Origin: an uncultured bacterium | GTDB lineage: Bacteria; Abyssobacteria; SURF-5 | Assembly (NCBI GenBank): GCA_964607485.1 | Contig: CAZSKP010000007.1 | Coordinates: 85,539 to 149,538, forward strand | Direction of reading: 5' to 3' | DNA length: 64,000 nucleotides | Part shown: positions 1 through 64,000 of the stretch, piece by piece | Layout: every line of letters starts with the position of its first letter | Numbering within the stretch: position 1 is the first letter of the stretch | Translations under genes and position numbers: made by a program | Notes under the pieces: generated by a model | The model's input: only the letters and a program-made list of their open reading frames with translations | Database searches by the model: none | Told to the model about the DNA's origin: nothing

Positions 1-65
1 CCTCGCGCGACGGGGGTCCTCGAAAAGTCATAAAGAAAGAGATGAGAGATGAAGAGCGGAAGTAA
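1..65 (+). CDS. metV: 3' end of MetV (methylene-THF reductase accessory subunit), partial at window edge
   Basis: Frame 3 reads SRDGGPRKVIKKEMRDEERK*, resembling the typical MetV C-terminus (SRDGGPRK); overlaps the metF start. Confidence 0.6.
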   Translation, partial: SRDGGPRKVIKKEMRDEERK

Positions 66-984
66 TCTCGAGAAAGTGCTTCAAGCCGGCCACCCCGCCG
101 TGACGGCGGAACTGGGGCCGCCCATGGGCTGCAACGCCGAAGTGGTCAAGAAGAAGATCGAGCTGCTCAGGGGCACGGCCGACGCGTTCAACGTCACCGA
201 CTGCCAAACGGCGGTCGTGCGGATGAGCAGCATCGCCGCATCCATCTTCATCGTCCAGGCGGGCATGGAGCCGGTCATGCAGATGACCTGCCGCGACCGC
301 AACCGCATCGGCATACAGAGCGACATCCTCGGCGCAGCCGCCCACGGCATCAAGAACTGCCTCTGCATCGCGGGCGACCATCAGTCGTTCGGCGCCGCCG
401 GCAAGCTCAAGGGGCATCCGGGTTCGAAGAACGTGTACGACGTCGATTCGATTCAACTGGTAGGCATACTGAAAGGCCTGCGCGACGAGGCGCGTCAGCA
501 GGGGGGCGACCCGCTCGGCGAAAGCGTGCCACTGTTCATCGGCGCGGCATGGACGCCGCTGGGCGACCCCGTCGAAATCCGGACCATCCGGTTGGCGAAG
601 AAAATCAACGCGGGCGCCGATTTCATCCAGACGCAGGCCGTGTTCGACATAGAAAAATTCTCAGAGGCCATGCGAAAGGCCCGCGACCGCGGGCTGCACG
701 AGCGCACCGCCATCCTGGCCGGCATCATCGTGCCCAAGAGCGCGGGCATGCTCTCGTACATGAACAAGTCGGTCCCCGGAGTGATAGTGCCGCAGGAGCT
801 CATAGACCGCATGAAGGCGGCGTCGGACCAACGCGCCGAGGGCATCGCCATCGCGGTCGAGCTCGTCCAACAGGTTTTGCAGATAGAAGGCGTCCGGGGC
901 GTTCACGTCCAGGCGATCGAGTGGGAATCGGCGGTCAGAGAGGTCGTGGGCGGAGCGGGGTTGCTGCCACGCCCGACCGTTTAG
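49..984 (+). CDS. metF: methylenetetrahydrofolate reductase
   Basis: AELGPP, NVTD, QMTCRDRNRIGIQSD, AGDH, KKINAGADFIQTQ and GVHVQA motifs. Confidence 0.92.
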   Translation: MKSGSNLEKVLQAGHPAVTAELGPPMGCNAEVVKKKIELLRGTADAFNVTDCQTAVVRMSSIAASIFIVQAGMEPVMQMTCRDRNRIGIQSDILGAAAHGIKNCLCIAGDHQSFGAAGKLKGHPGSKNVYDVDSIQLVGILKGLRDEARQQGGDPLGESVPLFIGAAWTPLGDPVEIRTIRLAKKINAGADFIQTQAVFDIEKFSEAMRKARDRGLHERTAILAGIIVPKSAGMLSYMNKSVPGVIVPQELIDRMKAASDQRAEGIAIAVELVQQVLQIEGVRGVHVQAIEWESAVREVVGGAGLLPRPTV

Positions 985-997
985 GGGAAGGAAGGAA

Positions 998-2401
998 ATG
1001 CCCAAGAAGTACCACATCAAAGCGCAGTTGATGCCCCCACGCTTTCCGCCGGTGCCGAAATATTCGATGATCGAGAGAGAGGGATGCCTGGGATGCCTCG
1101 AGTGCGCCAAGCGGGAATGTGTGTACGAGGTGTACAAGAATCGGAGGTTCGACCCCGACCGCATGGTCGATTCCATCGACTATCTCTGCAAGAACTGCCT
1201 GCGCTGCATCCAGGGCTGTAAGAACCAGCTTATCACCAAGATGAAGAATCCGGACTTCGAGGCGTTGGGAGACGAGTACTGGAGACCCGACCTCATCGCC
1301 AGCCTGTGGGAACAAGCCACGACCGGCAAGATTCCGGTCTCGGGCGCGGGCTACCGCGGGCCGTTCTCCGGCCCCGGATTCGACTCGATGTGGACCGACA
1401 TGTCCGAGATCGTCCGGCCTACGCGCGACGGCATCCACGGCCGCGAATACATCAGGACGTCGGTGGATATTGGGCGCAAGCATGCCCGGCTGGAGTTCGA
1501 CAAGAGCGGCGGGATGCGTTCCGAGCCTCACCCGTTGGTGGAGCTTCCCGTGCCGTTCATCTTCGACAACCTCCCGTTCGGCGTGGTCAACGAGAACGTG
1601 CGGGCGGGCTTCGTGCGCGCGGCCGAGATGGTGGGCTCGATGGCGGTCGTGCCGGAGAGCGAGATCGACTGGAAGCTGATGGCGCATATCGACAGCCTCA
1701 TTCCAATAATTTCCTCGACCGACCTCGAAGCCGAGGGCGTGAGAGAATTAATCAGTCGCTCCAGCATGGTTGAGTTGGAGGATTCGCCCGATGTGATCGA
1801 GCGGATGAAGGCCGTCAAGGCGCTCCATCCGGCGACGGTGGCCTGCGTGCGCATTCCGATGAACAAGAACGCGAGCGCGCGCATCGAACAGCTCACCCGC
1901 GCGGGAGCCGAGGTCGTGCACATGGTGGCCGACTGGCAGGGAAATGAGCCCGACGACCCGAGCCCGAGGTTCGTCAAAGAGGTTCTGCGCGAGGCGCACC
2001 TGAACTTGATAGAGAACGCTCTGCGCGACGAGGTGACCATCATCGCCACCGGCGGCATCGCGATGGCGGAGCACGTTGCCAAGGCCATCGTCTGCGGCGC
2101 CGACCTTGTCGGCATCGACATGGTGGTCGAGGTGGCGCTCGAATGCCGCGTATGCAAGCGGTGCGTGCGCGGGCTGAGCTGTCCTGTGGCTATCGAGACG
2201 GTTGATCCCGAGTGGGCAGCCCTGCGGATTCGCAACCTGGTCTGCTCGTGGCATTCGCAGTTAATAGAGGTGTTGGGCGCGATGGGACTCCGCGAGGTGA
2301 GGCGGCTCCGGGGCGAGGTGGGCCGCGCGATGTTTTTCGAGGACATGGAGAAGGAGGCATTCGGCGATGTCAAAGTCGCCACGGACGCTCACCGTTCGTG
2401 A
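998..2401 (+). CDS. glutamate synthase-related FMN-binding-domain protein with N-terminal 4Fe-4S ferredoxin region
   Basis: CLGCLEC and CKNCLRCIQGC clusters, GFDSMWTD, IIATGGI, KAIVCGADLV, CRVCKRC...CPV, EVLGAMG; lacks the canonical KxAQGAKPG motif. Confidence 0.8.
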   Translation: MPKKYHIKAQLMPPRFPPVPKYSMIEREGCLGCLECAKRECVYEVYKNRRFDPDRMVDSIDYLCKNCLRCIQGCKNQLITKMKNPDFEALGDEYWRPDLIASLWEQATTGKIPVSGAGYRGPFSGPGFDSMWTDMSEIVRPTRDGIHGREYIRTSVDIGRKHARLEFDKSGGMRSEPHPLVELPVPFIFDNLPFGVVNENVRAGFVRAAEMVGSMAVVPESEIDWKLMAHIDSLIPIISSTDLEAEGVRELISRSSMVELEDSPDVIERMKAVKALHPATVACVRIPMNKNASARIEQLTRAGAEVVHMVADWQGNEPDDPSPRFVKEVLREAHLNLIENALRDEVTIIATGGIAMAEHVAKAIVCGADLVGIDMVVEVALECRVCKRCVRGLSCPVAIETVDPEWAALRIRNLVCSWHSQLIEVLGAMGLREVRRLRGEVGRAMFFEDMEKEAFGDVKVATDAHRS

Positions 2402-3875
2402 TGAATATTCGCACCTGACCGGACGCGAGGCGGTTCACACGCCGTCGCGCTTCCGCAACCGGGTGTCCAAATACAGGGTGTTCCGCAGCCAGGCATGCGA
2501 CGCGGGCGGTAAGTGCGCAAAGCTGTGCCCGTACGGCGTTCACGTTCGAAGCGGCGACCGGATGCTGCGGCCGAGGGAATGGCTGTGCATCGGCACCGCC
2601 TGCGAGAAGAACGATTTCTACTGCATCAGCCAATGCCCCAAGGGCGCTCTCTCGCTCGGCCTCAACCCGCTGTTCGAGACGCTCGGCGACGCGCGCTGGC
2701 CCGCCGACATGCTTCTGGCCACGTGGGTGATGGCGGAGACGGGCGACGTTCCGGCAAACGGGCTCGAGTATCAATTCGGCCGTTCGGGCGGCGGCTTCGA
2801 CAAGCTCGCCTTCGATTTTCCCGCCGGAGCGGGCGCCGGCATGGACGAGGACGGGATAGACCTGAGCATCGACCTCAACCGTCGCGACGACAACGCCTAC
2901 AGAATACGGATCGACCTTCCCGTCTATGGCGGCGGCATGTCGTTCGGCTCGGTGAGCGCAAACACGATGCTCGGCCGCGCCATCGCGGCGCGCAACTGGA
3001 ACACCTTCACCTGCACGGGCGAAGGCGGCTATCCCGACGTGCTCGTGCCCCTCGCCAAACACATCATCACGCAGGTCGCCACCGGCCTGTTCGGCGTGCG
3101 CGAGGAAACCATCCAGCGCGCGCCCATCGTCGAGTTCAAGTATGCGCAGGGTGCGAAGCCCGGACTGGGCGGCCATCTGCTGGGCGACAAGGTGACGCCC
3201 GACGTCGCCCGCATGAGGGAGGCCGTCGCCGGCAGCGCGCTGTTTTCGCCCTTCCCGTTCCATTCGGTCTATTCGGTGGAAGACCATAAGAAGCACGTGG
3301 ACTGGATAAAGGCCATAACGCCAAAATCGCTCATCTCGGTCAAGGTGTCCACACCGACCGACGTCGATATGGTGGCCGTGGGCAGTTATTACGCCGACGC
3401 CCACATCGTGCACATAGACGGCAGCTACGGCGGCACTGGCGCGGCTCCGGACATTGCGAAGAAGAACATCGCCATGCCGATCGAATACGCCATCCCGAAG
3501 GTGCACAAGTTTCTCATCGAGGAAGGTGTTCGCGAGCGCATTGCCCTTATCGCTTCGGGCGGCATCCGCAATCCATGGGACGTGGCCAAGGCCATCGCGC
3601 TGGGCGCCGACGGGGTCGTCATCGGCACGGCCGAGATGGTGGCGCTCGAATGCGTGCGCTGCGCGAACTGCGAGAGCGGACGCGGCTGCGCGCGCGGGAT
3701 CGCAACCACCGACCCGGGGCTGGCGCCGCTGGTTTCGGTCGAGTACGCGGCCCGACGCCTGAGCAACATGTACCTGGCCTGGGCCAAAGAGTTGAGGCGA
3801 ATCCTAAAGGGTTTGGGCATGCGCAGTGTTCGTGAATTGGTGGGACGCACCGATTGCCTGGTGCGGCTCCCGTGA
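2367..3875 (+). CDS. glutamate synthase FMN-binding subunit (GltB2-like) with ferredoxin-like N-terminus
   Basis: GGMSFGS, TCTGEGG, QVATGLFGV, KYAQGAKPGLGGHL, GGTGAAP, IASGGIR, CVRCANCESGRGC. Confidence 0.88.
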   Translation: MSKSPRTLTVRDEYSHLTGREAVHTPSRFRNRVSKYRVFRSQACDAGGKCAKLCPYGVHVRSGDRMLRPREWLCIGTACEKNDFYCISQCPKGALSLGLNPLFETLGDARWPADMLLATWVMAETGDVPANGLEYQFGRSGGGFDKLAFDFPAGAGAGMDEDGIDLSIDLNRRDDNAYRIRIDLPVYGGGMSFGSVSANTMLGRAIAARNWNTFTCTGEGGYPDVLVPLAKHIITQVATGLFGVREETIQRAPIVEFKYAQGAKPGLGGHLLGDKVTPDVARMREAVAGSALFSPFPFHSVYSVEDHKKHVDWIKAITPKSLISVKVSTPTDVDMVAVGSYYADAHIVHIDGSYGGTGAAPDIAKKNIAMPIEYAIPKVHKFLIEEGVRERIALIASGGIRNPWDVAKAIALGADGVVIGTAEMVALECVRCANCESGRGCARGIATTDPGLAPLVSVEYAARRLSNMYLAWAKELRRILKGLGMRSVRELVGRTDCLVRLP

Positions 3876-6502
3876 TGGGATATAAAGGAATGAACAGGAC
3901 AGCCGAAAGAATTATTGAATCGCGGGCCGGGCTGGTCAAGGACCTTCCCCTCGCCACGCTTCGGAAGGAATCCGAAGAGGGCGGCTGCGGGGTCGTCGGG
4001 TTCGCATGCAGCATCCCGGTCAGGGGGCGTCACATATACGAGCCTTCCTGCCAGATGCACAATCGCGGCAACGGCAAAGGGGGCGGCATAGCGGCCGTCG
4101 GCTTTGTTCCCAAACAACTCGGCGTGACCCGCAAGGTGCTCGACACGCATTACATCCTTCAGATCGGTCTGCTCGACCCGTCGGTCCGCAAGTCGGTCGA
4201 GAAGAAATTCGTCAAGCCGTTCTTCGACGTGGCCGAGGCGGGCATGATTCCGACCGTGGACGACTATCGCGACATCGAGGGGCTGGAAGTCCGTCCGCCC
4301 GACGTGCTCCGCTGTTTCGTCCGGGTCAAGCCCGACGCGCTCGACCGGTTCGTCAAGAAGAATCGGCTCGAAGGACTCACTCGCCGCCAGGCCGAGGACG
4401 AGTTTGTCTATCAGAACAGCTTCAGGCTGAACCAGGAATATTACGCCTCGCTGGGGGAGAAGAAGGCGTTTGTGCTGTCGCACGGCCGAAACATGATGAT
4501 CCTGAAGATCGTCGGCTACGCCGAAAAGCTCGCTCAGTACTATCTGCTGGACGACTTCAAGGCGCACTGCTGGATCGCGCACCAGCGTTATCCCACGAAG
4601 GGGCGGGTGTGGCATCCCGGGGGCGCGCACCCGTTCATCGGAATGAACGAGGCGCTGGTGCACAACGGCGACTTCGCCAACTATCACTCGGTCACCGAGT
4701 ACTTGCGCATGCGCAACTCGTATCCGCTGTTCCTGACCGACACGGAGGTGTCGATACTGCTGTTCGATCTTTGGAAGCGCACCTACGAATACCCGCTCGA
4801 GTACGTCATCGAGGCGATGGCTCCGACGACCGAGCTCGATTTCGACCGGCTGCCGGTGGAGAAGCAGCGCATTTATCGCCAGATACAGGCGTCGCACATG
4901 CACGGCTCGCCCGACGGCCCGTGGTTCTTCATCATCGCGCGCAACGACGCCGCCCAGAAACAGTTTCAATTGATAGGCATCACCGACACCTCGATGCTCC
5001 GGCCGCAGGTGTTCGCACTCTCGATGGGTGAGGTTGGGATAGGCCTTTGCTGTTCGGAGAAACAGGCCATCGACGCCACGCTCCATTCGCTGGCCGAGGA
5101 AGACCCGCGCTTTCACCCGATTGCCGACAAGTACTGGAACGCGCGCGGCGGCAGCCACACCGACGGAGGCGCGTTCATCTTCACACTGTCCGGCGACGGC
5201 GAGGACAAGAAGCTGATCTGTACCGACAAGTTCGGTGTCGAGGTGACGCTCTCGCCGAAGAAGAAACACCGCGACCGCGCCGCCGAGATCACAGTTCCGA
5301 GCAACCGGCGCAAGCTGGCCGAGCCCATCCACGGTTTTATACGGAAACGGGATGCCGACGGACTCTTCTCGTGGATAGCCCAGGGGCTGGTGAGATGGAA
5401 CTACAACACGCTCGCGTGGGTGCTCGAAGAAACCGCCCGCGAGGCCTCCGAAAGCGACGATGGCCGCGCCACCGTCATCAGTGCGCTCACGCTGCTGAAC
5501 GACCGCCGGTTTCGCACCGGGACGAAGAAGCGCAGCTCGCTGCTGGAGCTGGTGCGCGATGCGCTGCATAGTGTTTTCCGGGGATGCCTTTCCATCGACG
5601 CCGAGGGCCGTTCGCGCTATCGGACGATAGATTGGCCGAATCGCCGCCGGCTGCGCGCGCCGCTCGACGGCGAACAGACGCTCGTGATAGACGTCGCGGG
5701 CTTCGCGCCGGAGGGACCCGACTGTCATTCGCACCTGCTGGTCGATGCTCACCGATTGGGCTGGAGGAGGTTCATCGCATACGGCTTCAAGGGCGAGCGC
5801 TTTTCAGGATGCGGCTTCGGGCCGCACACCGAAGGCGTTGTGCTCGACCTGTACGACAGCACGGGCGACTATGTCGCCTCGGGGATAGACGGGATGGAGG
5901 TGTACATCCACGGCAACGGCCAGGACCAGTTGGCCCAGATTACGAAGGAGGGCAAGCTGGTCGTTTATGGAGACGTGGGCCAGACCTTCATGTACGGCGC
6001 CAAGGGCGGCTCGGTGTACGTGATGGGCAACGCGGCGGGCCGTCCGCTCATCAACGCGGTCGGCCGTCCCCGCGTGGTGATTAACGGCACCTGCCTCGAT
6101 TATCTGGCTGAATCGTTTATGGCGGGCGACGCGCTCAGGGGCGGCGGCTTCGTGGTGCTCAACGCAGTCGAGTTCGACGAGGACGGCAACGTTCGCGACC
6201 TGGCTCTGCCCTATCCCGGCTCAAACCTGTTTTCGCTTGCTTCGGGCGGGGCCATCTATGTCCGCGACCCGCACAATCTCACCATCGACGAACAGCTCAA
6301 CGGGGGTGAGCTGGTGCCGATGTCGAGAGAGGATTGGGAGTTGATCCTTCCCGTTCTTGAGGAGAACGAGCGACTTTTTGGCATTTCCATCCGAGACCAC
6401 TTGCTGAAGATAGACGGGCAGCTCAGGCGCCCCGAGGACGTGTATCGCAAGGTCCGTCCCGTAAAGCTGGCCGTTCTCACCAACGTCGAGGACCACGACT
6501 GA
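3875..6502 (+). CDS. class II glutamine amidotransferase fused to GXGXG domain (glutamate synthase alpha domains 1+3)
   Basis: EEGGCGVVG (Ntn Cys), HQRYPT, HPF, HNGDFANY, TDTEV; C-terminal GNGQDQ/GDVGQTFMYGAKGG/FMAG repeats; start chosen at the TGATG overlap. Confidence 0.85.
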   Translation: MGYKGMNRTAERIIESRAGLVKDLPLATLRKESEEGGCGVVGFACSIPVRGRHIYEPSCQMHNRGNGKGGGIAAVGFVPKQLGVTRKVLDTHYILQIGLLDPSVRKSVEKKFVKPFFDVAEAGMIPTVDDYRDIEGLEVRPPDVLRCFVRVKPDALDRFVKKNRLEGLTRRQAEDEFVYQNSFRLNQEYYASLGEKKAFVLSHGRNMMILKIVGYAEKLAQYYLLDDFKAHCWIAHQRYPTKGRVWHPGGAHPFIGMNEALVHNGDFANYHSVTEYLRMRNSYPLFLTDTEVSILLFDLWKRTYEYPLEYVIEAMAPTTELDFDRLPVEKQRIYRQIQASHMHGSPDGPWFFIIARNDAAQKQFQLIGITDTSMLRPQVFALSMGEVGIGLCCSEKQAIDATLHSLAEEDPRFHPIADKYWNARGGSHTDGGAFIFTLSGDGEDKKLICTDKFGVEVTLSPKKKHRDRAAEITVPSNRRKLAEPIHGFIRKRDADGLFSWIAQGLVRWNYNTLAWVLEETAREASESDDGRATVISALTLLNDRRFRTGTKKRSSLLELVRDALHSVFRGCLSIDAEGRSRYRTIDWPNRRRLRAPLDGEQTLVIDVAGFAPEGPDCHSHLLVDAHRLGWRRFIAYGFKGERFSGCGFGPHTEGVVLDLYDSTGDYVASGIDGMEVYIHGNGQDQLAQITKEGKLVVYGDVGQTFMYGAKGGSVYVMGNAAGRPLINAVGRPRVVINGTCLDYLAESFMAGDALRGGGFVVLNAVEFDEDGNVRDLALPYPGSNLFSLASGGAIYVRDPHNLTIDEQLNGGELVPMSREDWELILPVLEENERLFGISIRDHLLKIDGQLRRPEDVYRKVRPVKLAVLTNVEDHD

Positions 6503-6555
6503 CGGGCGCGCTTGTAGGAACTGCTGTGAATACGCCTTCCGACACAGCTTCATCC

Positions 6556-7212
6556 ATGAAACGACGCGGGTGTCGTGTCATCGATCTCGGGCTGTGTTCC
6601 TACGCAAAGGCCTACGCGTTTCAGAAGGAGGTCGTGCATTCGAAGTTCGAGGGCTCGGACACCGATACGCTCATATTCGTCGAACATTTTCCCGTTATCA
6701 CTCTCGGACGCAAGGGCCGCCGCGAGAACATCTGCGTTTCTCCGGAAAAGTTGAAATCGGCGGGGATGGACGTGCTGAGCATAGACCGGGGAGGCGACGT
6801 CACCTACCACGGTCCCGGCCAGCTCGTCGGGTACCCCGTCCTGGACCTGAGGGCCCACAGGCAGGACGTCCACTGGATTCTGAGACAGCTCGAAGAGGTA
6901 CTCACGGTTTCGCTCAGGCGCATGGGAATAGATGCGCGGACCGAACCCGGGCTGACGGGCGTGTGGGTTGGCGGCGCGAAGATAGCCGCCATCGGCATCG
7001 GCGTCAGCCACTGGGTGACCTTCCATGGATTCGCCCTGAACGTCGCACCGATGATGAGGCATTTCGAACTGATTATTCCCTGCGGACTTAAGGATAAGCC
7101 CGTCACGTGCGTGCGCGACGTGCTCGGGCAAACGCCGGACATGGATGAGGTTAAGCGCATCGTGGCCGAGAGTTTTTGCGAAACGTTCGGGCTGGAACGG
7201 GTGCACGCTTGA
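6556..7212 (+). CDS. lipB: octanoyltransferase (lipoate-protein ligase B)
   Basis: EHFPVITLGR, DRGGDVTYHGPGQLVGYP, KIAAIG, FHGFALNV, IIPCGL. Confidence 0.93.
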   Translation: MKRRGCRVIDLGLCSYAKAYAFQKEVVHSKFEGSDTDTLIFVEHFPVITLGRKGRRENICVSPEKLKSAGMDVLSIDRGGDVTYHGPGQLVGYPVLDLRAHRQDVHWILRQLEEVLTVSLRRMGIDARTEPGLTGVWVGGAKIAAIGIGVSHWVTFHGFALNVAPMMRHFELIIPCGLKDKPVTCVRDVLGQTPDMDEVKRIVAESFCETFGLERVHA

Positions 7213-7273
7213 TTTTCCGACCGCTTGAAGCTATGATATAGTATAGAGTTACTTTGCGTGACTTGGTGAGCTT

Positions 7274-8389
7274 ATGAACACGGAAATGAGCGACATACTT
7301 GATAATATGGTGCTGCTCAAGGCATCGGATTGCTACCTGAAGGTTGATGAGAGGCCTTTCTTTCGAGTAAACGGCCAGATACGCCACAGCAAATTTGCCG
7401 CCGTCACTGACCAGGATATCTCCCGCTTCATGCAGACAGTGATGACTGAGTTTCAGCGCGAGCGATTCCAGAAAGACCCCGACCTCGACTTGGCTTACGA
7501 TACCAAGAGCGGCAACAGGTTCAGAGTCAATGTGTTCAGGCAGCGCGGCCACATCGGCATGGTCATACGGCTCATTCCTTCCGAAAATCTCAGCTTCAAT
7601 TTTCTGCACCTGCCGCCCATTGTCAGAGAATTCGCCGAGCTGCCGCGCGGGCTTGTCATAGTATCTGGCGCGACGGGAAGCGGAAAGACGACCACTCAGG
7701 CCGCGATGGTTGATCACATCAACACCAATTTTCACAAGCACGTTGTGACCGTCGAGGACCCCATAGAGTTCATCCACTACAACAAGAAGAGCATCATAAA
7801 CCAGCGCGAAGTGGGCTACGACACCAATTCCTTCGGCGATGCGCTGAAACACGTGGTCAGGCAGAGCCCCGACGTGATTCTCATCGGGGAAATGCGCGAC
7901 CTGGAGACGATGCTCGTCGCGCTGTCGGCGGCCCAGACGGGGCATCTCGTCATTACCACGCTCCACAATGTCGATACGGCGCAGACGCTCGACAGGATCA
8001 TAAACTACTTTCCGGAATACATGAGGCATCAGATTCGGCTCGAGCTGTCGCTGTGTCTCAAGGGCGTCGTCTGCATGCGTCTCATTGCGCGGAAAGACGG
8101 CAAGGGCCGGATTCCCGCCGTCGAAGTCATGCGCACGACACCCGTCATACGGAAGCTGCTCCTCGAGGGCAACACGAAGACGGTGCCCGATTACATCAAA
8201 GAGGGACGCGAATTCGGAATGCAGACGTTCAACCAGGCCCTGCTCGACCTCTTTCAAGAAGGCTTGATCAGCTATGAGGATGCGCTCCAGAACGCTTCCA
8301 ACCCCGAGGAGTTCAAGCTTAACGCCCAGGGAATGTTCACGGGCACCGATTCCATCAGGGCGAAACAGACAATGGAAGATCCGTATTAG
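7274..8389 (+). CDS. PilT/PilU-family type IV pilus retraction ATPase
   Basis: Walker A GATGSGKTT, TVEDPIE, QREVG, RQSPDVILIGEMRD, TGHLVITTLH, GMQTFNQ. Confidence 0.9.
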   Translation: MNTEMSDILDNMVLLKASDCYLKVDERPFFRVNGQIRHSKFAAVTDQDISRFMQTVMTEFQRERFQKDPDLDLAYDTKSGNRFRVNVFRQRGHIGMVIRLIPSENLSFNFLHLPPIVREFAELPRGLVIVSGATGSGKTTTQAAMVDHINTNFHKHVVTVEDPIEFIHYNKKSIINQREVGYDTNSFGDALKHVVRQSPDVILIGEMRDLETMLVALSAAQTGHLVITTLHNVDTAQTLDRIINYFPEYMRHQIRLELSLCLKGVVCMRLIARKDGKGRIPAVEVMRTTPVIRKLLLEGNTKTVPDYIKEGREFGMQTFNQALLDLFQEGLISYEDALQNASNPEEFKLNAQGMFTGTDSIRAKQTMEDPY

Positions 8390-8399
8390 GAGAACCGAC

Positions 8400-9506
8400 A
8401 TGGATGCTCACCGTTCAGTTGAGCCGACCATTCCCGACGTGGCGAGGAATGGCGGCCGTGTTGATATGAAAAGCCTTTTCGACCTGGTCATGGTGCGGGG
8501 CGCCTCGGACCTCCTGCTGACCGCGGGCGCGCCGCCGCTGCTCAGGATCAACGGCGAGCTGAAGGCCACCGAGTATCCCGAACTCGCGCCCGAAGAGAAC
8601 AAGCGGCTCATATACAGCATCCTGACCGACAAGCAGAAGGAGGAGTTCGAGGAACGGCGCGAGCTCGACATGTCGATCGGGGTGAGCGGCCGTCACCGCT
8701 TCAGGGTGAACGTGTATATGCAGAAGGGCTGTGTGACCGCGGCGATGAGAGCCATCCCGGAGCAGATACCCTCGCTGGAGAGTCTCGGCCTTCCGAAGAT
8801 ATTGGCCAAGCTGGCGTTCAGGCCGCAGGGGTTGATACTTGTCACCGGCCCCACCGGTCACGGCAAGACGACCACCCAGGCCGCGCTTATAGACCTCATC
8901 AACGCCCATAAGCGCTGCCACATCATAACCGTCGAGGACCCGATTGAGTATGTGCACCACCACAAGAAGTCGGTCGTGGACCAGCGCGAGCTGGGCAGCG
9001 ACACGCTCTCCTTTCCCGCCGCGCTCAAATACGTGCTCAGACAGGACCCCGACGTCATTCTCATCGGTGAAATGCGCGACCTGGAGACCATCTCCTCCGC
9101 GCTGACCGCCGCGGAAACAGGGCATCTCGTTATCGCCACCCTCCATACGAACGACGCCATCCAAACCGTTGACCGCATCGTGGACGTGTTTCCCTCGCAC
9201 CAGCAGCAGCAGATCCGCATCCAGCTTGCACTGAGCATGCTGGCGGTCGTCTCGCAGCGTCTGTTGCCCCGCGCGAACGGGAAGGGACGCGTGCTCGCGT
9301 GCGAGATACTCAGGAACAATTCCGCCGTCGGAAACCTCGTTCGCGAGGCAAAGACCCATCAGATATACAGCATCATGGAGACGCATTCCAAGGACGGCAT
9401 GATCACGCTCGACTCTTCCATAAAGCAACTCTACCTGCGTGGCATCGTGTCGTACGATGTGGCCGTCAACCACGTGCGCAATCCTCAGGTCATCGCAAAC
9501 GCCTGA
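8400..9506 (+). CDS. pilT: PilT-family twitching motility ATPase
   Basis: GPTGHGKTT, TVEDPIE, LRQDPDVILIGEMRDLET, AETGHLVIATLHT, AVGNLVRE (AIRNLIRE-like); RBS AGGAG upstream. Confidence 0.88.
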   Translation: MDAHRSVEPTIPDVARNGGRVDMKSLFDLVMVRGASDLLLTAGAPPLLRINGELKATEYPELAPEENKRLIYSILTDKQKEEFEERRELDMSIGVSGRHRFRVNVYMQKGCVTAAMRAIPEQIPSLESLGLPKILAKLAFRPQGLILVTGPTGHGKTTTQAALIDLINAHKRCHIITVEDPIEYVHHHKKSVVDQRELGSDTLSFPAALKYVLRQDPDVILIGEMRDLETISSALTAAETGHLVIATLHTNDAIQTVDRIVDVFPSHQQQQIRIQLALSMLAVVSQRLLPRANGKGRVLACEILRNNSAVGNLVREAKTHQIYSIMETHSKDGMITLDSSIKQLYLRGIVSYDVAVNHVRNPQVIANA

Positions 9507-9520
9507 AGTCGAGAAACGCC

Positions 9521-10189
9521 ATGTTTGCCTCGTTTTTAATCTGGGTATTGTGTGTCTGCGTTCTACTTGTCCTGGACGGGTTTTCCATTTATCTGGCCTT
9601 TTCCGGTTACCTTCCCGGGCGCACAAATGTCGGATGGATATTTCTGGGTGTTTATCTCGCGATGTACCTTGCGTTTGCCATTGGAACGTATAAGGTGTTG
9701 GCGATGTCCGTTACCACCATATTGTATGTTATCGTTCTCGTTTTCCTTCTGGTGCTGCAAGGTCCCCTGGTGGCCGAACTCGTATCGCAGTCGGTCATAC
9801 CCGACGCTTCCAGGGGGTTGAAGCTCATCAAGGTGTACACGGAGGCCGAGAGAAGGGTCGCTCAGGATGATTTGGCCGGCGCAATCGTGGAGTATGAGAA
9901 GGTGATTGCCCAAGACCCCGACGACGTCACCGCGCGATTCCGGCTGGCCGAGCTGTGTTACCAGAACGAGGAATATCGCAAGGCGGCCATGGCCTACGAG
10001 ACTCTTCTGGCCCGGGAGAAAGAGCTCGACATGAACCGCCACTGCTCCGCGTTGACGAGGCTTTCGGAGATATATGCGCAGCATCTGGGCGATATCGAGA
10101 AGGCGCGAAAACATGTGCAGACGATTATAGACAAGTACCCGGGCACGAAGTATGCGGGCTACGCCATGGACCGGCTCGACAGTCTCTGA
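9521..10189 (+). CDS. membrane protein with C-terminal TPR repeats
   Basis: Three hydrophobic N-terminal segments, then TPR-like helices (AIVEYEKVIAQDPDD...ARFRLAELC; IDKYPGT). Confidence 0.75.
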   Translation: MFASFLIWVLCVCVLLVLDGFSIYLAFSGYLPGRTNVGWIFLGVYLAMYLAFAIGTYKVLAMSVTTILYVIVLVFLLVLQGPLVAELVSQSVIPDASRGLKLIKVYTEAERRVAQDDLAGAIVEYEKVIAQDPDDVTARFRLAELCYQNEEYRKAAMAYETLLAREKELDMNRHCSALTRLSEIYAQHLGDIEKARKHVQTIIDKYPGTKYAGYAMDRLDSL

Positions 10190-10213
10190 GCCTCCAGCCG
10201 CTCCCTCCCTGAC

Positions 10214-10255
10214 CTCTCTCTTTCCGCAAAGAGACAAAAAGAAACCAAAAAAAGA
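10214..10255. repeat. short hairpin plus A-rich repeat, copy 1 (similar copy at 13096-13134)
   Basis: ctctctttccgcaaagagacaaaaagaaaccaaaaaaaga vs ctctctttgcggaaagagagaaaaagaagcaaaaagaga. Confidence 0.6.
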
Positions 10256-10268
10256 CCTCCTCGACGTA

Positions 10269-10318
10269 TTGACAAGAGTGGGAATTTGTGGTATATTTAC
10301 GATTGAACAAGTATTCAA
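10269..10318 (+). promoter_or_regulatory. sigma70 promoter with ArsR/SmtB/CadC-type operator
   Basis: TTGACA-17-TATATT (with TG extension), then palindrome TTGAA-caagta-TTCAA just before the repressor gene. Confidence 0.8.
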
Positions 10319-10334
10319 ATGAGGAGGCGCCCTT

Positions 10335-10709
10335 ATGCCGCCTAAAACGACGTCGAAAAACGCAGTTGCCGTCTGCGAAATAGAGTTCGTGGACAAGGCG
10401 CGAGTCAACGTGGTGCGAAGGCGCATGCCCCCAGCCGGCTCGCTCGAGGCGCTCTCCGACATCTTCAAGGTGCTCGGCGATCCCACCCGGCTCCGCATAG
10501 TTTCCGCGCTCGGCGTGAAGGAGCTGTGCGTGTGCGACATCGCGAATCTTGTGGAAATGAGCGTGTCGGCCGTGTCGCACCAGCTCAGGATACTGAGGAA
10601 CCTGAAACTGGTCAAGCACCGGAAAGAGGGCAAGATGGTCTATTATTCCCTCGACGACAACTGCGTGGAGACATTGCTGAAGGAAGGGCTGAAGCACATC
10701 GAGGAGTGA
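10335..10709 (+). CDS. ArsR/SmtB-family metal-sensing repressor (CadC-like)
   Basis: FKVLGDPTRLRI, ELCVCDIA, SAVSHQLRILR, RKEGKMVYYSLDD. Confidence 0.92.
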   Translation: MPPKTTSKNAVAVCEIEFVDKARVNVVRRRMPPAGSLEALSDIFKVLGDPTRLRIVSALGVKELCVCDIANLVEMSVSAVSHQLRILRNLKLVKHRKEGKMVYYSLDDNCVETLLKEGLKHIEE

Positions 10710-10730
10710 TGTATTACCCGGAGCAGGAAA

Positions 10731-13082
10731 ATGACTGAACACCACCCCACCGCCGAAATTGAGATTAACGTGAGCGGGATGGATTGCCCCTCATGCGCCG
10801 AGAAGATTGAGAAAGTCGTCTCGCGCATGGAAGGCGTCGAGAGCGCGGCCGTCAACTTCACCGGAGGCAGGTTGACGGTCCGTTTCGCTGAGGAGAAAAC
10901 GAACGTCGGCGAGATCGAGTCGCAGATTCAGCGGCTCGGCTACCACACGGGCAAGGCGCAGGGCCAGGTCTCGGACAAATTCTTCGTCGAGGGGATGGAC
11001 TGCCCCGACGAGTCTTCCCTTATCGAGAAGAAGCTCCGTGAGTTGAATGGCGTCAAGAACGTCACGTTCAACCTGCTCTCCGCAGAGGTCACCGTTTCGT
11101 ACGACGCGCGCATGGTTGGCCGCGAGCGGGTGATGAAGGCGATAGCGGAGACCGGCATGAAGGCGACGTTGGCCGGGGCGGCGGGCGCCGGTGAGGCGAG
11201 GGGGCGAGGCCAGTTGATGCTCACGCTGGTGTCCGCTGCGCTCGTCGCCACTGGTTTCGGCCTTTCGTTCTTCGGCTATCCCGAAAAAGTCGCGATAGGT
11301 TTCTACCTCCTCGCCATGGCGGTCGGCGGTTTCCACATTTTCCGGAAGGCCGTCTTTTCCGCCCGCAACCTTACCCTCGACATGAACTTCCTCATGACCG
11401 TCGCCGTGATAGGAGCGGCGGCGATAGGCGAGTGGCTCGAGGGGGCGACGGTCGTGTTTCTCTTCTCGGGCGCGCAATTTCTCGAGATGTACAGCATGGA
11501 CAGGGCGCGAAACGCGATTCAGTCCCTCATGAGGCTGGCGCCCGACAACGCGCTCGTCCGGCGGGACGGAAAAGATGTCGAGGTGCCGGTCGGCGAGGTG
11601 GAGCTCGACGAGATGTTCATCGTGCGTCCGGGCGACAAGATTCCGCTCGACGGGAAGGTGGTGGCCGGGAAGAGCACGGTGAACCAGGCGCCCATCACCG
11701 GTGAGTCGGCGCCGGTAAAGAAAGGGCGGGGCGACGACGTCTTCGCGGGAACCATCAACGGCGACGGCTCGCTCGAGGTGCGCGCGACGCATCGGGCCGA
11801 CGACACGACGCTTGCCCGCATCATCCACATGGTCGAGGAGGCTCAGGCGCAGAGAGCGCCCATGCAGAATCTCGTCGATAAGTTCGCGAAGTACTACACG
11901 CCCGCCATCATATCGCTGGCCGCGCTGGTGGTGTTCGTGCCGCCGCTGGCGTTTGGCGCACCCTTCGCGCGGTGGCTGTACAGGGGACTCGTCCTTCTGG
12001 TCATCTCGTGCCCATGCGCACTGGTTATCTCGACGCCCGTCTCGATTGTTTCCGGGTTGGCCAGCGCCGCCAAGCAGGGAGTCCTCATAAAGGGGGGCAT
12101 CTATCTGGAGAAGGCCGGTTCGCTAAACGCCATCGCGTTCGACAAGACGGGCACGCTGACGATCGGGCATCCGTGCGTGAAGGAGATCGTCGCGCTCGAC
12201 AACATGCCGCCGGGCGACGTGCTCGGCATCGCCGCGGCGGTCGAGTCGAGGTCCGAACACCATCTGGGGCGTTCGATAGTCGAGGAAGCGTGCCGGCTGG
12301 GCATCCCGGCGCGGCGGGTCGAATCGTTTCAGGCGATTCCCGGCAAGGGAGCCCGCGCCGTCATCGACGGAGAGACATACTACGTGGGCAGCCACAGGCT
12401 TTTCGAGGAGATGAAATTCTGCACGCCGGAACTCGACGAGCGCATGGAGGAGATCGAGAAGCGGACCGATACGGTTGTGCTGGTGGGCAGCGAGGCCGCG
12501 CCGCTGGGCGTGATTGTGATGATCGACGCCGTCCGCACAAGCTCCGCTCAGGCGCTCGCACGGCTGAAGGACATCGGCGTTCGCAAGATGATAATGCTGA
12601 CGGGCGATAACAAGGGCACGGCCTCGGCCATAGCGGAACAGCTCGGCATCGACTTCCGCGCCGAGCTATTGCCCCAGGACAAGGTGAGCACGATGCACGA
12701 ACTCGTCGGCGAGCACGGTCACGTCGCTATGGTCGGCGACGGCGTCAACGACGCGCCCGCGATGGCGGCGTCCACAATCGGCATCGCCATGGGCAGCGCC
12801 GGCACCGATACCGCGCTGGAGACGGCCGACGTCGCCCTGATGGCCGACGACCTGCTCAAGCTGCCGTTTGCCATCTGCCTCAGTCGCAAGACACTGGGCG
12901 TCATCAGGCAGAACATCGCGCTGTCGATATTCATCAAGCTGGTGTTCCTCGCGCTCGCCATACCCGGCCTCGCGACGCTGTGGATGGCGGTCTTCGCCGA
13001 CATGGGCGCGTCGCTGCTGGTCATATTCAACGGCATGCGCCTCTTCGCCGTCAAAGAATCGCTCCAGTGCCCGGAAAGATAA
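10731..13082 (+). CDS. cadA: P1B-type Cd/Zn/Pb-transporting ATPase (CadA/ZntA)
   Basis: Two HMA domains (GMDCPSC, GMDCPDE), TGES, CPC, DKTGT, GDGVNDAP. Confidence 0.92.
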   Translation: MTEHHPTAEIEINVSGMDCPSCAEKIEKVVSRMEGVESAAVNFTGGRLTVRFAEEKTNVGEIESQIQRLGYHTGKAQGQVSDKFFVEGMDCPDESSLIEKKLRELNGVKNVTFNLLSAEVTVSYDARMVGRERVMKAIAETGMKATLAGAAGAGEARGRGQLMLTLVSAALVATGFGLSFFGYPEKVAIGFYLLAMAVGGFHIFRKAVFSARNLTLDMNFLMTVAVIGAAAIGEWLEGATVVFLFSGAQFLEMYSMDRARNAIQSLMRLAPDNALVRRDGKDVEVPVGEVELDEMFIVRPGDKIPLDGKVVAGKSTVNQAPITGESAPVKKGRGDDVFAGTINGDGSLEVRATHRADDTTLARIIHMVEEAQAQRAPMQNLVDKFAKYYTPAIISLAALVVFVPPLAFGAPFARWLYRGLVLLVISCPCALVISTPVSIVSGLASAAKQGVLIKGGIYLEKAGSLNAIAFDKTGTLTIGHPCVKEIVALDNMPPGDVLGIAAAVESRSEHHLGRSIVEEACRLGIPARRVESFQAIPGKGARAVIDGETYYVGSHRLFEEMKFCTPELDERMEEIEKRTDTVVLVGSEAAPLGVIVMIDAVRTSSAQALARLKDIGVRKMIMLTGDNKGTASAIAEQLGIDFRAELLPQDKVSTMHELVGEHGHVAMVGDGVNDAPAMAASTIGIAMGSAGTDTALETADVALMADDLLKLPFAICLSRKTLGVIRQNIALSIFIKLVFLALAIPGLATLWMAVFADMGASLLVIFNGMRLFAVKESLQCPER

Positions 13083-13095
13083 AGACCTTCTTTTT

Positions 13096-13134
13096 CTCTC
13101 TTTGCGGAAAGAGAGAAAAAGAAGCAAAAAGAGA
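13096..13134. repeat. short hairpin plus A-rich repeat, copy 2
   Basis: Direct-orientation match to 10214-10255. Confidence 0.6.
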
Positions 13135-13206
13135 GAAACGATAGCGGTCATGTGAATCCCCTCCGGGCCTTCACACAACCGCTCTTTTCTACCCATTCCC
13201 TGACCC

Positions 13207-13230
13207 GTAGGGGCGGTTCGCGAACCGCCC
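13207..13230. repeat. GTAG-type REP palindrome
   Basis: GTAG + GGGCGGTTCG/CGAACCGCCC perfect palindrome. Confidence 0.7.
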
Positions 13231-13245
13231 GCGCATGACCCTCTG

Positions 13246-13273
13246 CACCGCAAAGCCGCAAAGAACGCAAAGG
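13246..13273 (+). repeat. outer inverted repeat, left (CGCAAAG x3)
   Basis: caccgcaaagccgcaaagaacgcaaagg; reverse complement of 14690-14717 is caccgcaaaggcacaaagagcgcagaga. Confidence 0.7.
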
Positions 13274-13331
13274 AATCTTTCAACAACTAAGGCACACCAA
13301 CAAATTCCCTCTGCCATTCTGCGTATTCACC

Positions 13332-13358
13332 ATATTCAAGATCAAAGATTCGACCCCA
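13332..13358 (+). repeat. inner inverted repeat, left
   Basis: ATATTCAAGATCAAAGATTCGACCCCA; 23/27 identical (hand count) to the reverse complement of 14496-14522. Confidence 0.75.
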
Positions 13359-13383
13359 TCGGTTCATGTGCGTATCTGTTGGC

Positions 13384-13449
13384 AGCTAACACCTGAACTC
13401 ACCAGCCGGAAAACGTAGCTTTACGGTCTGGTAGAGTGAATTGTTATGA
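13384..13449 (-). mobile_element. integron attC site
   Basis: Minus strand: R'' TCATAAC overlapping the ORF stop; imperfect stem CTCtACCAGaCCG/CGGCTGGTGAG with two extrahelical bases; R' GTTAGCT; 66 bp. Confidence 0.8.
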
Positions 13450-14430
13450 GCCTAATCTGAATTCATTCCAGTCAAAATAAGGTTGAAAATAATTTATTAA
13501 AGAATCTACCCATTTTTCATATTTCTTTTGTTCAGAAAAATTATCCGTATCTTTAAAATAGGCTCTGAAACTTATTTGATAATTTACTGTGAAATACTTA
13601 TAGAATTCTTCTTCCGAAAATTTTTTGTTGGGATCTAGCATTTCAAGGGGTAACCCCGGTCCGCTTGAAAGACCTGTAAGTTGGAAGGTTACGTTACAGT
13701 AGTCGTTATCCATAACTATTTTTATCCCATCTTGGGAGTCACTGAAGGATATGGTTGTTTGGGGGGGAAGTATTATTGATAGGTCTTCTATAGGGAATTT
13801 AGTGTGCAAAGCAGAAATAAATTTCCCATCTTTAAATAGTTCAGGGTTTGAAAAGAAAATATTATCTCTTATTGTGTTTTCCGAAAGGGCAGCAAAAGTT
13901 ATGATATTAGAGTTGTCTACATTCTTGTCGGCTAGCGGTTCATGCCATTGAGACATATCTATAACAGGCTTATCGTGTAATAATAACCACCCTTGATGAA
14001 AGTTGCTATTCACCCACTTTAGAAATAAGTAAAAGAACGCATCGCGACCATAGCGTCGTCTTTCAGTTGAGCCCATCTTTGTTCTTGTGAATATGGTTGA
14101 TGCGTCATTAGTAATTATAGGATATTTACCTTTTCCAATGGGGAGGTTTATTACTCCGTTTCCAATTTTTCCTGCGATGAGTTTTACTGGGAATTCTTTT
14201 TCGACTGGTTTCGGCTGGAGGATAGCCCTCATTTGCTCAATGATTGCCTCTCGTTGTCTGACTTCTTCTTGAGAACCTTTATAAGCAAGGAATTGCAGCG
14301 CAATGCCAACAGCTGCAACGAACAGAGCGATTACCAAAGCTAGACCTTCGTTGAGCTTCTTTAGATAAGAGAGTACATTAGGCACTAAAAGCAGGATTAT
14401 GATTAATGACGATAGGAAAAAGATAAGCAT
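13444..14430 (-). CDS. low-GC hypothetical membrane-anchored protein (integron cassette gene, possibly 5'-truncated)
   Basis: 328-aa ORF in an AT-rich segment, two N-terminal hydrophobic helices, stop codon within attC; frame stays open upstream into the right inner IR. Confidence 0.75.
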   Translation of the reverse strand: MLIFFLSSLIIILLLVPNVLSYLKKLNEGLALVIALFVAAVGIALQFLAYKGSQEEVRQREAIIEQMRAILQPKPVEKEFPVKLIAGKIGNGVINLPIGKGKYPIITNDASTIFTRTKMGSTERRRYGRDAFFYLFLKWVNSNFHQGWLLLHDKPVIDMSQWHEPLADKNVDNSNIITFAALSENTIRDNIFFSNPELFKDGKFISALHTKFPIEDLSIILPPQTTISFSDSQDGIKIVMDNDYCNVTFQLTGLSSGPGLPLEMLDPNKKFSEEEFYKYFTVNYQISFRAYFKDTDNFSEQKKYEKWVDSLINYFQPYFDWNEFRLGS

Positions 14431-14495
14431 CTTTACTCGTACCTCTAGAAAAGAACGAAGTATAATGTCTGGAATGTGAATACCCTTTAAGATAA

Positions 14496-14522
14496 TGGAG
14501 TCAAATCTTTATTCTTGAATAT
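14496..14522 (-). repeat. inner inverted repeat, right
   Basis: TGGAGTCAAATCTTTATTCTTGAATAT. Confidence 0.75.
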
Positions 14523-14620
14523 GATCTTTTGTAAGCACTATGATGAAAACAGCACACACTAATCTTGACAGCTATAAAATACTACTTTCAGTTAATTGAA
14601 GTCAAGCGGAATGTGAAGGA

Positions 14621-14820
14621 GGCTGGAGGCTGGAGTCTTGAGTCAAAGGTCGAAAGGCGGAGGCAGAAAGTCGAAAAAACGAACAGATTTCTCTGCGCTC
14701 TTTGTGCCTTTGCGGTGAAAAAATGCCCGTGATTCCCCGTGATCCCCGTGATGTATGAGGCTTTGCAGGGAGAAAGGGGCAAAAAGGAAATCTCTCTGTG
14801 AACTCTGAGTGCTCTGTGGC
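14621..14820. repeat. cluster of short tandem motifs including the outer inverted repeat, right (14690-14717)
   Basis: Degenerate 7-mers (ggctgga/gtcttga/gtcaaag/gtcgaaa), CTTTG(C/T)G repeats, ccgtgat x3, ctctg(t/a)g x3. Confidence 0.6.
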
Positions 14821-14926
14821 TGGCGTGTTTTGGCCGGTGTTCCTTGAATTTGGGCCGCTGTTTTGTTAAAATTATAGAGGATTTCTTGTTCAATGCCCTC
14901 GTTTGTGGGGGGGCGAAGGAGCTAGT

Positions 14927-17920
14927 GTGCTGGGAGTGATAAACAAAGTCTTCGGAACGAAGCACGAGAGGGACATCAAGAAGCTGCGCCCGCTCGTGGA
15001 CGCGATAAAGTCGCATGAGGCCCCGATGGCCGACCTCTCCGACAGGGAGCTGCGGGCGAAGACGGCCGAGTTCAGGCGCAGGCTGGCCGGGGGCGAGACT
15101 CTCGACGACATCCTGCCGGAGGCGTTTGCGGCCGTGAAGGAGACGTGCCGGCGGTTGTATGGCAAGGGGTGGTTTGTGCGCGGCCACGAGGTCGCGTGGG
15201 ACATGGTGCACTTCGACTGCCAGCTCATCGGCGGAATTGTTCTGCATGAGGGCAAGATTGCCGAGATGGCGACCGGCGAGGGCAAAACGCTCGTCGCGAC
15301 GCTGCCCATCTATCTCAACGCGCTCGCCGGAAAGGGAGTGCATCTGATAACGGTGAACGATTACCTTGCCAGCCGCGACAGCGAGTGGATGGGCCCCATC
15401 TACGAGTTCCTCGGGCTGGCCACCGGATGCGTCCAGCAGCGAATGGATTCCGAAGAACGGCAGACGCACTACCATGCCGATGTCACATTCGGCACGAACA
15501 GCGAGTTCGGGTTCGACTACCTGCGCGACAACATGTGCGTCATGAAAGAGCACCAGGTGCAGCGGGGCCATCATTACGCCATCGTTGACGAGGTGGACAG
15601 CGTGCTCATCGACGAGGCGCGCACTCCGCTCATCATTTCCGGCCCAGTCGAGCAGTCGAACGAGCAGTACGAAGAGCTTGCTCCGGCCGTTGACAGGTTG
15701 TACAAGCAGCAGCAGCGCATAGAGAAGAAGCTGCTTGACGAGGCCGAAAAGCTCATCGAACAGGGCGAGACGTACGAGGCCGGCAAGAAGCTGCTGATGG
15801 TGAAGAGCGGAGCGCCGAAGAGCAAGCGTTTCCTCTCGCTGATGGAGAATGCCAAGTTCCAGAAGCTGGTCCATCGCGTCGAGCTCGACATGATGGGCGA
15901 CCAGCTCATGGGCGGAACCGAGGAATCGGCCCTGATGAAGCTCATGGCCGACCTGTATTTCACCATCGACGAGAAGTCCAACGTGGCCGACCTCACCGAA
16001 AAGGGGAGGCGCACCATCTCGTCGGGCAAGCTCGACATGTTCATCGTCCCGGAGATCGAGGACGAAGAAAAGGAGATAGACGACGAGCTGGACAGGCTGG
16101 CGAAGGACAATTCGCTGGATTACGAAAGCAGGGCGGTCCGCGAGATGGAGCTGGAGGCGAGGCGCTGGCAGCTCTACGACCGGTCCAATACGGTGAATCA
16201 GCGGATACACGCCGTCTCGCAGTTGTTGAAGGCCTATTCGCTCTTCGAGCGTGACGTGGACTACATCGTGGCCGACAACAAGGTCGTCATCGTGGACGAG
16301 TTCACCGGCCGGTTGATGCCCAGCCGCCGGTTCAGCGACGGCCTGCATCAGGCGCTCGAGGCGAAAGAGCGGGTGAAGGTCGGCGAGGCCAACCAGACGC
16401 TGGCGACCGTCACGCTGCAAAATTACTATAAGAAGTATGAAAAGCTCGCGGGCATGACCGGCACAGCCGACACCGAGGCGCAGGAATTCCATGACATATA
16501 CAAGCTCGACGTGGTCGTCATACCCACGAACAGGCATCTCATACGGTACAACTATACCGACGTCATATACAAGAGCGAGCGCGAAAAATTCAAGGCGGTA
16601 ATCGGCGAGATAAAAGAGATGCACAAGCTCGGCAGGCCCGTGCTTGTGGGGACGATATCGGTCGAGAAATCCGAGGCGCTCGGCAAGATGCTCCGCGAGC
16701 AGCGGATACCCCACTACATTCTCAACGCGAAATATCACGAGAAAGAGGCCGAGATAGTGGCCAGGGCGGGCCAGGCGGGCGCCGTCACGATAGCGACCAA
16801 TATGGCGGGCCGCGGAACGGACATCAAGCTGGGCGAGGGCGTGCCCGACGTGGGCGGCCTGCACATAGTCGGGACCGAGCGGCACGAAAGCAGACGCATC
16901 GACAATCAGCTTCGCGGCCGCGCCGGAAGGCAGGGCGACCCGGGCTCCTCGCGGTTCTACATTTCTCTCGAAGACGACCTGATGCGCCTGTTCGGCTCCG
17001 ACCGGATAATGAAGATAATGGACCGGCTCGGCATCGAGGAAGACCAGCCGATAGAACATTCTCTGGTCACGAAATCCATCGAAACGGCGCAAAAACGCGT
17101 CGAGGCGCACAACCTGGAGATTCGTAAACATCTCCTGAAGTACGACGACGTGATGAACAAACAGCGTGAGATTATCTATGCCGAGCGGCAGAAGGCCTTC
17201 GACGAGCCCGACATCAAGCAGCACGCGCTCGAAATGATAGACGACGTGATGGACGAGGCGATGGACGAGTTTGTGCCCAAGGACACCCTGCCCGACGAGT
17301 GGAACCTGCGCGGGCTGACCGACTGGATGCGCAGACACTTCGGCCTGCATGTCCGGTTCGACGGCGTCGACCTCGAGACGGTCGAGGCCGGGGAAATTTT
17401 CGAGACCCTTCAGCAGGTCGTCCGGTCCGCCTACGAGGAAAGGGAAAGGCGGCTCGGCTTCGAGACGATGCGCGAGATCGAGCGCGTGGCCATTCTGAGG
17501 GCCGTCGATTCGAGATGGAAGGACCATCTCTATGCCATGGACCTGCTGAAAGAGGGGATAGGCCTCAGAGGATACGGCGGCAAGGATCCCCTCGTTGAAT
17601 ACAAACACGAGGCGTTCAACCTGTTTAGCGAAATGATTGCAGATGTCAAGCTGGGAGCCGCCGAGTTTCTGTTCAGGGTGCAGGTGGCTGAGCCGGAAAA
17701 GTTGGAGGAGCCGGCGCCCGCTCCCAGCCAGACGGTTCTCACCTCACACGACCTCTCCACAAGTTCATTCGGCAGCGAGGCGCCCCAGCAGGCGGCCGCG
17801 GCTTCCGACGCGCCGCGTCAAGCGGCGAAGGTTCCCGTTCGTGTGGGCCAGAAGATTGGCCGCAACGAGCCGTGTCCGTGCGGCAGCGGCAAGAAATACA
17901 AGAAATGCTGCGGCGCCTGA
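14927..17920 (+). CDS. secA: preprotein translocase subunit SecA
   Basis: [49 protein letters not shown]-terminal [21 protein letters not shown] start after AAGGAG. Confidence 0.97.
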
Positions 17921-18053
17921 TGTACGACTCGCGACTAATTGCAAACCGTCCGCCCCGCCCGAATTATCACCGATTGCGCTCCGGGCATCGCATGAAAGTT
18001 GTGTGCACAGGTATCGAAGGTATGTCGGCGAGGCAACGAATTGTCTTTCTGCA

Positions 18054-18151
18054 TGTCATCCTGAACGAGGGGCCGCAGGCCCAAGTGAAGGGTCTCGGTT
18101 TCAATTGAAACATTGCGCGGCAAGAGATTCTTCGCTGCGCTCAGAATGACA
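18054..18151. repeat. REP-like palindromic element (GTCATCCTGA...TCAGAATGAC)
   Basis: Terminal inverted repeat tgtcatcctga / tcagaatgaca with internal AGATTCTTCGCTGCGCTCAG. Confidence 0.65.
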
Positions 18152-18194
18152 ACCACTGTCGCAATCTTTGCCTGATGTTTATGCCAGGTTGCTT

Positions 18195-19742
18195 ATGAAA
18201 CGCAAATCCAAAAGAAAGAAGATACTGCTGGTTGCGGCCATCACCGTCTTCTGGCTGGTTATGAATGCGCAGCTCGTGCGCAGAGAGGTGTTCCTGCCGC
18301 GCCTGCCATCCGGCTCTACGAGCATTGCGGCCTCCCTCACGCCCGACATCTCTTATAAGGAACAGTGGATGGGCATCTACTATGAGGGCCAAAAGGTCGG
18401 CTATTCCAGCACCACCGTCAACCGTGTGCATGGCTCGGATGCGCCGGGCTACATCATCCTGAACCGTACGTTCATGGTGGTGAAACTGATGGATAATCCC
18501 CTGAGAGTTCAGTTCGAAGGGCTGCTGCGAACCGGCGTCGATTTCAAGATGAAGGACTTCAGTTGTTGGCTGAGGTCGGCGGGCCATCAGATTCGGATCG
18601 ACGGCCGGCTCGAGGGTGACACTCTCTCGCTCAGCGTGCTTTCGGGGAGCAGGGTCTTTCGGAAGAAAGCCAAGGTGAGCGAGGATGTGAACCTGTCGAA
18701 CAGCCTCACGCCGCTGCTGTACCTGCCCGACCTGAAGACCGGCGTAACATATTCGGTGGACATCCTGGACCCGCTGTCGCTCGCCACGAACAAAGCGAAG
18801 ATAACCGTCACCGGCATGGAGCCATATGAATACGAGGGGAAACAGATCGACGCTTTCATAGTCGAGACCGAGTACCAGGGGGTTTCTTTCACGGCATGGG
18901 TGAGCGAGGGCGGCGAGGTGCTCAAAGAGACCACGCCGCTCGGCTGGACGCTGTTGAGGGAGGACCGCGACGTGGCGTCGGATTTCCGCGCGGATGCCGT
19001 GAGCTTCAGGCAGGACATTGCCAAGCTTCTCGCCGTGCCGTCGGATCTTCACATTGCGGAGCCCGCGCAGACGCGGGAGATGAAGGCCCGCGTGAGCGGC
19101 ATAGACCTGAAGCAGTTCAGGCTTGACGGAGCCGGACAGCGGCTGGTCGATGCCGACACGGGGCTCGTCGAAATAGCAATGAAGAGGCCCGACCCGGCAA
19201 CAAGCCTGCCGATTCCGATAAGGGATGATTCGGTCTCCGAATTTCTCAAGCCGACCCTTTTCATACAATCCGACGACGCCGCGATTCGGAAGCTGGCCGG
19301 GGACATCGCGGGCGGCGAGACCAACAGCCTCATCGTCGCCGAGAGGATTAACGACTGGGTGTTCAACAACATACGCAAGAAGATGACGTTCTCCCTCCCG
19401 TCCGCGGTCGAGGTGCTCGAGACGCGCGAGGGCGATTGCAACGAGCACACGACGTTGTTCGTCGCGCTCGCCAGGTCGGTCGGCATTCCCGCCAAGATCG
19501 CCATCGGGCTGGTGTACTATAAGGGGAGTTTCTACTACCATGCGTGGCCGGAGGTGTACGTCGGGGAATGGGTGGCGATGGACCCGACGCTTGGCGAGCC
19601 GCTGGCCGACGCCACTCACATCAAGCTTCTGGAGGGCGAGCTCGACCAGCAGGCCAAGCTCATGCACGCGATAGGCAAGATAGGGCTCAGCATAAAGTCC
19701 TTCTCGTACGCGGCGCCGGCGCCCGAGGAAGCGTCGTCATGA
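18195..19742 (+). CDS. transglutaminase-like domain protein, N-terminally anchored
   Basis: Basic N-terminus plus signal/TM segment; GDCNEH, ARSVGIPAK, YHAWPEV, WVAMDPT (Cys-His-Asp triad). Confidence 0.88.
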   Translation: MKRKSKRKKILLVAAITVFWLVMNAQLVRREVFLPRLPSGSTSIAASLTPDISYKEQWMGIYYEGQKVGYSSTTVNRVHGSDAPGYIILNRTFMVVKLMDNPLRVQFEGLLRTGVDFKMKDFSCWLRSAGHQIRIDGRLEGDTLSLSVLSGSRVFRKKAKVSEDVNLSNSLTPLLYLPDLKTGVTYSVDILDPLSLATNKAKITVTGMEPYEYEGKQIDAFIVETEYQGVSFTAWVSEGGEVLKETTPLGWTLLREDRDVASDFRADAVSFRQDIAKLLAVPSDLHIAEPAQTREMKARVSGIDLKQFRLDGAGQRLVDADTGLVEIAMKRPDPATSLPIPIRDDSVSEFLKPTLFIQSDDAAIRKLAGDIAGGETNSLIVAERINDWVFNNIRKKMTFSLPSAVEVLETREGDCNEHTTLFVALARSVGIPAKIAIGLVYYKGSFYYHAWPEVYVGEWVAMDPTLGEPLADATHIKLLEGELDQQAKLMHAIGKIGLSIKSFSYAAPAPEEASS

Positions 19743-21424
19743 ACCTGCTCGGAAGCTACGCGTACAACAAGCTCCTCCTGCTTCGAAACCATGTGCGCTC
19801 CGTTCGCAACGAGTCGAAGCTGAAGCTGGCCGTGGTTTCGCTCTGGTTGCTGATCTTTCTATCCGTCGGCTGCTGGTTCTTCTTCAAGGCATTCGATTTT
19901 TTGTACAACTTTCCCGTGGGCGACCTTCTGGCGGTCAGGGTGCTCGCGCTTTTCTTCCTCACCCTTTTCGCCATGCTGGTGTTCAGCAACATACTGGTGG
20001 CCTTTTCCACCTTGTACAAATCGGCCGAGACCGACTTCCTCTTTTCTCTGCCCATGAGCGAGCAGGAAGTCTTCATCTGCCGGTTCGTCGAGACGCTTGC
20101 GTACAGCTCGTGGGCCTTCATCTTCCTCGGGATTCCGCTCATGGTAAGCTACGGCGTGGTGTTTCACGTGAGGTGGTATTTCTATCCCGCGCTTCCGTTG
20201 TTCTTCCTGCCCTACGTCGTCATCGCGGGGATGCTGGGGACATTGATCATGCTGATTATGGTTCGCATCTTCCCGAAGATGAATTTCAAGGTCATCATCG
20301 GAGTGATAGGGGTGCTGGGGCTGGGCTTCGGCTTCTTTCTCTATCGGTCGTTTTCGGTTTCGCGGATAAGCCAGCTTGAGATATTGGACCAGATACTTTC
20401 GGCGCTGAAGACGACGCAGTCGCCGTTTTTCCCCAGCCACTGGCTGAACGAAGGAGTTCTGGCGGCGGGAAGCGGCGACCTGCGCGAGTCGGCCTTCTAC
20501 TTCGCCCTGCTGCTCAGCAACGCGCTCATGGTCGTCATGGTTTCGTTGTGGCTGGCGGGGTTTCATTACTACAGGGGATGGGCCGCGCTTCGGGGTTTCA
20601 GCCTGATACGATACTATCCCATCGGAAAGGGCCTGCTCAGCCGGGTGGAGAAGCTGGTCGGGCCGCTGCGTTCGCCGACGCGAGCGCTCGTGATGAAGGA
20701 CCTGCGAATGTTCTGGCGCGACCCGTCGCAGTGGGCGCAGTTCGCCATCTTCTTCGGCCTGCTGATCGTTTATGTGAGCAACCTGTATAACTACCAGAAA
20801 TTCATGGCGCCGGAGTGGCAGACGAGGATTGCGTTTCTCAACCTTGCGGCGGCGGCGCTCGTGCTCTCCGTCTTGACGACGCGATTCGTCTTTCCGCTTT
20901 TCAGTCTGGAGGGCAAGAGGTTCTGGATAGTCGGCCTGGCGCCGCTCAAACGCAGCAGGCTTCTCGTTCAGAAATTTCTTCTGAGCATCGCGACGACGCT
21001 CGTCTTCACGGAGGCGCTGATGCTCGTCTCGAGCATTGCCCTGAACCTGAGCGGAACGGTCATGGTCGTGTGCTGCGCGACCATGTTCCTGATGAACTTC
21101 GCCATGGCCGGGCTCGCCGTGGGGCTGGGGGCCATGTATCCCAATTTCAGGGACGACAATCCCGCGCGCATAGTCTCCGGCCTCGGAGGCACCCTCAACT
21201 TCATCCTCAGCATGCTGTACGTGGCGGTTGTCGTTCTTGTCGAGGGCATCGTGTTCTGGGAATACACCGAACGCGGCAAGGCCGGCTGGCTCGTCCCGCT
21301 TCTCAGGGTTGATTTTCATCAGGCCATACTGGTCGCGTTTGCGGCGGTGGTCGCGATAAGCCTGTTCACGACCGTCGCGCCGATGTACCTGGGCATCAAG
21401 AACGTGAACAGGCTGGAGTTTTAG
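19739..21424 (+). CDS. putative ABC transporter permease (multi-TM)
   Basis: About 12-14 hydrophobic segments, KDLRMFWRDPSQW, FPLFSLEGKRFW; ATGA overlap with the upstream gene. Confidence 0.75.
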   Translation: MNLLGSYAYNKLLLLRNHVRSVRNESKLKLAVVSLWLLIFLSVGCWFFFKAFDFLYNFPVGDLLAVRVLALFFLTLFAMLVFSNILVAFSTLYKSAETDFLFSLPMSEQEVFICRFVETLAYSSWAFIFLGIPLMVSYGVVFHVRWYFYPALPLFFLPYVVIAGMLGTLIMLIMVRIFPKMNFKVIIGVIGVLGLGFGFFLYRSFSVSRISQLEILDQILSALKTTQSPFFPSHWLNEGVLAAGSGDLRESAFYFALLLSNALMVVMVSLWLAGFHYYRGWAALRGFSLIRYYPIGKGLLSRVEKLVGPLRSPTRALVMKDLRMFWRDPSQWAQFAIFFGLLIVYVSNLYNYQKFMAPEWQTRIAFLNLAAAALVLSVLTTRFVFPLFSLEGKRFWIVGLAPLKRSRLLVQKFLLSIATTLVFTEALMLVSSIALNLSGTVMVVCCATMFLMNFAMAGLAVGLGAMYPNFRDDNPARIVSGLGGTLNFILSMLYVAVVVLVEGIVFWEYTERGKAGWLVPLLRVDFHQAILVAFAAVVAISLFTTVAPMYLGIKNVNRLEF

Positions 21425-21468
21425 ACAGGCTGAAGCGTTGAGATGGCAAAAACGACTGAGCCTCCGGC

Positions 21469-21496
21469 TTGACAGAGTCTGCGGGATTGATATAAT
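21469..21496 (+). promoter_or_regulatory. sigma70 promoter of tRNA-Val
   Basis: TTGACA-16-TATAAT with TG extension, 30 bp upstream of the tRNA. Confidence 0.7.
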
Positions 21497-21526
21497 AAAA
21501 TAGCTTCAAAAGCGGCACCCGAAGCG

Positions 21527-21603
21527 GGGCGGTTAGCTCAGATGGCGAGAGCGCCTGCCTTACAAGCAGGAAGCCACTGGTTCGAATCCAGTACCGCCCA
21601 CCA
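21527..21603 (+). tRNA. tRNA-Val(TAC)
   Basis: Acceptor GGGCGGT/ACCGCCC, anticodon arm CCTGC-CT TAC AA-GCAGG, T arm ACTGG-TTCGAAT-CCAGT, encoded CCA. Confidence 0.97.
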
Positions 21604-21671
21604 TGTAACTTACTGATAATCAGCATGTTACAACTGCGCTGAAACGCCTTGCCAGATTTTACCCATCAAAA

Positions 21672-21693
21672 TGTGGCCCAAACTGTGGCACAA
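21672..21693 (+). repeat. tandem arm-type integrase-binding-like repeat, copy 1
   Basis: TGTGGCCCAAAC-TGTGGCACAA; also at 31551 and 51719. Confidence 0.65.
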
Positions 21694-21906
21694 CTCCACA
21701 TTATCTTGTATTAATATACTTCGTTGTTCATACCATGGAAAGCCGCCACATGCCCGTTTGTCAGGTGGTCATGTAACCTTCGAGAAGATCTCTTCAGATC
21801 CGATCCCTCTTTTGGAGGGGAAAATTCTGAAGTGTGAAGCTCTGGCTAAGACTGATTCTTCACCCGTGTAGGAACGACCCGTCTCATGATTTCAGAGAAG
21901 TGAGCG

Positions 21907-22007
21907 GTGCAGAGTTGAAAACGTTATCTACACTCTCTCAGAGCGATATTTGAACGGTCAGATGGGTGAAAGCTGCACTTTCAGTAGGTCGAGAGAAGTG
22001 CAGCTTC
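21907..22007 (+). repeat. ~100-bp module-boundary repeat, copy A
   Basis: GTGCAGAGTTGAAAACG...AGAGCGATATTTGAACG...GATGGGTG, then 11-bp perfect IR AAGCTGCACTT/AAGTGCAGCTT. Confidence 0.9.
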
Positions 22008-22050
22008 GAAAAGTCTCTTTGATTCCGGATCGGCCCATCACATGGCGAAG

Positions 22051-23283
22051 CTACCGCCTTCGCCCTCCACCCATACCTAGGCGCGGCCTACGACTGCGGA
22101 AAGTGCGGCCATTTCCTTGCGACCTTGCCTTGTGTTCCGGCGTCGGGGCGATTTCATGCTTGAATCCCGAAATCTCTTCGATCCGGATCTCGTGGCCAAG
22201 GAGCCGTTGGATATTGACCAGCAGCCCTCTCTCTTCGGCACAGACAAGCGACAACGCAACCCCCTCGGTTCCGGCTCTGCCGGTGCGGCCGATACGGTGG
22301 ACGTAATCCTCTGCAACATGGGGAAGTTCGTAATTGACCACGTGGGGGAGTCGGTCGATGTCCAAGCCACGAGAGGCAACGTCGGTGGCAACAAGGGTCC
22401 TTACCGCGCCACTCTTAAAATCGGCAAGGGCACGGGTGCGCGCAGCCTGGCTCTTGTTGCCGTGGATGGACGTGGTGCTGATACCGGCGGTCTTAAGCTG
22501 CTTTTCCAGCCTGTTGGCCCCGTGCTTTGTCTTGGTAAAGACCAGTACCTGACTCCAGTCGCCCTCCCTGATAAGGTGGCAGAGCAGTTCGCGCTTACGG
22601 GAGTGCCCCACCGGGTGAATCACCTGGGTCACAAGCTCTGCCGCCATATTGCGTCGGGTCGACACCTCGATGTACTCCGGTGAGTGGAGCAGCCTGTCGG
22701 ACAGATCCCTGATCGCGGCCGTATAGGTGGCGGAAAAAAGAAGGTTCTGGCGTTTCCGCGCAAGCAGCTTCGATATCCTGCGAATGTCGTGAATGAAGCC
22801 CATATCCAACATGCGGTCGGCCTCGTCCAGAATCAGTATCTCCACTTGCGAGAGGTTCACCGTGCCTCGCCCTGCGTGGTCGAGCAGGCGACCGGGCGTG
22901 GCCACGAGGATGTCCACCCCCTGGCGGAGCTGTCTGATCTGCGGGTTGATAGCCACACCGCCGAAGACCACCGCAGAACGCAGGCGGAGGTTCCTGCCGT
23001 ATGTCTCAACAAATTCGCGTACCTGGACGGCCAGTTCGCGCGTAGGGGTAAGCACCAAGGCGCGGGGGTTGCGTGATTTGCCATCCCGACTACTCAGCAG
23101 CTGCAGCATGGGCAACGCAAAGGCGGCGGTCTTACCTGTACCGGTCTGAGCGCCTGCGAGCACGTCGCGGCCCTTCAGGATCACAGGGATAGCCTGCACC
23201 TGTATGGGGGTCGGGGTCGTGTAGCCCCGTGCCGATACGGCACCGAGCAGTTCGGCCCGAAGGCCAAGTTGTTCAAAGGACAT
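22051..23283 (-). CDS. rhlE: DEAD-box RNA helicase RhlE-like
   Basis: [46 protein letters not shown]. Confidence 0.9.
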
Positions 23284-23908
23284 AAAATTACTCCTCAATC
23301 CGCCTCCTCAAGATTATTGAGCCGATCAAGGCCGATTAGTTAAGGTTGTTCTTCTCTGGGAGTGTGGTTGATAAAGAAAGGAATTAGCAACGACACAACG
23401 GAGCCTATCGGTGGGCGCCAAATTCACGATACATTTATTATAACACATGATACCTCGGATTACCAGGCTTATTTCAACTCCATCCATTTAGCGGAAGTAT
23501 CCTGTTAAGAGTCAAGAATATTATCACGGTAGAATCTCAGAGAAAGACTTCGCAGGCTTGTGCTGAAAAGCGTAGAACGGAAAATGAACTCCACACTTTC
23601 TCGGGACAATATTGAAGGTCGAATGGGTGATAACCTGCTTTCAGTCAACAGAAGAAGGCCAACCTTTGGACAATTATACGAAACAATTAATCTCACCGAG
23701 CTTCTGTTCAGGCCGATCTTCTTCAGTAGAGCAATATGCCTGATATCTGAACGCAGATTGAGTCTGCTTTTCAAATTCATAAAGATGACTCTGCATCTTC
23801 TCAGCCTTTTGTTTTGAAAAAGGTAGCTAATTTCGGACAATACATCGAGTAAGTGCAATCGCACATAGATGATTTGCTGCGGAGAAGCGTTCTCAATTGC
23901 TTCACATG

Positions 23909-24298
23909 CTAAGCATCGGTTTCAGCGACGCGGGCAAGTTCGCATCGGAAATAGTTCCGTATTTGAGGTGGATACTTGAAATCGATCGCGCCATGGAGTT
24001 TGAGACTGCGTTCATGTGCGTCATCTATATTGGCAAGAGTTTTGAAGGTAATTCGGATAGTACGGCCTTTAGAATCTCGTTCACCGTGTTCCAAATTCGG
24101 GGAACCTTTGTCGGATTGGGAATGTAGCCAAACCTTGACTACAGTCAATTCAGGCAAGAAGGGTTTGGCCGTTCCGATGACGTCTTTCACCAGCCATAGG
24201 TTCTCCTCATCAGTGAAGTCGGGGAACTTCTCGGAAAGGAAATCAAGAACCGGTCCTTCAACAGTAGTTCCATTGAATTTGATACCGCTTTTTCTCAT
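23909..24298 (-). CDS. hypothetical protein
   Basis: 129-aa ORF with GGAGG RBS upstream; no motif recognised. Confidence 0.5.
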   Translation of the reverse strand: MRKSGIKFNGTTVEGPVLDFLSEKFPDFTDEENLWLVKDVIGTAKPFLPELTVVKVWLHSQSDKGSPNLEHGERDSKGRTIRITFKTLANIDDAHERSLKLHGAIDFKYPPQIRNYFRCELARVAETDA

Positions 24299-24663
24299 AG
24301 TTATTCTACCTCCACATCTGGAAGCCTCTTGGAAAGCATCCTATCAGAACCTTCACAGATCCATGAATATCTCAAGAAGAAGAGCTTTCTCAAGGGGTTG
24401 GCCAATCAGACATGCGAGCAATTGATCTGAGAAATTTCGTATCTTTGAACTTCCGGAAGCATAGAATTAGGCCGCGAGAAAAAGACAACCAGTGCATAAT
24501 TGAAACCTGCGACCGCACGCGCCCAGAAGCGGGAATAACTGTAGAGTCTTGGCGGAATCCACCTGCTTCCTTAATAGTAGTAATGATCAACCTTTCAACA
24601 AAGAGCACCCCGATCTCCCGGGAAATCCGAGTTACATTACATTTGACAGGCTCTGATGGTCGC

Positions 24664-25203
24664 TCAACGAGCTTCACTCTCTCCCTTCTCTTCAGGTTCT
24701 AGTTTCTTAATAAGGCCCGCCAAGTCTTGCTCGCCGAGAGGGGAAATCTCATGTAGCTCTCCCTTATGAGCATAATTAACTGACATTCCCCTGTACGAGT
24801 CATGATTCTTCACATTTCTATAATTCTCAATCAGCTCGCGGGCCGATTTATATGGAACATCTTCATTTGTCTGAAGAAGCCAGACAATCTCATAATTCCT
24901 GCTTTTGGTTGTTTGGATTCTTGTATAAACATCCTTTACCTTTTCATTGGAAGTTGCTGTTCTTACTTCCTTTTCAGAAGCACTTTTGGCGGCAGCACGA
25001 TCTTGAACAGGAGGGAGAGGCTGCGTTTCTATATCTCTTGGCTTAATATTAGCCGCCTTAACTATATGGGGCAAAGAACAAAAGATTCTCTTGAAGTCCG
25101 GCATTTTGTTGTACTTTTCCTGCTTTTCCTTTTCCTGTTTTTCCTTCTCCTTCTTTTCCCTTTCCTTCTTTCCGTACGGCCAGTGTAAAATTCGCATTTT
25201 CAT
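24664..25203 (-). CDS. hypothetical protein with charged EK-rich N-terminus
   Basis: 179-aa ORF; no family recognised. Confidence 0.5.
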   Translation of the reverse strand: MKMRILHWPYGKKEREKKEKEKQEKEKQEKYNKMPDFKRIFCSLPHIVKAANIKPRDIETQPLPPVQDRAAAKSASEKEVRTATSNEKVKDVYTRIQTTKSRNYEIVWLLQTNEDVPYKSARELIENYRNVKNHDSYRGMSVNYAHKGELHEISPLGEQDLAGLIKKLEPEEKGESEAR

Positions 25204-25266
25204 AAAACGATCCCGGCATCGGTTCGGGGCGAATATGTACCTAACCCGTCTCGAAGCATTAAGCCT

Positions 25267-25515
25267 CTAAAGGTAAAGGTAGAACAACCTGTCGAATCCA
25301 TGCTGTCTCAGATACCGTGGCGCATTATTCCAGAGCGCCTCATTGTCGTAATCGGGATGAAGGCAGATACACTGCATGCAAAAAGGGCACATTTTGGACG
25401 GACGGTCAACGCGCACACCACATCCGCACCATGAGGCCGCGAGCAGGTCAAATTCCTTCCCGCAATGCCTGCATTTCACAGAATGACTCATCTGCGCTGT
25501 CGAAGTCATGACCAT
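25267..25515 (-). CDS. small Cys-rich (putative zinc-binding) protein
   Basis: CRHC, WCGC, CPFCMQCIC. Confidence 0.6.
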   Translation of the reverse strand: MVMTSTAQMSHSVKCRHCGKEFDLLAASWCGCGVRVDRPSKMCPFCMQCICLHPDYDNEALWNNAPRYLRQHGFDRLFYLYL

Positions 25516-25553
25516 AGATTTCTTGCCTCTTTTGTCATGTCATGAAGTCTGAC

Positions 25554-25991
25554 CTAGTTACAGTGTGCCTCAACGGTTCTCTTCTTCTCCAAGAGTGCCG
25601 TAACCATCTCCAAGAATCCCTTAGCCTTGAAAGGCTTCGGCACATATCCCTCGGCTTTGGAAGCCCTTTCTCGCACACGTGTCTTTAGCCGGCCCTTGCT
25701 CGAATAGCCAGATACAAAAAGCACGGGAACCTCTGCATATCTTCTGCTTTTCCTGACCATCTGCAGTAGCCTGATCCCGTCGATTCTGGGCATGACTGCA
25801 CCAAGCACCAACAAATCATATTTGAGTTTCTTGATTTGTCCCAGAGCCTCTTCGCCGTCCTTTGCAGTTTCAGCCCTGAACCCGGCGAATTCAAGAAGAG
25901 ACTGGGTAAGGTTCAGGAAATCTTTGTTATCGTCGGCGATAAGTATTCTTTTCTTGCTACGCTTGTATGGCATACTTGAGAACTCCTTCAT
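25554..25991 (-). CDS. single-domain response regulator, atypical receiver
   Basis: ILIADDN, DGEEAL, MPRIDG, VSG, KPF; phospho-acceptor position reads G (LLVLGAVMP). Confidence 0.8.
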   Translation of the reverse strand: MKEFSSMPYKRSKKRILIADDNKDFLNLTQSLLEFAGFRAETAKDGEEALGQIKKLKYDLLVLGAVMPRIDGIRLLQMVRKSRRYAEVPVLFVSGYSSKGRLKTRVRERASKAEGYVPKPFKAKGFLEMVTALLEKKRTVEAHCN

Positions 25992-26186
25992 TTATGCCCC
26001 TCCTCTCAAATGCATTAGATGCTTAGATGCTTGCAAGTCGGCTGTCGCGCTATTCGTATCTGTGCCCAAAACCTCCCGCCTTTTCGAAAGAAGAAATTGT
26101 ATGCACTAAATTTCCCAATGCCAGATGTTCTTCTTTCACTCACAGAGCTTATCCTCTTCTTGGCGTTGGAATAGAGACGCACCGCG

Positions 26187-26546
26187 TCAGCCCCCGGTAA
26201 GACGCCGGACCACAGCTATCAGCTCTCCTTCGCCAAAAGATTTGCAAAGTAAAGCGTCGGGTTCGAGGCCTTCAATATCCTCCGGATAAGCGGTAACGAC
26301 CACGACGGGAACTTGCCGAAAGAATATTTTGAGGTATTTGAGCAGGGAAATGCCATTCAAGCAGGGCATTCTGATATCCGTCAAGACAAGACGAATTTTC
26401 CGGGCATCAAGCAGGCAAATCGCCTCCAGGCCTTCGGAGGCCTGGGATACGTCGTAGCCGGCCTCGAGTAACGCACGGGCTATTTGTCGCCTCTGTATGA
26501 GATTGTCCTCGACAACAAGTACTGAGGGTCCGCACACGATTATCAC
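26187..26546 (-). CDS. single-domain response regulator (CheY-like)
   Basis: VLVVEDN, LVLTDIRMPCLNG, VVTAY; GTG start inferred. Confidence 0.8.
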   Translation of the reverse strand: MIIVCGPSVLVVEDNLIQRRQIARALLEAGYDVSQASEGLEAICLLDARKIRLVLTDIRMPCLNGISLLKYLKIFFRQVPVVVVTAYPEDIEGLEPDALLCKSFGEGELIAVVRRLTGG

Positions 26547-26838
26547 TCTTTCCTGACGTGTCGGAGACAGCGCCGGTACAGGATAATCAGTTCGGCGGTT
26601 TCCTTTCGGAAGGCATTTGGATGGCTGAGATGGAGGGCCCAGAAAGGCAATCGCTTTCTTCTGTGTACAGTATATCATGGAAGACAAAATAATACTATCG
26701 AAAAGACTGTTTGGCGGACTTCCCCGTTCGCTCCTTGCGCTGCGCACGGCATCTGATGGGACCCAAACGTAGGCCGGAAGGGGCGTATTTCTCAGTGTGC
26801 GGAAGGGTGCGAATGAACTCAAGCGGAGTGTCCAGGCA

Positions 26839-26907
26839 ATGCAAAGTTGAAAACGAACTCTTCACTCTTGGGAAGGCGAACAGATACTTGAGTAATTCAA
26901 GGTTTTC
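26839..26907 (+). repeat. degenerate/deleted module-boundary repeat, copy J
   Basis: Head ATGCAAAGTTGAAAACGAACTCTTCACTC and tail TCAAGGTTTTC, middle missing. Confidence 0.6.
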
Positions 26908-26954
26908 GGCCCGGGAATGGTCTTCGTTGTCTTGCGAGGCTCGCGTGTCGCGCT

Positions 26955-27045
26955 GTCATTCCCGTGAAAACGGGAATCCAGAAAATTTCTAATGGACTAG
27001 GTTCCCACTTGCGTGGGAATGACAAAGTAGAGGCGTGGGAATGAC
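26955..27045. repeat. GTCATTCCCG...GGGAATGAC REP-like palindromes
   Basis: gtcattcccgtgaaaacgggaatcca ... ttcccacttgcgtgggaatgac, plus an extra gcgtgggaatgac. Confidence 0.7.
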
Positions 27046-27145
27046 AGAGAAGGTGTCAATTCCTTCGTGTTCTTCGTGGACAGGTTCTTTCAAGCCTCAA
27101 ACCGTAAACCGGAGACCGGAGACCGTAAACCCGAGGAGGAAATCG

Positions 27146-27304
27146 CTAATCCTGCTTGATGCGGAGGCGGACTTTGTGGACGGTGGTCTTGGAGCGTTTG
27201 TCCTCGGAGTGTTCTTCCTGTTTGCTGACCGTGGCCTCGATGATGGAATAGCCATCGACGAGATACCTGAGCAGTTCCTCGCGTATGACCTCCTCGGCGT
27301 TCAT
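27146..27304 (-). CDS. small hypothetical protein (MNAEEVIREELLRYLVDG...)
   Basis: ATG-started part of the ORF track entry, protein-like composition. Confidence 0.4.
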   Translation of the reverse strand: MNAEEVIREELLRYLVDGYSIIEATVSKQEEHSEDKRSKTTVHKVRLRIKQD

Positions 27305-27466
27305 GCCGGCGCGGGGTGAGAACGTGGCAATATTTGGGGAAACGAAAAAAATGAAAGTTGAACAGGAATAACAAAATCCACCGTGACCGGCAACCTCCGG
27401 CTCTGACGGCCTGACAAATCTTTGCCAAATCAGCCGCAAATCAACGCATAGCAGAAGAACCTGAAA

Positions 27467-29005
27467 TTAGTGACTGGGAAGGGGGGGGCTTTGCGGCTTG
27501 TCAATTCCCAGATCGATCATCCTTGCCGGGAGGTCCGGTTTGCGGAACAATGTCCGCCTTCTAAATGGACTGAATAGCAATTTGATGATATCGGACATTC
27601 CCATATTTCGGCCGAACGTACATATGAGCTTTATGGTTTGGATCGGTCGGCCGATGATTCGCCGAGCGAAGAGAAGCAAGTAACCCTTCATGCGGATACG
27701 ATTCAGCACCTCACTCGGCAAGATAGTCGGGTCGATGTCAGAACACTTGAACCATTTATGCCAGTCCCGTTCGTCATCGATGATCCCACGGTCCACATAT
27801 TCTTTCCATAAGGGAGTTCCCCGATAAACGCATAAACGATTAAAATTGAAGGTGTCTAGTTTTAGCCTGGCCGCGAACCGAAAACTTTCCATGATGTCTT
27901 GTTCACTCTCGTCCGGTGAACCAATCAGGAAGAATCCGTGGATTCTCGGAATCCCCTGACGTTTGGCTTCGTTGACTGCATGTTCCACTTGTTCCAAGGT
28001 CTGCTTCTTATTGAGCCGGTCGAGGACCTTCTGTGTGCTAGCCTCAATGCCGAAGCTCAGTGCATTGCAGTTCGCCTCGCTCATAATGGGCAATTGGTCG
28101 ATTGTGGTCGAATCGGCACGTCCCTCGCAACCCCACCGAAATTCGAACTTACGCTCGATCATACCACTGCAAATTTCTCCGATGCGTCTGCGATTCTTCA
28201 GGAAGTGGTCGTCCGTGAAATAGATCGAGCGATAACCCGCATCGTTGAGCTCTTGCATTTCGCCGAGGACATGTTTTGCTGAGCGATAACGCAACTTGCG
28301 ATTCGAGAAGGCCGGGATATTGCAGTAGATGCAGTCGTACGGGCACCCCCTGGAAGTCTGCATCGTACAAAACTTGTCGAGCGAAAGGACCGCGGGTACA
28401 TCAAGCGGCAGCGATTCGATATAGTCGATCGGGAGGGAGGTCCTATCGGCATATGGAAACTGATCTAAGTCCTCAATCAGAGCACGAGGAGTATTGCGAA
28501 CGATCTCCCGCCCGTGGCGCCATACAAGGCCTTCTACCGTTCCCGGATTCTCAAAATTGTCCAGGTACTCCGGCAGGAGTTCCTCGCCCTCTCCGGTTCC
28601 GACGCAGTCCACATGCAGGCAATCCGATAGAATGTGGGTCGCATTCATTGAAGCGAATATTCCACCCAAGATTATCGGGGTAGTTGGTGTTTCCATCTTG
28701 AGTTGGGCTGCAATGCTCTTGATAGCCGGATACGTGGTGACCGAGAGGCTCGATAGCGCTATAACACCAGGCCGTTCTTCTCTTGCCGCCCGGGCAATGT
28801 CAATGGCTTTCATTTGCGGGTGACACGTGTCGAACATCCGTACGCAATGTCCATGCTGCCGAACAATCGGTGCAAGCGTTTGGATTCCGAGAGGGGGAAA
28901 AGCCATAATTTTGATTCGCGTATCATCCGGCATCAGGCTGGCCAACTTGTCGGGGAGTAAGTTACAGAAATTATCATCCCGGATATTGATCAAGAAGACG
29001 TTCAT
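27467..29005 (-). CDS. B12-binding radical SAM protein (class B methyltransferase-like)
   Basis: PPLGI, GEGE, TSRGCPYDCIYC, YFTDD, GIEA, GFFLIGSPDES; ATG after GAGG RBS. Confidence 0.9.
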   Translation of the reverse strand: MNVFLINIRDDNFCNLLPDKLASLMPDDTRIKIMAFPPLGIQTLAPIVRQHGHCVRMFDTCHPQMKAIDIARAAREERPGVIALSSLSVTTYPAIKSIAAQLKMETPTTPIILGGIFASMNATHILSDCLHVDCVGTGEGEELLPEYLDNFENPGTVEGLVWRHGREIVRNTPRALIEDLDQFPYADRTSLPIDYIESLPLDVPAVLSLDKFCTMQTSRGCPYDCIYCNIPAFSNRKLRYRSAKHVLGEMQELNDAGYRSIYFTDDHFLKNRRRIGEICSGMIERKFEFRWGCEGRADSTTIDQLPIMSEANCNALSFGIEASTQKVLDRLNKKQTLEQVEHAVNEAKRQGIPRIHGFFLIGSPDESEQDIMESFRFAARLKLDTFNFNRLCVYRGTPLWKEYVDRGIIDDERDWHKWFKCSDIDPTILPSEVLNRIRMKGYLLLFARRIIGRPIQTIKLICTFGRNMGMSDIIKLLFSPFRRRTLFRKPDLPARMIDLGIDKPQSPPLPSH

Positions 29006-29034
29006 GGTGGGAACCTCGCCGGTTCGTACCAGCC

Positions 29035-29703
29035 TTACCGCAGAATAGAGAGAACGGCAAAGTAATGCATAACACTTCCACACAGTACAAAGACGTGCCA
29101 GACACCGTGATTGAATGGCATCTTCCGCCAAGCGTAAAATATCACGCCAACCGAATAGGAAATGCCGCCGACAAGCAACAAGACAAAGGTTTTATGCGGA
29201 ACCTCGCTTAACACTTCCCTTATCGCTATCAAGACCAACCATCCCATACACAGGTACATAGCAACCGACAATCTTCTGAACTTGGTGACGGTGATAGACT
29301 TTGTGGTAATGCCAATACCTGCAAGCGTCCAAGTGACTCCAAGTAAGCTCCACCCCCACGCACCCCTGAGGTTTACCAGCATGAATGGCGTATATGTTCC
29401 GGCAATCAAAAGGAAGATCGCGGCGTGGTCCAGCTTCTTAAAGACGAGTTTTGCCGATGGAGTCGAAAGACTGTGATAGAGGGTTGAAGCGACGTAGAGA
29501 ACTACGAGTGTGCCGCCGAAGATCGAAAAGCTCACGATATGCCAGGCGTTTCCATACGATGCAGCACACACTACCAGAAAACCCAGTCCGGCAATACTCA
29601 GCAATGCGCCAATTCCATGAGTGATTCCGCTGACGATTTCCTCACCAATACTACAGTACTGCACATGCATGTTCTGGCTGACTGCTACAGTCGATGGTAT
29701 CAT
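29035..29703 (-). CDS. hemolysin III / PAQR family membrane protein
   Basis: EEIVSGITHG, STLYHS, DHAAIFLLIAGTYTP, YLCMGW, HGVWHVFV. Confidence 0.9.
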   Translation of the reverse strand: MIPSTVAVSQNMHVQYCSIGEEIVSGITHGIGALLSIAGLGFLVVCAASYGNAWHIVSFSIFGGTLVVLYVASTLYHSLSTPSAKLVFKKLDHAAIFLLIAGTYTPFMLVNLRGAWGWSLLGVTWTLAGIGITTKSITVTKFRRLSVAMYLCMGWLVLIAIREVLSEVPHKTFVLLLVGGISYSVGVIFYAWRKMPFNHGVWHVFVLCGSVMHYFAVLSILR

Positions 29704-29873
29704 CTGCTGTTCTTCTTCCGAGCGGCCCTGGCTGTCTTCTTGCGCTTGCGTTCTTTTACCGGCGTAAAACGTTTACGCTCTCTAAGGCGCCTCTGATCGC
29801 CATCATCTGAAAGCTTCCTTTTTAGTCTCCGCAGCGCTTTATCAATATCGTCATTAACGAACACCTCAACCAT
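29700..29873 (-). CDS. rpsU: ribosomal protein bS21 homolog (57 aa, below the ORF track cutoff)
   Basis: Hand translation MVEVFVNDDIDKALRRLKRKLSDDGDQRRLRERKRFTPVKERKRKKTARAARKKNSR; AAAGGA RBS; ATGA overlap with the hemolysin III gene. Confidence 0.78.
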   Translation of the reverse strand: MVEVFVNDDIDKALRRLKRKLSDDGDQRRLRERKRFTPVKERKRKKTARAARKKNSR

Positions 29874-30063
29874 GGTAAATCCTTTCAGGTCCGTTCGTGT
29901 CTCGATGGGCTGCCTCCCAGCCCTCTAACCCAAAACACTTTGATTTTCCGCTGGTTCTGTCGCTCATGATCTTAGCCGTTTGGACATGGCCGAAGACCTC
30001 AAAGACACTTTGCAGATCAGTCTCAGTCGTTTCGGTTGACAGATTATCGATATAGATAATCAC
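29866..30063 (-). pseudogene. truncated RRM (RNP-1) RNA-binding protein
   Basis: IYIDNLS (RNP2), DLQSVFEVFG, IMSDRTSGKSKCFG (RNP1 start), then similarity is lost. Confidence 0.7.
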
Positions 30064-30562
30064 GCGGACCTCCGTGACATTTCTACGTTTACTGGCGGGG
30101 TGGAATTGTCATAAGACGCCTACCCATGTTTCCTGTTCCGGCAATGCATTGACAAGTCGAGCGTGGCGTCCCTATAAATTCCCCGCTCTCCCATGGCAGA
30201 TGGGATCGCCCGAATGAGACTTGCAGAGTTTTCCAAAAATTAGTCTGAAGATCAGATTCTCGGAATGAACTTCGTCAGGCTTGTCGGCACACTTTGGTGT
30301 GGACTTAAATGGAGAGTGAGCTTTCGGCCTGGCTTAAACGCCCAAGGTTAGGCTGATTCTTCGCTCAACGGCCCTTCTCTTCCTTTCGCGGCTTCCCGCA
30401 GATGTCTCCAGTATATACTTCGGGGTTCTCGATTGTCAAATCTCCCAAATTGACAAGTATCCCATGAAGCTGCTGAGAATTTCCGCGGCAACAGCATTAG
30501 CCGTTAAGGCAAAGGCCGCGAGACGCTCGCTTTCATCGATTATATGCAGGATCAGCTAGACC

Positions 30563-30591
30563 TTGACAACGAGAATAGATCATGATATGGT
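30563..30591 (+). promoter_or_regulatory. sigma70 promoter of the cold-shock gene
   Basis: TTGACA-17-TATGGT with TG extension. Confidence 0.6.
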
Positions 30592-30647
30592 ATTCGCACG
30601 AGCAAGCTTCTTAGAAGCAGGAGCGAGTTAGTCAATTAATTCGATTT

Positions 30648-30692
30648 GGTCCGTGAGAGTGTCATCGTGCTCTCGCGGGCCTTTTTGTTTTC
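30648..30692 (+). terminator. terminator-like hairpin in the csp 5' leader
   Basis: GGTCCGTGAGAG / CTCTCGCGGGCC stem followed by TTTTTGTTTT. Confidence 0.55.
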
Positions 30693-30735
30693 TATGAATG
30701 TAGAGCTCAGTTTTGAGGCAAGGAAGGTGAACGAT

Positions 30736-30936
30736 TTGCCAGAAGGAACCGTGAAGTGGTTTAACGACCAGAAGGGTTATGGCTTCATAGCCCAGGACAA
30801 TGGACCTGATGTGTTTGTACATCATGAGTCGATCAGCGGAACAGGGTTCAAGACCCTTTCCGAGAACGAACTCGTCCGCTTCGAGACATTCGAGGGTCCG
30901 AAAGGACTGAAGGCGGACAACGTCGAGAAGCTGTAA
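30736..30936 (+). CDS. cspA: cold-shock protein (CspA family)
   Basis: GTVKWFNDQKGYGFI, DVFVH, GFKTL, GPKG; TTG start after AGGAAGG; paralog letter uncertain. Confidence 0.92.
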   Translation: MPEGTVKWFNDQKGYGFIAQDNGPDVFVHHESISGTGFKTLSENELVRFETFEGPKGLKADNVEKL

Positions 30937-30961
30937 GGTTCTCACGACCATGCTCGCACAG

Positions 30962-30995
30962 GCCTCGCATCTGCTCACACGATGCGGGGTTTTCT
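30962..30995 (+). terminator. intrinsic terminator after csp
   Basis: CCTCGCATC/GATGCGGGG stem plus T-tract. Confidence 0.65.
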
Positions 30996-31550
30996 GCTTG
31001 ATGCACTGGATAGAAAATCCCGTAACTATTGGAGGCTTCATTCCGATTTGTTCTTGCATAAGCTACTTGATTGTCTACCAACCTGGCCTGTCTTTCAAAG
31101 AGGGGAATAGAACAGCCAGTGAGGGCTTGGCCTCGGAAGCCCAAGCGTTGTACACTTTGGCACCGCGCAATTCTCGCCCAATTATTCAGCTAGGAAGAGT
31201 TCACATCAATTTGGCCTCTGGTGACCCAAAGGTAGAGAGGCGGACTGGTTTCCCCGGGCAACGAGGCTATCAGAAACTAGTAAAGGCTTTGTTTGAGAAC
31301 TTCGTATTCTGCATATGGGCAGAGTGCAGGTTTCGCCCAACTTCGCCTCGCTGTGACAAGTTGGAGAAAGTGTAGGATATCATCACGTATATACACTCTC
31401 TGCTAGACTGGAGTGTTGTGGCGAGGATTTGGTGAACCCTGTAGGGCGTAGCCCGGAAGGGTTTGTTATGAACTGCCAGAGGTCTTCTGGCTATGAGTAG
31501 AGTGGGGCTTACACAGGGCAAGGAAATCAGCTGATATGGGGAAAATGGAC

Positions 31551-31572
31551 TGTGGCCCAAACTGTGGCCCAT
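31551..31572 (+). repeat. arm-type repeat, copy 2
   Basis: TGTGGCCCAAACTGTGGCCCAT, about 115 bp before the tRNA fragment. Confidence 0.65.
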
Positions 31573-31685
31573 ACCCCTGTATTTTTGGCGTTTTTCTGCA
31601 ACCGAGTGCAATTCTTCTGATTTTGCAACTTAAAAACTTGCAATTACTTGCGAAATGGTACGATTTGCTGCAGAAGATCCTGGAA

Positions 31686-31711
31686 TGCCTTACAAGCAGG
31701 AGGTCACTGGT
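31686..31711 (+). mobile_element. tRNA-Val fragment (anticodon arm to T stem), attR-like
   Basis: TGCCTTACAAGCAGGAGGTCACTGGT, 24/26 identical to the tRNA. Confidence 0.85.
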
Positions 31712-32131
31712 GTTGAGTTTCAGCGCATTTGGGAGAGATGGTCAGAAGGGAAGTGGAGGGCGGCGGCAAAAGAGTCCAGCCTGCGCAGGTTTCCCGGGGA
31801 CTGGGTCATCGAGTTTGTTGAGGGGGGAGAGGACTATCTCTTCGGCTATGACATGCGAGAATGCGGTATTCATAAGTTCTGGCGTTCCAAGGGGCTTGAA
31901 GAATTTGTTCCCTATCTGTGTCTTACCGATTGGGCGAAGTGGAAATCGATTGGAGTAGCTGTCGAAAGAAGTCAGACCATCGCCAATGGGCACGAAGTAT
32001 GCGATTTCAGGTACTGCAGAGCGAAGAAAGCATGCCCGTCAGGATGGCCTCCGGAATCAAACCCCGAGTGGACCGGCAAATTCGAGAGAACCAATGGGGA
32101 CAGAATCGACAAGAAAACGGGTCCAGAGTGA
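31712..32131 (+). pseudogene. C-terminal fragment of an L-2-amino-thiazoline-4-carboxylate hydrolase-like (V4R-like) protein
   Basis: YDMRECGIHKFW, YLCLTD, RSQTIANGHEVCDFRY; N-terminus replaced by tRNA/att sequence. Confidence 0.7.
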
Positions 32132-32137
32132 TTCGTT

Positions 32138-32238
32138 CAAGCCTTGATTTTTCGCGTTCCCCGAAAGTGTAACCTCCACCCATCCAATCGTTCAAATATC
32201 GCTTCTGGCGAGTAAAGATAATGTTTTCTATTCTTCAC
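32138..32238 (-). repeat. ~100-bp module-boundary repeat, copy H
   Basis: Reverse complement: GTGAAGAATAGAAAAC...GAAGCGATATTTGAACGATTGGATGGGTGGAGGTTACACTTTC...AAAAATCAAGG. Confidence 0.88.
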
Positions 32239-32432
32239 TGATTTTGGCTTTCCAAAGACCTGATTCTCCGTCTCTATGTCCTTCCCGGTCGAACAAGTGA
32301 AGAAGCGCAGGGTGGAGTGCGCTTAGGCGCCGCTTCCCGGGACGCGGCAGCCGTCGGAACATGTGCCGCATCACCGATTTCTTTCGGTCCATGTCCACAG
32401 GAACGATGCATGGATTAGAACCGGAACCGTGT

Positions 32433-33446
32433 TCATGGTTTATGGCCAGTGACACGCTGGAGGATGTTGTGAACGAACTCTACAGCCTCGACCCGGGCGA
32501 AGCCGGCATCCTCCATATAGCCACAGACCTCGGCGTTGCTGTGGGCTCGTCCCTTGCTGCCCAGTAATGCTTCGTGTATCGACCACGTTGCAGCTATCAG
32601 CGGGCCGGTCTTCTGTTCGTTCAGGTTCTCCGCGATAATGTGCATCACCCCATTGGAAGGCAGCACCTGGAATGCTTTTGCAATGATATTTCGCGCCTCG
32701 TCTGGCCCGTATTGGGTAAGATTGCCGTTCAGCATCACGACATCCACACCTTCGGGAAAGGGATCGCTTGTGAAGTCCCCCGGATGCGTCTCGATGCGGT
32801 CGGACAAGCCCGCCTCCTCGACCAGTTCGTCGGTTACTCGACACACGTCGGCAAAATCGAACACGATCGCACGCAGATTAGGAAACCGGCGGCACAGTGA
32901 TACGCAATATGCGCCCGAGCCACCTCCTAGGTCGAGCACGAGGTTGTAGCTTGAGAAATCAAACCGTTTGGCGAGCTTGCTTCCTGCGCCCAGCCCGACG
33001 TTGAACATGGCACGCGTTAGCATCTCGGCCTGGTCGGTCGTCATCTTCTCGTAGATGCCGAGGACCGACGGCGGACTTGGATCGGTGAGCCGGTCGGCAA
33101 GATTGATCCACTGGGCGAAATCTCCCTTGCCCATGAGTGACCAAGCACCGAAGTAGCGCGGTTTGCCTTCCACAAGATAAATTTCGACGTCCGGGGCGTT
33201 GACGTAACGGTTGTCTCGTTTCTCAAGCAGGCCGAGCGCCGCACACGCAATGACAAGTCGCTCGGCGTTCAGGGGCGAGAGCCCGCACGCTAAGGCAATC
33301 TCCTCAGGGGTTGTGGCACCTTCGGAAACCTTTGTAAAGAGGCTCAGCTCGATGGCCGCCATCAATATACCCGAGTGCTTGAATCCGAAGCCGATGTTCT
33401 GAATTCTCTCGGTCCCGAGGCGAGGGCTGTCAGGCGAAGATGTCAT
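32433..33446 (-). CDS. SAM-dependent O-methyltransferase (Methyltransf_2 with dimerisation domain)
   Basis: AAIELSLF, LDLGGGSG, HPGDF, GVDVVML. Confidence 0.88.
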   Translation of the reverse strand: MTSSPDSPRLGTERIQNIGFGFKHSGILMAAIELSLFTKVSEGATTPEEIALACGLSPLNAERLVIACAALGLLEKRDNRYVNAPDVEIYLVEGKPRYFGAWSLMGKGDFAQWINLADRLTDPSPPSVLGIYEKMTTDQAEMLTRAMFNVGLGAGSKLAKRFDFSSYNLVLDLGGGSGAYCVSLCRRFPNLRAIVFDFADVCRVTDELVEEAGLSDRIETHPGDFTSDPFPEGVDVVMLNGNLTQYGPDEARNIIAKAFQVLPSNGVMHIIAENLNEQKTGPLIAATWSIHEALLGSKGRAHSNAEVCGYMEDAGFARVEAVEFVHNILQRVTGHKP

Positions 33447-33675
33447 TGGCCAGTTCTCCTTTCAGCGGCCACAGATGTGGTCTTGTGTTCAATCACGATT
33501 CCGTTTCTCCGATTCTCTTAGAGGATTTCTTGACTGCTGATCCTTCCGTGCGACAAAAAATAATTCTCTGGGACTTTCGAAACCGTATGGACTTCTGTCA
33601 TAAGCCCTGAATTATTCCTCCGCTACCATTAACAGCCAAAACAGTATAACACTTCCTTCCCTGAGCATTACACTT

Positions 33676-33776
33676 GAAAGTCTCACTTTCCCGGCCGCCT
33701 GAAAGTGCGCCTTCCACCCATCCAACCGTTCAATTGTCACTCTCAAAGAGTCAACAATACGTTTTCCATTCTGCAC
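33676..33776 (-). repeat. ~100-bp module-boundary repeat, copy G
   Basis: Reverse complement: GTGCAGAATGGAAAACG...GAGAGTGACAATTGAACGGTTGGATGGGTGGAAGGCGCACTTTC...GAAAGTGAG. Confidence 0.9.
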
Positions 33777-33870
33777 CGATTCTTGTTTCCCAACTTCCGC
33801 TCATTTGCCTTTCCATCCAGGGAAATGTGACCTTGCGGAACGGGCCGGCGACTGGTACAGGACGAGAGTT

Positions 33871-34545
33871 TCAGGCGGTGTGTCTGCTGGAATACGTCAG
33901 ATAGCCGATAACCATGTTTGCGAGTTCCGTTATCAGTTCCTCTTCAGCGAACGGCGCGTTGGTCGTAATGCTGCTGTGAAGACAGGCTTCGACGGCCTCG
34001 TCTATCAGGAACGCAGCGAGCGGAATATTGCGCACCCTGATCTCGCCGCGTCGGTTCTCGATCAATCGTTTCAGCGGTTTGCGGAGCTGCGCCCGAATCT
34101 GATTTCGCACGTCCCGGAACTCGGGATCCTTCATGGCTATCTGAGCGAAGGCATGTTGCAGACCTGGATCACGCTTGTGACTCTGGAATGCCGTCCGGAC
34201 AAGCGAATGGATTCCGGCGTGGAAATCTATGCCCTGCCATTTCTGCGGATCCAGCTCCGCGTGGATTGTTTTCTCGATTTCCAGTGAATAATCATGGTAG
34301 ATTTCCAGGAATACGCTGCGCTTATCGAGGAAATACTTGTAGAACGTCCCCACGGATACACCGGCACGTTTCGCGATATGATTGGTCGTTGTTCTCTCGT
34401 ACCCCTTTTCGGAGAACAAGCGGGTTGCGGCTCGGACGAGTCGCTGGCGCGTGCGCCGGCTACGTTTCTGTTTTGGAACGTCTTTGGCTGACTGGGCAAT
34501 ATCCGTGTTCATGACAGCGGTGGTGCTCCTTTCATTACGGCTCAT
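33871..34545 (-). CDS. TetR/AcrR family transcriptional regulator
   Basis: LVRAATRLFSEKGYERTTTNHIAKRAGVSVGTFYKYFLDK. Confidence 0.92.
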   Translation of the reverse strand: MSRNERSTTAVMNTDIAQSAKDVPKQKRSRRTRQRLVRAATRLFSEKGYERTTTNHIAKRAGVSVGTFYKYFLDKRSVFLEIYHDYSLEIEKTIHAELDPQKWQGIDFHAGIHSLVRTAFQSHKRDPGLQHAFAQIAMKDPEFRDVRNQIRAQLRKPLKRLIENRRGEIRVRNIPLAAFLIDEAVEACLHSSITTNAPFAEEELITELANMVIGYLTYSSRHTA

Positions 34546-34620
34546 TCATCTTGCTATTCGACCCGACAAACAATCTGGATAAAATACCTATTTTCTTGTC
34601 CGACTTATAAAAGCCTAGCT

Positions 34621-34709
34621 ATTATAATATCAAGAGCTTATCTATGTCAATAAAAAAATAAACATGAAATCACATTTTTATTGACAAAGCCGGCTGTTTC
34701 GGCTATAAT
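34621..34709. promoter_or_regulatory. divergent sigma70 promoters with a 12-bp inverted repeat
   Basis: Plus: TTGACA-17-TATAAT (34681-34709); minus: TTGACA-18-TATAAT (34650-34621); TGTCAATAAAAA/TTTTTATTGACA. Confidence 0.75.
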
Positions 34710-34855
34710 ATGCTGAACATGGCCTCTTGGATTGTTCATGACCGGGAATTCTTCATCTGTGCCGGAATAAACCCAATGGACAAGCCGCGCACAAAAGAAG
34801 CATCCCCACCAACCGGTCTCAAAATAGCGGATGCAACGCGAATTGGGAGGGTACG

Positions 34856-35392
34856 ATGACCGACACTAATAGCGGCATCACGATGGATGACCTCATGGCA
34901 TTTGCCCGGCAAAGCGAGGAGATCGGCAGCGCGTACAAGGTGCCGGGCGAGCAGCATCTCATGCATCTCCTCGGCGCGATCGCCCGGCAGGGAGAATCCG
35001 AGTTCGGCGAGAAAGGGCTGGAGATGATCGGCCGAGCGGTCGACCGATTCGGTGAAGAACGGGGTCAATGCGTTGCCCACACAGTGAAAGAGAAGGGGAA
35101 GCCGCTGACACTGATGAATTTCTTCCTCTACAGCGATATGGATACCAGCGGCAACGAAATGGTGCCGAAGCATGTCGGCGGCGAACTGCACATCCGCGTT
35201 CACAAATGCATTTTTGCCGACCGGCTCAAGGATTTCGGGCTGGAACAATACGGGATACATTACTGCAAATACATCGACATCGCCACGTTGAGGGGATACA
35301 ACCCCAAGCTTCAGCTCGAAATAAAATCGCAGCTTACGGGCGGCGCCGACTGCTGCCATTTCATTTACCGGCAACCCGAAGGGGCGGCGTAG
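34856..35392 (+). CDS. L-2-amino-thiazoline-4-carboxylate hydrolase-like (V4R-like) protein
   Basis: FGEKG...RFGEERG, HKCIFA, YCKYIDIA, GYNP, LTGGADCCHF. Confidence 0.75.
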   Translation: MTDTNSGITMDDLMAFARQSEEIGSAYKVPGEQHLMHLLGAIARQGESEFGEKGLEMIGRAVDRFGEERGQCVAHTVKEKGKPLTLMNFFLYSDMDTSGNEMVPKHVGGELHIRVHKCIFADRLKDFGLEQYGIHYCKYIDIATLRGYNPKLQLEIKSQLTGGADCCHFIYRQPEGAA

Positions 35393-35453
35393 CCGGCTAT
35401 CGGAACACTGGACGCAGTGTTCATGAACGCACAATGATTTGGGGAGTGATCTC

Positions 35454-37229
35454 ATGTCGCAACAACGGATTGAAACCGATGTGCTGGTTGTCGGCGGCGG
35501 CGGCGCGGGCTTCAGGGCGGCCATAGGCGTCACGGAGACAGGCGCGAAAGCCACGCTTCTGAGCAAAGGGCCGCTAGCACGCTGCGGGGCCACGCCCATG
35601 GCGGGCGCCGACTTCACGCTTGATGGGCATAGCCTGAGTGAAATGGGATTCGACGGTGAGCCCAAGGATAGCATGGAGATATTCTTCAGCGATATCGTGC
35701 ACCAGGGGTATTTCCTGAATAATCAGAAACTCCTCGAGCAGTACGTCCGCTCCGCGCCCGCGCGGCTGAAGGAACTACTGGATTGGGGCATCGAAGTCAA
35801 AGGATCGGAAGAACGCGCCATCTTCACGAGCGGCACAGGAATCATGGACGCGCTGCTTCGCAAGGCCAGGGAAGTGGGCGTTGACATGATCGAGGATGTC
35901 ATGCTCGTTGATCTCGTCGTGCAGGATGGGAAAATCGCAGGCGCTCTGGCTCTTGACATCAAGACCGGCGACTTCATCAATATTCAGACCAACGCCGTCA
36001 TCATGGCGACAGGCGGTTGGCATAAGGCGTTCTGGCCGAACACGGGGATGCGCGACCTCTCAGGTGAGGGAATTGCCATCGCCCACCGCGCTGGTGCCGA
36101 CATTGGAAACATGGAGTTCATCACATTTTGCTGCAATGTGCTCCTGGATCCGCCAATATGGCGGGGAAGCATCGCGGTCTATATCCTCCACTCGGTCCTC
36201 GGCGGTCTTCTCACCAACGCAGCCGGCGAAACCTTTCTGGACAACTACGATCCCTACGTCGTGCAGAAGGGCACCACGATGGAGTGGAACAAGAGCTTCT
36301 TGTCCTTTGCAACCATGAAGGAAGTGCGGGAGGGCAAAGGCTTATCCCACGGAGGCATCCACTTCAGCCGGGGAGAAGTGCCGTGGGAACCGTTTGAAGC
36401 CATAGCTGGCTTCCTCTTCCCGAACTGGAAGTACAAAGGGCTGGATTTGACCGAACTCGGCCGCAAGATCAAAGATGGTGAAAGCGTTGAAGTCGGCTCC
36501 GCCGTTGAATACTTTGATGGTGGCATCGTTGTCGACGAGCGATTCGAAACAAGCGTTCCGGGTTTGTATGCGGCTGGCGAATGCACTCTCGGCCCTTTTG
36601 GCTCGAACCGCGTGGCTGCGGCCATCACCGAAATGCTTGTGCACGGGGCGGATGCCGGGCAAAACGCCGGCGAACATGCGAAAACGGTCGACATTCCCCC
36701 GCCGGATGAACACGCCTTGAGCGAAAAGCAAGAAAAGGCGATGCTTCCGCTGACGCGAAAAAGCGGTTCCAGGCCGGCGCCTGTGAGGAGACATGTTCAG
36801 GAAATGGCACACAAATACCTCGGCCCCATCCGCAACAGGCAGGAGCTTCAGACCTTCATCAATTTTTTGGAAAATGTCAAACGCGAAGAGTTACCGACCC
36901 TGGCGCCGTCCTCCAAGAGCCGGATTTACAACAAGGAATGGATCGACGCGCTGGAACTCGAGCATATGGTTCACCTGGTCGAGGCCTCAGCGAGGAGCGC
37001 GCTCGCGCGCACCGAGAGCCGGGGCGTTCATTACCGGGAAGATTTCTCATCTACGGATAATGACAACTGGCTCCATGAGAGCATAGTGAAATTGACTGAC
37101 GGCGGCATGGAAATTGCCATGCGTCCGGTCACACTCACAAAAATAGCGCCGCCTGCGGGCACGGTGCCGTACCTGGATATGATGAAGAGTATGATGGAAG
37201 CCCACTCTGAGGTCGGGGGCCATCATTGA
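35454..37229 (+). CDS. SdhA/FrdA/NadB-family FAD-dependent oxidoreductase
   Basis: DVLVVGGGGAG, MATGG, GADIGNMEF, GGIVVD, GLYAAGE, GSNR, RTESRGVHYREDF; no covalent-FAD His (RCGATPMAGA). Confidence 0.85.
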   Translation: MSQQRIETDVLVVGGGGAGFRAAIGVTETGAKATLLSKGPLARCGATPMAGADFTLDGHSLSEMGFDGEPKDSMEIFFSDIVHQGYFLNNQKLLEQYVRSAPARLKELLDWGIEVKGSEERAIFTSGTGIMDALLRKAREVGVDMIEDVMLVDLVVQDGKIAGALALDIKTGDFINIQTNAVIMATGGWHKAFWPNTGMRDLSGEGIAIAHRAGADIGNMEFITFCCNVLLDPPIWRGSIAVYILHSVLGGLLTNAAGETFLDNYDPYVVQKGTTMEWNKSFLSFATMKEVREGKGLSHGGIHFSRGEVPWEPFEAIAGFLFPNWKYKGLDLTELGRKIKDGESVEVGSAVEYFDGGIVVDERFETSVPGLYAAGECTLGPFGSNRVAAAITEMLVHGADAGQNAGEHAKTVDIPPPDEHALSEKQEKAMLPLTRKSGSRPAPVRRHVQEMAHKYLGPIRNRQELQTFINFLENVKREELPTLAPSSKSRIYNKEWIDALELEHMVHLVEASARSALARTESRGVHYREDFSSTDNDNWLHESIVKLTDGGMEIAMRPVTLTKIAPPAGTVPYLDMMKSMMEAHSEVGGHH

Positions 37230-37277
37230 GGTATATGCCTGTCGCGCGGCAGTGAGGATTTCGGAAAGGTATTCGCC

Positions 37278-37613
37278 ATGGCCGAAAGAAAGATAACCGT
37301 GAAAGTGTTCAGATTCGACCCATCCGTCGATGACAAACCGCATTATCAGAGCTACGAAGTACCGTTCAGTCAGGGAATGAGCGCCATGGACGCACTCGAC
37401 TACATTCATCAAGAGCTGGACGGTACGCTCGCCTACTATGATCATGCGGGATGCTCTCTCGGAATCTGTGCGCGATGCACGGGCAGGATCAACGGAAAAG
37501 CCGGACTGCTGTGTCAGACCCTGATTGAGGGAGATGTATGCCTGGAGCCTACCACAGCCGACAGGGTGATAAGAGATTTAGTGATAGCGAGAAAGAGTAA
37601 GGAAGCTCATTAA
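37278..37613 (+). CDS. 2Fe-2S protein (SdhB/FrdB N-terminal domain only)
   Basis: FRFDP, MDALDYI, GCSLGICARC...NG...LC, LEP...VIRDL. Confidence 0.85.
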   Translation: MAERKITVKVFRFDPSVDDKPHYQSYEVPFSQGMSAMDALDYIHQELDGTLAYYDHAGCSLGICARCTGRINGKAGLLCQTLIEGDVCLEPTTADRVIRDLVIARKSKEAH

Positions 37614-37653
37614 GATCCCGTCAATTTCCGAAGGAGCGCACAGGAGGAAATCC

Positions 37654-37995
37654 ATGAAAATCTGCAGTTTCAAAAATGTGGAGTTTAAGGAGGTAGCCGA
37701 ATAGGGCGCGAAGGGCGTGTCGGTTCGATGGGTTATCTCCGACGAGGACGGCGCGAAGAATTTTTTCATGAGGGTATTCGACGTCCAGCCGGGAGACCAC
37801 GCGCCGTACCACGAGCACTCATGGGAGCGTGAAGTGTTTATTCTCGAGGGACAGGCGGAGATAGCCACAGAAAGTGGAAAAAAGTGTGCTCCGGCGGGCA
37901 GCATCGTTTTCGTTCTGCCGGGAGAGAAGCACCAGTTCAGGAATGAGACCGATAAGATCATGCGGTTCATCTGCCTGATTCCAAAGGTCGATTAG
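37654..37995 (+). pseudogene. cupin-domain protein with in-frame TAG at 37702-37704
   Basis: AGGAGG RBS, MKICSFKNVEFKEVAE*GAKGVSVRWVISDEDGAKNFFMRVF...HEHSWEREV...HQFRN. Confidence 0.75.
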
Positions 37996-38089
37996 CGGCA
38001 ACAGTTCACAATTCTTCCAGACACCCTGATACATCTGAACGGAATGTGGCTCCAAATATTGAATTGCAGACCCATGTGAGGAGAAAAAG

Positions 38090-38791
38090 ATGCACAAGAA
38101 AATCGGTATTCTGGGCGGCTTGAGTCCGGAATCGACGGTAACCTATTACGAGTACATCACCCGCACGTATACTGAACGATATGGAGATTACGGCTATCCC
38201 GAAGTAGTGATCTACAGCGTATGCTTCCAGAACTATATCGACTGGGGCGAATCGGGTCGATGGGACAAGATTGCGCAGGACATGATAGCTGCAGCACGAG
38301 CGCTCGAGCGCGCAGGCGCCGACTTCGCAATCATCGCAACGAACACCATGCACATCGTATTCGATGAGGTCCAGACCGCGGTTCAGATCCCGTTCCTCCA
38401 TCTTATCGATGCGACCGCCGAGGCAATACAGGCGGAAGGCTTCTCAAACGTCGGGCTCCTGGGAACGAAATTCACGATGGGCGAACCATTCTACAGAGAC
38501 CGACTCGCCGCCAACGGAATCACTGCGATCCTACCCGATGAAGCCGGTTGTGAGGATGTGGATCGAACGATATACCAGGAACTGGTTCGGGGGCGCGTCG
38601 TCGAGTCCTCACGAAAGCGGTTCACAGAGATTATTGACGGGCTGCGACAAGACGGCGCCGAGGGCGTCATTCTCGGATGCACGGAAATACCCCTGCTTAT
38701 TTCCGACGATGATTCCTCACTGCCGTTGTTCAATACAACGACCATTCACGCCGAAAAAGCCCTCCAGTACGCCATCTCCGGAAATGCGTAG
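38090..38791 (+). CDS. aspartate/glutamate racemase family protein
   Basis: IGILGGLSPEST, IATNTMH, LLGTKFTM, ILGCTEIPL. Confidence 0.9.
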   Translation: MHKKIGILGGLSPESTVTYYEYITRTYTERYGDYGYPEVVIYSVCFQNYIDWGESGRWDKIAQDMIAAARALERAGADFAIIATNTMHIVFDEVQTAVQIPFLHLIDATAEAIQAEGFSNVGLLGTKFTMGEPFYRDRLAANGITAILPDEAGCEDVDRTIYQELVRGRVVESSRKRFTEIIDGLRQDGAEGVILGCTEIPLLISDDDSSLPLFNTTTIHAEKALQYAISGNA

Positions 38792-38810
38792 CGAAGGATA
38801 ACCGGGAAAA

Positions 38811-39186
38811 CTAATCTTCGCTTTCCGGACGATATATACGCGCGATCGGAAGAAGACTGACTGCTGGCCGGTATTCGGAGTAGTCTGGCTCTTTAGCCTT
38901 CCGTGCTTTCTCGAAGCGGGCGCGATCAAGGCGGCCGGCGATGTCGTCCACGATCGCGTATATGCTCGGAACGAGCAACAGGGTCAGGAGTGTTGCAAAG
39001 GACAGGCCCCAGACGATGACTACCGCCACAGGGGTGAGAAATGCGGTCAGCCCGAAAATGGTGGTGACGGACGTGAGAATCACGGGCCGCAGCCGCAAGC
39101 GTCCCGCTCGCAGAAGCGCTTCCCGGCGATCGAGACCTTCCTCGCTCTCTTATTGATGAAATCCATGAGAGTCAATGAATCGTTTT
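38811..39186 (-). pseudogene. C-terminal remnant of an RND (AcrB-family) permease
   Basis: NDSLTLMDFIN, frameshift, then GRLRLRPVILTSVTTIFGL...GLSFATLLTLLLVP. Confidence 0.75.
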
Positions 39187-39457
39187 CTAATCTGCACTTG
39201 GCAGCCTATCCTTTCTGGCCACTCGTCCCCTACTCTCCCCTCCTGGGCTTTTATTCTCTGACGGTACCTGTGCCGAATCTGCCGGACAGGTGTCTGAAGG
39301 ACGCCGGACTTGACGTTCCTGATTTACCATCAAAGATTTCATCAACTGTTTTGAGAAACTCCGGGCTCTATCAACCTCAACCAAGAACGCTCGGCTCCTT
39401 CTGTGCCAAACGTGCTGAACTCCAACAAGAAACATGGAGGGCTTTCCACGCAATGGT

Positions 39458-40696
39458 TCAGGAGAAGCGGAGTGCCTCGACGATTTGCAAGCGCGCCGCC
39501 CTGAGTGCCGGCAGAATGCCGGAGAGAACACCCACCAGTGTCATGGTGCAAAGCGCCAGTTCGACGATGGCCGGGTCGATCTCGGGCGCAGCGACGAGAC
39601 GCGGCAGCTTAAGCATGCCGAGCAGCAGACAAATCGAACAGCCAAGAACGACGCCGGTGAAACCGGCAAGGAACGTGACAAAGAGCGACTCGATCAGGAA
39701 CTGCAGAAACACCTGTCGGTTCCGCGCGCCGACGGCTTTGATGATGCCGATCTCTCTGACGCGCTCGTTAATCGAAACAAACATGATGTTCATGACGCCG
39801 ACACCGCCGATCAGAAGAGTTATGACGCTGGCGACTCCCAGGAATATCTGCAGCCCGATGGTGACGCCTTTGACCCTGGCTATCATGTCGGTGGTTCCGA
39901 AAAAATGGAGCGCATCCGTATCGGCGGGTTCGAAATCGTGCCTGACTGCAAGGGTTTGCCGTATCTGCTCGCGCGCCGTCTTCTCGCGCTCCAGCGAACG
40001 AGGCTGCACATAGAGGAGGTAGAAATAGCGCGAGCCGGTGAACAAATCCCGGGCAGTCGTGTAAGGAATCAGTATCTGATCGTCGTCGAGGCTGCTAGGC
40101 CGGCTTAGTTGGTCTCCCTTCTTTTCCAAAGCGCCGATCACCTCGAACCGGATTCCGCTCAGGCGGATGAATTCTCCTGGAGCATCCTGTCTGCCGAACA
40201 GCTTCTCCTTGACGTTTGCGCCCAGCACGCATACCCGCCGCGCAAGCCTAATGTCATCCGAACCAATGAATCTCCCTTCTTCGACGGTCATGTTCCGGAT
40301 GATTTGCGCGTCGGGATTGACACCGTTCGTTTCACTCGATAATATTTCGCTGCCGCGCTCGACTTCTCTGAATCCGATGCCCACCTGCGGTGAAATCAGT
40401 TCCACTTCCGGACAATGATCTTTGATCGCGTCCACATCCTCAATCGTAAACCGTATTTGCCGTCCCCCCTTTACTCCGCTGACCTCGTCGCTGGCCTTTC
40501 CCGCCCACACATAGATCATGCGCTTCCCGATTTTCTGAAACTCAGCGTAAAAGAGTCTCTGAGAGGCCTTACCCATTCCGACCAGGATAATCATCGAAGC
40601 TATTCCCCAGATGATGCCGAACATGGTCAGTCCGGTTCGAAGTTTGTGCCCCCGAAGGCTGTGCCATGCTTGCGTTATCGATTCCCAGAAGAACAT
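39458..40696 (-). CDS. ABC transporter permease (MacB/FtsX-like)
   Basis: KLRTGLTMFGIIWG, GGVGVMNIM, ERVREIGIIKAVGA, PALRAA. Confidence 0.9.
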   Translation of the reverse strand: MFFWESITQAWHSLRGHKLRTGLTMFGIIWGIASMIILVGMGKASQRLFYAEFQKIGKRMIYVWAGKASDEVSGVKGGRQIRFTIEDVDAIKDHCPEVELISPQVGIGFREVERGSEILSSETNGVNPDAQIIRNMTVEEGRFIGSDDIRLARRVCVLGANVKEKLFGRQDAPGEFIRLSGIRFEVIGALEKKGDQLSRPSSLDDDQILIPYTTARDLFTGSRYFYLLYVQPRSLEREKTAREQIRQTLAVRHDFEPADTDALHFFGTTDMIARVKGVTIGLQIFLGVASVITLLIGGVGVMNIMFVSINERVREIGIIKAVGARNRQVFLQFLIESLFVTFLAGFTGVVLGCSICLLLGMLKLPRLVAAPEIDPAIVELALCTMTLVGVLSGILPALRAARLQIVEALRFS

Positions 40697-40709
40697 CCCC
40701 GATAAAACC

Positions 40710-41951
40710 TCATTCGTATCGCAACGATTCGACCGGCTCGAGCCCGGCAGCCCTGCGCGCCGGCAAGACCCCGGCCAGAAGGCCGGTCAAAACCATGACC
40801 GCAAAACTGCCGGCCAAAGTGGCGGCCGAAATTTCGGGGGCCGCGAGTATCTTCGGACGGGGGATCGCGGCAAATGCGAGGCTGACCGCGCACCCGAGCA
40901 TTATCCCCATCAGCCCGCTCAGGACGGTTATCGTCATCGCTTCGGCCAGAAACTGCAGCAAGATGTGTTTGCGCTTGGCGCCGATCGCCTTTCGAACGCC
41001 GATTTCGCGCGTGCGCTCGGTTACACTGATCAACATGATGTTCATCACGCCCACTCCCCCCACAAATAGGGTTATCACGCCGATAATTGTCACGAATACC
41101 GCCGCAACCAGCGCCATGGTGTCCAGCGAGGTCAAAATGCTGCTGATGTCGACTATCTCGAGCGCCTCCTTGTCGTCGGGGGAAAAATCCAGTTTGCTGG
41201 CGAGGACGGCCCTGACTTCCTCGATGCACGCCTTGCTCTGCGAGGGATCGCGCGGCTGGACGGCGATCTCGTTTAAGTGTCGCCACCCGCTGATTTTCTC
41301 CAAGTAGGCGGTGATCGGGATATACGCTTTGTCGTCGTCGCGTCCGCCCCAGTCAACCAGGGTGTCTCCCTTTTTCTCAAGCACGCCGATCACTTCGAAA
41401 CTTGCGCCGCGAGCGTTGACGCGGCTTCCAATCACATCGTATCCGGGCGGAAAAAGGCCTTCTGCGAGGTCGGCTCCCAGGACGACGACACGCCTTCGCT
41501 CTTTGATGTCATCGGGGTGCAGGAACCTGCCACGCCGAACCGAGAGATTGAACATGCTGCGTGCATCGGAATTGACGCCGAGCAGATGTCCGGCTTTCAG
41601 CTTGTTGCCGGCCTTCAGGATGAGACCATGATAACCGTTGACCGGGGTCGCATACCGGACCGAGGGGCACTGCGCCAAGACAGCATCGACATTCTCCAGT
41701 TCAAAAAGCAACTGGCGTGCACCTCTGCGTCCGCTAATTTCCGAGCGCGCCCGTTTCGGCCAGAACATGACGAAGCCATCACCGACCGCACGGGATTCGG
41801 TTTTCATGACTTCCACGAAGCCGCGGCCCCATCCCAGCAGAAAAACAACGGAAGCCGTACCCCAGACGACTCCGAACATTGTCAGCACAGACCGCAAGCG
41901 ATTTGACCTGAGGCTCTGGAGCGACTCGCTCAAGATGTTTCTCAGAATCAT
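40710..41951 (-). CDS. ABC transporter permease (MacB/FtsX-like)
   Basis: RLRSVLTMFGVVWG, GGVGVMNIM, ERTREIGVRKAIGA, PVESLRYE. Confidence 0.9.
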   Translation of the reverse strand: MILRNILSESLQSLRSNRLRSVLTMFGVVWGTASVVFLLGWGRGFVEVMKTESRAVGDGFVMFWPKRARSEISGRRGARQLLFELENVDAVLAQCPSVRYATPVNGYHGLILKAGNKLKAGHLLGVNSDARSMFNLSVRRGRFLHPDDIKERRRVVVLGADLAEGLFPPGYDVIGSRVNARGASFEVIGVLEKKGDTLVDWGGRDDDKAYIPITAYLEKISGWRHLNEIAVQPRDPSQSKACIEEVRAVLASKLDFSPDDKEALEIVDISSILTSLDTMALVAAVFVTIIGVITLFVGGVGVMNIMLISVTERTREIGVRKAIGAKRKHILLQFLAEAMTITVLSGLMGIMLGCAVSLAFAAIPRPKILAAPEISAATLAGSFAVMVLTGLLAGVLPARRAAGLEPVESLRYE

Positions 41952-42643
41952 GTCGCGAGCATCCTCGTATCGGAGACGACCCTGCCGTCCCGAAGAGCGA
42001 CCACGCGTTCGGCCTGTTGGGCGATCGATTCTTCGTGCGTGACGATGACCAGGGTATTTCCTTTCTGATGCAGTTCTTTGAATAACGAGACGACTTCGGC
42101 CTCGGATGAACTGTCGAGGTTACCGGTCGGTTCATCGGCCAGGATCAGCGATGGGCGGTTCACAAGAGCGCGCGCGATCGCCACTCGCTGCACCTGTCCG
42201 CCCGAGAGCGCGTTCGGCCGGTGATGCATGCGGTCGGCGAGTCCGACGGCTTCGAGCACCTCTTTCGCGCGGCGCGACCGTTCGCGCGCGGGGACCCCTC
42301 CGTAGATGAGAGGCAATTCCACGTTCTGAAGAGCCGTCAGGCGGGGAAGAAGGTTGAAGGTCTGAAAGACGAATCCGATCTTTCTATTCCTGAGTTCGGC
42401 AAGGGCGTCGTCGCTTGAGCCGGTAATATCTGTTTTGTAAAAGCGGTATGTGCCTGAGGTCGGCCGCGAAAGACAGCCCATGATGTCCATCAAAGTGGTC
42501 TTGCCGGAACCGGAGGGGCCGATAATGGAAACGAACTCGCCTTGGTCGATGTCGAGAGAGACTCCTCGCAATGCGTGCACCTGAATCTCAGAGGAATCAT
42601 ACACTTTGGTTATGCTGCTGAGAGAGAGGAAACCTTTGTCCAA
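41948..42643 (-). CDS. ABC transporter ATP-binding protein (MacB/LolD-like)
   Basis: [30 protein letters not shown]. Confidence 0.93.
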
Positions 42644-42664
42644 TGCGGCTCCGTCCCATCCGTG

Positions 42665-43813
42665 TCATTTCTGCGAGACAATGACCTCGTCGTTCTCGCG
42701 AAGTCCCGAAAGCACCTCGCTGACGTCTGTCCCGCTGATACCGAGCACGACGTCCACCCGCCTCTTTCCCCCGGGTTGAGCCGGTTCTGGCACTTCCACA
42801 AAACTTGCGCCGCGCTCATAGCGAATGGCATTCTGCGGTACCAGCAGCACCTGCTTGTGTTTCTCCACGATAATTTCCGCATCGGCAGTCATGTTTGTCC
42901 TGAGGAAAACATCGGCGTCTTCGATAGTCACCTCCACTTCGAAGTTCATGATCCTGTCCTTTTCGACGCCGAGAGGGGAGATTCGCTTCACGTGTCCCTG
43001 AAATTTTCTGTCCGGATACGATTCGACGGATATGCGCGCCGGCATTCCTTCAATTATCAGGCCGATGTCGCTCTCGTCCACGTCGCCGACCATGTGCATC
43101 TCGCGCATGTCGCCGAGCGTCATCAGCAGCGTGCCCATCGTGGAAATGACCGATGAGACCGCCGAACCGACATCCACGTCTCGATGCAGGACGATGCCGT
43201 CGAGCGGAGAAACGATTGTGGCGTAGCTCAGCTCGTTTTCGGCCAGGTCCACCATCGCAGTCGCCGCCGAAAGCTCCGCCTTCGCCATGGCGACCGCAGC
43301 CTGCTTTGCAGCATGCGCCTGCTTCGCGATTTTCAGCGCGGTTTCCGCGTCATCAGTCTGTTCTTCCGAGACCAGGTTCTGCGCGAAGAGTCTCTGCGTC
43401 CGCTCATATTTCTTCTGAGCGGATTCCAGATCGACGGTGGATGCCTCGACCTGCGCTTGTTCGTAACGAGCCTGAGCCTTTTCGAGCGCCGCCCGCGCCT
43501 CGTTCACCCGGGAGGCCAGGATTTCACGGTCCAACTCGATGAGGATTTGTCCTTTGCTCACCTGGTCTCCCTCATCGACTGAAATGGTCCTCACTATCCC
43601 GTTTACCTTCGACCGGATCTCGACTTTGGAAAAAGGTTCGAGCTTTCCGGTGGCGATGACCCGGCGTTCAATATCGCCGCGCCTTATCCGCTCGGTTTCG
43701 AATGTAGCCTCTGCTGCGGTCCCCCGACAACCGAACAGCTCCAGGGAGACGAGTACCAGAGCCACAGGAATCACGATGCCTCTTGGAGAATATGGGAAGC
43801 ATAAGAACGCCAT
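42665..43813 (-). CDS. efflux periplasmic adaptor (MacA/HlyD-like)
   Basis: ATGKLEP...SKVNG, V.EGD.V.KGQ.L, coiled hairpin, SPLDGIV, VDESDI. Confidence 0.88.
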   Translation of the reverse strand: MAFLCFPYSPRGIVIPVALVLVSLELFGCRGTAAEATFETERIRRGDIERRVIATGKLEPFSKVEIRSKVNGIVRTISVDEGDQVSKGQILIELDREILASRVNEARAALEKAQARYEQAQVEASTVDLESAQKKYERTQRLFAQNLVSEEQTDDAETALKIAKQAHAAKQAAVAMAKAELSAATAMVDLAENELSYATIVSPLDGIVLHRDVDVGSAVSSVISTMGTLLMTLGDMREMHMVGDVDESDIGLIIEGMPARISVESYPDRKFQGHVKRISPLGVEKDRIMNFEVEVTIEDADVFLRTNMTADAEIIVEKHKQVLLVPQNAIRYERGASFVEVPEPAQPGGKRRVDVVLGISGTDVSEVLSGLRENDEVIVSQK

Positions 43814-44045
43814 ACCCGGCCTCTCTTCTCATACTGCGGAGAGTGTTCCTATATGAGTGGACTGTGCGACAAGACTCTCAAGAATCCTATCATATGCCGT
43901 TTGGCTCTGCAAGTAGCAACCATGCGCAAACCTAGGGCGGGAAGGGTTGATACGCTTCGAGGCCGACCTTTAATTTCCCGCCTTAAAAGACTCCCTATGT
44001 CCAAGATTAGGGGAGACCTGCCCCCGGTAACGCTACCGACCTGGA

Positions 44046-44258
44046 ATGGTCAAATTTGTGTTTACCATAGCAATGTTTCTGTTGATTGTGGGAGTGCTGC
44101 TGATTCTAATACTTCTGGAAACCATGACAATATGGATCGCTGAGAATAATCGTCGAAAGTTAGACCTTGACCAGCGCCTGGAAGTGATGGCAAGATTTTG
44201 GGCATATACTCCAAGGCAACTCTTGCGCAAACCCCAATGTGATGATATATTTTCTTAG
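44046..44258 (+). CDS. small hypothetical membrane protein
   Basis: 70-aa ORF with one N-terminal hydrophobic helix. Confidence 0.35.
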   Translation: MVKFVFTIAMFLLIVGVLLILILLETMTIWIAENNRRKLDLDQRLEVMARFWAYTPRQLLRKPQCDDIFS

Positions 44259-44563
44259 ATATTGTAGATGACAAGGGTTTCTGCAAAGGAGAAACAAATT
44301 CTTTTTGTGCCCATCTTGGGCTATTCCAACTCTTGCTTTCCATCCTTTTTTACACCCCCACCGCCACCCTTAGCTGCTTAGTTCAAACACAAGAAGGCTA
44401 TTGATGATGTTGGCAGGATTAACGGCCAAACGGCTCCGCCGGGGGTACTTTCCCCAGCCAAAAGCAGGTATCGTTTATCCCGCTTTCTGAAGTCGTTGCG
44501 TCGGCAAACACGAACATTGTCCTGGAAGTCGAAGGGCGGCGTTCTACAAAAGGAGGTTCAATC

Positions 44564-45574
44564 ATGACTGAAAGACCAAGCTTTGAGGGCATTATCCAAA
44601 TAGCCTTTGGCTTCTGGGCGTCAAAGGCTTTATTGAGCGCTGTCGAGATCGGGCTCTTCACTGAGCTCGCCGATGGTCCGTTGGATGCCGACAGGCTTAT
44701 TTCTCGCCTGGGAATCCAAAATCGTGGCGCCCGAGATCTATTTGATGCGCTTGTTGGACTAGGCATGCTCAATCGCGATGATGGCCAATATTCGAATGCA
44801 GCAGCAACCGGTTTCTTTCTTGATCGGTCTAAGCCCACCTATATAGGGGGTTTGCTCGAGATGGCCAATTCCAGGCTATATCCGTTCTGGGGATCGCTGA
44901 CAGAAGCCCTACGCACCGGTCAACCACAAAATGAGGCCAAAGTGGGGGGACAATGGTTCAACGATTTCTATAATGACCCAGCTCGGACGCGTGTTTTTCT
45001 CCAGGGGATGACAGGCCTAAGCATACCCTCGGCAGACGCCATCGCGGCCAAATTCCCCTGGTCCGATTACCAGACGTTCGTCGATGTCGGAACGGCACAA
45101 GGGGCATTACCGGTTCAAGTTGCCCTGGCTCACGAGCACTTGACGGGCGCAGGATTCGACCTTCCATCCGTTGGTCCTATATTTGATGAGTACGTGAATT
45201 CATTTGGACTCGCTCATAGGCTTCGATTCCTTCCGGGAGATTTCTTCAAAGACCCACTTCCACAAGCAGACGTTCTCGTGATGGGACATATTCTTCATGA
45301 CTGGAACTTGGAGGAAAAGCTCATGTTGCTAAGAAAAGCGTACGAAGCTATTGCTCCCGGAGGCGCCTTAATAGTCTACGATAACATTCTTGATGACGAT
45401 AGAAGAATCAACGTGTTGGGATTGCTGGAAAGCCTGGATATGCTGATAGAAACCCCTGGTGGTTTTGAATACACGAGAAAAGAGTGCTGCTCCTGGATGC
45501 GCGAGGTCGGATTCCGCGAAACCCGAGTCGAATCCCTTGACGGACCCGATTCGATGGCCGTTGGGATCAAGTAG
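44564..45574 (+). CDS. SAM-dependent O-methyltransferase (Methyltransf_2)
   Basis: [49 protein letters not shown]. Confidence 0.9.
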
Positions 45575-45795
45575 TCCAAAAGCCATGGCATAGAAAGTTA
45601 TGCGACCCGTCATACGGATAGGACTTGACGTACAACATGAGGCAAAGCCAGCGCCAGAGAATTCTATGAGCAGTGCAGGCGTTGGATAGAGAACAATGCA
45701 ATTATTGCCTTGGTCGGTTGATTCATATATCTCCCACGGTCCAATACCTCTTAAGCAACATAGGCGAACGGCATAGATTCCTCAGAACAACAGTC

Positions 45796-45896
45796 GAAAC
45801 CTTCACCTCCCGGGCTTTCTCAGAGTGCACATTTCACCCATCCAACCGTTCAAATGTCGCTCTGAGAGAGTGCATAATGCGTTTTCCATTCTTCAC
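45796..45896 (-). repeat. ~100-bp module-boundary repeat, copy F
   Basis: Reverse complement: GTGAAGAATGGAAAACGCATTATGCACTCTCTCAGAGCGACATTTGAACGGTTGGATGGGTG...GTGAAGGTTTC. Confidence 0.9.
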
Positions 45897-46105
45897 TTAT
45901 TTTCGCTGCTCCAAGCCATGATTCTCAGTCTTAAGGAATCAAGAATGGCAACCTTCTTTTTCACCAAACCTTGACCACCGATTTTCATGGTTGCCATGCA
46001 AAAATCGCTGCTCTCTGGTATGCTACTATGGTTCTTGGACTAGTATCGACACAGGTCGCCTTGGTGCGGGCAGGTCATCTCTTAATGCAAGCCCAATGAA
46101 GAATC

Positions 46106-47227
46106 ATGCATTGTGATTATCTTGTTATAGGAGCAGGGTTATTCGGATCTGTGGTGGCAGAACGGATAGCCAACGACTTGGGTGCGAACGTCGTACTCAT
46201 CGACAAGCGCTCTCATATTGGAGGAAACTGCTATTCTGAACTGGATCAGGAAACGGGTATCGAAATTCACAGATATGGTACGCACATTTTCCATACTGCA
46301 TCAGCAAGGGCCTGGGAATACGCCAATCGATTCACGGGGTTCAGCAACTATCATCATCAGGTCTTGACGACCCATCGCCAAAGAGTCTATCAAATGCCGA
46401 TTAACTTGGCGACGATCAATTCCTTTTATGGGATGAACCTGAAGTCTCATGAGGCGAGGGAATTCTTGCAGAGAGAGATTGAAAAGGAGGATATCAGAGA
46501 ACCCAAGAATCTGGAAGAGAAGGCGATCTCCTTAATGGGAAGGTCTCTTTATGAGGCCTTCATGAGAAACTATACGATAAAGCAGTGGGGCAAGGATCCC
46601 AGAGAGTTGCCACCGACGATCATAACTCGATTGCCGATACGATTTGACTGTAGGAGGGACTACTTCATTGATTCAAGGTGGCAGGGCATACCTCTGGACG
46701 GATACACGAAGATGTTTGAAAGAATGCTTGACTCGCCCAAAATTCACATAGAACTTGACTGTGACTATTTTGAAAATAGGGACGCTTTCAGAGTTGCGAA
46801 GAAGACCGTCTACACAGGACCTATAGACCGCTATTTCGGTTATGTCTATGGCGAACTGGAATGGAGGACGGTCAACTTAGAAGAAGAAGTCGTTGACGTT
46901 GAGGACTACCAGGGAACCTCTGTGATGAATTATGCGGATATGGATGTGAAATACACGCGTATCCACGAATTCAGACACCTGCACCCCGAGAGGCCTTATT
47001 GCAAAGCCACAACCATAATATCTCGAGAAACCTCTGGGCAAGGCGGAGATAATCCATATTATCCCATCAAGACCTTGAGAAACAATTCCCTCCTAGCAAA
47101 ATACCAGAAGCTCCAACAAGGAGAAGCCGGAATAATCATTGGCGGTCGTCTTGGAGACTACGATTATCTTGACATGGACAAGACAATCCTGGCTGCTCTT
47201 GATACGTATGAGCGTGACATTGTCTGA
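46106..47227 (+). CDS. glf: UDP-galactopyranose mutase
   Basis: IGAGLFG, HIGGNCY, YGTHIFHT, YTIKQWG, QGIP, YTRIHEF, PYYP, GRLGDYDYLDMD. Confidence 0.93.
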   Translation: MHCDYLVIGAGLFGSVVAERIANDLGANVVLIDKRSHIGGNCYSELDQETGIEIHRYGTHIFHTASARAWEYANRFTGFSNYHHQVLTTHRQRVYQMPINLATINSFYGMNLKSHEAREFLQREIEKEDIREPKNLEEKAISLMGRSLYEAFMRNYTIKQWGKDPRELPPTIITRLPIRFDCRRDYFIDSRWQGIPLDGYTKMFERMLDSPKIHIELDCDYFENRDAFRVAKKTVYTGPIDRYFGYVYGELEWRTVNLEEEVVDVEDYQGTSVMNYADMDVKYTRIHEFRHLHPERPYCKATTIISRETSGQGGDNPYYPIKTLRNNSLLAKYQKLQQGEAGIIIGGRLGDYDYLDMDKTILAALDTYERDIV

Positions 47228-47401
47228 GAGAAAGCTATCTTTGCCTCCAATCTGCTTCAATATTTCTGTATAGGGGTCCGCAGGGAGTCCCGGGAGTTTC
47301 CCTTAGGGGTTTGCTGGGATTCCTGATCGCGCTACTTGTGCGAGGATTCGGAGCGCTGTGAGAGACAGGATGTGCCGTAGTCGGGAGGGAGTACTCAGGA
47401 C

Positions 47402-48334
47402 GTGGGTGTCGACATCAGCATAGCGGTTTGCACGCGCAATCGCCGGAACCTGCTCGTTCAAGCTCTCGATAGTATTGATAAGTTGAAAGTTCCCGATGGT
47501 CTGAGCTACGAGGTGCTGGTAATCGATAACGGATCGACTGACGGCACGTGGGAAGTCGTCCAACGCTTTGTCGAGAAGGCCCACGATATATACGCGTACC
47601 ACTCCGAGCCGCGCAAGGGTCTATCCATCGCGTGCAATTGCGCAGTGGAGCGCGCGCGAGGTGAGATCATCGCGTTTGTCGACGACGATGTGGTCGTCGA
47701 CGAGCAGTGGCTGCAGGCGCTCCGCGACGTATTTGTGGCCCGGCCCGACATTGCCGCCGTCCAGGGAAAGATTTTGCTCCAGGAAGGGACGGATCCCGTG
47801 CCGCCGTGGCTGGCCGAGGAAGTAATCGCCATACAACCGCTCTATGATCGCGGGCCGACCCGGCAGTACGCTTCGGCGCTCGTGGGTGCAAACATGGCGG
47901 TTCGAAAGCGGATATTTGAGAAGTACAACTTGTTCAATATCCACTTGGGCGGGGGAGCCTCGGGTACATACCAAGATACGGAATTGGGCAGGCGGCTCGT
48001 GCAACACGGCGAGAAGATACTCTACGAACCTGCGGCCGTCGTTATTCACGCATACTTGCCCGAACGGATGACGCAAGAGTATGTGTGGAATAGGTGGCGG
48101 CAGATCGCACGCAGCAAGGCATACGTCGATGTCGTGCTGAACGGAAAGAAGCCCAGCGCCATCCGAAATCGGCTGAGACTGTTTCGCTATTCTGCGCGGA
48201 GGTCCTGGGGCCGGCTTACGCGCAACGAGCGCACGCGCCACCGGTACGACCGAAAGATCTACTATCAGAAAAACTACATGGCGGAAGTGACAAGACTGAG
48301 TAAGACACCGCCAATCGGGCTCGACGATCAATGA
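47402..48334 (+). CDS. glycosyltransferase family 2
   Basis: SIAVCTRNR, VIDNGSTD, AFVDDD, GANMA, QDTEL. Confidence 0.9.
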   Translation: MGVDISIAVCTRNRRNLLVQALDSIDKLKVPDGLSYEVLVIDNGSTDGTWEVVQRFVEKAHDIYAYHSEPRKGLSIACNCAVERARGEIIAFVDDDVVVDEQWLQALRDVFVARPDIAAVQGKILLQEGTDPVPPWLAEEVIAIQPLYDRGPTRQYASALVGANMAVRKRIFEKYNLFNIHLGGGASGTYQDTELGRRLVQHGEKILYEPAAVVIHAYLPERMTQEYVWNRWRQIARSKAYVDVVLNGKKPSAIRNRLRLFRYSARRSWGRLTRNERTRHRYDRKIYYQKNYMAEVTRLSKTPPIGLDDQ

Positions 48335-48401
48335 GATCGACAACCACAAAGGCTGCGGCCCACGCAAATTATTGGCGAGCAGACCACCCAGAAGAATGTC
48401 C

Positions 48402-48501
48402 GAAATCTTACTTTTCCCGTCGCCCGAAAGTACAACTTCCACCCATTCGACCGTTCAAACGTCGCTCTCAGAGAGTCAACATTCCGTTTTCGATTCTGCA
48501 C
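48402..48501 (-). repeat. ~100-bp module-boundary repeat, copy E
   Basis: Reverse complement: GTGCAGAATCGAAAACG...GAGAGCGACGTTTGAACGGTCGAATGGGTGGAAGTTGTACTTTC...GAAAAGTAAGATTTC. Confidence 0.9.
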
Positions 48502-48731
48502 TCCCGCCTTTTCAGGTCCTCCCGATGGTACGTCCGAGTCAATTTTTGACTCATCTCATGGCAAAGCTCCCTTTCTTGAAATCGAGTAGTTCGAAGGCTA
48601 TAATCGTGTCTGGGATTTCATTGAGCGGATCTTCCTTGTGCCCGCTGCGATAAGGGGTGCAGTCCGTACGAAAACTTCATGCCGCCACGATGGGTTCAGT
48701 TCACCACTCACGAATCGCAATGGGAGGACAT

Positions 48732-48971
48732 ATGGGTAAGCGCATGATACACATCTCCACCGATAATTGTACCGGCTGCCTGAGGTGTCAATTGGCCTGC
48801 TCGAAGTTACACACCGAGGCCTTCAACCCCATCAATGCGTATATCCAGGTAAAGTTGTCGGGTGTGGATTGTTCGATTTGTTTTACGGAAGAGTGCGACG
48901 AATGTGGGACATGCGTAGATAACTGCTTTTACGGCGCATTGCGAGAAGCGCCAGAGGAGAGCGGGAAATGA
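48732..48971 (+). CDS. small 4Fe-4S ferredoxin-like subunit
   Basis: CTGCLRCQLAC and CDECGTCVDNCFYGAL; GGAGG RBS; ATGA overlap with AOR. Confidence 0.85.
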   Translation: MGKRMIHISTDNCTGCLRCQLACSKLHTEAFNPINAYIQVKLSGVDCSICFTEECDECGTCVDNCFYGALREAPEESGK

Positions 48972-50833
48972 AAACGGGAGGTTTTGCCGGAAAAGTTCTT
49001 TATGTTGATTTAACGAAGAGAGAGATCAGGCGCGACCCGTTGGATCTTGACCTGGCGGAAAAATTTATCGGGGGTCTGGGACTCGGCATAAAATTGTTCT
49101 TCGACAAGGGCAGGCCGGGAGCCGATGCCTTGTCTCCGGAGAATCCAATCGTTCTGGGGGCAGGTCCTCTTGTCGGAACGGGGCTTCCTTCCACCTCCAG
49201 GGTTTATTCTGTCTCGAAGATGCCCACAAGCGGCACTATTGGCTGGTGCGGTGCGGGTGGGGTCAACTTCGGTTGTATGCTCAAGAACGCAGGATACGAC
49301 CATGTGGTGATCGAGGGACGGGCGGATCGGCCGGTCTATTTGAAAATCATCGACAGCGATGTGGAGATTTGTGATGCCGGGCCATTATGGGGAAAAAGCG
49401 TGGAGGAGACCTGTGAGGCGCTTTGGGAGTGCTTTGGCGAGCAGGCGGGCACGCTCTCCATCGGCCAGGCAGGCGAAAACCGAGTCTCCTTCTCCATGAC
49501 TTATATCGACCGAATCGCAACCATGGGACGGGGCGGATTCGGCGCCGTAATGGGATCCAAGAACCTCAAGGCGGTCGTCGCCAAGGGCAGTCACGGGATT
49601 ACGGTTTCAGATGGGAAGAGGTACAACGTTTTAAGCGAAGCTCTCCTGGAAAAAATCCGCCAGTATCCTTACCTGAAAGAATGGCAGGAACTCGGGCTGG
49701 TCAAATCCTTTCCACTTATTCCTAAAGAGACATATGACAGTATCAAGAAAAGACGCGTGGCCTGCGTATCCTGCCCCATCGGCTGCAAAGATATGGTCGA
49801 GATCCCGGACGGGGACCACAAGGGATTCGTCGCATGTTCGAGCTCTGTCGTGAACCTGTTCACGCCTGTATTATATGGTTTCAACGATTATCGCGAAGCG
49901 ATCAAACTAATCGCAACCCTCGACGATTACGGACTGGACATGTTCGAATTCTTCGGGGTGATGAGCTTAGCCAGGGTTCTGGGTGATCACGGGGTCATCT
50001 CACAGGACCGCATCGAAACGCCCATCCTTCTCGATTCTCTTCATTCCATGGAGACTTGGGCGAAAATGATAGCTTTCCGGGAGGAACTTGGTGAGATTCT
50101 AGCTCGCGGATTCAAAGGGATAATAAAGGAATTCGGCGAAGAAGCGAAAAAATGCGCGCCAACCCTCGTAAAAGGAATGCATCCTTATGCCGGGCCGGGG
50201 TCCGCCCTTTCCTGGAACCTCTTCGGAACCATGGAACTCGGACAGGTGCTCGATCCCCGGGGACCCCATGTGGGGTCCGGTGGCTCGCCAACATATTTTG
50301 CCAAGAGACCACTCGAGGTTTTCCCCCGTCATTTAACTAGAATGGGGGTCCCGCAGGAGGCCATCGAACGGATACTCCCCGGGTCGGGCTTGGCTGCCGA
50401 AGAACAGGGAATCGAGGTTGGGAAGCTCTTGAAGTATTCCCATGTCTGGTTCAGTATCCTGGGATCACTGGGCATCTGCGCCAGGGCGCAGATCAACCGA
50501 TTCTACAGTGCATCGTTATGCGCTGAACTCTACGAGGCAGTGACCGGCATTGCAACCGATCTGTCGGGGCTCAGGCAGCGGGCAGAACGGGTCTGGACTC
50601 TGTACAGGATAGCCAATCTCAGGGAGGGCTTCAACAGGAGCGATCACGAGAGCCTCCCCGACCAGTGGTTCGGAACGGAGGGCTTTAAGGATTATGTCAC
50701 AGAGCAACCCCTTGAGCGCCAAGAAGCCGAACGAATGATTGAAGATTATTATGGGGAATGGGGATGGGACAGAAAAACAGGAATCCCGACCGCACAAGTG
50801 CTCGATGCGCTCGGCTTGACAAACAACATCTAG
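48968..50833 (+). CDS. aldehyde:ferredoxin oxidoreductase family protein (W/Mo)
   Basis: YVDLT, GAGPLVG, GRGGFGAVMGSKNLKAV, CVSCPIGC, DDYGLD, GWDRKTGIPT. Confidence 0.87.
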   Translation: MKTGGFAGKVLYVDLTKREIRRDPLDLDLAEKFIGGLGLGIKLFFDKGRPGADALSPENPIVLGAGPLVGTGLPSTSRVYSVSKMPTSGTIGWCGAGGVNFGCMLKNAGYDHVVIEGRADRPVYLKIIDSDVEICDAGPLWGKSVEETCEALWECFGEQAGTLSIGQAGENRVSFSMTYIDRIATMGRGGFGAVMGSKNLKAVVAKGSHGITVSDGKRYNVLSEALLEKIRQYPYLKEWQELGLVKSFPLIPKETYDSIKKRRVACVSCPIGCKDMVEIPDGDHKGFVACSSSVVNLFTPVLYGFNDYREAIKLIATLDDYGLDMFEFFGVMSLARVLGDHGVISQDRIETPILLDSLHSMETWAKMIAFREELGEILARGFKGIIKEFGEEAKKCAPTLVKGMHPYAGPGSALSWNLFGTMELGQVLDPRGPHVGSGGSPTYFAKRPLEVFPRHLTRMGVPQEAIERILPGSGLAAEEQGIEVGKLLKYSHVWFSILGSLGICARAQINRFYSASLCAELYEAVTGIATDLSGLRQRAERVWTLYRIANLREGFNRSDHESLPDQWFGTEGFKDYVTEQPLERQEAERMIEDYYGEWGWDRKTGIPTAQVLDALGLTNNI

Positions 50834-50903
50834 AGGGCTTCATTGAGTATTGAAGTCCGGCACATTTTGCACAGATTCCCGGAAGATAAGTGCGATCTTT
50901 GTT

Positions 50904-50983
50904 GAGAGTTGTACTATTTTCAAGCCCCTGAAAGTGAAGGCATCGTCCATCCGATAGTGAAGAATCCGTTTTCAAATCTACAC
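50904..50983 (-). repeat. internally deleted module-boundary repeat, copy I
   Basis: Reverse complement: GTGTAGATTTGAAAACGGATTCTTCAC|TATCGGATGG...CACTTTC...AAATAGTAC; the AGAGCGAT-TTGAACG block is missing. Confidence 0.75.
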
Positions 50984-50998
50984 AGGTCCACTAGCTGA

Positions 50999-51400
50999 CT
51001 AAAACCCCAGTTCGATGTCTAGCACCCGCTGCAGACGTTTGTGGAATTTGCTTTTCGGCTGTCTATCCTTCAGTTCCCAATTGACCACTGTCATTTCATC
51101 CGCTCCCACCAATTCCGCAAGCTCCCTTATCATCAGCCCTCTGTCAATCCTTGCTTTTCTGATCGCCTCTCCAAGGCTGTTTGCATTCTCTGGATATTCA
51201 GGGTAGAATGCCTTTGGTGAAAGAGCAAATTGAATGGCATAGACACCGTTTTCGATACCGGTTGTTTTTAGGATATGTCCCACGGGTGACCGTTCATCAG
51301 GGTTTTTGGCCTGAAACTCTACGACCTGTGGCGCAGAGATTTCCATGATCTCTCGATCAATCTGTTTCCAGAGAGGACTCTGCATCGAAAAAACAGCCAT
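50999..51400 (-). CDS. XRE-family HTH domain protein
   Basis: YPENANSLGEAIRKARIDRGLMIRELAELVGADEMTVVNWE. Confidence 0.75.
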   Translation of the reverse strand: MAVFSMQSPLWKQIDREIMEISAPQVVEFQAKNPDERSPVGHILKTTGIENGVYAIQFALSPKAFYPEYPENANSLGEAIRKARIDRGLMIRELAELVGADEMTVVNWELKDRQPKSKFHKRLQRVLDIELGF

Positions 51401-51427
51401 GGCATTTTCAGGCGAAAAAGGAATATG

Positions 51428-51652
51428 CTAACTGGGTTTGATAGAAGACACGAATTGGTCGATTACCATCGTCAATGCAGTGCGCACCTCGGGAGATAGA
51501 CTCGCCCAAGCGTGCATAAGTCTCTTTATAGGGTGCCCGGCAGGTTCTTTAGCATATTTGGTGCAGAGAGCAATGTCTTGTTCCGTAGCACCTGTATTTT
51601 CAATGCCTTCTGGCTCTTCTTGTATTGGTTCGAGCCCAGTACCGCCCACCAT
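51428..51652 (-). CDS. short ORF starting antisense within the tRNA fragment
   Basis: MVGGTGLEP is the reverse complement of the tRNA 3' end; helical C-terminal part (RLMHAWASLSPEVRTAL). Confidence 0.35.
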   Translation of the reverse strand: MVGGTGLEPIQEEPEGIENTGATEQDIALCTKYAKEPAGHPIKRLMHAWASLSPEVRTALTMVIDQFVSSIKPS

Positions 51653-51658
51653 GTAACT
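51626..51658 (+). mobile_element. tRNA-Val 3' fragment (T arm, acceptor, CCA plus 7 nt flank), att-like
   Basis: TGGTTCGAGCCCAGTACCGCCCACCATGTAACT, 31/33 identical to 21578-21610. Confidence 0.88.
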
Positions 51659-51718
51659 GCTTGAAGCTCCTTATGTTATAAGCACCCTTGAATGCCCCCC
51701 GGATTTTTCTCTTCAAAC

Positions 51719-51740
51719 TGTGGCCCAAACTGTCTCACAA
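51719..51740 (+). repeat. arm-type repeat, copy 3
   Basis: TGTGGCCCAAACTGTCTCACAA followed by TCCACATTAT, as in copy 1. Confidence 0.65.
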
Positions 51741-51965
51741 AATTCCACATTATGTTGTATTAGTTTCCGCATGATCTTTATATATAAAGTAGAGCATCTG
51801 CCTATTTAGCAAGAAGCCGCACCGCCTCCGAAAGGTTTTCTTTAAATCCTGTCTGCTGTTTGGATGGGAGGATTCTCACGTAGAAAGCTTTGGTGAATAG
51901 CAGGACGGATATTCTTGACCGAGGGAACAACAACTAGTCTCATGAGATTCTTGGAACGTTGACCA

Positions 51966-52067
51966 GTGCAGAGTTGAAAACGGATTATGCACTCCCTTAG
52001 AGCGATGTTTAAACGCTCGGATGGGTGAGAGCTTCACTTTCGGGTGATGCCGAGAAGTCAAGGTTTC
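51966..52067 (+). repeat. ~100-bp module-boundary repeat, copy B
   Basis: GTGCAGAGTTGAAAACG...AGAGCGATGTTTAAACGCTCGGATGGGTG...CACTTTC...GAGAAGTCAAGGTTTC. Confidence 0.9.
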
Positions 52068-52323
52068 GTCAATATCGCGGCGTTCTATTCCTTCTGTTTA
52101 TGTTGCCTGCTGGGCATTGGCCCAAGGGAGATGGCGTGGGGACAAGGTCATGCGCGGTGGCAGGCGCGGGGCGCCTTGTGTAATTTTTGTGGATTTTTTT
52201 CGGCGATTTGCATTAACATAGAGCGACCGCTGGTACCATAACCGAGCACTTGTCAAGCGAGTGTTTGATACTCTCCTTTCTTATAATTCATCCATTTGCC
52301 GGCGGAAGAGGACGGGTGATAGT

Positions 52324-53175
52324 GTGCGATTTCTGATTATTGACGGCTACGCGCCCGAAAACCGCGAGCGATTGCGTGCGGCGGGTATGACCATAGCTGC
52401 TGAGCTTCACGTTCGAATGTTGCGGCGGTTTGAACCAACGGCAGCCATTGACGTTGTCTTTCCCTCCGATCCGGGTCAGAGCATGCCGTCAACAGATGAT
52501 CTTCGTGCATACGCTGGAATCATTTGGACCGGCTGCGACAAATCTCTGGCGGAAACCGACGATCCCGACGTGGAGAAGCAGTTGGAGCTTGCCCGAGGAG
52601 TACTTCGAGCGGAAACGTCATCTTGGGGAACCTGCTGGGGGATTCAGATAATGGCCGTGGCGGCCGGCGGAGAGGTCCGGCGCAATCCAAAAGGGAGGGA
52701 GATCGGTCTGGCGAGAAAAATCAGCCTGACCCCCGAAGGACGATCTCATCCCATGTACACGGGTAAGAGCGATGTCTTCGACGCCCTCGCCAGCCATTTG
52801 GATATGGTGACGAGAGTTCCGCCCCACGCGCTCGTACTTGCCGGCAATGAACATACCCAGGTACAGGCCATGACGTTCTGTTATGGGAAGGGTGCCTTCT
52901 GGGGGGTGCAGTATCATCCCGACTATGATACCCGCGAGGTGGCAAGGCTGATGGTCACGAGGAAGACGCTCCTCATATCAGAGGGATTTTTTGAGGACGA
53001 GCGGGATTTTGAGACGCACATCGGACACTTGGAGAAACTCGCCGAAAATCCGCAGAACAGGAACTTGCGGTGGAAGCTGGGCATCGACGACGATATCCTC
53101 TCGATTGATTCACGTCAGCGTGAGTTTGGCAATTGGCTGAAGGAAGTCGTCGCTCGCAGGAGGTCGGCTTCTTGA
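52324..53175 (+). CDS. type 1 glutamine amidotransferase-like protein (possible gamma-glutamyl hydrolase)
   Basis: GIIWTG, GTCWGIQ nucleophile elbow, SHLD, GVQYHPD. Confidence 0.82.
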   Translation: MRFLIIDGYAPENRERLRAAGMTIAAELHVRMLRRFEPTAAIDVVFPSDPGQSMPSTDDLRAYAGIIWTGCDKSLAETDDPDVEKQLELARGVLRAETSSWGTCWGIQIMAVAAGGEVRRNPKGREIGLARKISLTPEGRSHPMYTGKSDVFDALASHLDMVTRVPPHALVLAGNEHTQVQAMTFCYGKGAFWGVQYHPDYDTREVARLMVTRKTLLISEGFFEDERDFETHIGHLEKLAENPQNRNLRWKLGIDDDILSIDSRQREFGNWLKEVVARRRSAS

Positions 53176-53203
53176 GAAGATCAGAACGCGAGGAGATAAC
53201 CCC

Positions 53204-54376
53204 GTGACGGAAGTTGTCAGGTTTTCGTTTCCGACAATTGTCACTTATGGTCCGGGCGCCGTGAAGCAGTTGCCGCTGTGCCTGGAAGAAGTGGGGATGA
53301 CCAGGCCCCTGCTGCTCACAGATAGCGGGCTGACCAGAACGGATACGTTCAAGATGGTCGAAGCTGTACTGAAGGAATCCCAAGTTCCTTACGTCGTCTT
53401 TTCCGATGTGCATCCTAATCCCGCGACAGAAAATGTCGAAATGGCTCTCGAGCACTATCAGGCCAATGACTGCAACGGAGTTGTCGGTCTCGGCGGCGGA
53501 AGCGTCCTTGACGCCGCCAAGGTCATTCCGGTGAGAGCAGTCAATGATGGGCCCCTTACGAGATACGACGTCGAGACCGGCGGCAATGCGACCATCAGAG
53601 TGCCTCTGCCGCCGATGATAGCCATTCCCACTACCGCCGGAACCGGCTCTGAAGTGGGAAGATGTTCGGTGCTCACCGACCGCCGGCGCAGCGCGAAGTT
53701 TTTGGTCTGTCATCAGGAGATGATGCCACGCCGTGCCATTCTCGACCCGGAGTTGATCATTGGATTGCCCGCAGACCTTACCGCGGCAACGGGCATGGAT
53801 GCCTTCACTCACAATCTCGAGGCCCTGACGGTCGATGCGTTCCATCCCATGTGCGATGCGATAGCCTTGAAGGGCATCGAATATGTAGCGTCCTATCTCG
53901 AGCGAGCCGTCAAGAATCCGACCGACATCGAGGCGCGCGGACACATGATGATTGCGGCAATGATGGGAGCGGTCGCCTTTCAGAAAGACCTCGGCGCAGC
54001 TCATTCAATGGCGCATCCGTTGTCCACGCTGTGCGGTGTTCAGCATGGATTGGCGAATGCGATTTGTCTGATTCCCGTGATGAAGTTCAACCGCGAAGAA
54101 TCCGCCGCGAAATATGCCAAGGTCGCTCAATGTTTTGGGATAGATGTAAGCGGTTTGTCCGAACTCGAAGCGGCCGACAAAGCGATTGAGGCAGTAGCGG
54201 ACCTCAGCCGACGCATAGGAATTCCCCGTTCTCTGGCCCAGGTCGGCGTGACGGAAGACCAGTTGCCCGTGCTCGCAAAGAGTGCCGCTCTCGACATCTG
54301 CCACAGGACGAATCCCAGACCCTGCAGTGAGAAAGATTTTCTGATGCTGTACCGGCAGTCGTTTGCAGAGACTTGA
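53204..54376 (+). CDS. iron-containing alcohol dehydrogenase
   Basis: GLGGGSVLDAAK, AIPTTAGTGSE, GMDAFTH, AHSMAH, HGLANA. Confidence 0.93.
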   Translation: MTEVVRFSFPTIVTYGPGAVKQLPLCLEEVGMTRPLLLTDSGLTRTDTFKMVEAVLKESQVPYVVFSDVHPNPATENVEMALEHYQANDCNGVVGLGGGSVLDAAKVIPVRAVNDGPLTRYDVETGGNATIRVPLPPMIAIPTTAGTGSEVGRCSVLTDRRRSAKFLVCHQEMMPRRAILDPELIIGLPADLTAATGMDAFTHNLEALTVDAFHPMCDAIALKGIEYVASYLERAVKNPTDIEARGHMMIAAMMGAVAFQKDLGAAHSMAHPLSTLCGVQHGLANAICLIPVMKFNREESAAKYAKVAQCFGIDVSGLSELEAADKAIEAVADLSRRIGIPRSLAQVGVTEDQLPVLAKSAALDICHRTNPRPCSEKDFLMLYRQSFAET

Positions 54377-54393
54377 TTTCCTGGAGCTCGGAT

Positions 54394-56268
54394 ATGCCCG
54401 ACGGTTTCAATGGAATAATCCTGCGGATTAATCTCAACAGTTCGGGAATAGAACGCCACCAGTTCGACGACGCATTCTACCGGACGTATCTGGGCGGTTC
54501 AGCTATCGGCACATATTTCCTGCTGAAGGAGACATCCCCCGATACCGATGCTCTTGGCGAGGGGAATATTCTGACAATTGCGTGTTCGGTTGTCACGGGC
54601 GCACCGGTGAGCGGGCTCAGCAGGTTCTGCGTCACCGCCATCTCGCCCGAAACGGGAGCTGTCGGCGACACCCAGGCCGGCGGCAGTTTCGGGCCTCTGC
54701 TGAAGAGCGCGGGCTTCGACGCGATCGTCATCACCGGACGAGCCAAGAAACCGTGCTATATTCTTGTCGATGATGACACCGTTCAAATAGAAGATGCGGC
54801 AGAACTGACGGGACGGACCGTTCTTGAAGCGCATGATATTCTTTCAGGGGAGTATGGGCACAAGAGCGTAAGCGTCCTCCAGTGCGGGCCGGCCGGCGAA
54901 AGGCTCGTGCGGTTCGCCTGCCTCCTGGCTGACCTGAACGATGTGGCCGGGAGGACAGGAATGGGCGCGGTATTCGGCAGCAAGAACTTGCGGGCCGTTG
55001 TCGTGCGTTCCTCGAAGAAGCTTCATTTCGCCGATGCCGAGGGGATAAGACAGCTTGCCCGACTCGGTTCCGAGAACCTTTCCAAGTCGGAGTTTCCCGG
55101 TCTGCTTGCCAGGTACGGAACACCCGGCGTGCTGGGTCCGCAGGCTCGATCAGGCAACCTTTCGACGCATAATTATTCGAGAAGTTACCACGAAGACTAC
55201 CAGCGGCTCGACGGTTCTGAGTTTGAGCCGAAGATCGGCGCCGGCAAGACGACCTGTTTTGCCTGCGTGGTCGGGTGCCGTAAGAAGGTGAAATGCCGGC
55301 AGCCATACGAAGTAACCGACCGGCTTGGCGGACCCGAATTTGAGACCCTCGGTCTGCTGGGCGCTAACCTCGATATAACCGACCCCGTAGCCGTCGCCAA
55401 AGCCAATGAGTTGTGCAACAACTATGGGATCGACACCATCACGATGGGCGCTCTGGCGGCATACCTTTTTGAGTGCGTGGAGAGCGGGCTCATTTCCGCC
55501 GAAGAGCTTGCCGAGGGAAGAACCTTGAGGTTCGGCAACGCGGACGCATTGCTGTGGCTTATCGAGCAGGTTGCCAATCGTCAGGGCATCGGCGACCTCC
55601 TGGCCGAAGGATTCGAAGCTGCTGTGAAGAAACTCGGCCCCGCCACGGCCCAGTGCGCGATCAATGTCAAGAACCATGGCCTTCCGGCCCACATGGCACA
55701 GGTCAAACCCAGCCAGGCCCTGATGTACGCGGTATGTCCCATCGGGGCGGATCACATGTCGTCGGAACACGACTGGCTGTTGACATCCGACTCCGAAGCC
55801 GGCAAGGGCTTGGGGATCCTTGGCCGCGGCACAGCCGCCAGTTGCGACCTCGGCAAGGTGCGGATGACGGTCTATTCCCAGTATTACTACAGCCTGCTCG
55901 ATGCGCTGTGCCTCTGCATGTTCTGCTGGGGACCCGGAAGTCTGTTCGATTACCGATGCCTCGAACAGCTCCTCCGCTGCGCTACCGGCTGGGAATGCAC
56001 ATTCTGGGAGCTGATGAAGGTCGGACAGCGACGGGTCAACATGATGCGTCAGGTGAACGCCAAGAGAGGCTTTTCGCGCAAGGAAGACAGCCTCCCCGCG
56101 AGACTGTTTGAACCTTTGCCCGATGGGCCGGCCAAAGGAAGATGCGTGAGCAGGAAGGACTTTCCCAGGATGCTGGACCAGTATTACGCCCTGATGGGCT
56201 GGGATCCGCAATCCGGGAACCCGACGGAGGGCGTTCTTCTTGAGCTGGGACTCGACTGGACGATGTGA
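54394..56268 (+). CDS. aldehyde:ferredoxin oxidoreductase family protein (W/Mo)
   Basis: ISPETG, GPAGE, AGRTGMGAVFGSKNLRAV, CFACVVGC, GPEFET, NNYGIDT, GWDPQSGNP. Confidence 0.9.
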   Translation: MPDGFNGIILRINLNSSGIERHQFDDAFYRTYLGGSAIGTYFLLKETSPDTDALGEGNILTIACSVVTGAPVSGLSRFCVTAISPETGAVGDTQAGGSFGPLLKSAGFDAIVITGRAKKPCYILVDDDTVQIEDAAELTGRTVLEAHDILSGEYGHKSVSVLQCGPAGERLVRFACLLADLNDVAGRTGMGAVFGSKNLRAVVVRSSKKLHFADAEGIRQLARLGSENLSKSEFPGLLARYGTPGVLGPQARSGNLSTHNYSRSYHEDYQRLDGSEFEPKIGAGKTTCFACVVGCRKKVKCRQPYEVTDRLGGPEFETLGLLGANLDITDPVAVAKANELCNNYGIDTITMGALAAYLFECVESGLISAEELAEGRTLRFGNADALLWLIEQVANRQGIGDLLAEGFEAAVKKLGPATAQCAINVKNHGLPAHMAQVKPSQALMYAVCPIGADHMSSEHDWLLTSDSEAGKGLGILGRGTAASCDLGKVRMTVYSQYYYSLLDALCLCMFCWGPGSLFDYRCLEQLLRCATGWECTFWELMKVGQRRVNMMRQVNAKRGFSRKEDSLPARLFEPLPDGPAKGRCVSRKDFPRMLDQYYALMGWDPQSGNPTEGVLLELGLDWTM

Positions 56269-56308
56269 ACAGGAAATCGAATCGCGAGACTGATGAAAGG
56301 TTGCAAAC

Positions 56309-57676
56309 ATGGGCACGAAAACCAGAAAAACAAATGCGTTGCCGGACTGGTTCACCCCGAAGAACATTGAAACCGTAATATTCGCCTTCCCCGATGTGTT
56401 CGGCCGGCTGATGGGAAAGCGGATAACCTTCGATCACTTTGCACACCACTCGCTCAAGACCGGGATGCACGCATGCAGTTATCTTTTGACCGTCGATATC
56501 AACATGCAGGTGGTCGATGGTTTCAAGGTCGCGAGCTGGGACACGGGCTTTGGCGATTTTTCCATCAAGGCCGACCTCGGCACGGTCATGAGAGTGCCCT
56601 GGTACGAAAAGACGGCCATCGTGCTCGGAGATATGATGCATCACGACGGCAGGCCCGTGGAGGAATCGCCCAGACGCATTCTGGCCAAACAGGTTCAGAG
56701 ACTCGCCCGCAAAGGTCAAAAAGCGTGCCTGGGGTCGGAACTGGAGTTCTTTCTGTTTGATGAAACCTATCGAACGGCACGCGAGAAGAGATATCAGGAC
56801 CTGAAAGCAGCTTCACACTATTCGATTGACTATCACATCTTGCAACCGGGCAAGGACGAGGATGTCATTCGAAGGCTGAGAAATGAGATGAGCGCCGCAG
56901 GTGTTCTGGTCGAATGCAGCAAGGGCGAAACGGCCGACGGGCAACACGAGGTGAACCTGCTCTATTGCGAAGCGATGGAGATGGCGGATAAGCACGTGCT
57001 GTTCAAGACCGGCGCGAAGGACATTGCGTCTCAACAGGGAAAAGCCATCAGCTTTATGGCCAAGCTGAACGCCGCCCAGGCCGGCAATGGGTTTCACATT
57101 CACACCAGCATGTGGGATGCGGACGGAAAAACAAACCTGTTCTGGGATTCAAAATCCTCGGCTCCCAGCAAGCTGTTCAGGCAGTTTCTCGGCGGGCTTC
57201 TGGCGTACAGCCGGGAATTGACATACTTTTTCGCTCCAACCATTAACTCGTACAAGAGGTTTCAACCCGGCTCATGGGCGCCGACGGCCATCGTGTGCGG
57301 CCAGGACAATCGCACCTGCGGTTTCAGAATCGTGGGCCAGGGGAACTCGCTTCGCGTCGAGAACCGCATGCCCTGCGCCGACGCGAATCCCTACCTGGCT
57401 TTTGCAGCAACGATTGCTGCCGGGTTGAAGGGCATCGAAGAAAAGCTCGATTGCGGACGGATCTTTGAGGGCAATGCGTATGCCGACCGGACTCTGCCCC
57501 ACCTGCCGCTCTCGCTCGATGAGGCCCGGCGCCTTCTTGATGAGAGCAAGGTTGCCCGCGAGGCGTTCGGCGAGGACGTTGTTGACTTTTATGTGCACAC
57601 CGCCGATTGCGAGGTCACAACCTTTGGCCAGGCTGTGACCGACTGGGAAAGGCAGCGGTACTTTGAGCAAACGTAG
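56309..57676 (+). CDS. glutamine synthetase-like gamma-glutamyl-amine ligase (PuuA/GlnA4-like)
   Basis: DVFGRLMGKR, ELEFF, GQHEVN, FMAK, GNGFHIH, NSYKRF, DNRTCGFR, ENRMPCADANPY, DWERQRY. Confidence 0.88.
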   Translation: MGTKTRKTNALPDWFTPKNIETVIFAFPDVFGRLMGKRITFDHFAHHSLKTGMHACSYLLTVDINMQVVDGFKVASWDTGFGDFSIKADLGTVMRVPWYEKTAIVLGDMMHHDGRPVEESPRRILAKQVQRLARKGQKACLGSELEFFLFDETYRTAREKRYQDLKAASHYSIDYHILQPGKDEDVIRRLRNEMSAAGVLVECSKGETADGQHEVNLLYCEAMEMADKHVLFKTGAKDIASQQGKAISFMAKLNAAQAGNGFHIHTSMWDADGKTNLFWDSKSSAPSKLFRQFLGGLLAYSRELTYFFAPTINSYKRFQPGSWAPTAIVCGQDNRTCGFRIVGQGNSLRVENRMPCADANPYLAFAATIAAGLKGIEEKLDCGRIFEGNAYADRTLPHLPLSLDEARRLLDESKVAREAFGEDVVDFYVHTADCEVTTFGQAVTDWERQRYFEQT

Positions 57677-57733
57677 TCCTCTCCGCGTAATATCTCGGTA
57701 GGAGAATCATGGCAGCCGAAACAGACCGGAATG

Positions 57734-57835
57734 GTGCAGAGTTGAAAACGTAATCTTCACTCGCCAAGAGCGATGTTTGAACGATTGGAAGGGTGGAAGC
57801 TGCACTTTCGGATGGGTTCGAAAAGTCAAGGTTTC
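57734..57835 (+). repeat. ~100-bp module-boundary repeat, copy C
   Basis: GTGCAGAGTTGAAAACGTAATCTTCACTC...AGAGCGATGTTTGAACGATTGGAAGGGTGGAAGCTGCACTTTC...GAAAAGTCAAGGTTTC. Confidence 0.9.
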
Positions 57836-57939
57836 AGCAATTATCCAGAGCGATTTATCTTAACGATCATTTGGCCAAGCCGATCTTCTCTAGCATCCTA
57901 CAAAGCGTGATGCCTAATGGCTAGATGTCGATCCGCTGG

Positions 57940-58857
57940 TCAATCGCGGCCTCTCAGCATGGCTAGTTCGGTGATGTAGTGTTTCCAGTAGTGGGTCTTG
58001 CGTTCGTACTTGCAGTACTTACGCTGGTCGGCGGTGATGCGGCACAGAAACCTCCTCACAAAGTAGCGGATCAGTCTCCACCGGGCCTGGATGGCTCTGA
58101 ACCTCCTGCCGCGAACCAGGACATCCACATACGCCTTGCTGCGGGCGACCTTTACGCACCTCTCCCATACATACTCCTTCGTCATTCGCTCAGGAAAATA
58201 CTCATGAACTACGACGGCTGCGGGCTGGTACAGCAGTTTCTCACCACCCTCCTTGAGCCGCGTGCCGAATTCCGTGTCTTCATGTGATCCCGACGCTCCT
58301 GCGCCCAGGTGAACGTCAAAAAGACCATGCTTCTGAAACATGCGCTTGAGGATCGCCATGTTGGCGCCCACAAGCGATCCGCAGTAGTGCGGCGTCGGCC
58401 CCCGGTCGTAGTATGGGTGCACAAACATTCGTTCTTCGACCAGCCACGGCGGCACGCTGTCCGTTTTTTCTTCACGGAGGAGAATCTTTCCCTGAATGGC
58501 TGCGACCTCGGGATGCGCGGCGAACGCATCGCGAATTGCCTCCAGCCACCGTTCGTCGACGACCACGTCGTCGTCAGTGAACGCGATGATCTCTGCCCGG
58601 GCGCGCTCGACGGCAGAATTGCGCGCATAGGAGAGCCCCTTGCGCGGCTCGAAGTAGTAGGCATACTTGCCGGGGTGTCTCTCCACAAAAGCTTGCACGA
58701 CATCGCGCGTATCTTTGATCGTCGATCCGTTATCAACAACCAGGACTTCGTAGGTCAGGCCATCCGGAACCTTCAGCTTCTCGATGCTATCGAGGGCTCG
58801 AGCGAGCAGGTCCCGGCGGTTCCGCGTACAGATTGCGACGCTGATACCGACGCTCAT
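57940..58857 (-). CDS. glycosyltransferase family 2 (close paralog of 47402-48334)
   Basis: SVAICTRNRRDLL, KLKVPDGLTYEVLVVDNGS, AFTDDD, GANMA, HEDTE. Confidence 0.9.
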   Translation of the reverse strand: MSVGISVAICTRNRRDLLARALDSIEKLKVPDGLTYEVLVVDNGSTIKDTRDVVQAFVERHPGKYAYYFEPRKGLSYARNSAVERARAEIIAFTDDDVVVDERWLEAIRDAFAAHPEVAAIQGKILLREEKTDSVPPWLVEERMFVHPYYDRGPTPHYCGSLVGANMAILKRMFQKHGLFDVHLGAGASGSHEDTEFGTRLKEGGEKLLYQPAAVVVHEYFPERMTKEYVWERCVKVARSKAYVDVLVRGRRFRAIQARWRLIRYFVRRFLCRITADQRKYCKYERKTHYWKHYITELAMLRGRD

Positions 58858-58905
58858 GTCCCACACTTACCTTTCTAACGCAAACTTGTTTCTTTCACTC
58901 TGCGA

Positions 58906-59886
58906 TCATGCCGCCCCGCATGGATCGTCGCCTTGGAATCGCGCGACGGGGAGCTCCCGGTGCCACGTCCGATAATACGCGCCATTCTTGCCGTAAGCGT
59001 TATCCAGAAGGATGTTCTGAACGCCGAGGAGCGACGCCAGGACGTGGCCGTGCAGCCGGGATGTTACAACGGTTTCGGCTTCCAGAAACCTGTAGGCGCA
59101 CGCTCGCACCCACCCGCGCGCGGCTGCGTGCCACGCCACCGCATGAAGCTGATTTGCCCCGACCTTCCGGAAGCAACGGGCGACCCGCTTCGCCACGTCC
59201 ACGCGCACCTTCCTCAGGCGGAGCATGTCTCTCCAGTCACCGGTCCAACCCGGTCCCAACTCTGGCACTTCCTGTTTCTCGCAACGCTCCGCATCCTCAC
59301 GCAGCAAATATAGCGTGCCGCTTGGAGAGCATGAGGCAGGGCCGAGCTGCAGGGTTTTCACAAGGGGATGCAGCAACATCGCCATGTCGGGCGCCAAAGC
59401 GGTCCGGCAGCAGGTGAAATGCGTTCGCGCGATCGTCAGGCTCCTGCTGTCGCGAAGCAGAACAGTCAGGTTTGAATGTCCGTTCAGAATCTTCGCCGAA
59501 GCGTCGAGGCCGATCGGGTCCTTGTAGTGAATCGTCTGGGGCAGGAAGAGAATGGCGTTGGACGGATACGCCTTCACGACCGCTTCGCGGAATGCCTGTA
59601 TCCAAGGATACAGGTCACCCATATTGCCGCCCCCCTGGCAAAGCAGTATCACGTCTTTCGGAAATTTCGGGAACGTGAAGTTGTCCTTGTGCCATCGCCC
59701 GAGGACACGCGCTCCCGAATGTCGAAGCCAATACTCCGTGCCCAAGAAGACCATCAAATCGCCGATGTTAAGGTATTTTGGATACTCAAGATAGACCACC
59801 TTGCTGCCGGGCGGCACCTGCTCGGCGAGCAGGCGTGCGAGTCGCCGCCGAAGAGAACTCCAAAACGCATCGAGTGCGGCATCCAT
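58906..59886 (-). CDS. polysaccharide pyruvyl transferase family protein
   Basis: NIGDL, GGGNMGDLY, PQTI, RDSRS, PDMA, TSRLHGHV, DNAYGK. Confidence 0.88.
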   Translation of the reverse strand: MDAALDAFWSSLRRRLARLLAEQVPPGSKVVYLEYPKYLNIGDLMVFLGTEYWLRHSGARVLGRWHKDNFTFPKFPKDVILLCQGGGNMGDLYPWIQAFREAVVKAYPSNAILFLPQTIHYKDPIGLDASAKILNGHSNLTVLLRDSRSLTIARTHFTCCRTALAPDMAMLLHPLVKTLQLGPASCSPSGTLYLLREDAERCEKQEVPELGPGWTGDWRDMLRLRKVRVDVAKRVARCFRKVGANQLHAVAWHAAARGWVRACAYRFLEAETVVTSRLHGHVLASLLGVQNILLDNAYGKNGAYYRTWHRELPVARFQGDDPCGAA

Positions 59887-59941
59887 AGGCGTCGCTCAGC
59901 GAACTGAGCCCGGCTTTCGGGCCGGGGTATGCGCCTGAGCT

Positions 59942-60349
59942 TCAGGCACTGCGTTTACCACAATCACGAAATAACCTCCGTTGCCACGACTGCGGGTGCT
60001 GCCACTCCTGGCTCCGAAACACCAGGGCGTCAACCGCCTGTCGGACATTGGGATCATCGATATGCTCAAGCATCTCTTCATAGAAAAAGAGAACATGCTT
60101 CGGCGCACGAGACAAGCGGTCGATGGGTTCACACAGTGAACTGCCCCGAACAGTGGTACCAGCTTCCCCCATATTGAGGCAAGATGGTTCCCGAGCTTTT
60201 TCGGTTTTTCCAGTTTGATGATACTCACTGAACTCCGTGATCTCAAGGAAATGACTATTGGATAAGGACAAGTTATATTTGAACCAGTCGTATGGATATT
60301 CCTCACTGGCGTAAAACCCATGAAGGACGGTAGTACAAGGCCTGGAAGC
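59942..60349 (-). pseudogene. possible gene fragment abutting repeat copy K
   Basis: The track ORF begins inside the repeat remnant; the downstream part looks protein-like; family not recognised. Confidence 0.35.
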
Positions 60350-60402
60350 GTGAAGAATAGAAAACGAAATGTGCACTTTCCGGGAGGATGAATAACGTGC
60401 AA
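60350..60402 (+). repeat. collapsed module-boundary repeat, copy K
   Basis: GTGAAGAATAGAAAACGAAATG|TGCACTTTC...GTGCA: head joined directly to the second hairpin. Confidence 0.6.
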
Positions 60403-60673
60403 AATTGGAACCGAGGCTGCACTTATCAGGACGCAGATAAGCGAGACTTTCGACTTCGCGCGATGGCTGGCTCTGTCAATGAGTAGACCTGACCCTCTAT
60501 GCTTCCCCACACTTCTAATATGGGGACGATTTCGCTGCCGTCGAAAAAGATGTCCAGGAAATAGCGCTCCGCATTATGGTTCCCTTTGATATTCGCCTCC
60601 TTGACATTTGTCGTCCTTGTCCCTTTTTGATTTATAGACATATCCTGTTGAGGAAATTCTACCACATGTGCCA

Positions 60674-61465
60674 TCAAGTCATCATTCCCTGAAGGACAGC
60701 CATGAGATCGTTCAGCTGGGACGCGTATTCAGGGGATCCGTCGATGGACACACAACCCTTTTCCACCGCTTCGACGAATTCCACATCCTTCAGCAGCACT
60801 TTCATGGCGCCCTCCACACCGTTGAACCGGAAATGAACGAAAGGACGCCGTCGCTTATAGACTCCGCGCCCAGCCTTCGTCTTCCCGGCCTTCACGCGGA
60901 GGTACGCGGCGATTCCATCTTCTTCGTCATAGGGTTCCACGGTGAACTGATAGATTCTGTCGGGTTGTTTGCTGGCCCACTCGTTCATCCGGCTGTCCCC
61001 AAGCTTGTTGAAGACACTCAATGCCGTGGTGATCATGTAGAGGGACATTTTCACCTTCAGGTATTGCCTGTGCTCGTCCTTCGGTCGGGCCGTAGGCATC
61101 ATCAGCTTCAAGCTCATCATGAGTCTGAAAAACTTGATAAGCAGACTGAAATGTCTGAAACCCCGAATTTTGGGAAGCGCGGTTCCTCCTGTGAGCATTA
61201 CATTCATTTTCGCCACCGAGGAGAAATGCATGCTGATTGCAGGAGCGTCGCAGAACCCTTCGGCGGCCTTGAAATTCCCGTTATCAAAGGCCAGGTAACA
61301 CCCTAGTTTTTCCTCGCCGTTGTCGGCGGAAAACTGGACCTTCGCCTCCTCTTTCTCGAAGAGCTTTTTCATCTTCGGGTCGTCATTCAGGGGAACCTTC
61401 ATCACAGGGAAGGCCGCTCTGAAGAAGAGTCTGGCCGTCATAATATCTTTTTCGGATGCTCCCAT
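60674..61465 (-). CDS. hypothetical protein with two SCP2-like (sterol/lipid carrier) repeats
   Basis: Two similar halves (QF...YL.FDNG.FKA.EG; YQF...AYLRVKAGKTKAGRG...VSIDG); fold call is inferred. Confidence 0.55.
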   Translation of the reverse strand: MGASEKDIMTARLFFRAAFPVMKVPLNDDPKMKKLFEKEEAKVQFSADNGEEKLGCYLAFDNGNFKAAEGFCDAPAISMHFSSVAKMNVMLTGGTALPKIRGFRHFSLLIKFFRLMMSLKLMMPTARPKDEHRQYLKVKMSLYMITTALSVFNKLGDSRMNEWASKQPDRIYQFTVEPYDEEDGIAAYLRVKAGKTKAGRGVYKRRRPFVHFRFNGVEGAMKVLLKDVEFVEAVEKGCVSIDGSPEYASQLNDLMAVLQGMMT

Positions 61466-61466
61466 T

Positions 61467-62483
61467 TTATACCTCGTCTTCCCAGTCCTCGTCTTCTTCG
61501 AATTCGAGCTTCATAACCTCCCGGATCGTATCCACGATGCCGTTCGCATCCAGCCTGTAATAGGCATAGAGATCCTCGGGATATCCCACCTCACTGTAAA
61601 TGTCCGGAAGTCCCAGTTTCCTGAAGGCGCATCCCTTTCCGCTTTCGGCGATAACGTCGGCAACAGCGCTTCCAAGACCGCCAAGAACGTTATGCTCTTC
61701 CACCGTAATGATCCTTCGAGTATCCACTACTGCCTTCATGACCGCATCCCTGTCGATGGGTTTGATGGTGTGCATATTGATGATCCTGACCGAAAGGCCG
61801 TCTGTCTCTTCCAGGGTGCGGGCGGCCTCGGCGGATTGGAGAACGCCTATTCCGCACGTAATGATCGTCAAGTCGGTTCCGTCCTGTATCGTGTGGGCCT
61901 TGCCGATTTGAAAACCGTAGCCCTCGGTGTCGTAGTAAGGTGGCTCGAATCCCCTCCCGATGCGGATATAAACCGGTCCGGGCACATCCACACAGGCCCT
62001 CACCGCATTGGCCGTTTCCGTTCCGTCGGCAGGGACGATGACCGTCATGTTGGCGAAGCTTCTCATGATAGCAATATCTTCCGTACAGTGATGGGTTGTG
62101 CCGGCCGCGCCGAAGCTTATCCCGGAATGGGTGGCAATTATCTTGACGGGCAGGTTCTGGTAGCAGATATCCGTTCGCACCTGCTCTGCGGCCCTCATGC
62201 TGGCGAAAACTGCGAACGTGCTGGCAAAGGGGATCAGACCCATCTTGGCCATTCCCGCCGCCACACCCATCAGGTTCTGTTCGGCTATCCCCACGTTGAA
62301 AAAATGGTTCGGGCGTTCCTTCTCGAAGAGCGCAATGGCTGTGGACTTGGCCAGGTCCGCAGACAGCCCCACGAGCTTATCGTTGGTTTTACTCATCTCC
62401 GCCAGCACGCGGCCATATATCTCCCGCGCCGTCATGGTACTGGCGTCGTAACATGTCCAGGTGGTTCCAGTTCCGTCGCTCAT
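61467..62483 (-). CDS. transketolase C-terminal subunit
   Basis: LSADLAKST, NVGIAEQN, RAAEQVR, GTTHH, GPVYIR, TIKPID, EEHNVLGGLG. Confidence 0.92.
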   Translation of the reverse strand: MSDGTGTTWTCYDASTMTAREIYGRVLAEMSKTNDKLVGLSADLAKSTAIALFEKERPNHFFNVGIAEQNLMGVAAGMAKMGLIPFASTFAVFASMRAAEQVRTDICYQNLPVKIIATHSGISFGAAGTTHHCTEDIAIMRSFANMTVIVPADGTETANAVRACVDVPGPVYIRIGRGFEPPYYDTEGYGFQIGKAHTIQDGTDLTIITCGIGVLQSAEAARTLEETDGLSVRIINMHTIKPIDRDAVMKAVVDTRRIITVEEHNVLGGLGSAVADVIAESGKGCAFRKLGLPDIYSEVGYPEDLYAYYRLDANGIVDTIREVMKLEFEEDEDWEDEV

Positions 62484-63340
62484 GCCTGCACTCCCTTTAA
62501 GATTGCCTCATACATCTTTTCTATCGAGGTATGCGCCTGTTCCTTGAGTTCCGCATCCACCGACCCATAATGCCAGGGGACCTGACCCTCCATGAAAGAG
62601 ATACCCTTTCCCTTTATCGTATTGGCGATGATGGCCACGGGTCGTTCCGTGGCGCCGAGAGCCTTCTCTATCGCTTCGGACAAGGCGTTCATGTCGTGCC
62701 CGTCCACCGTGACCACCTCCATTCCAAAGGCCTTGAGTTTGTCCTGTAGCGGTTCGATTCCCATCACCTTTTCGGTCGGACCGTCGATCATCAGCCGGTT
62801 CCGGTCGATGATGGTCACCAGATTGGTCAACTTATAGTGAGCAGCCGCCATGAAGGCTTCCCAGACACTTCCCTCATTACATTCGCCGTCACCCAAGATG
62901 CAGTACACTTTCAGGCCTTTGCCGAGCACCCGCGCGCCAAGGGCCATTCCCACGGCCATGGACAGGCCATGCCCCAGGGAACCGGTGGAGGCATCGCATC
63001 CACACACCTTCTGGGAATCGGGGTGCATCCCGAAGGGACTCTTGAATTTGTTGAAGGTCTTCAGTTCCTCGACATCGAAAAATCCGCGTCTCGCCAATAC
63101 CGGCGCGTACGCCACAGCAGCATGGCCCTTGCTCAAAACGAGACGGTCCCTGTCTTCCCAGCACGGGTCTTCAGGGTTGATGTTCAGATACTTGAAATAA
63201 AGGATGGTCAAAATGTCGATGACACTCAGTCCTCCGCCGATATGCGCTCCACCTGCCCAACTGGTTACGTCAACGATATCCTTTCTCAGTTGTTTGGCCT
63301 GGGCATATAATTTCTGCCCCTCATCTTTCGTTAGTGCCAT
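62480..63340 (-). CDS. transketolase N-terminal (TPP-binding) subunit
   Basis: HIGGGLS, DRLVLSKGH, TGSLGHG, GDGECNEG, DGHD, TIKGKG, WH. Confidence 0.92.
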   Translation of the reverse strand: MALTKDEGQKLYAQAKQLRKDIVDVTSWAGGAHIGGGLSVIDILTILYFKYLNINPEDPCWEDRDRLVLSKGHAAVAYAPVLARRGFFDVEELKTFNKFKSPFGMHPDSQKVCGCDASTGSLGHGLSMAVGMALGARVLGKGLKVYCILGDGECNEGSVWEAFMAAAHYKLTNLVTIIDRNRLMIDGPTEKVMGIEPLQDKLKAFGMEVVTVDGHDMNALSEAIEKALGATERPVAIIANTIKGKGISFMEGQVPWHYGSVDAELKEQAHTSIEKMYEAILKGVQA

Positions 63341-63605
63341 ACGCTTTCTCCTTCTCTTCTTATTTCAACCGGATCCAGATAGCCGCCCAACCGACCGATT
63401 TTCATCATTAAGAGCTCCATCCGGACCACCCTTTCTCCAATGCCCTAGTATATACCATCACGCGCCAATTCCAAAATAGCCGATGACAAACGTGCCAATT
63501 TCAAACGAGAAAAGGTTTCGGGAAGTCAACCATCGATGTGGAAAGGTGAATATTGTTCGCCGGCGGAAGGAGGCGGGATTCCAAATGAGTGAGGCGTCTC
63601 ACCCT

Positions 63606-63706
63606 GTACATCTTTGAAAACGGAATGTTGACTCACCGAGAGCGATATTTGAACGAGCGGATGGGCGGAAGTTGCACTTCTAGGAATCAGAAATAGTAGG
63701 GTTTTC
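63606..63706 (+). repeat. ~100-bp module-boundary repeat, copy D
   Basis: GTACATCTTTGAAAACGGAATGTTGACTC...GAGAGCGATATTTGAACGAGCGGATGGGCGGAAGTTGCACTT...AAATAGTAGGGTTTTC. Confidence 0.88.
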
Positions 63707-63948
63707 AACAGTTATTCTGAAGAATCTATGCTTTTCGCCCATGTTGCCTGATGTGCATCGGCCTATGGGAAATAGCGTTAGATCTTCATTTTTCAAGATA
63801 TGCTCGAATCCCTTTTCAAATCCGAACTCTGAAATTTCAATTATTTCTCGCTCAAGGTCTTAACCTTATTTAATAGAGTCTTCGTCTTTAGTGGGCTTCT
63901 GCAGCTCAGAATACGCTTCAGAAGCCCTCCAAGACGTTTATGCTGCGA

Positions 63949-64000
63949 TCAGGCGAGGTCGAAGCGGTCAAGGTTCATTACCTTGTTCCACGCCGCTACG
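63949..64000 (-). CDS. katG: 3' end of catalase-peroxidase (partial at window edge)
   Basis: Hand translation VAAWNKVMNLDRFDLA*, the characteristic KatG C-terminus. Confidence 0.8.
   Translation of the reverse strand, partial: VAAWNKVMNLDRFDLA

Follow-up and report, generated by a model that had tools for sequence, protein, structure and literature searches.

A new family of two-hairpin intergenic repeats in the genome of an uncultivated subsurface bacterium

Introduction

Repeats of the ERIC, BOX and REP kinds are non-coding, lineage-specific units of about 100–150 nt with hairpin potential, which lie in the gaps between transcription units in either orientation and whose mechanism of spread is largely obscure; BOX elements are modular and have long and short forms. 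Sites of the attC type (about 60–140 nt) are found between unrelated genes, their fold in part outweighs their sequence, and integrase-less arrays exist. Miniature elements derived from IS200/IS605 (palindrome-associated transposable elements) bear hairpins near both ends, with no inverted ends and no target duplication, and the neisserial intergenic mosaic elements consist of arrayed units with 20-bp inverted repeats (dRS3) at their boundaries, where a known phage integrates.

The window analysed in the present study is a stretch of 64,000 nt from the genome of an uncultivated subsurface bacterium, and it contains a repeat which shares some features with each of these systems. Like ERIC, BOX and REP, the repeat is non-coding, restricted to gaps, hairpin-bearing, found in either orientation and present in long and short forms, but it has no sequence relation to them; it has two unlike hairpins around an unpaired centre, whereas they form one long imperfect palindrome, and, as far as MAGs show, it is few in number and locally clustered, whereas they number tens to hundreds chromosome-wide. 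An array in a related MAG (SURF_17), with co-oriented sites and single genes between them, resembles attC arrays. However, inverse core boxes were present in none of 24 copies, the repeat is not near a full-length palindrome, its centre and not its ends is conserved, and the window copies are mixed in orientation, with multi-gene operons of both directions between them. The attC identity was consequently rejected, as were those of a CRISPR repeat and of a MITE (terminal inverted repeats or target duplications were not found beyond the level of shuffles), and in all three cases this agrees with the initial annotation of the window. As in the IS200/IS605-derived elements, hairpins lie near both ends, and a strand-specific logic could give blocks of orientation; unlike in those elements, no conserved target bases are present at the 5′ edge (at most 0.6 bits), there is no conserved stretch outside the 5′ hairpin, and neither tnpA/tnpB in the window or the related loci nor an Rfam match to transposon-associated RNAs was seen. 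The likeness to the neisserial elements concerns mosaic units in intergenic DNA where the gene content of strains differs, but no comparable 20-bp-bounded, phage-integration arrays were seen here.

In the REPIN–RAYT system, as far as the accessible text of PMC3337134 and PMC3116915 describes it, non-autonomous extragenic hairpin units are probably copied by an enzyme whose gene lies elsewhere in single copy, and they can persist for a long time in a lineage. The repeat is likewise hairpin-bearing, extragenic and without classical inverted ends, but a REPIN, according to the same portions of these sources, is built from one short REP palindrome present twice in inverted orientation, whereas the hairpins of the repeat are unrelated to each other and its centre is conserved; a RAYT gene, as outlined there, was not seen in the window or the related loci. 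Tycheposons, in the part of the preprint that was available (bioRxiv 10.1101/2020.12.28.424599), integrate serially at one tRNA gene and leave partial tRNAs and degraded elements.

Copies of the repeat in the window

The initial annotation had listed eight full copies, and the first nhmmer profile, built from these, found all eight at their places in the window (E 5e-35 to 2e-30). Five of them have a short form: 21900..22025 on the plus strand (nhmmer E 8e-34; covariance model 118 bits), 32121..32246 on the minus strand, between convergent ATC_hydrolase and O-methyltransferase genes, 33661..33783 on the minus strand, flanked by TetR and O-methyltransferase genes that both run in its direction, 48386..48508 on the minus strand (nhmmer match 48386–48503) and 57727..57851 on the plus strand, the last four identified by nhmmer, Pfam and the covariance model. 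The other three have a long form, in which a 3′ extension follows the core: 45701..45903 on the minus strand (core 45780–45903, extension down to about 45701) and 63599..63807 on the plus strand (core 63599–63722, extension to about 63807), both delineated by profile searches and the covariance model, and 51959..52159 on the plus strand (core 51959–52088, extension to about 52159), delineated by profile searches and alignment. The near-constant length of the copies, also claimed earlier, was borne out by the covariance model (123–125 nt).

Three deleted or degenerate copies in the earlier list (26839 and 60350 on the plus strand, 50904 on the minus strand) were recovered by nhmmer as well. The first, at 26837..26874, retains only the 5′ third (E 2e-4, profile positions 9–46); the second, at 60343..60457, is degenerate (E 9e-8); the third, at 50895..50989 in the nhmmer alignment (profile match 50899–50989), has lost most of the central block through a 22-nt internal deletion. 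Three copies come in addition to that list: a degenerate full-length one at 23567..23679 on the plus strand (nhmmer E 6e-6; covariance model 28 bits), a 5′ third at 39163..39202 on the minus strand (nhmmer E 8e-5), and a marginal fragment at 44139..44186 on the minus strand, which contains only the 3′ hairpin part (nhmmer E 0.016, and E 0.09 with a 24-copy profile). The census by nhmmer profile search thus stands at 14, with eight full, five degenerate or truncated and one marginal copy, which form a decay series (full, internally deleted, 5′-third-only, 3′-part-only) alongside the two size classes. General repeat detection also recovered the family (direct families D1–D6, inverted pairs I3–I13), and a degenerate pattern that covers 29 positions of the central block matched the window eight times vs. 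zero times in each of 100 shuffles. The existence of this intergenic repeat of about 115 bases is confirmed, and the family is new to description.

Architecture and conservation of the unit

The core comprises about 115 nt, and the long form, present in three of the eight full copies, about 180 nt. The unit is non-coding, since several copies have stops in every frame and the variability shows no 3-base periodicity. The two most similar copies share at most 86% identity (mean 70%), and copies within one genome resemble each other no more than they resemble copies from other genomes, so no recent burst is visible, although near-identical copies are hidden by MAG assembly.

The best-kept part is the 29-nt centre, where pairwise identity is 0.84 vs. 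0.66 in the rest (11 copies not selected by the pattern). In transposon relics the ends are usually better conserved than the centre, and the opposite trend seen here hints at a function in place. Of the inverted repeats and conserved middle block described in the initial annotation, the middle and the 3′ hairpin are supported and the 5′ inverted repeat is partly kept. In the model-fitted alignment, 84.9% of the cells of the 3′ inverted repeat are paired and seven of its 12 pairs change on both sides; its sequence is free to vary, but compensatory changes preserve the pairing. The 5′ hairpin, which bears a conserved GAAAACG loop, has 72% of cells paired in this alignment and folds significantly better than shuffles in eight of 24 copies. 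Taken together, the hairpins have 80.5% of cells paired vs. 77.6% in shuffles, none of 500 shuffles reaching the observed value, and sliding the 3′ partner by 1–3 columns lowers the pairing to 35–54%.

If each copy were a small RNA gene or RNA element, its unpaired centre would act through base pairing or protein binding and its hairpins would provide stability; the layout of the unit, in which hairpins of drifting sequence but preserved pairing enclose a conserved single-stranded centre, fits this explanation. The 3′ hairpin agrees with a folded plus strand, both in the excess of G.T over A.C cells (38 vs. 15, in an alignment fitted to a plus-strand model) and in the better folding of the plus strand of this region (mean -10.3 vs. 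-7.6 kcal/mol), but the ratio in the 5′ hairpin is opposite (4 to 9). Several other results also speak against sibling small RNAs and make them a rather unlikely explanation: information content is about zero up to the edge of the unit, with no promoter-like conservation upstream; no terminator-like hairpin with a T run accompanies the copies; folds of the whole unit barely beat shuffles (mean z about -0.5 for the plus and -1.0 for the minus strand; 20 of 24 copies folded); the RNAalifold consensus for 24 copies is almost nil; and on an alignment not fitted to structure the covariation is weak, 26 of 500 shuffles reaching the observed score. Rfam, in which the initial annotation had looked ahead to a known family as a refuting match, yielded none for the repeat even at E up to 5, transposon-associated RNA families included.

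The well-kept central block could alternatively be bound as DNA by a putative regulator or nucleoid-associated protein. It seems to contain an imperfect 19-bp dyad with two CGAT-type half sites 9 nt apart, read directly off the alignment, and a palindromic site would work either way round, matching the random direction of the copies relative to genes. This dyad is weak, and a binding site would need neither the flanking conservation of more than 100 nt nor the kept hairpin; the neighbouring genes have no common function, and the copies are not associated with any candidate protein. The chance that the repeat is such a platform seems slight, the lowest among the readings considered.

Neighbouring genes and copies in other genomes

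All copies lie only in gaps between transcription units. A tally of neighbour directions, made by hand from ORF lists and Pfam results for the window and the loci in other genomes, gave 16 divergent and 15 co-directional neighbours on the 5′ side and 15 convergent and 12 co-directional ones on the 3′ side; all four arrangements of copy and neighbour are about equally common, and the direction of the repeat is unrelated to that of the neighbouring genes. Such independence would suit the stand-alone genes of the small-RNA explanation. The genes that the initial annotation had named beside the copies were found by Pfam, with the exception of katG, none of which is visible in the 278 nt between the last copy and the window end.

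A single scan of 185,579 species genomes with the central-block pattern revealed 16 loci, 15 of them with a true copy, and 18 distinct further copies in at least six MAGs, one of which is named Candidatus Abyssobacteria (SURF_17). The neighbours there are ordinary genes with no relation to one another, for instance those for P-II, GlnA, a Ser/Thr kinase, an MFS transporter, URO-D, an amidase and cytochromes; a tblastn search with window ORFs of at least 90 aa against these loci gave one weak match. Nine of the 13 true loci outside SURF_17 are at most 1.3 kb away from the end of their contig, and two contigs end inside the repeat, as expected if further similar copies exist and break assemblies.

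The initial annotation had proposed that the repeat is a recombination, nicking or end site, at which modules are joined to an existing repeat by an enzyme encoded elsewhere, giving a tRNA-anchored array; each module would then arrive with, or next to, one repeat. The descriptive half of this proposal, namely the placement in gaps, the clustering and the tRNA-Val edge, is sound. The 14 copies are gathered in the 42 kb to the right of tRNA-Val, and the 21.6 kb immediately to its left are free of copies, as claimed earlier (no match at E<1 in 1–21,600 with the 8-copy profile, the 24-copy profile or the covariance model). Orientation runs in blocks of three plus, seven minus and four plus copies (exact runs test P = 0.004 for 14 copies, 0.11 for the eight full ones), GC3 is 0.53–0.73 to the right of tRNA-Val vs. 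0.78–0.85 for most genes on the left, and each genome has a completely different set of flanking genes around the retained repeat. In SURF_17, the only relative for which a long contig exists, five co-oriented copies 1.0–1.8 kb apart, with single genes between them, occupy one 7-kb stretch that holds both pattern matches of that MAG. A duplicated tRNA end, described below, and the MacB operon, flanked by the 3′-part fragment on one side and the 5′-third fragment on the other in the order expected of a unit cut inside the repeat, also favour accretion.

The mechanistic half has no direct support, and several results run against it. With mixed orientations in one array (seven plus, seven minus), a site-specific enzyme would keep inverting pieces of 10–30 kb; the four neighbour arrangements are about equally frequent, and the genes between the SURF_17 copies alternate in direction. 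Pfam searches found no integrase, transposase, recombinase or remnant in the window (67+35 ORFs and 95 stop-to-stop gap frames) or in the 15 related loci (45 ORFs). The attC-type inverse core boxes are absent, the truncations stop at differing positions, and variable sites show uniformly low linkage (r2 0.07 in the left half, 0.04 in the right half and 0.04 between the halves), so the left/right blocks that a fixed crossover point would leave are not seen. The truncation beside MacB abuts a broken AcrB-type gene, of which a C-terminal fragment is left (38811–39095, Pfam ACR_tran profile positions 962–1020 of 1021), which looks like an illegitimate event. Four other MAGs have copies on 2–5 different contigs each, and the repeat-bearing segment includes genes of housekeeping type, encoding ribosomal protein S21, a DEAD-box helicase and an RRM protein (Pfam). 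Cassette accretion is distinctly unlikely; none of the refuting results named in the initial annotation was found in full, and it is thus unproven rather than refuted.

tRNA-Val and segmental duplications

The left edge of the repeat-rich segment is a tRNA-Val gene (anticodon TAC) at 21527..21603 on the plus strand (ARAGORN; Rfam RF00005, 73.9 bits). Its last 27 nt, comprising only the T arm and the 3′ acceptor strand, recur in direct orientation 30 kb downstream at 51626..51652 on the plus strand (alignment; D8), and the homology begins exactly at the T arm, with none upstream. The spacer between tRNA-Val and the first copy (21604..21899, plus strand) is homologous to 51653–51958 (pairwise alignment; direct families D8 and D11), so both tRNA ends precede a homologous spacer of 300 nt and then, at equal distance, a plus-strand copy (21900 and 51959). 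The tRNA end, the spacer and the repeat form a single duplicated block; its end coincides with the 3′ hairpin of the repeat, and its mean column identity is 77% over its whole length by pairwise alignment. Copies therefore travel within segmental duplications. Each of the two GT2 paralogues (47402–48334 and, on the minus strand, 57940–58866) is followed by an antisense copy of the repeat, 52 nt past the stop in the first case (48386..48508) and 89 nt in the second (57727..57851), and here the gene and the repeat were probably duplicated together. A weak XRE-type repressor-like ORF, below family cut-offs, is located beside the partial tRNA-Val.

The duplication of a tRNA 3′ end downstream is a known signature of integration at a tRNA. 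The array described in the initial annotation as tRNA-anchored does begin at tRNA-Val and contains its duplicated end, but the tRNA fragment adjoins only two of the 14 window copies, which counts against accretion. The repeat might instead be part of the conserved end of islands that integrated successively at the 3′ end of tRNA-Val, newcomers pushing older ones inward and inner copies being leftovers. The available part of the tycheposon preprint (bioRxiv 10.1101/2020.12.28.424599) describes such serial integration at one tRNA in other bacteria, and, as in the elements presented there, a full tRNA and a direct partial 3′ copy (T arm to CCA end) enclose roughly 30 kb of genes with a distinct composition. 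In about 10 of 26 copies, some 100 nt resembling the repeat-proximal part of the spacer are retained, and the repressor-like ORF would also fit an island. Unlike in the elements covered by that part of the source, no integrase or fragment of one is present here (window ORFs and gap frames), only one partial tRNA exists, the homology extends about 450 nt past the tRNA end, and the repeat occurs 12 more times without a tRNA fragment. The tRNA fragment or the distal spacer was found near only two of the 14 window copies and near none of the 18 copies in relatives, the middle block of copies is inverted, the 1–1.8 kb spacing in SURF_17 is too short for islands, and the supposed island would contain S21 and other housekeeping-type genes. 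Serial islands are a very improbable source of the repeat.

Discussion

The best explanation, held tentatively and at somewhat less than an even chance, is that the repeat is an interspersed intergenic repeat of REP/ERIC/BOX type, new and specific to its lineage, which accumulates in the gaps between operons and owes part of its spread to segmental duplication. Its non-coding nature, its independence of neighbour direction, the unrelated genes beside copies elsewhere and the lack of an integrase or transposase agree with this explanation, as do the segmental co-duplication, the decay series, the paired hairpins and the assembly breaks at the loci. Against it, the copy number looks low and clustered, unlike in REP-type families; signs of a recent burst are missing, conservation is higher in the centre than at the ends, the orientation is in blocks, and no mobilising enzyme was seen in the window or the related loci.

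An interspersed repeat of this kind would settle only where the DNA between transcription units is free, and its spread by segmental duplication would carry copies along with neighbouring DNA. In addition, an enzyme encoded elsewhere may rarely copy the unit via its hairpins in single-stranded DNA; hairpin-based single-strand copying fits the absence of inverted ends and target duplications. The seams between operons would then be the only places that tolerate such an element, and the repeat would not create them; many seams may simply be available in the loosely packed stretch that follows tRNA-Val on its right.

Copies of the Repeat in the Window and in Other Genomes

The non-coding repeat is tentatively interpreted, with a confidence somewhat short of even, as an ordinary but new interspersed intergenic repeat, and part of the probability is reserved for explanations that have not been thought of. 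A mechanical repeat search (direct families D1–D6, inverted pairs I3–I13) placed eight full copies where the initial annotation had noticed them, and a profile search delimited them at 21900–22025 (+), 32121–32246 (−), 33661–33783 (−), 45780–45903 (−), 48386–48503 (−), 51959–52088 (+), 57727–57851 (+) and 63599–63722 (+), with E-values from 5e-35 to 2e-30 against a profile built from these eight copies themselves. The profile also recovered the three degenerate copies listed before, i.e., 50899–50989 (−), where 22 nt of the centre are deleted, 60343–60457 (+) and the truncated 26837–26874 (+), comprising the 5′ third only, and added three absent from that list: 23567–23679 (+), 39163–39202 (−), again the 5′ third only, and 44139–44186 (−), a marginal match to the 3′ part only (E 0.016). 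The same census was obtained with a 24-copy profile and with a covariance model. In agreement with the claimed absence of the repeat from the 21.6-kb left part, the two profiles and the covariance model found nothing at E < 1 in bases 1–21,600. A degenerate pattern of 29 positions describing the central block matched the window eight times, against no match in 100 shuffles.

This pattern, which is strict, was scanned against one genome per species (185,579 species, the source genome not among them) and gave 16 loci, which were read with 2-kb flanks; a profile search revealed true copies in 15 of them, comprising 18 distinct copies. The match in the other locus (L016, from a Desulfobacterales MAG), scoring 13–18 bits over part of the unit, was treated as chance and excluded from the counts. 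True copies are carried by Candidatus Abyssobacteria bacterium SURF_17, by four further MAGs (5, 4, 2 and 1 loci) and by one short contig binned as Pseudomonadota. Their neighbours, including genes for P-II, GlnA, a Ser/Thr kinase, an MFS transporter, URO-D, an amidase, parts of 2-hydroxyglutaryl-CoA dehydratase and cytochromes, are ordinary and unrelated to the window genes; a tblastn search of window ORFs of at least 90 aa against the loci gave one weak match, and neither synteny between the window and the loci nor tRNA genes in the loci were found.

Copies are 70% identical on average and 86% at most, and those within a genome are no closer to one another than to those of other genomes, a picture that is biased by assembly breaks. 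The contig of locus L002 ends at about position 95 of the repeat and that of locus L004 starts at about position 72, both inside the repeat; outside SURF_17, a contig end is no more than 1.3 kb away from 9 of the 13 true loci. Metagenome assemblies break at the repeat family or at the variable DNA surrounding it, and more similar copies probably exist and have the same effect. In the SURF_17 MAG (4.6 Mb, 144 scaffolds, as given in PMC6121073), the only matches to the pattern lie in one stretch of a 99-kb contig, where five copies in the same direction follow each other at 1.0–1.8 kb with one gene between each pair; since the pattern matches only two of these five, a handful of copies elsewhere could be missed, but not many.

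Anatomy and Coding Potential

Two size classes emerged when 1.2-kb stretches centred on 26 copies were compared with one another by BLAST: a short form, from about +5 to +115, and a long form reaching about +178, represented by three window copies (those starting at 45780, 51959 and 63599) and seven in relatives. Weaker similarity extends to about +240 in a few copies, and approximately 100 nt of weak similarity upstream of the unit are common to about 10 of the 26. The 5′ edge is sharp family-wide, the information content rising from nearly zero to above 1 bit over a distance of two bases, and the position of the 3′ end differs from copy to copy. Additional partial pieces beside or near full copies (1148–1179 in locus L011; 409–450 and 1016–1162 in locus L008) suggest local partial duplication; in L011, a 5′ hairpin fragment is located 16 nt upstream of the full copy.

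The central block is the best-kept part of the unit. Averaged over pairs, identity amounts to 0.84 in the 29-nt block and to 0.76 and 0.60 in the 5′ and 3′ hairpin regions, respectively, as calculated for 11 copies, none of them pattern-selected (the eight in the window and three found only by the profile in the flanks of other matches); in the pattern-picked relatives, conservation of the central block is partly built in by selection on that block. The suggestion that the unit is a DNA platform to which proteins bind is considered very improbable.

A protein-coding role of the unit was rejected, all six frames of the eight window copies having stops in several copies; on the antisense strand, the best frame across all 26 copies is likewise interrupted by stops in several of them, and no 3-base periodicity of variability was found in the unit. 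An antisense micro-ORF of about 20–30 codons with a conserved stop can be read in the 3′ extension (45701–45780, 52089–52159 and 63723–63807 in the window, and the 3′ extensions in loci L003, L006 and L012–L015). It is intact in six of the ten long copies and frame-shifted or start-less in four, hand reading found no ribosome-binding site at a workable distance, and it is probably not a gene.

Matches resembling sigma-70 promoters (9 of 12 positions) were noticed at 45849–45878 (+) and 52013–51984 (−), antisense to the copies starting at 45780 and 51959; their first hexamer sits inside the conserved central block, and the remaining copies fit the second hexamer less well. A promoter carried by the unit was rejected, given the nil upstream conservation, the restriction of these matches to the antisense strand of two copies and the absence of an enrichment of divergent genes, found on the 5′ side in 16 of 31 cases.

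Hairpins and Folding

RNAalifold predicted, for the eight window copies, a 3′ hairpin on the plus strand and almost nothing on the minus strand, and for 24 copies (the 26 minus those of L002 and L004, truncated by contig ends) almost no consensus. In the sequence-only alignment of these copies, 73.9% of the cells were paired versus 72.9% in shuffles (76 of 500 as high), and the weak covariation score was reached in 26 of 500. In an alignment fitted by the covariance model, which leans towards structure, the paired cells amounted to 80.5% versus 77.6% in shuffles, and none of the 500 shuffles matched either this percentage or the covariation score; in control structures with the pairing partner slid by 1–3 columns, 35–54% were paired. 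The 3′ hairpin is 84.9% paired in the model-fitted alignment, with both sides changed in 7 of 12 pairs, and pairing drops to 72% in the 5′ hairpin, where mismatched cells are numerous. Since this alignment favours structure, the proposed pair of hairpins is accepted in part, the 3′ hairpin being considered preserved and the 5′ hairpin preserved in some of the copies only.

When each region was folded by itself, stability exceeded that of shuffles (z < −1.64) for the 5′ hairpin region in 8 of the 24 copies and for the 3′ region in 9, and the stability of the whole unit barely exceeded that of shuffles, with mean z of about −0.5 on the plus strand and about −1.0 on the minus strand (20 of the 24 copies, means taken by hand). 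As to the folding strand, the ratio of G·T to A·C cells is opposite in the two hairpins (38 to 15 in the 3′ hairpin, 4 to 9 in the 5′ hairpin). Roughly the central third of the unit is unpaired, leaving two local hairpins only. Two further pairings were rejected: one between the 5′ edge and the 5′ strand of the 3′ hairpin, which appeared in one predicted fold, with no matching changes across the copies, and an ACTC–GGGT helix, for which covariation was absent in the 24 copies as read from the alignment.

The excess of pairing over shuffles in the model-fitted alignment, with its leaning towards structure, would speak for a family of RNA genes or RNA elements. Against this stand the marginal difference in the sequence-only alignment and, as weak evidence in a phylum whose promoters are not known, the lack of conserved upstream positions and of a terminator-like site at the copies, and such a family is considered unlikely. 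In the Rfam search, the tRNA-Val gene alone reached the gathering score, so that the match to a known family which the initial annotation had named as contrary evidence was not found; searches of 20 kb of the window and five loci at E up to 5 revealed nothing on the copies.

Comparison with Known Mobile and Repeated Elements

No integrase, Phage_integrase domain, other recombinase or transposase was found in the window, for which 102 ORFs and, in the gaps, 95 stop-to-stop frames were searched, or in any locus. The earlier opinion that the repeat is not a MITE is borne out at both ends of the unit: across the 24 copies, when the first 30 nt are compared with the reverse complement of the last 30 nt, the longest match is 4.6 nt on average versus 4.2 in shuffles, and the longest direct match across the edges, which are known only to within a few bases, is 4.25 nt on average versus 4.12. 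Similarly, the units are not CRISPR repeats, being about 115 nt long, 64–83% alike and 1.5–12 kb apart with genes in between, whereas CRISPR repeats are near-identical, direct and 24–48 nt long, with similarly short spacers. REP sequences are short palindromes, typically in inverted doublets, unlike the two unrelated hairpins, which are separated by about 35 nt and enclose a conserved block that does not pair, and the RAYT gene (HUH tyrosine transposase) that is flanked by repeats in REPIN–RAYT systems was not found in the window or the loci.

Miniature elements derived from IS200/IS605 have hairpins just inside either end and lack inverted ends and target duplications. In the short form of the repeat, hairpins begin 8 nt from the 5′ edge and finish at the 3′ edge, and neither terminal inverted repeats nor target duplications were found, but the 5′ hairpin is intact in only about one third to two thirds of the copies. 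Miniatures of this type have a conserved target of 4–5 nt at the left end, but the repeat shows at most 0.6 bits at every upstream position, and neither tnpA nor tnpB was found in the window or the loci. A long copy had no match in plasmid and phage records.

The tRNA-Val Gene and the Left Flank

The repeat-rich segment starts at the tRNA-Val gene (21527–21603, +), the 3′-terminal 27 nt of which (T arm to CCA end) are found again, in the same direction, 30 kb downstream (51626–51652). Both the full and the partial tRNA-Val are followed by a homologous spacer of approximately 300 nt and then by a plus copy of the repeat, and the duplicated stretch extends from exactly the T arm as far as the 3′ hairpin of the repeat. 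A full tRNA gene with a partial 3′ copy marks integration at a tRNA gene, and serial integrations of this kind have been reported (bioRxiv 10.1101/2020.12.28.424599). The directly oriented partial tRNA-Val is an observation favouring the interpretation that the repeat is the conserved end of islands integrating serially at tRNA-Val. Serially integrated elements, however, carry an integrase or its fragment at the element end, which was not found in the window, and have a partial tRNA at each boundary, whereas here a tRNA fragment lies beside 2 of the 14 copies and beside none in the loci; this interpretation is regarded as improbable. A 132-aa ORF adjoining the partial tRNA-Val (50999–51397, −) weakly resembles XRE-type helix-turn-helix repressors (DicA, MqsA and RstR models, below the family cut-offs), and genes of such repressors are common at the ends of integrated elements.

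At the tRNA-Val gene, GC3 shifts sharply, from mostly 0.78–0.85 on the left (1–21424) to 0.53–0.73 in every gene on the right (22051–63340), the high-GC3 genes on the left including MTHFR, glutamate-synthase-like genes, a P-type ATPase and an ABC protein. Two inverted repeats of 33 nt, 85% complementary, surround a low-GC patch in this flank (13246–14717) with an ORF of 328 aa (13444–14430, −; GC 0.37, GC3 0.34) that has no Pfam or NCBIfam match; the patch looks like a foreign, possibly IS-like insertion in an otherwise high-GC flank. A 1005-aa ORF at 14588–17605 (−) and two ORFs of about 400 aa at 7151–9623 (−) also have no match in Pfam or NCBIfam.

Gene Neighbourhoods and Proposed Array Formation

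In the most far-reaching reading, which builds on the proposal of the initial annotation, the repeat would be a joining site of a gene-module accretion system, integron-like in function and unrelated to attC; modules of one to five genes would be captured beside an existing repeat by an enzyme encoded elsewhere, which would build arrays such as the 42-kb tRNA-Val-anchored one in the window and the 7-kb single-gene one in SURF_17. Clustering is consistent with this, both in the window (14 copies in 42 kb versus none in the 21.6 kb leftward) and in SURF_17, where the copies are also co-oriented. The order of orientations along the window (+++ ------- ++++) departs from randomness in an exact runs test for the 14 copies (P = 0.004; 0.11 for the eight full ones), and such orientation blocks, together with the start at tRNA-Val, the duplicated tRNA end and the change of base composition at tRNA-Val, would point to more than a scattered repeat.

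The operon-like modules are indeed separated by the repeat, which says little by itself because the repeat occupies exactly the gaps long enough for it. Pfam searches confirmed the neighbouring genes named earlier, except for katG, which is not visible in the window; the sequence stops 278 nt past the last copy. A hand tally from ORF lists and Pfam gave 16 divergent and 15 co-directional genes on the 5′ side of the copies, and 15 convergent and 12 co-directional on the 3′ side; these near-even numbers indicate no fixed relation of the unit to its neighbours, which argues against a leader, terminator or promoter cassette and fits a selfish insertion or a stand-alone element.

Several features disagree with accretion. 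A tRNA or spacer fragment lies beside no other copy, and both orientations occur within one array (seven plus and seven minus copies), so a site-specific enzyme would repeatedly have to invert large pieces. In attC arrays, by comparison, the sites are co-oriented and the cassette genes run mostly in one direction; the five SURF_17 copies are co-oriented as in integrons, but the genes between them alternate in direction. The attC site itself carries inverse core sites, RYYYAAC and GTTRRRY, at its two ends, and, as had been stated, such boxes occur near the ends of none of 24 copies on either strand (the two of the 26 cut by contig ends having been dropped). Furthermore, attC is an imperfect palindrome over nearly its full length, unlike the repeat with its two local hairpins and unpaired centre, and an integron array has an adjacent integrase (absent in integrase-less clusters), of which there is none beside the repeat in the window or the loci.

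For variable sites, linkage is as weak inside either half of the unit as it is across the two halves (r2 0.07, 0.04 and 0.04), and a fixed crossover point in the repeat was rejected because linkage is uniformly low among the 29 variable columns. Truncated copies end at differing positions, and one of them (39163–39202) directly adjoins the remnant of an AcrB-type gene, a 94-aa ORF at 38811–39095 (−) matching no more of the AcrB/AcrD/AcrF profile than its last 60 positions, which indicates a rearrangement breakpoint there; the truncation looks like an illegitimate event. The segment also encodes ribosomal protein S21, an RRM-type RNA-binding protein (both at 29703–30108, −, in a formerly empty-looking 0.9-kb gap) and a DEAD-box helicase (22051–23298, Pfam), whose genes look like housekeeping genes rather than pure cargo. 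For the two Abyssubacteria MAGs that have been described, an average GC of 54.7–54.8% is given (PMC6121073); if that of the source genome is similar, the repeat-rich part would be typical and the left flank the unusual one, again contrary to accretion. With these points weighed, accretion at the repeat is judged decidedly unlikely.

Possible Routes of Spread and Significance

Two routes of spread are considered. The first, co-duplication of the unit with neighbouring DNA, is demonstrated by the tRNA end, spacer and repeat, which were doubled as one piece. Four paralogue pairs within the repeat-rich segment, namely those of ATC_hydrolase (31655–32131 and 34856–35392), O-methyltransferase (32433–33446 and 44564–45574), GT2 glycosyltransferase (47402–48334 and 57940–58866) and aldehyde:ferredoxin oxidoreductase (48968–50833 and 54373–56268), point to segmental duplication inside the region. 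The GT2 paralogues are 73–79% alike in DNA (repeat families I1, I2 and I9), and each has an antisense copy of the repeat past its stop codon, at 52 and 89 nt. In the second route, an enzyme acting in trans on the hairpins would copy the unit, as suggested by the discrete 5′ edge, by the hairpins at both ends of the short form, by the fact that neither inverted ends nor target duplications were found and by the unrelated genes that adjoin the family in each genome.

No such repeat has been described before for the Abyssobacteria lineage, which has been placed within Hydrogenedentes (PMC6121073). The words repeat, mobile, transposase, integron and island do not occur in the main text of the lineage's genome description (PMC6121073), and no occurrence of an 18-nt motif of the central block was found in the searched literature. 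With this family, which has a well-kept centre between drifting hairpins, the many interspersed repeats already known from bacteria gain one more that is specific to a lineage. Of practical use is that it breaks metagenome assemblies, marks variable parts of genomes and can now be searched for with a model. If it is true that clustered co-oriented arrays are built at the repeat, they would represent a second, independent solution to the capture of gene cassettes.

Follow-up and report, generated by a model that had tools for sequence, protein, structure and literature searches.

Why does an intergenic repeat change strand where the two parts of a displaced tRNA fragment lie almost 20 kb apart? 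The question is raised by a 64,000-nt stretch of DNA from an uncultured bacterium (hereafter the window; its positions are contig C7 coordinates minus 85538), in which R1, a sequence-only covariance model, finds 11 firm copies (E ≤ 0.001) of a 110–190-nt intergenic repeat, here called the element (Table 1). All copies at 21.6–31.7 kb (two firm and one weak) are on the plus strand, all five at 31.7–51.6 kb on the minus strand, and all four at 51.6–64.0 kb on the plus strand again. R1 thus reproduces the 2 + 5 + 4 pattern of the initial annotation, which had counted five minus copies inside 31712–51625 and six plus copies outside (two before, four after).

Table 1. Element copies and attachment-site landmarks along the window.
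Position	Strand	Feature	Basis or remark
21527..21603	+	intact tRNA-Val(tac), attL of first island	ARAGORN; Rfam tRNA 73.9 bits
21652..21693	+	P'-side arm-type repeat TGTGGCCCAAACTGTGGC, ~70 nt past tRNA	direct-repeat families D10, D11
21906..22015	+	element copy, first of flank A	R1 E 7e-26; core end toward attL, ~300 nt off
23570..23677	+	element copy, diverged	R1 E 5.8e-7; nhmmer also
26840..26892	+	weak partial element copy, model positions 1-47 only	nhmmer E 9e-4; missed by R1 at E ≤ 0.001
31547..31685	+	P-arm region of first island, arm repeat at 31551-31571	89% identity over 132 nt to C14:47520-47651
31686..31711	+	attR core 5' part, tRNA-Val nt 30-55, TGGT at end	repeat family D13
31712..51625	.	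segment 2, 19.9-kb probable inserted island remnant, GC 0.537	splits attR core
31712..32131	+	ATC-hydrolase-like gene, 5' end cut by left junction	Pfam profile positions 70-145 of 145 only
32133..32239	-	element copy	R1 E 1.8e-22
33668..33777	-	element copy	R1 E 4.1e-23
45787..45897	-	element copy, long form with 3' tail to ~45720	R1 E 2.3e-24; tail from alignment
48393..48502	-	element copy	R1 E 7.4e-24
50898..50983	-	element copy, internal deletion, last in segment 2	R1 E 2e-7; alignment
51409..51625	.	P-side end region, second island family; 74-aa frame running into tRNA piece	
51626..51650	+	attR core 3' part, tRNA-Val nt 52-77, TGGT at start	repeat family D6
51699..51740	+	second P'-side arm repeat, start of flank C	D10, D11
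51965..52075	+	element copy, first of flank C, ~316 nt from core	R1 E 4.3e-24
57733..57844	+	element copy	R1 E 4.3e-27
60350..60455	+	element copy, diverged	R1 E 4.7e-7
63607..63716	+	element copy	R1 E 5.9e-22; contig end = 64000

Strand uniformity within segments

That the orientation flips at the split-tRNA junctions stands, in that both strand switches fall in the gaps between copies that hold the junctions; that it does so 'exactly', as first described, is true only to the resolution of those gaps, which is 1 kb on the right (50983 to 51965) and 8.5 kb on the left (23677 to 32133; 5.2 kb counting the weak copy). On its own the window is marginal (at most two switches in 10 neighbour pairs, binomial p = 0.055), and two switches, once given, would both land in the two junction gaps one time in 45. 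Across this genome, 28 of 33 neighbouring element pairs share a strand (five switches, binomial p = 3e-5), as do all 20 pairs at fetched loci of nine other family genomes (no switches, binomial p = 1e-6), giving 48 of 53 pooled; each contig with more than one copy at those fetched loci is uniform in strand. The genome-wide and cross-genome check that the initial annotation had proposed therefore finds uniform polarity to be general. Mixed orientations, which it had named as counter-evidence, were found in no delimited island, and all segments with mapped ends are uniform, which supports its suggestion of a polarity set by the island, as in an oriented array. The tRNA-Thr island on contig C20 (36.1–54.7 kb) adds a qualification: its three copies are all minus, and the minus orientation runs on beyond attR, so that an island boundary need not flip polarity.

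Polarity had also been described as holding regardless of the strand of neighbouring genes. Many genes do break any such rule, but full independence does not hold, as the gene on the 3' side of the element is mostly convergent with it, at 32 of 46 copies in this genome and 40 of 60 elsewhere (72 of 106 pooled, ~68%, where copies sharing one array are not independent and gene strands come from greedy ORF calls of at least 90 aa with no gene finder). That polarity belongs to the segment rather than to individual genes is nonetheless supported. An orientation linked to replication was softly rejected: the sign of the GC skew, itself weak, matches the element strand on C7 and C4, but not on C9 and C20.

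Islands at the tRNA-Val gene

The two partial tRNA copies that bound segment 2 are each 24/26 identical to the gene at 21527–21603, carry TGGT at both junctions, and jointly make up tRNA nt 30–77, a single split attR core. A twin on C14 has the same P-arm sequence (C14:47520-47651) directly preceding an unbroken 45-nt tRNA-Pro attR core, and there the arm repeat flanks a 3.7-kb island on both sides, TGTGGCCCAAACTGTGGC occurring after its attL as well. Crossover in tRNA islands is located either in the anticodon stem or in the T-arm. As expected of a tRNA-integrated island, the window has a displaced 3' tRNA fragment that forms a direct repeat with a regenerated gene, and intact counterparts of this arrangement occur on C14, C20, C24 and C55. 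As there is no PF00589 (tyrosine integrase) match anywhere on C7, we read the three window segments as remnants or satellites; islands on C24 and C3 retain an integrase, or a piece of one, adjoining the tRNA.

The right end of segment 2 is a genuine attR belonging to another family of islands, the second here, whose crossover lies at the T-arm. Positions 51409–51625 with the adjoining tRNA 3' half are 85.5% identical over 241 nt to C42:33297-33537, a junction that likewise switches to tRNA sequence at TGGT and whose 24 nt equal the 3' half of the tRNA-Val(cac) on C32, while C3 has a protein-level match to the same end beside a tRNA-Pro fragment (nt 45–76). The left end, by comparison, cuts a gene: the ATC-hydrolase-like product is 83% identical to a 245-aa homologue, whose residue 126 aligns with its residue 33, so that some 113–125 N-terminal residues are gone, pointing to a deletion on this side. 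The initial annotation's view of segment 2 as a similar array inserted in the opposite direction gains support insofar as the segment looks separately acquired, since it splits an attR core that is intact on C14 and its right junction is homologous to the att junctions of C42 and C3.

It is highly improbable, and largely refuted, that the flip is instead a later simple inversion of 31.7–51.6 kb or an assembly error, as the initial annotation had warned it might be. The assembly is a metagenomic one of 93 contigs and the window stops at a contig end, both of which invite such a doubt. Yet re-inverting the segment leaves the tRNA halves apart, no inverted tRNA pieces lie inside the segment ends, and the right junction recurs elsewhere as an att junction. 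Logan contigs from run X1 cross both junctions, and one from a second sample, X3, crosses the left without differences; at the right junction there was no second-sample contig among the matches listed. X1 may be the source sample, so its bridging support is only partly independent; still, that contigs bridge both junctions makes inversion or misassembly unlikely.

We consider it probable, with good confidence, that the strand flip records an island nested in an older attachment site, each piece having brought its own element array. The tRNA-Val gene would bear tandem integrative islands, the first (21.6–31.7 kb) closing with an attR that consists of a P arm and tRNA nt 30–77, and the sequence from 51.6 kb on opening with a further P' arm. 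The displaced pseudo-tRNA would have received, exactly at TGGT, a third island belonging to the T-arm-crossover family; the attR of this island would be intact, whereas its attL side, as far as the middle of the ATC-hydrolase-like gene, would later have been deleted, presumably along with its integrase gene. The strand would then switch at the junction gaps because the array of the inserted piece points the other way. The weak spot of this history is the missing attL half, which requires an extra deletion, with the left end 4 nt inside the identity block.

Related known systems are tandem or nested tRNA-targeting genomic islands (Islander database, excerpts of PMC4383910; 'Novel integrative elements and genomic plasticity in ocean ecosystems', excerpts of 10.1101/2020.12.28.424599). 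Our locus resembles these in its regenerated tRNA, displaced fragments at island ends, arm-type repeats and several islands per tRNA, all of them ordinary, and differs in that the window lacks an integrase, the displaced fragment of one island harbours another island, and the cargo is partitioned by an oriented element. The strand flip itself is thus ordinary biology, useful mainly as a worked example of island history read from tRNA fragments.

A polar element, conserved across the family, with diverse cargo

The 5' end of the element is a loxP/dif-like core, in which two imperfect inverted arms of ~10 bp (AGTGCAGAAT / ATTCTTCACT) flank a conserved GAAAACG in a centre of 7–9 bp; this spacer is exact in 53 of the 87 near-full copies, and its asymmetry would give the site polarity. 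The arms are palindromic at 6.1 of 10 positions, as opposed to 2.2 for shuffled arms. Past the core come 80–160 bp with other conserved blocks and two further copies of the 13-bp half-site of the core, GARAGTGMAGNTT, the pattern of which turns up nine times in the window where 1.4 are expected. Some of the 19 partial copies listed comprise roughly the core region alone (model 1–27, 1–31 or 1–36) and others start just past it (model 18–35 onward). A small conserved ORF within the element was rejected, as stop codons vary between copies (judged by eye).

Each of the other nine family genomes has the element, and none of 51 genomes outside the family does. A pattern scan of genome contigs returned a single true copy among the 118 matches listed, the remainder being chance; it lies in a MAG labelled 'Pseudomonadota bacterium' (locus L095). 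The same scan of viral contigs gave one match, unconfirmed by R1.

What lies between elements is diverse: spacing is 1–12 kb, with operons in both directions, no cluster among the 368 ORFs lying up to 1.2 kb from an element exceeds three members, and no common function was found among element-neighbouring genes. Given such diversity, an origin of the arrays by segmental duplication was rejected. Some cargo is nevertheless shared between genera. In two genera, a 379-aa gene shows 82% identity over the whole stretch that separates its two bounding elements, outside which the neighbours are unrelated, and a 149-aa gene after an element keeps the same arrangement in three genera; two element-adjoining GT2 genes have gene and element in common, but not the intervening spacer. 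Cargo shared between genera (82%) is only slightly more similar than core DNA (74–80%), so the modules may be old and vertically inherited, and corresponding elements show less similarity to each other than does the cargo beside them.

In four cases the end copy of an array directly follows an att arm on the inner side, its core turned toward the att core: at about 300 nt in flanks A and C, at 260 nt on C20 and, measured from the P-side region, at 34 nt on C31. In segment 2 the final copy (50898–50983) has its core end pointing to the right junction.

What the element may be

Our tentative reading, to which we give somewhat less than even chances, is that the element is a protein-bound double-stranded DNA site, rather than an RNA, serving as the recombination or boundary site of directional module arrays. 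A site-specific recombinase acting in trans would insert and excise circular modules, each consisting of one element and 1–12 kb of cargo, at resident elements, and the outcome would be directly repeated elements around unrelated cargo with genes on either strand. The recombination, its enzyme and the direction of array growth are all put forward here as proposals, and the same process may be what sets polarity. Taken together, the island history and this account of the element seem to us evenly balanced between right and wrong. A further step is doubtful: that this uncultured sediment bacterial family possesses a cassette system, neither integron nor dif-module, in which a loxP-like core, one-sided accessory sites and a remote recombinase stack operon-sized metabolic modules one way, in tRNA-borne islands and other flexible regions, as a kind of 'operon integron'.

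Several results count against a recombination site. None of the eight tyrosine recombinase matches in this genome lies on the array contigs C4, C7, C9, C20 and C31, and none of 24 in the nine other genomes lies on an element-bearing contig (by comparison of contig names); no serine recombinase, resolvases included, was found in this genome, which is 97.5% complete. No integron integrase turned up at NCBIfam cut-offs among the recombinases other than the genes on C18 and C22. Those two contigs carry the two Xer-like genes of this genome, so judged by score and length alone, and XerC/XerD-like enzymes are the only recombinases common to most genomes of the family: at least one strong match to the Xer Pfam family occurs in nine of the 10, and two in eight. 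No site matched a 28-nt dif consensus within eight substitutions; a looser match to it gives a candidate at C21:71064, which is unlike the element core. As for mobility, no joints appeared in four sequencing runs, three of them of low depth, and metagenome relatives (77–85% protein identity) of a methyltransferase that lies between two elements had a nearby element at none of five loci.

It is unlikely that the element acts on transcription, as a promoter or operator module or a polar roadblock like the 'stoperators' of phages, its strand following the main transcription direction of each acquired segment. The convergent bias of 3'-side genes fits this, as do 5'-side genes that read away at 64 of 106 copies, repeated half-sites that would suit a dimeric regulator, and sigma-70-like motifs (TTCAAA/TTTAAA, 18 nt, CATAAT) in reverse orientation in two of eight scanned copies. 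But even where polarity is uniform, at least a third of the neighbouring genes do not follow the rule: six of 11 minus copies on C4 have a co-directional 3'-side gene, and on C3 of genome G006 most genes are co-directional with the element. Moreover, conservation within the core is lowest at the putative -10 stretch, only ~40% of copies keep the second T of the putative -35, no terminator-like site coincides with an element copy, and the cargo has no shared function. Cluster A mycobacteriophage stoperators are 13 bp long and strictly follow transcription; they are similarly numerous, asymmetric, intergenic and protein-binding, with one orientation per genome arm, whereas the element has ten times their length, with roughly one in three of its neighbour genes running opposite.

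Less probable again is a non-autonomous, MITE-like mobile repeat, intergenic in flexible regions and with a preferred orientation. The many, exclusively intergenic copies clustered in low-GC regions, with varied truncations and a lineage-specific range, are what such a repeat would leave, yet in alignments read by eye, in which the ends are fuzzy, neither terminal inverted repeats across the whole unit nor evident target duplications were noticed, no transposase is linked, and orientation agrees with GC skew in two large arrays and disagrees in two. The two-genus case, too, shares the cargo between the elements and not the element. Very improbable is an element that works as a structured RNA or as an attC-type single-strand hairpin, in which case its arrays would be a classical integron or an integrase-less attC cluster. 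Co-oriented repeats of roughly the right length do part diverse genes, and one copy has an 11-bp perfect hairpin; however, Rfam offered no family for the element over the whole window (gathering thresholds) and none at E ≤ 10 over 45650–48650, RNAalifold gave no consensus pairs on either strand of 28 copies, and single copies fold with z-scores of -0.2 to -1.8. Over 72 copies, pairing between the arms of a single copy is no better than between arms taken from separate copies (p = 0.29 and 0.65). A structured RNA family was rejected on these grounds of Rfam match, consensus pairing and arm pairing, and the want of an integron integrase and the 1–12 kb spacing with operons in both directions also speak against attC.

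An attC site folds into an imperfect hairpin in which box R'' pairs with R' and L'' with L', and what is kept is the structure, not the sequence. In the element it is the sequence that is conserved, with no attC hairpin, covariation or IntI, and its modules hold whole operons and regulators on both strands. What it shares with integron cassette arrays, including attC clusters lacking an integrase (CALIN; excerpts of PMC4889954), are direct, co-oriented sites between diverse genes, a lineage-specific repeat, and some arrays with no adjoining recombinase. The dif modules of Acinetobacter plasmids, bounded by pdif (XerC/XerD) sites (excerpts of PMC6449649, PMC13141974 and PMC7399989), are comparable as accessory modules between short recombination sites, with host recombinases in trans and no module integrase. 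In contrast to the 28-bp pdif, which resembles chromosomal dif, the element is ~110–190 bp long, directly repeated and unlike the candidate dif. Orientation of pdif sites alternates around a module, and a Xer site has two 11-bp arms around a 6–8-bp centre resembling the host dif; the ~10-bp arms and 7–9-bp centre of the element do not amount to a dif-like core in this sense, although the host does have Xer-like genes. The plasmid resolution sites cer/psi and the res sites of Tn3-family transposons have a comparable layout, with a crossover core at one end and 100–200 bp of accessory protein-binding sequence on one side, which makes the site polar and favours direct-repeat reactions. Those sites, however, are single in each replicon and serve to resolve multimers or cointegrates, whereas elements number dozens per chromosome, bound cargo and have no resolvase gene. 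A literature search returned related systems only and no description of the element, which for a nameless repeat is weak evidence that it is undescribed.

If the element is a recombination site, directional cassette arrays would be built from plain double-stranded sites, carry whole operons and lie outside the integron mechanism, in a lineage known only from metagenomes, and the element would provide a sequence handle on that lineage's flexible gene pool. Should it instead be a polar site with a regulatory or roadblock role, phage stoperators would have a chromosomal counterpart.

Polarity of the element in the window and across the family

Repeat finding in the window (C7:85539-149538) returned a repeat family about 100 nt long with members in either orientation. 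An element profile started from eight copies and iterated over the genome (93 contigs, 4.70 Mb, the window's end being the end of contig C7) found 47 copies of this oriented intergenic element, concentrated on a few contigs, and the result was matched by R1, a sequence-only covariance model that was built from 28 copies. R1 placed 11 copies in the window and so bears out the strand count of the initial annotation, that is, two copies, then five, then four.

Element copies, tRNA-Val sequences and displaced tRNA fragments in the window and on other contigs of the genome
Feature	Location	Strand or content	Search
Intact tRNA-Val(tac)	21527-21603		
Element copies before 31.7 kb	21906, 23570	plus	R1
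Weak element fragment	26840	plus	nhmmer only
First tRNA-Val fragment	31686-31711	tRNA nt 30-55	
Element copies between junctions	32133, 33668, 45787, 48393, 50898	minus	R1
Second tRNA-Val fragment	51626-51650	tRNA nt 52-77	
Element copies after second junction	51965, 57733, 60350, 63607	plus	R1
Element copies	C4	11 minus, then 1 plus	profile
Element copies	C7	window pattern plus/minus/plus	profile
Element copies	C20	5 minus	profile
Element copies	C31	4 plus, then 1 minus	profile
Element copies	C9	3 plus	profile
Element copies	C50	1 minus, 1 plus	profile
Island, displaced tRNA fragment	C3	tRNA-Pro(cgg)	
Islands, displaced tRNA fragments	C20	tRNA-Phe, tRNA-Thr	
Island, displaced tRNA fragment	C24	tRNA-Arg	
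Islands, displaced tRNA fragments	C55	tRNA-Met, two in tandem	
Further displaced fragment	C19	tRNA-SeC	
Further displaced fragment	C44	tRNA-Leu	

The uniform polarity anticipated at other loci and in other genomes was also found. Genome-wide, 28 of 33 neighbouring element pairs on the same contig share a strand (p = 3e-5, a value overstated because copies within an array are not independent). When R1 was run on 60 other genomes, the element was present in all nine others of the family, spanning seven other genera, and absent from all 51 outside it. From these nine genomes nhmmer yielded 64 copies in 50 fetched loci, with the same strand in 20/20 neighbouring pairs (the p-value again overstated by non-independence). 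The pattern is clear despite the overstated p-values. A true copy also occurs in a MAG filed as 'Pseudomonadota bacterium', the sole labelled record with such a copy among the matches listed. The densest array, on contig C3 of G006, a member of another genus (locus L139, 12955-17401), has seven matches in 9 kb, including a core fragment of 27 nt, and its start directly adjoins two Ku genes and a split LigD (end-joining machinery).

That orientation holds regardless of the strand of neighbouring genes stands only in part: uniform polarity persists where genes run oppositely, but the gene on the 3' side is convergent with the element in 72 of 106 cases (genes being called as greedy ORFs, without a gene finder), and gene strand thus has some influence. 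GC skew does not predict element strand. On C20 the minus orientation runs on past attR, so an island boundary need not flip polarity.

Anatomy, cargo and possible nature of the element

Anatomy was read from 87 near-full copies and alignments. At the 5' end lies a core of two imperfect inverted arms, about 10 bp each, around the spacer GAAAACG, which is exact in 53 copies and better conserved than the arms; as it is asymmetric, the spacer alone gives the strand of a copy (e.g. 50898-50983). The accessory part downstream contains two further copies of the same 13-bp half-site, a motif enriched in the window (nine matches against 1.4 expected), together with other conserved blocks, and some copies continue into a tail about 60 nt long. 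Among 19 partial copies listed, some end shortly past the core region (model 1-27, 1-31, 1-36) and others start just past it (model 18-35 onward). In four arrays (flank A, 21.6-31.7 kb, and flank C, 51.6 kb onward, of the window; the C20 tRNA-Thr island; C31) the end copy lies just inside the att arm, its core towards the att core. The attR of flank C itself lies past the end of the contig.

Sequence conservation of the element across genera is about that of coding DNA. An attC-type hairpin or structured RNA was ruled out: there is no Rfam match, no consensus structure on either strand, no unusual folding stability and no sign of covariation in the arms.

The arrays sit in DNA of lower GC: the three segments of the window have values of 0.50-0.55, compared with 0.59 in the DNA upstream of the tRNA and a genome value of 0.574. 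Genes between copies belong to ordinary accessory metabolism and transport, with no mobility genes among them, and the 368 ORFs lying close to elements in ten genomes include no family with more than three occurrences. One 379-aa gene, 82% identical between this genome and G005, of another genus, extends from one element's end to a few bases short of the next. Beyond this module the two genomes have unrelated DNA, and the elements on either side are less similar than the gene itself. Three genera have the same arrangement of an element followed by a 149-aa gene. Given that core DNA is itself 74-80% identical between these genera, the cross-genus modules may be old rather than recently moved.

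We tentatively favour, at somewhat less than an even chance, a polar recombination or boundary site, at which circular modules would have been inserted to build arrays of direct repeats. The core-plus-accessory anatomy, the conserved asymmetric spacer, the polarity at the level of arrays, the unrelated cargo and the truncations at the core all point this way; against it, no recombinase is linked to the element, the core is unlike a candidate dif, and no mobility was observed. The lineage has two Xer-like recombinases, besides other tyrosine recombinases. A transcription-linked role is unlikely, and a MITE-like origin slightly more so.

Probable island nesting at the split tRNA-Val

The two tRNA-Val fragments have TGGT in common, and an arm-like repeat, TGTGGCCCAAACTGTGGC, occurs 70 nt past the intact tRNA-Val, 115 nt before the first fragment and 70 nt past the second. 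On C14, tRNA-Pro(ggg) is followed by an arm repeat of the same kind and a 3.7-kb island, after which a sequence sharing 89% identity with window 31547-31678 across 132 nt continues directly into a copy of the 3' part of tRNA-Pro that is 45 nt long and unbroken. This unbroken attR core indicates, on sequence comparison, that the two window fragments are a single attR core of the C14-type island family, interrupted by 19.9 kb. C14 has two tandem islands at its tRNA-Pro(ggg) (43902-52864; locus L189, 43500-48500) with intact att repeats of 43-45 nt; the first, of 3.7 kb, encodes a ParB-like/DNA-methyltransferase fusion, a spore-photoproduct-lyase-like radical SAM protein and a 141-aa ORF, and lacks both integrase and element. 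In G005, contig C55 (locus L212) stops at the final base of the orthologous tRNA-Val, past the same ABC-transporter gene, which would fit repeated att copies there too.

At the right end of the inserted segment, window 51409-51649 is 85.5% identical to C42:33297-33537, which switches to tRNA sequence at the same TGGT; there its 24 nt match the 3' half of tRNA-Val(cac) on C32 exactly. A weaker relative of this region lies on C3, beside a tRNA-Pro fragment (nt 45-76). The right junction is no random break, and these matches on C42 and C3 define a second island family, with an identity block that begins at the T-arm. The left junction is without the expected second copy of this block, and a gene is cut there: an ATC-hydrolase-like frame covers just the second half of its Pfam profile, its residue 33 aligning to residue 126 of a 245-aa homologue from another genus (83% identity).

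The strand flip is well, and probably correctly, explained by the nesting of separately acquired segments. An island of the second family would have integrated into the displaced pseudo-tRNA, its attL side being deleted afterwards; that the integrase itself made this deletion at a secondary site is speculation.

Eight sequencing runs contain parts of the region, none recorded as RNA, and Logan contigs from four runs of a single study were compared over 31672-51665 (40 nt of flank each side). X1, which may be the source sample, has a 19.9-kb contig that spans 31672-51479 and extends past the left end, and a 6.1-kb contig that spans 51539-51665 and extends past the right end. A different sample, X3, has a 263-nt contig that spans 31672-31918 with zero differences. 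No joints were reported among the Logan contigs of the four runs over this interval. Within 51450-51568, in the end region, the X1 assembly is fragmented into short contigs whose depth is raised (11-32x, compared with about 10x), and 31 nt at 42491-42521 (also recorded as 42491-42522) are shared with a 249x contig of another organism.

The window has other repeats. Stretches of about 30-37 nt at 14688-14725 and 18123-18155 have counterparts of 83-100% identity on many G005 and G006 contigs, which suggests a distinct family of small interspersed repeats. A 29-nt inverted repeat (10215-10243 and 13088-13116, 97% complementary), whose right arm is closely followed downstream by a low-GC patch (GC of 0.42 for the bin 13001-15000), is possibly a small insertion. 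Two tandem 20-nt repeats (27011-27052, 90% identical) lie just upstream of a radical-SAM/B12 gene cluster.

Beyond tRNA-Val, displaced fragments of tRNA-Pro, -Phe, -Thr, -Arg, -Met, -Leu and -SeC occur in the genome, several in tandem, and its load of tRNA-borne islands is unusually heavy.
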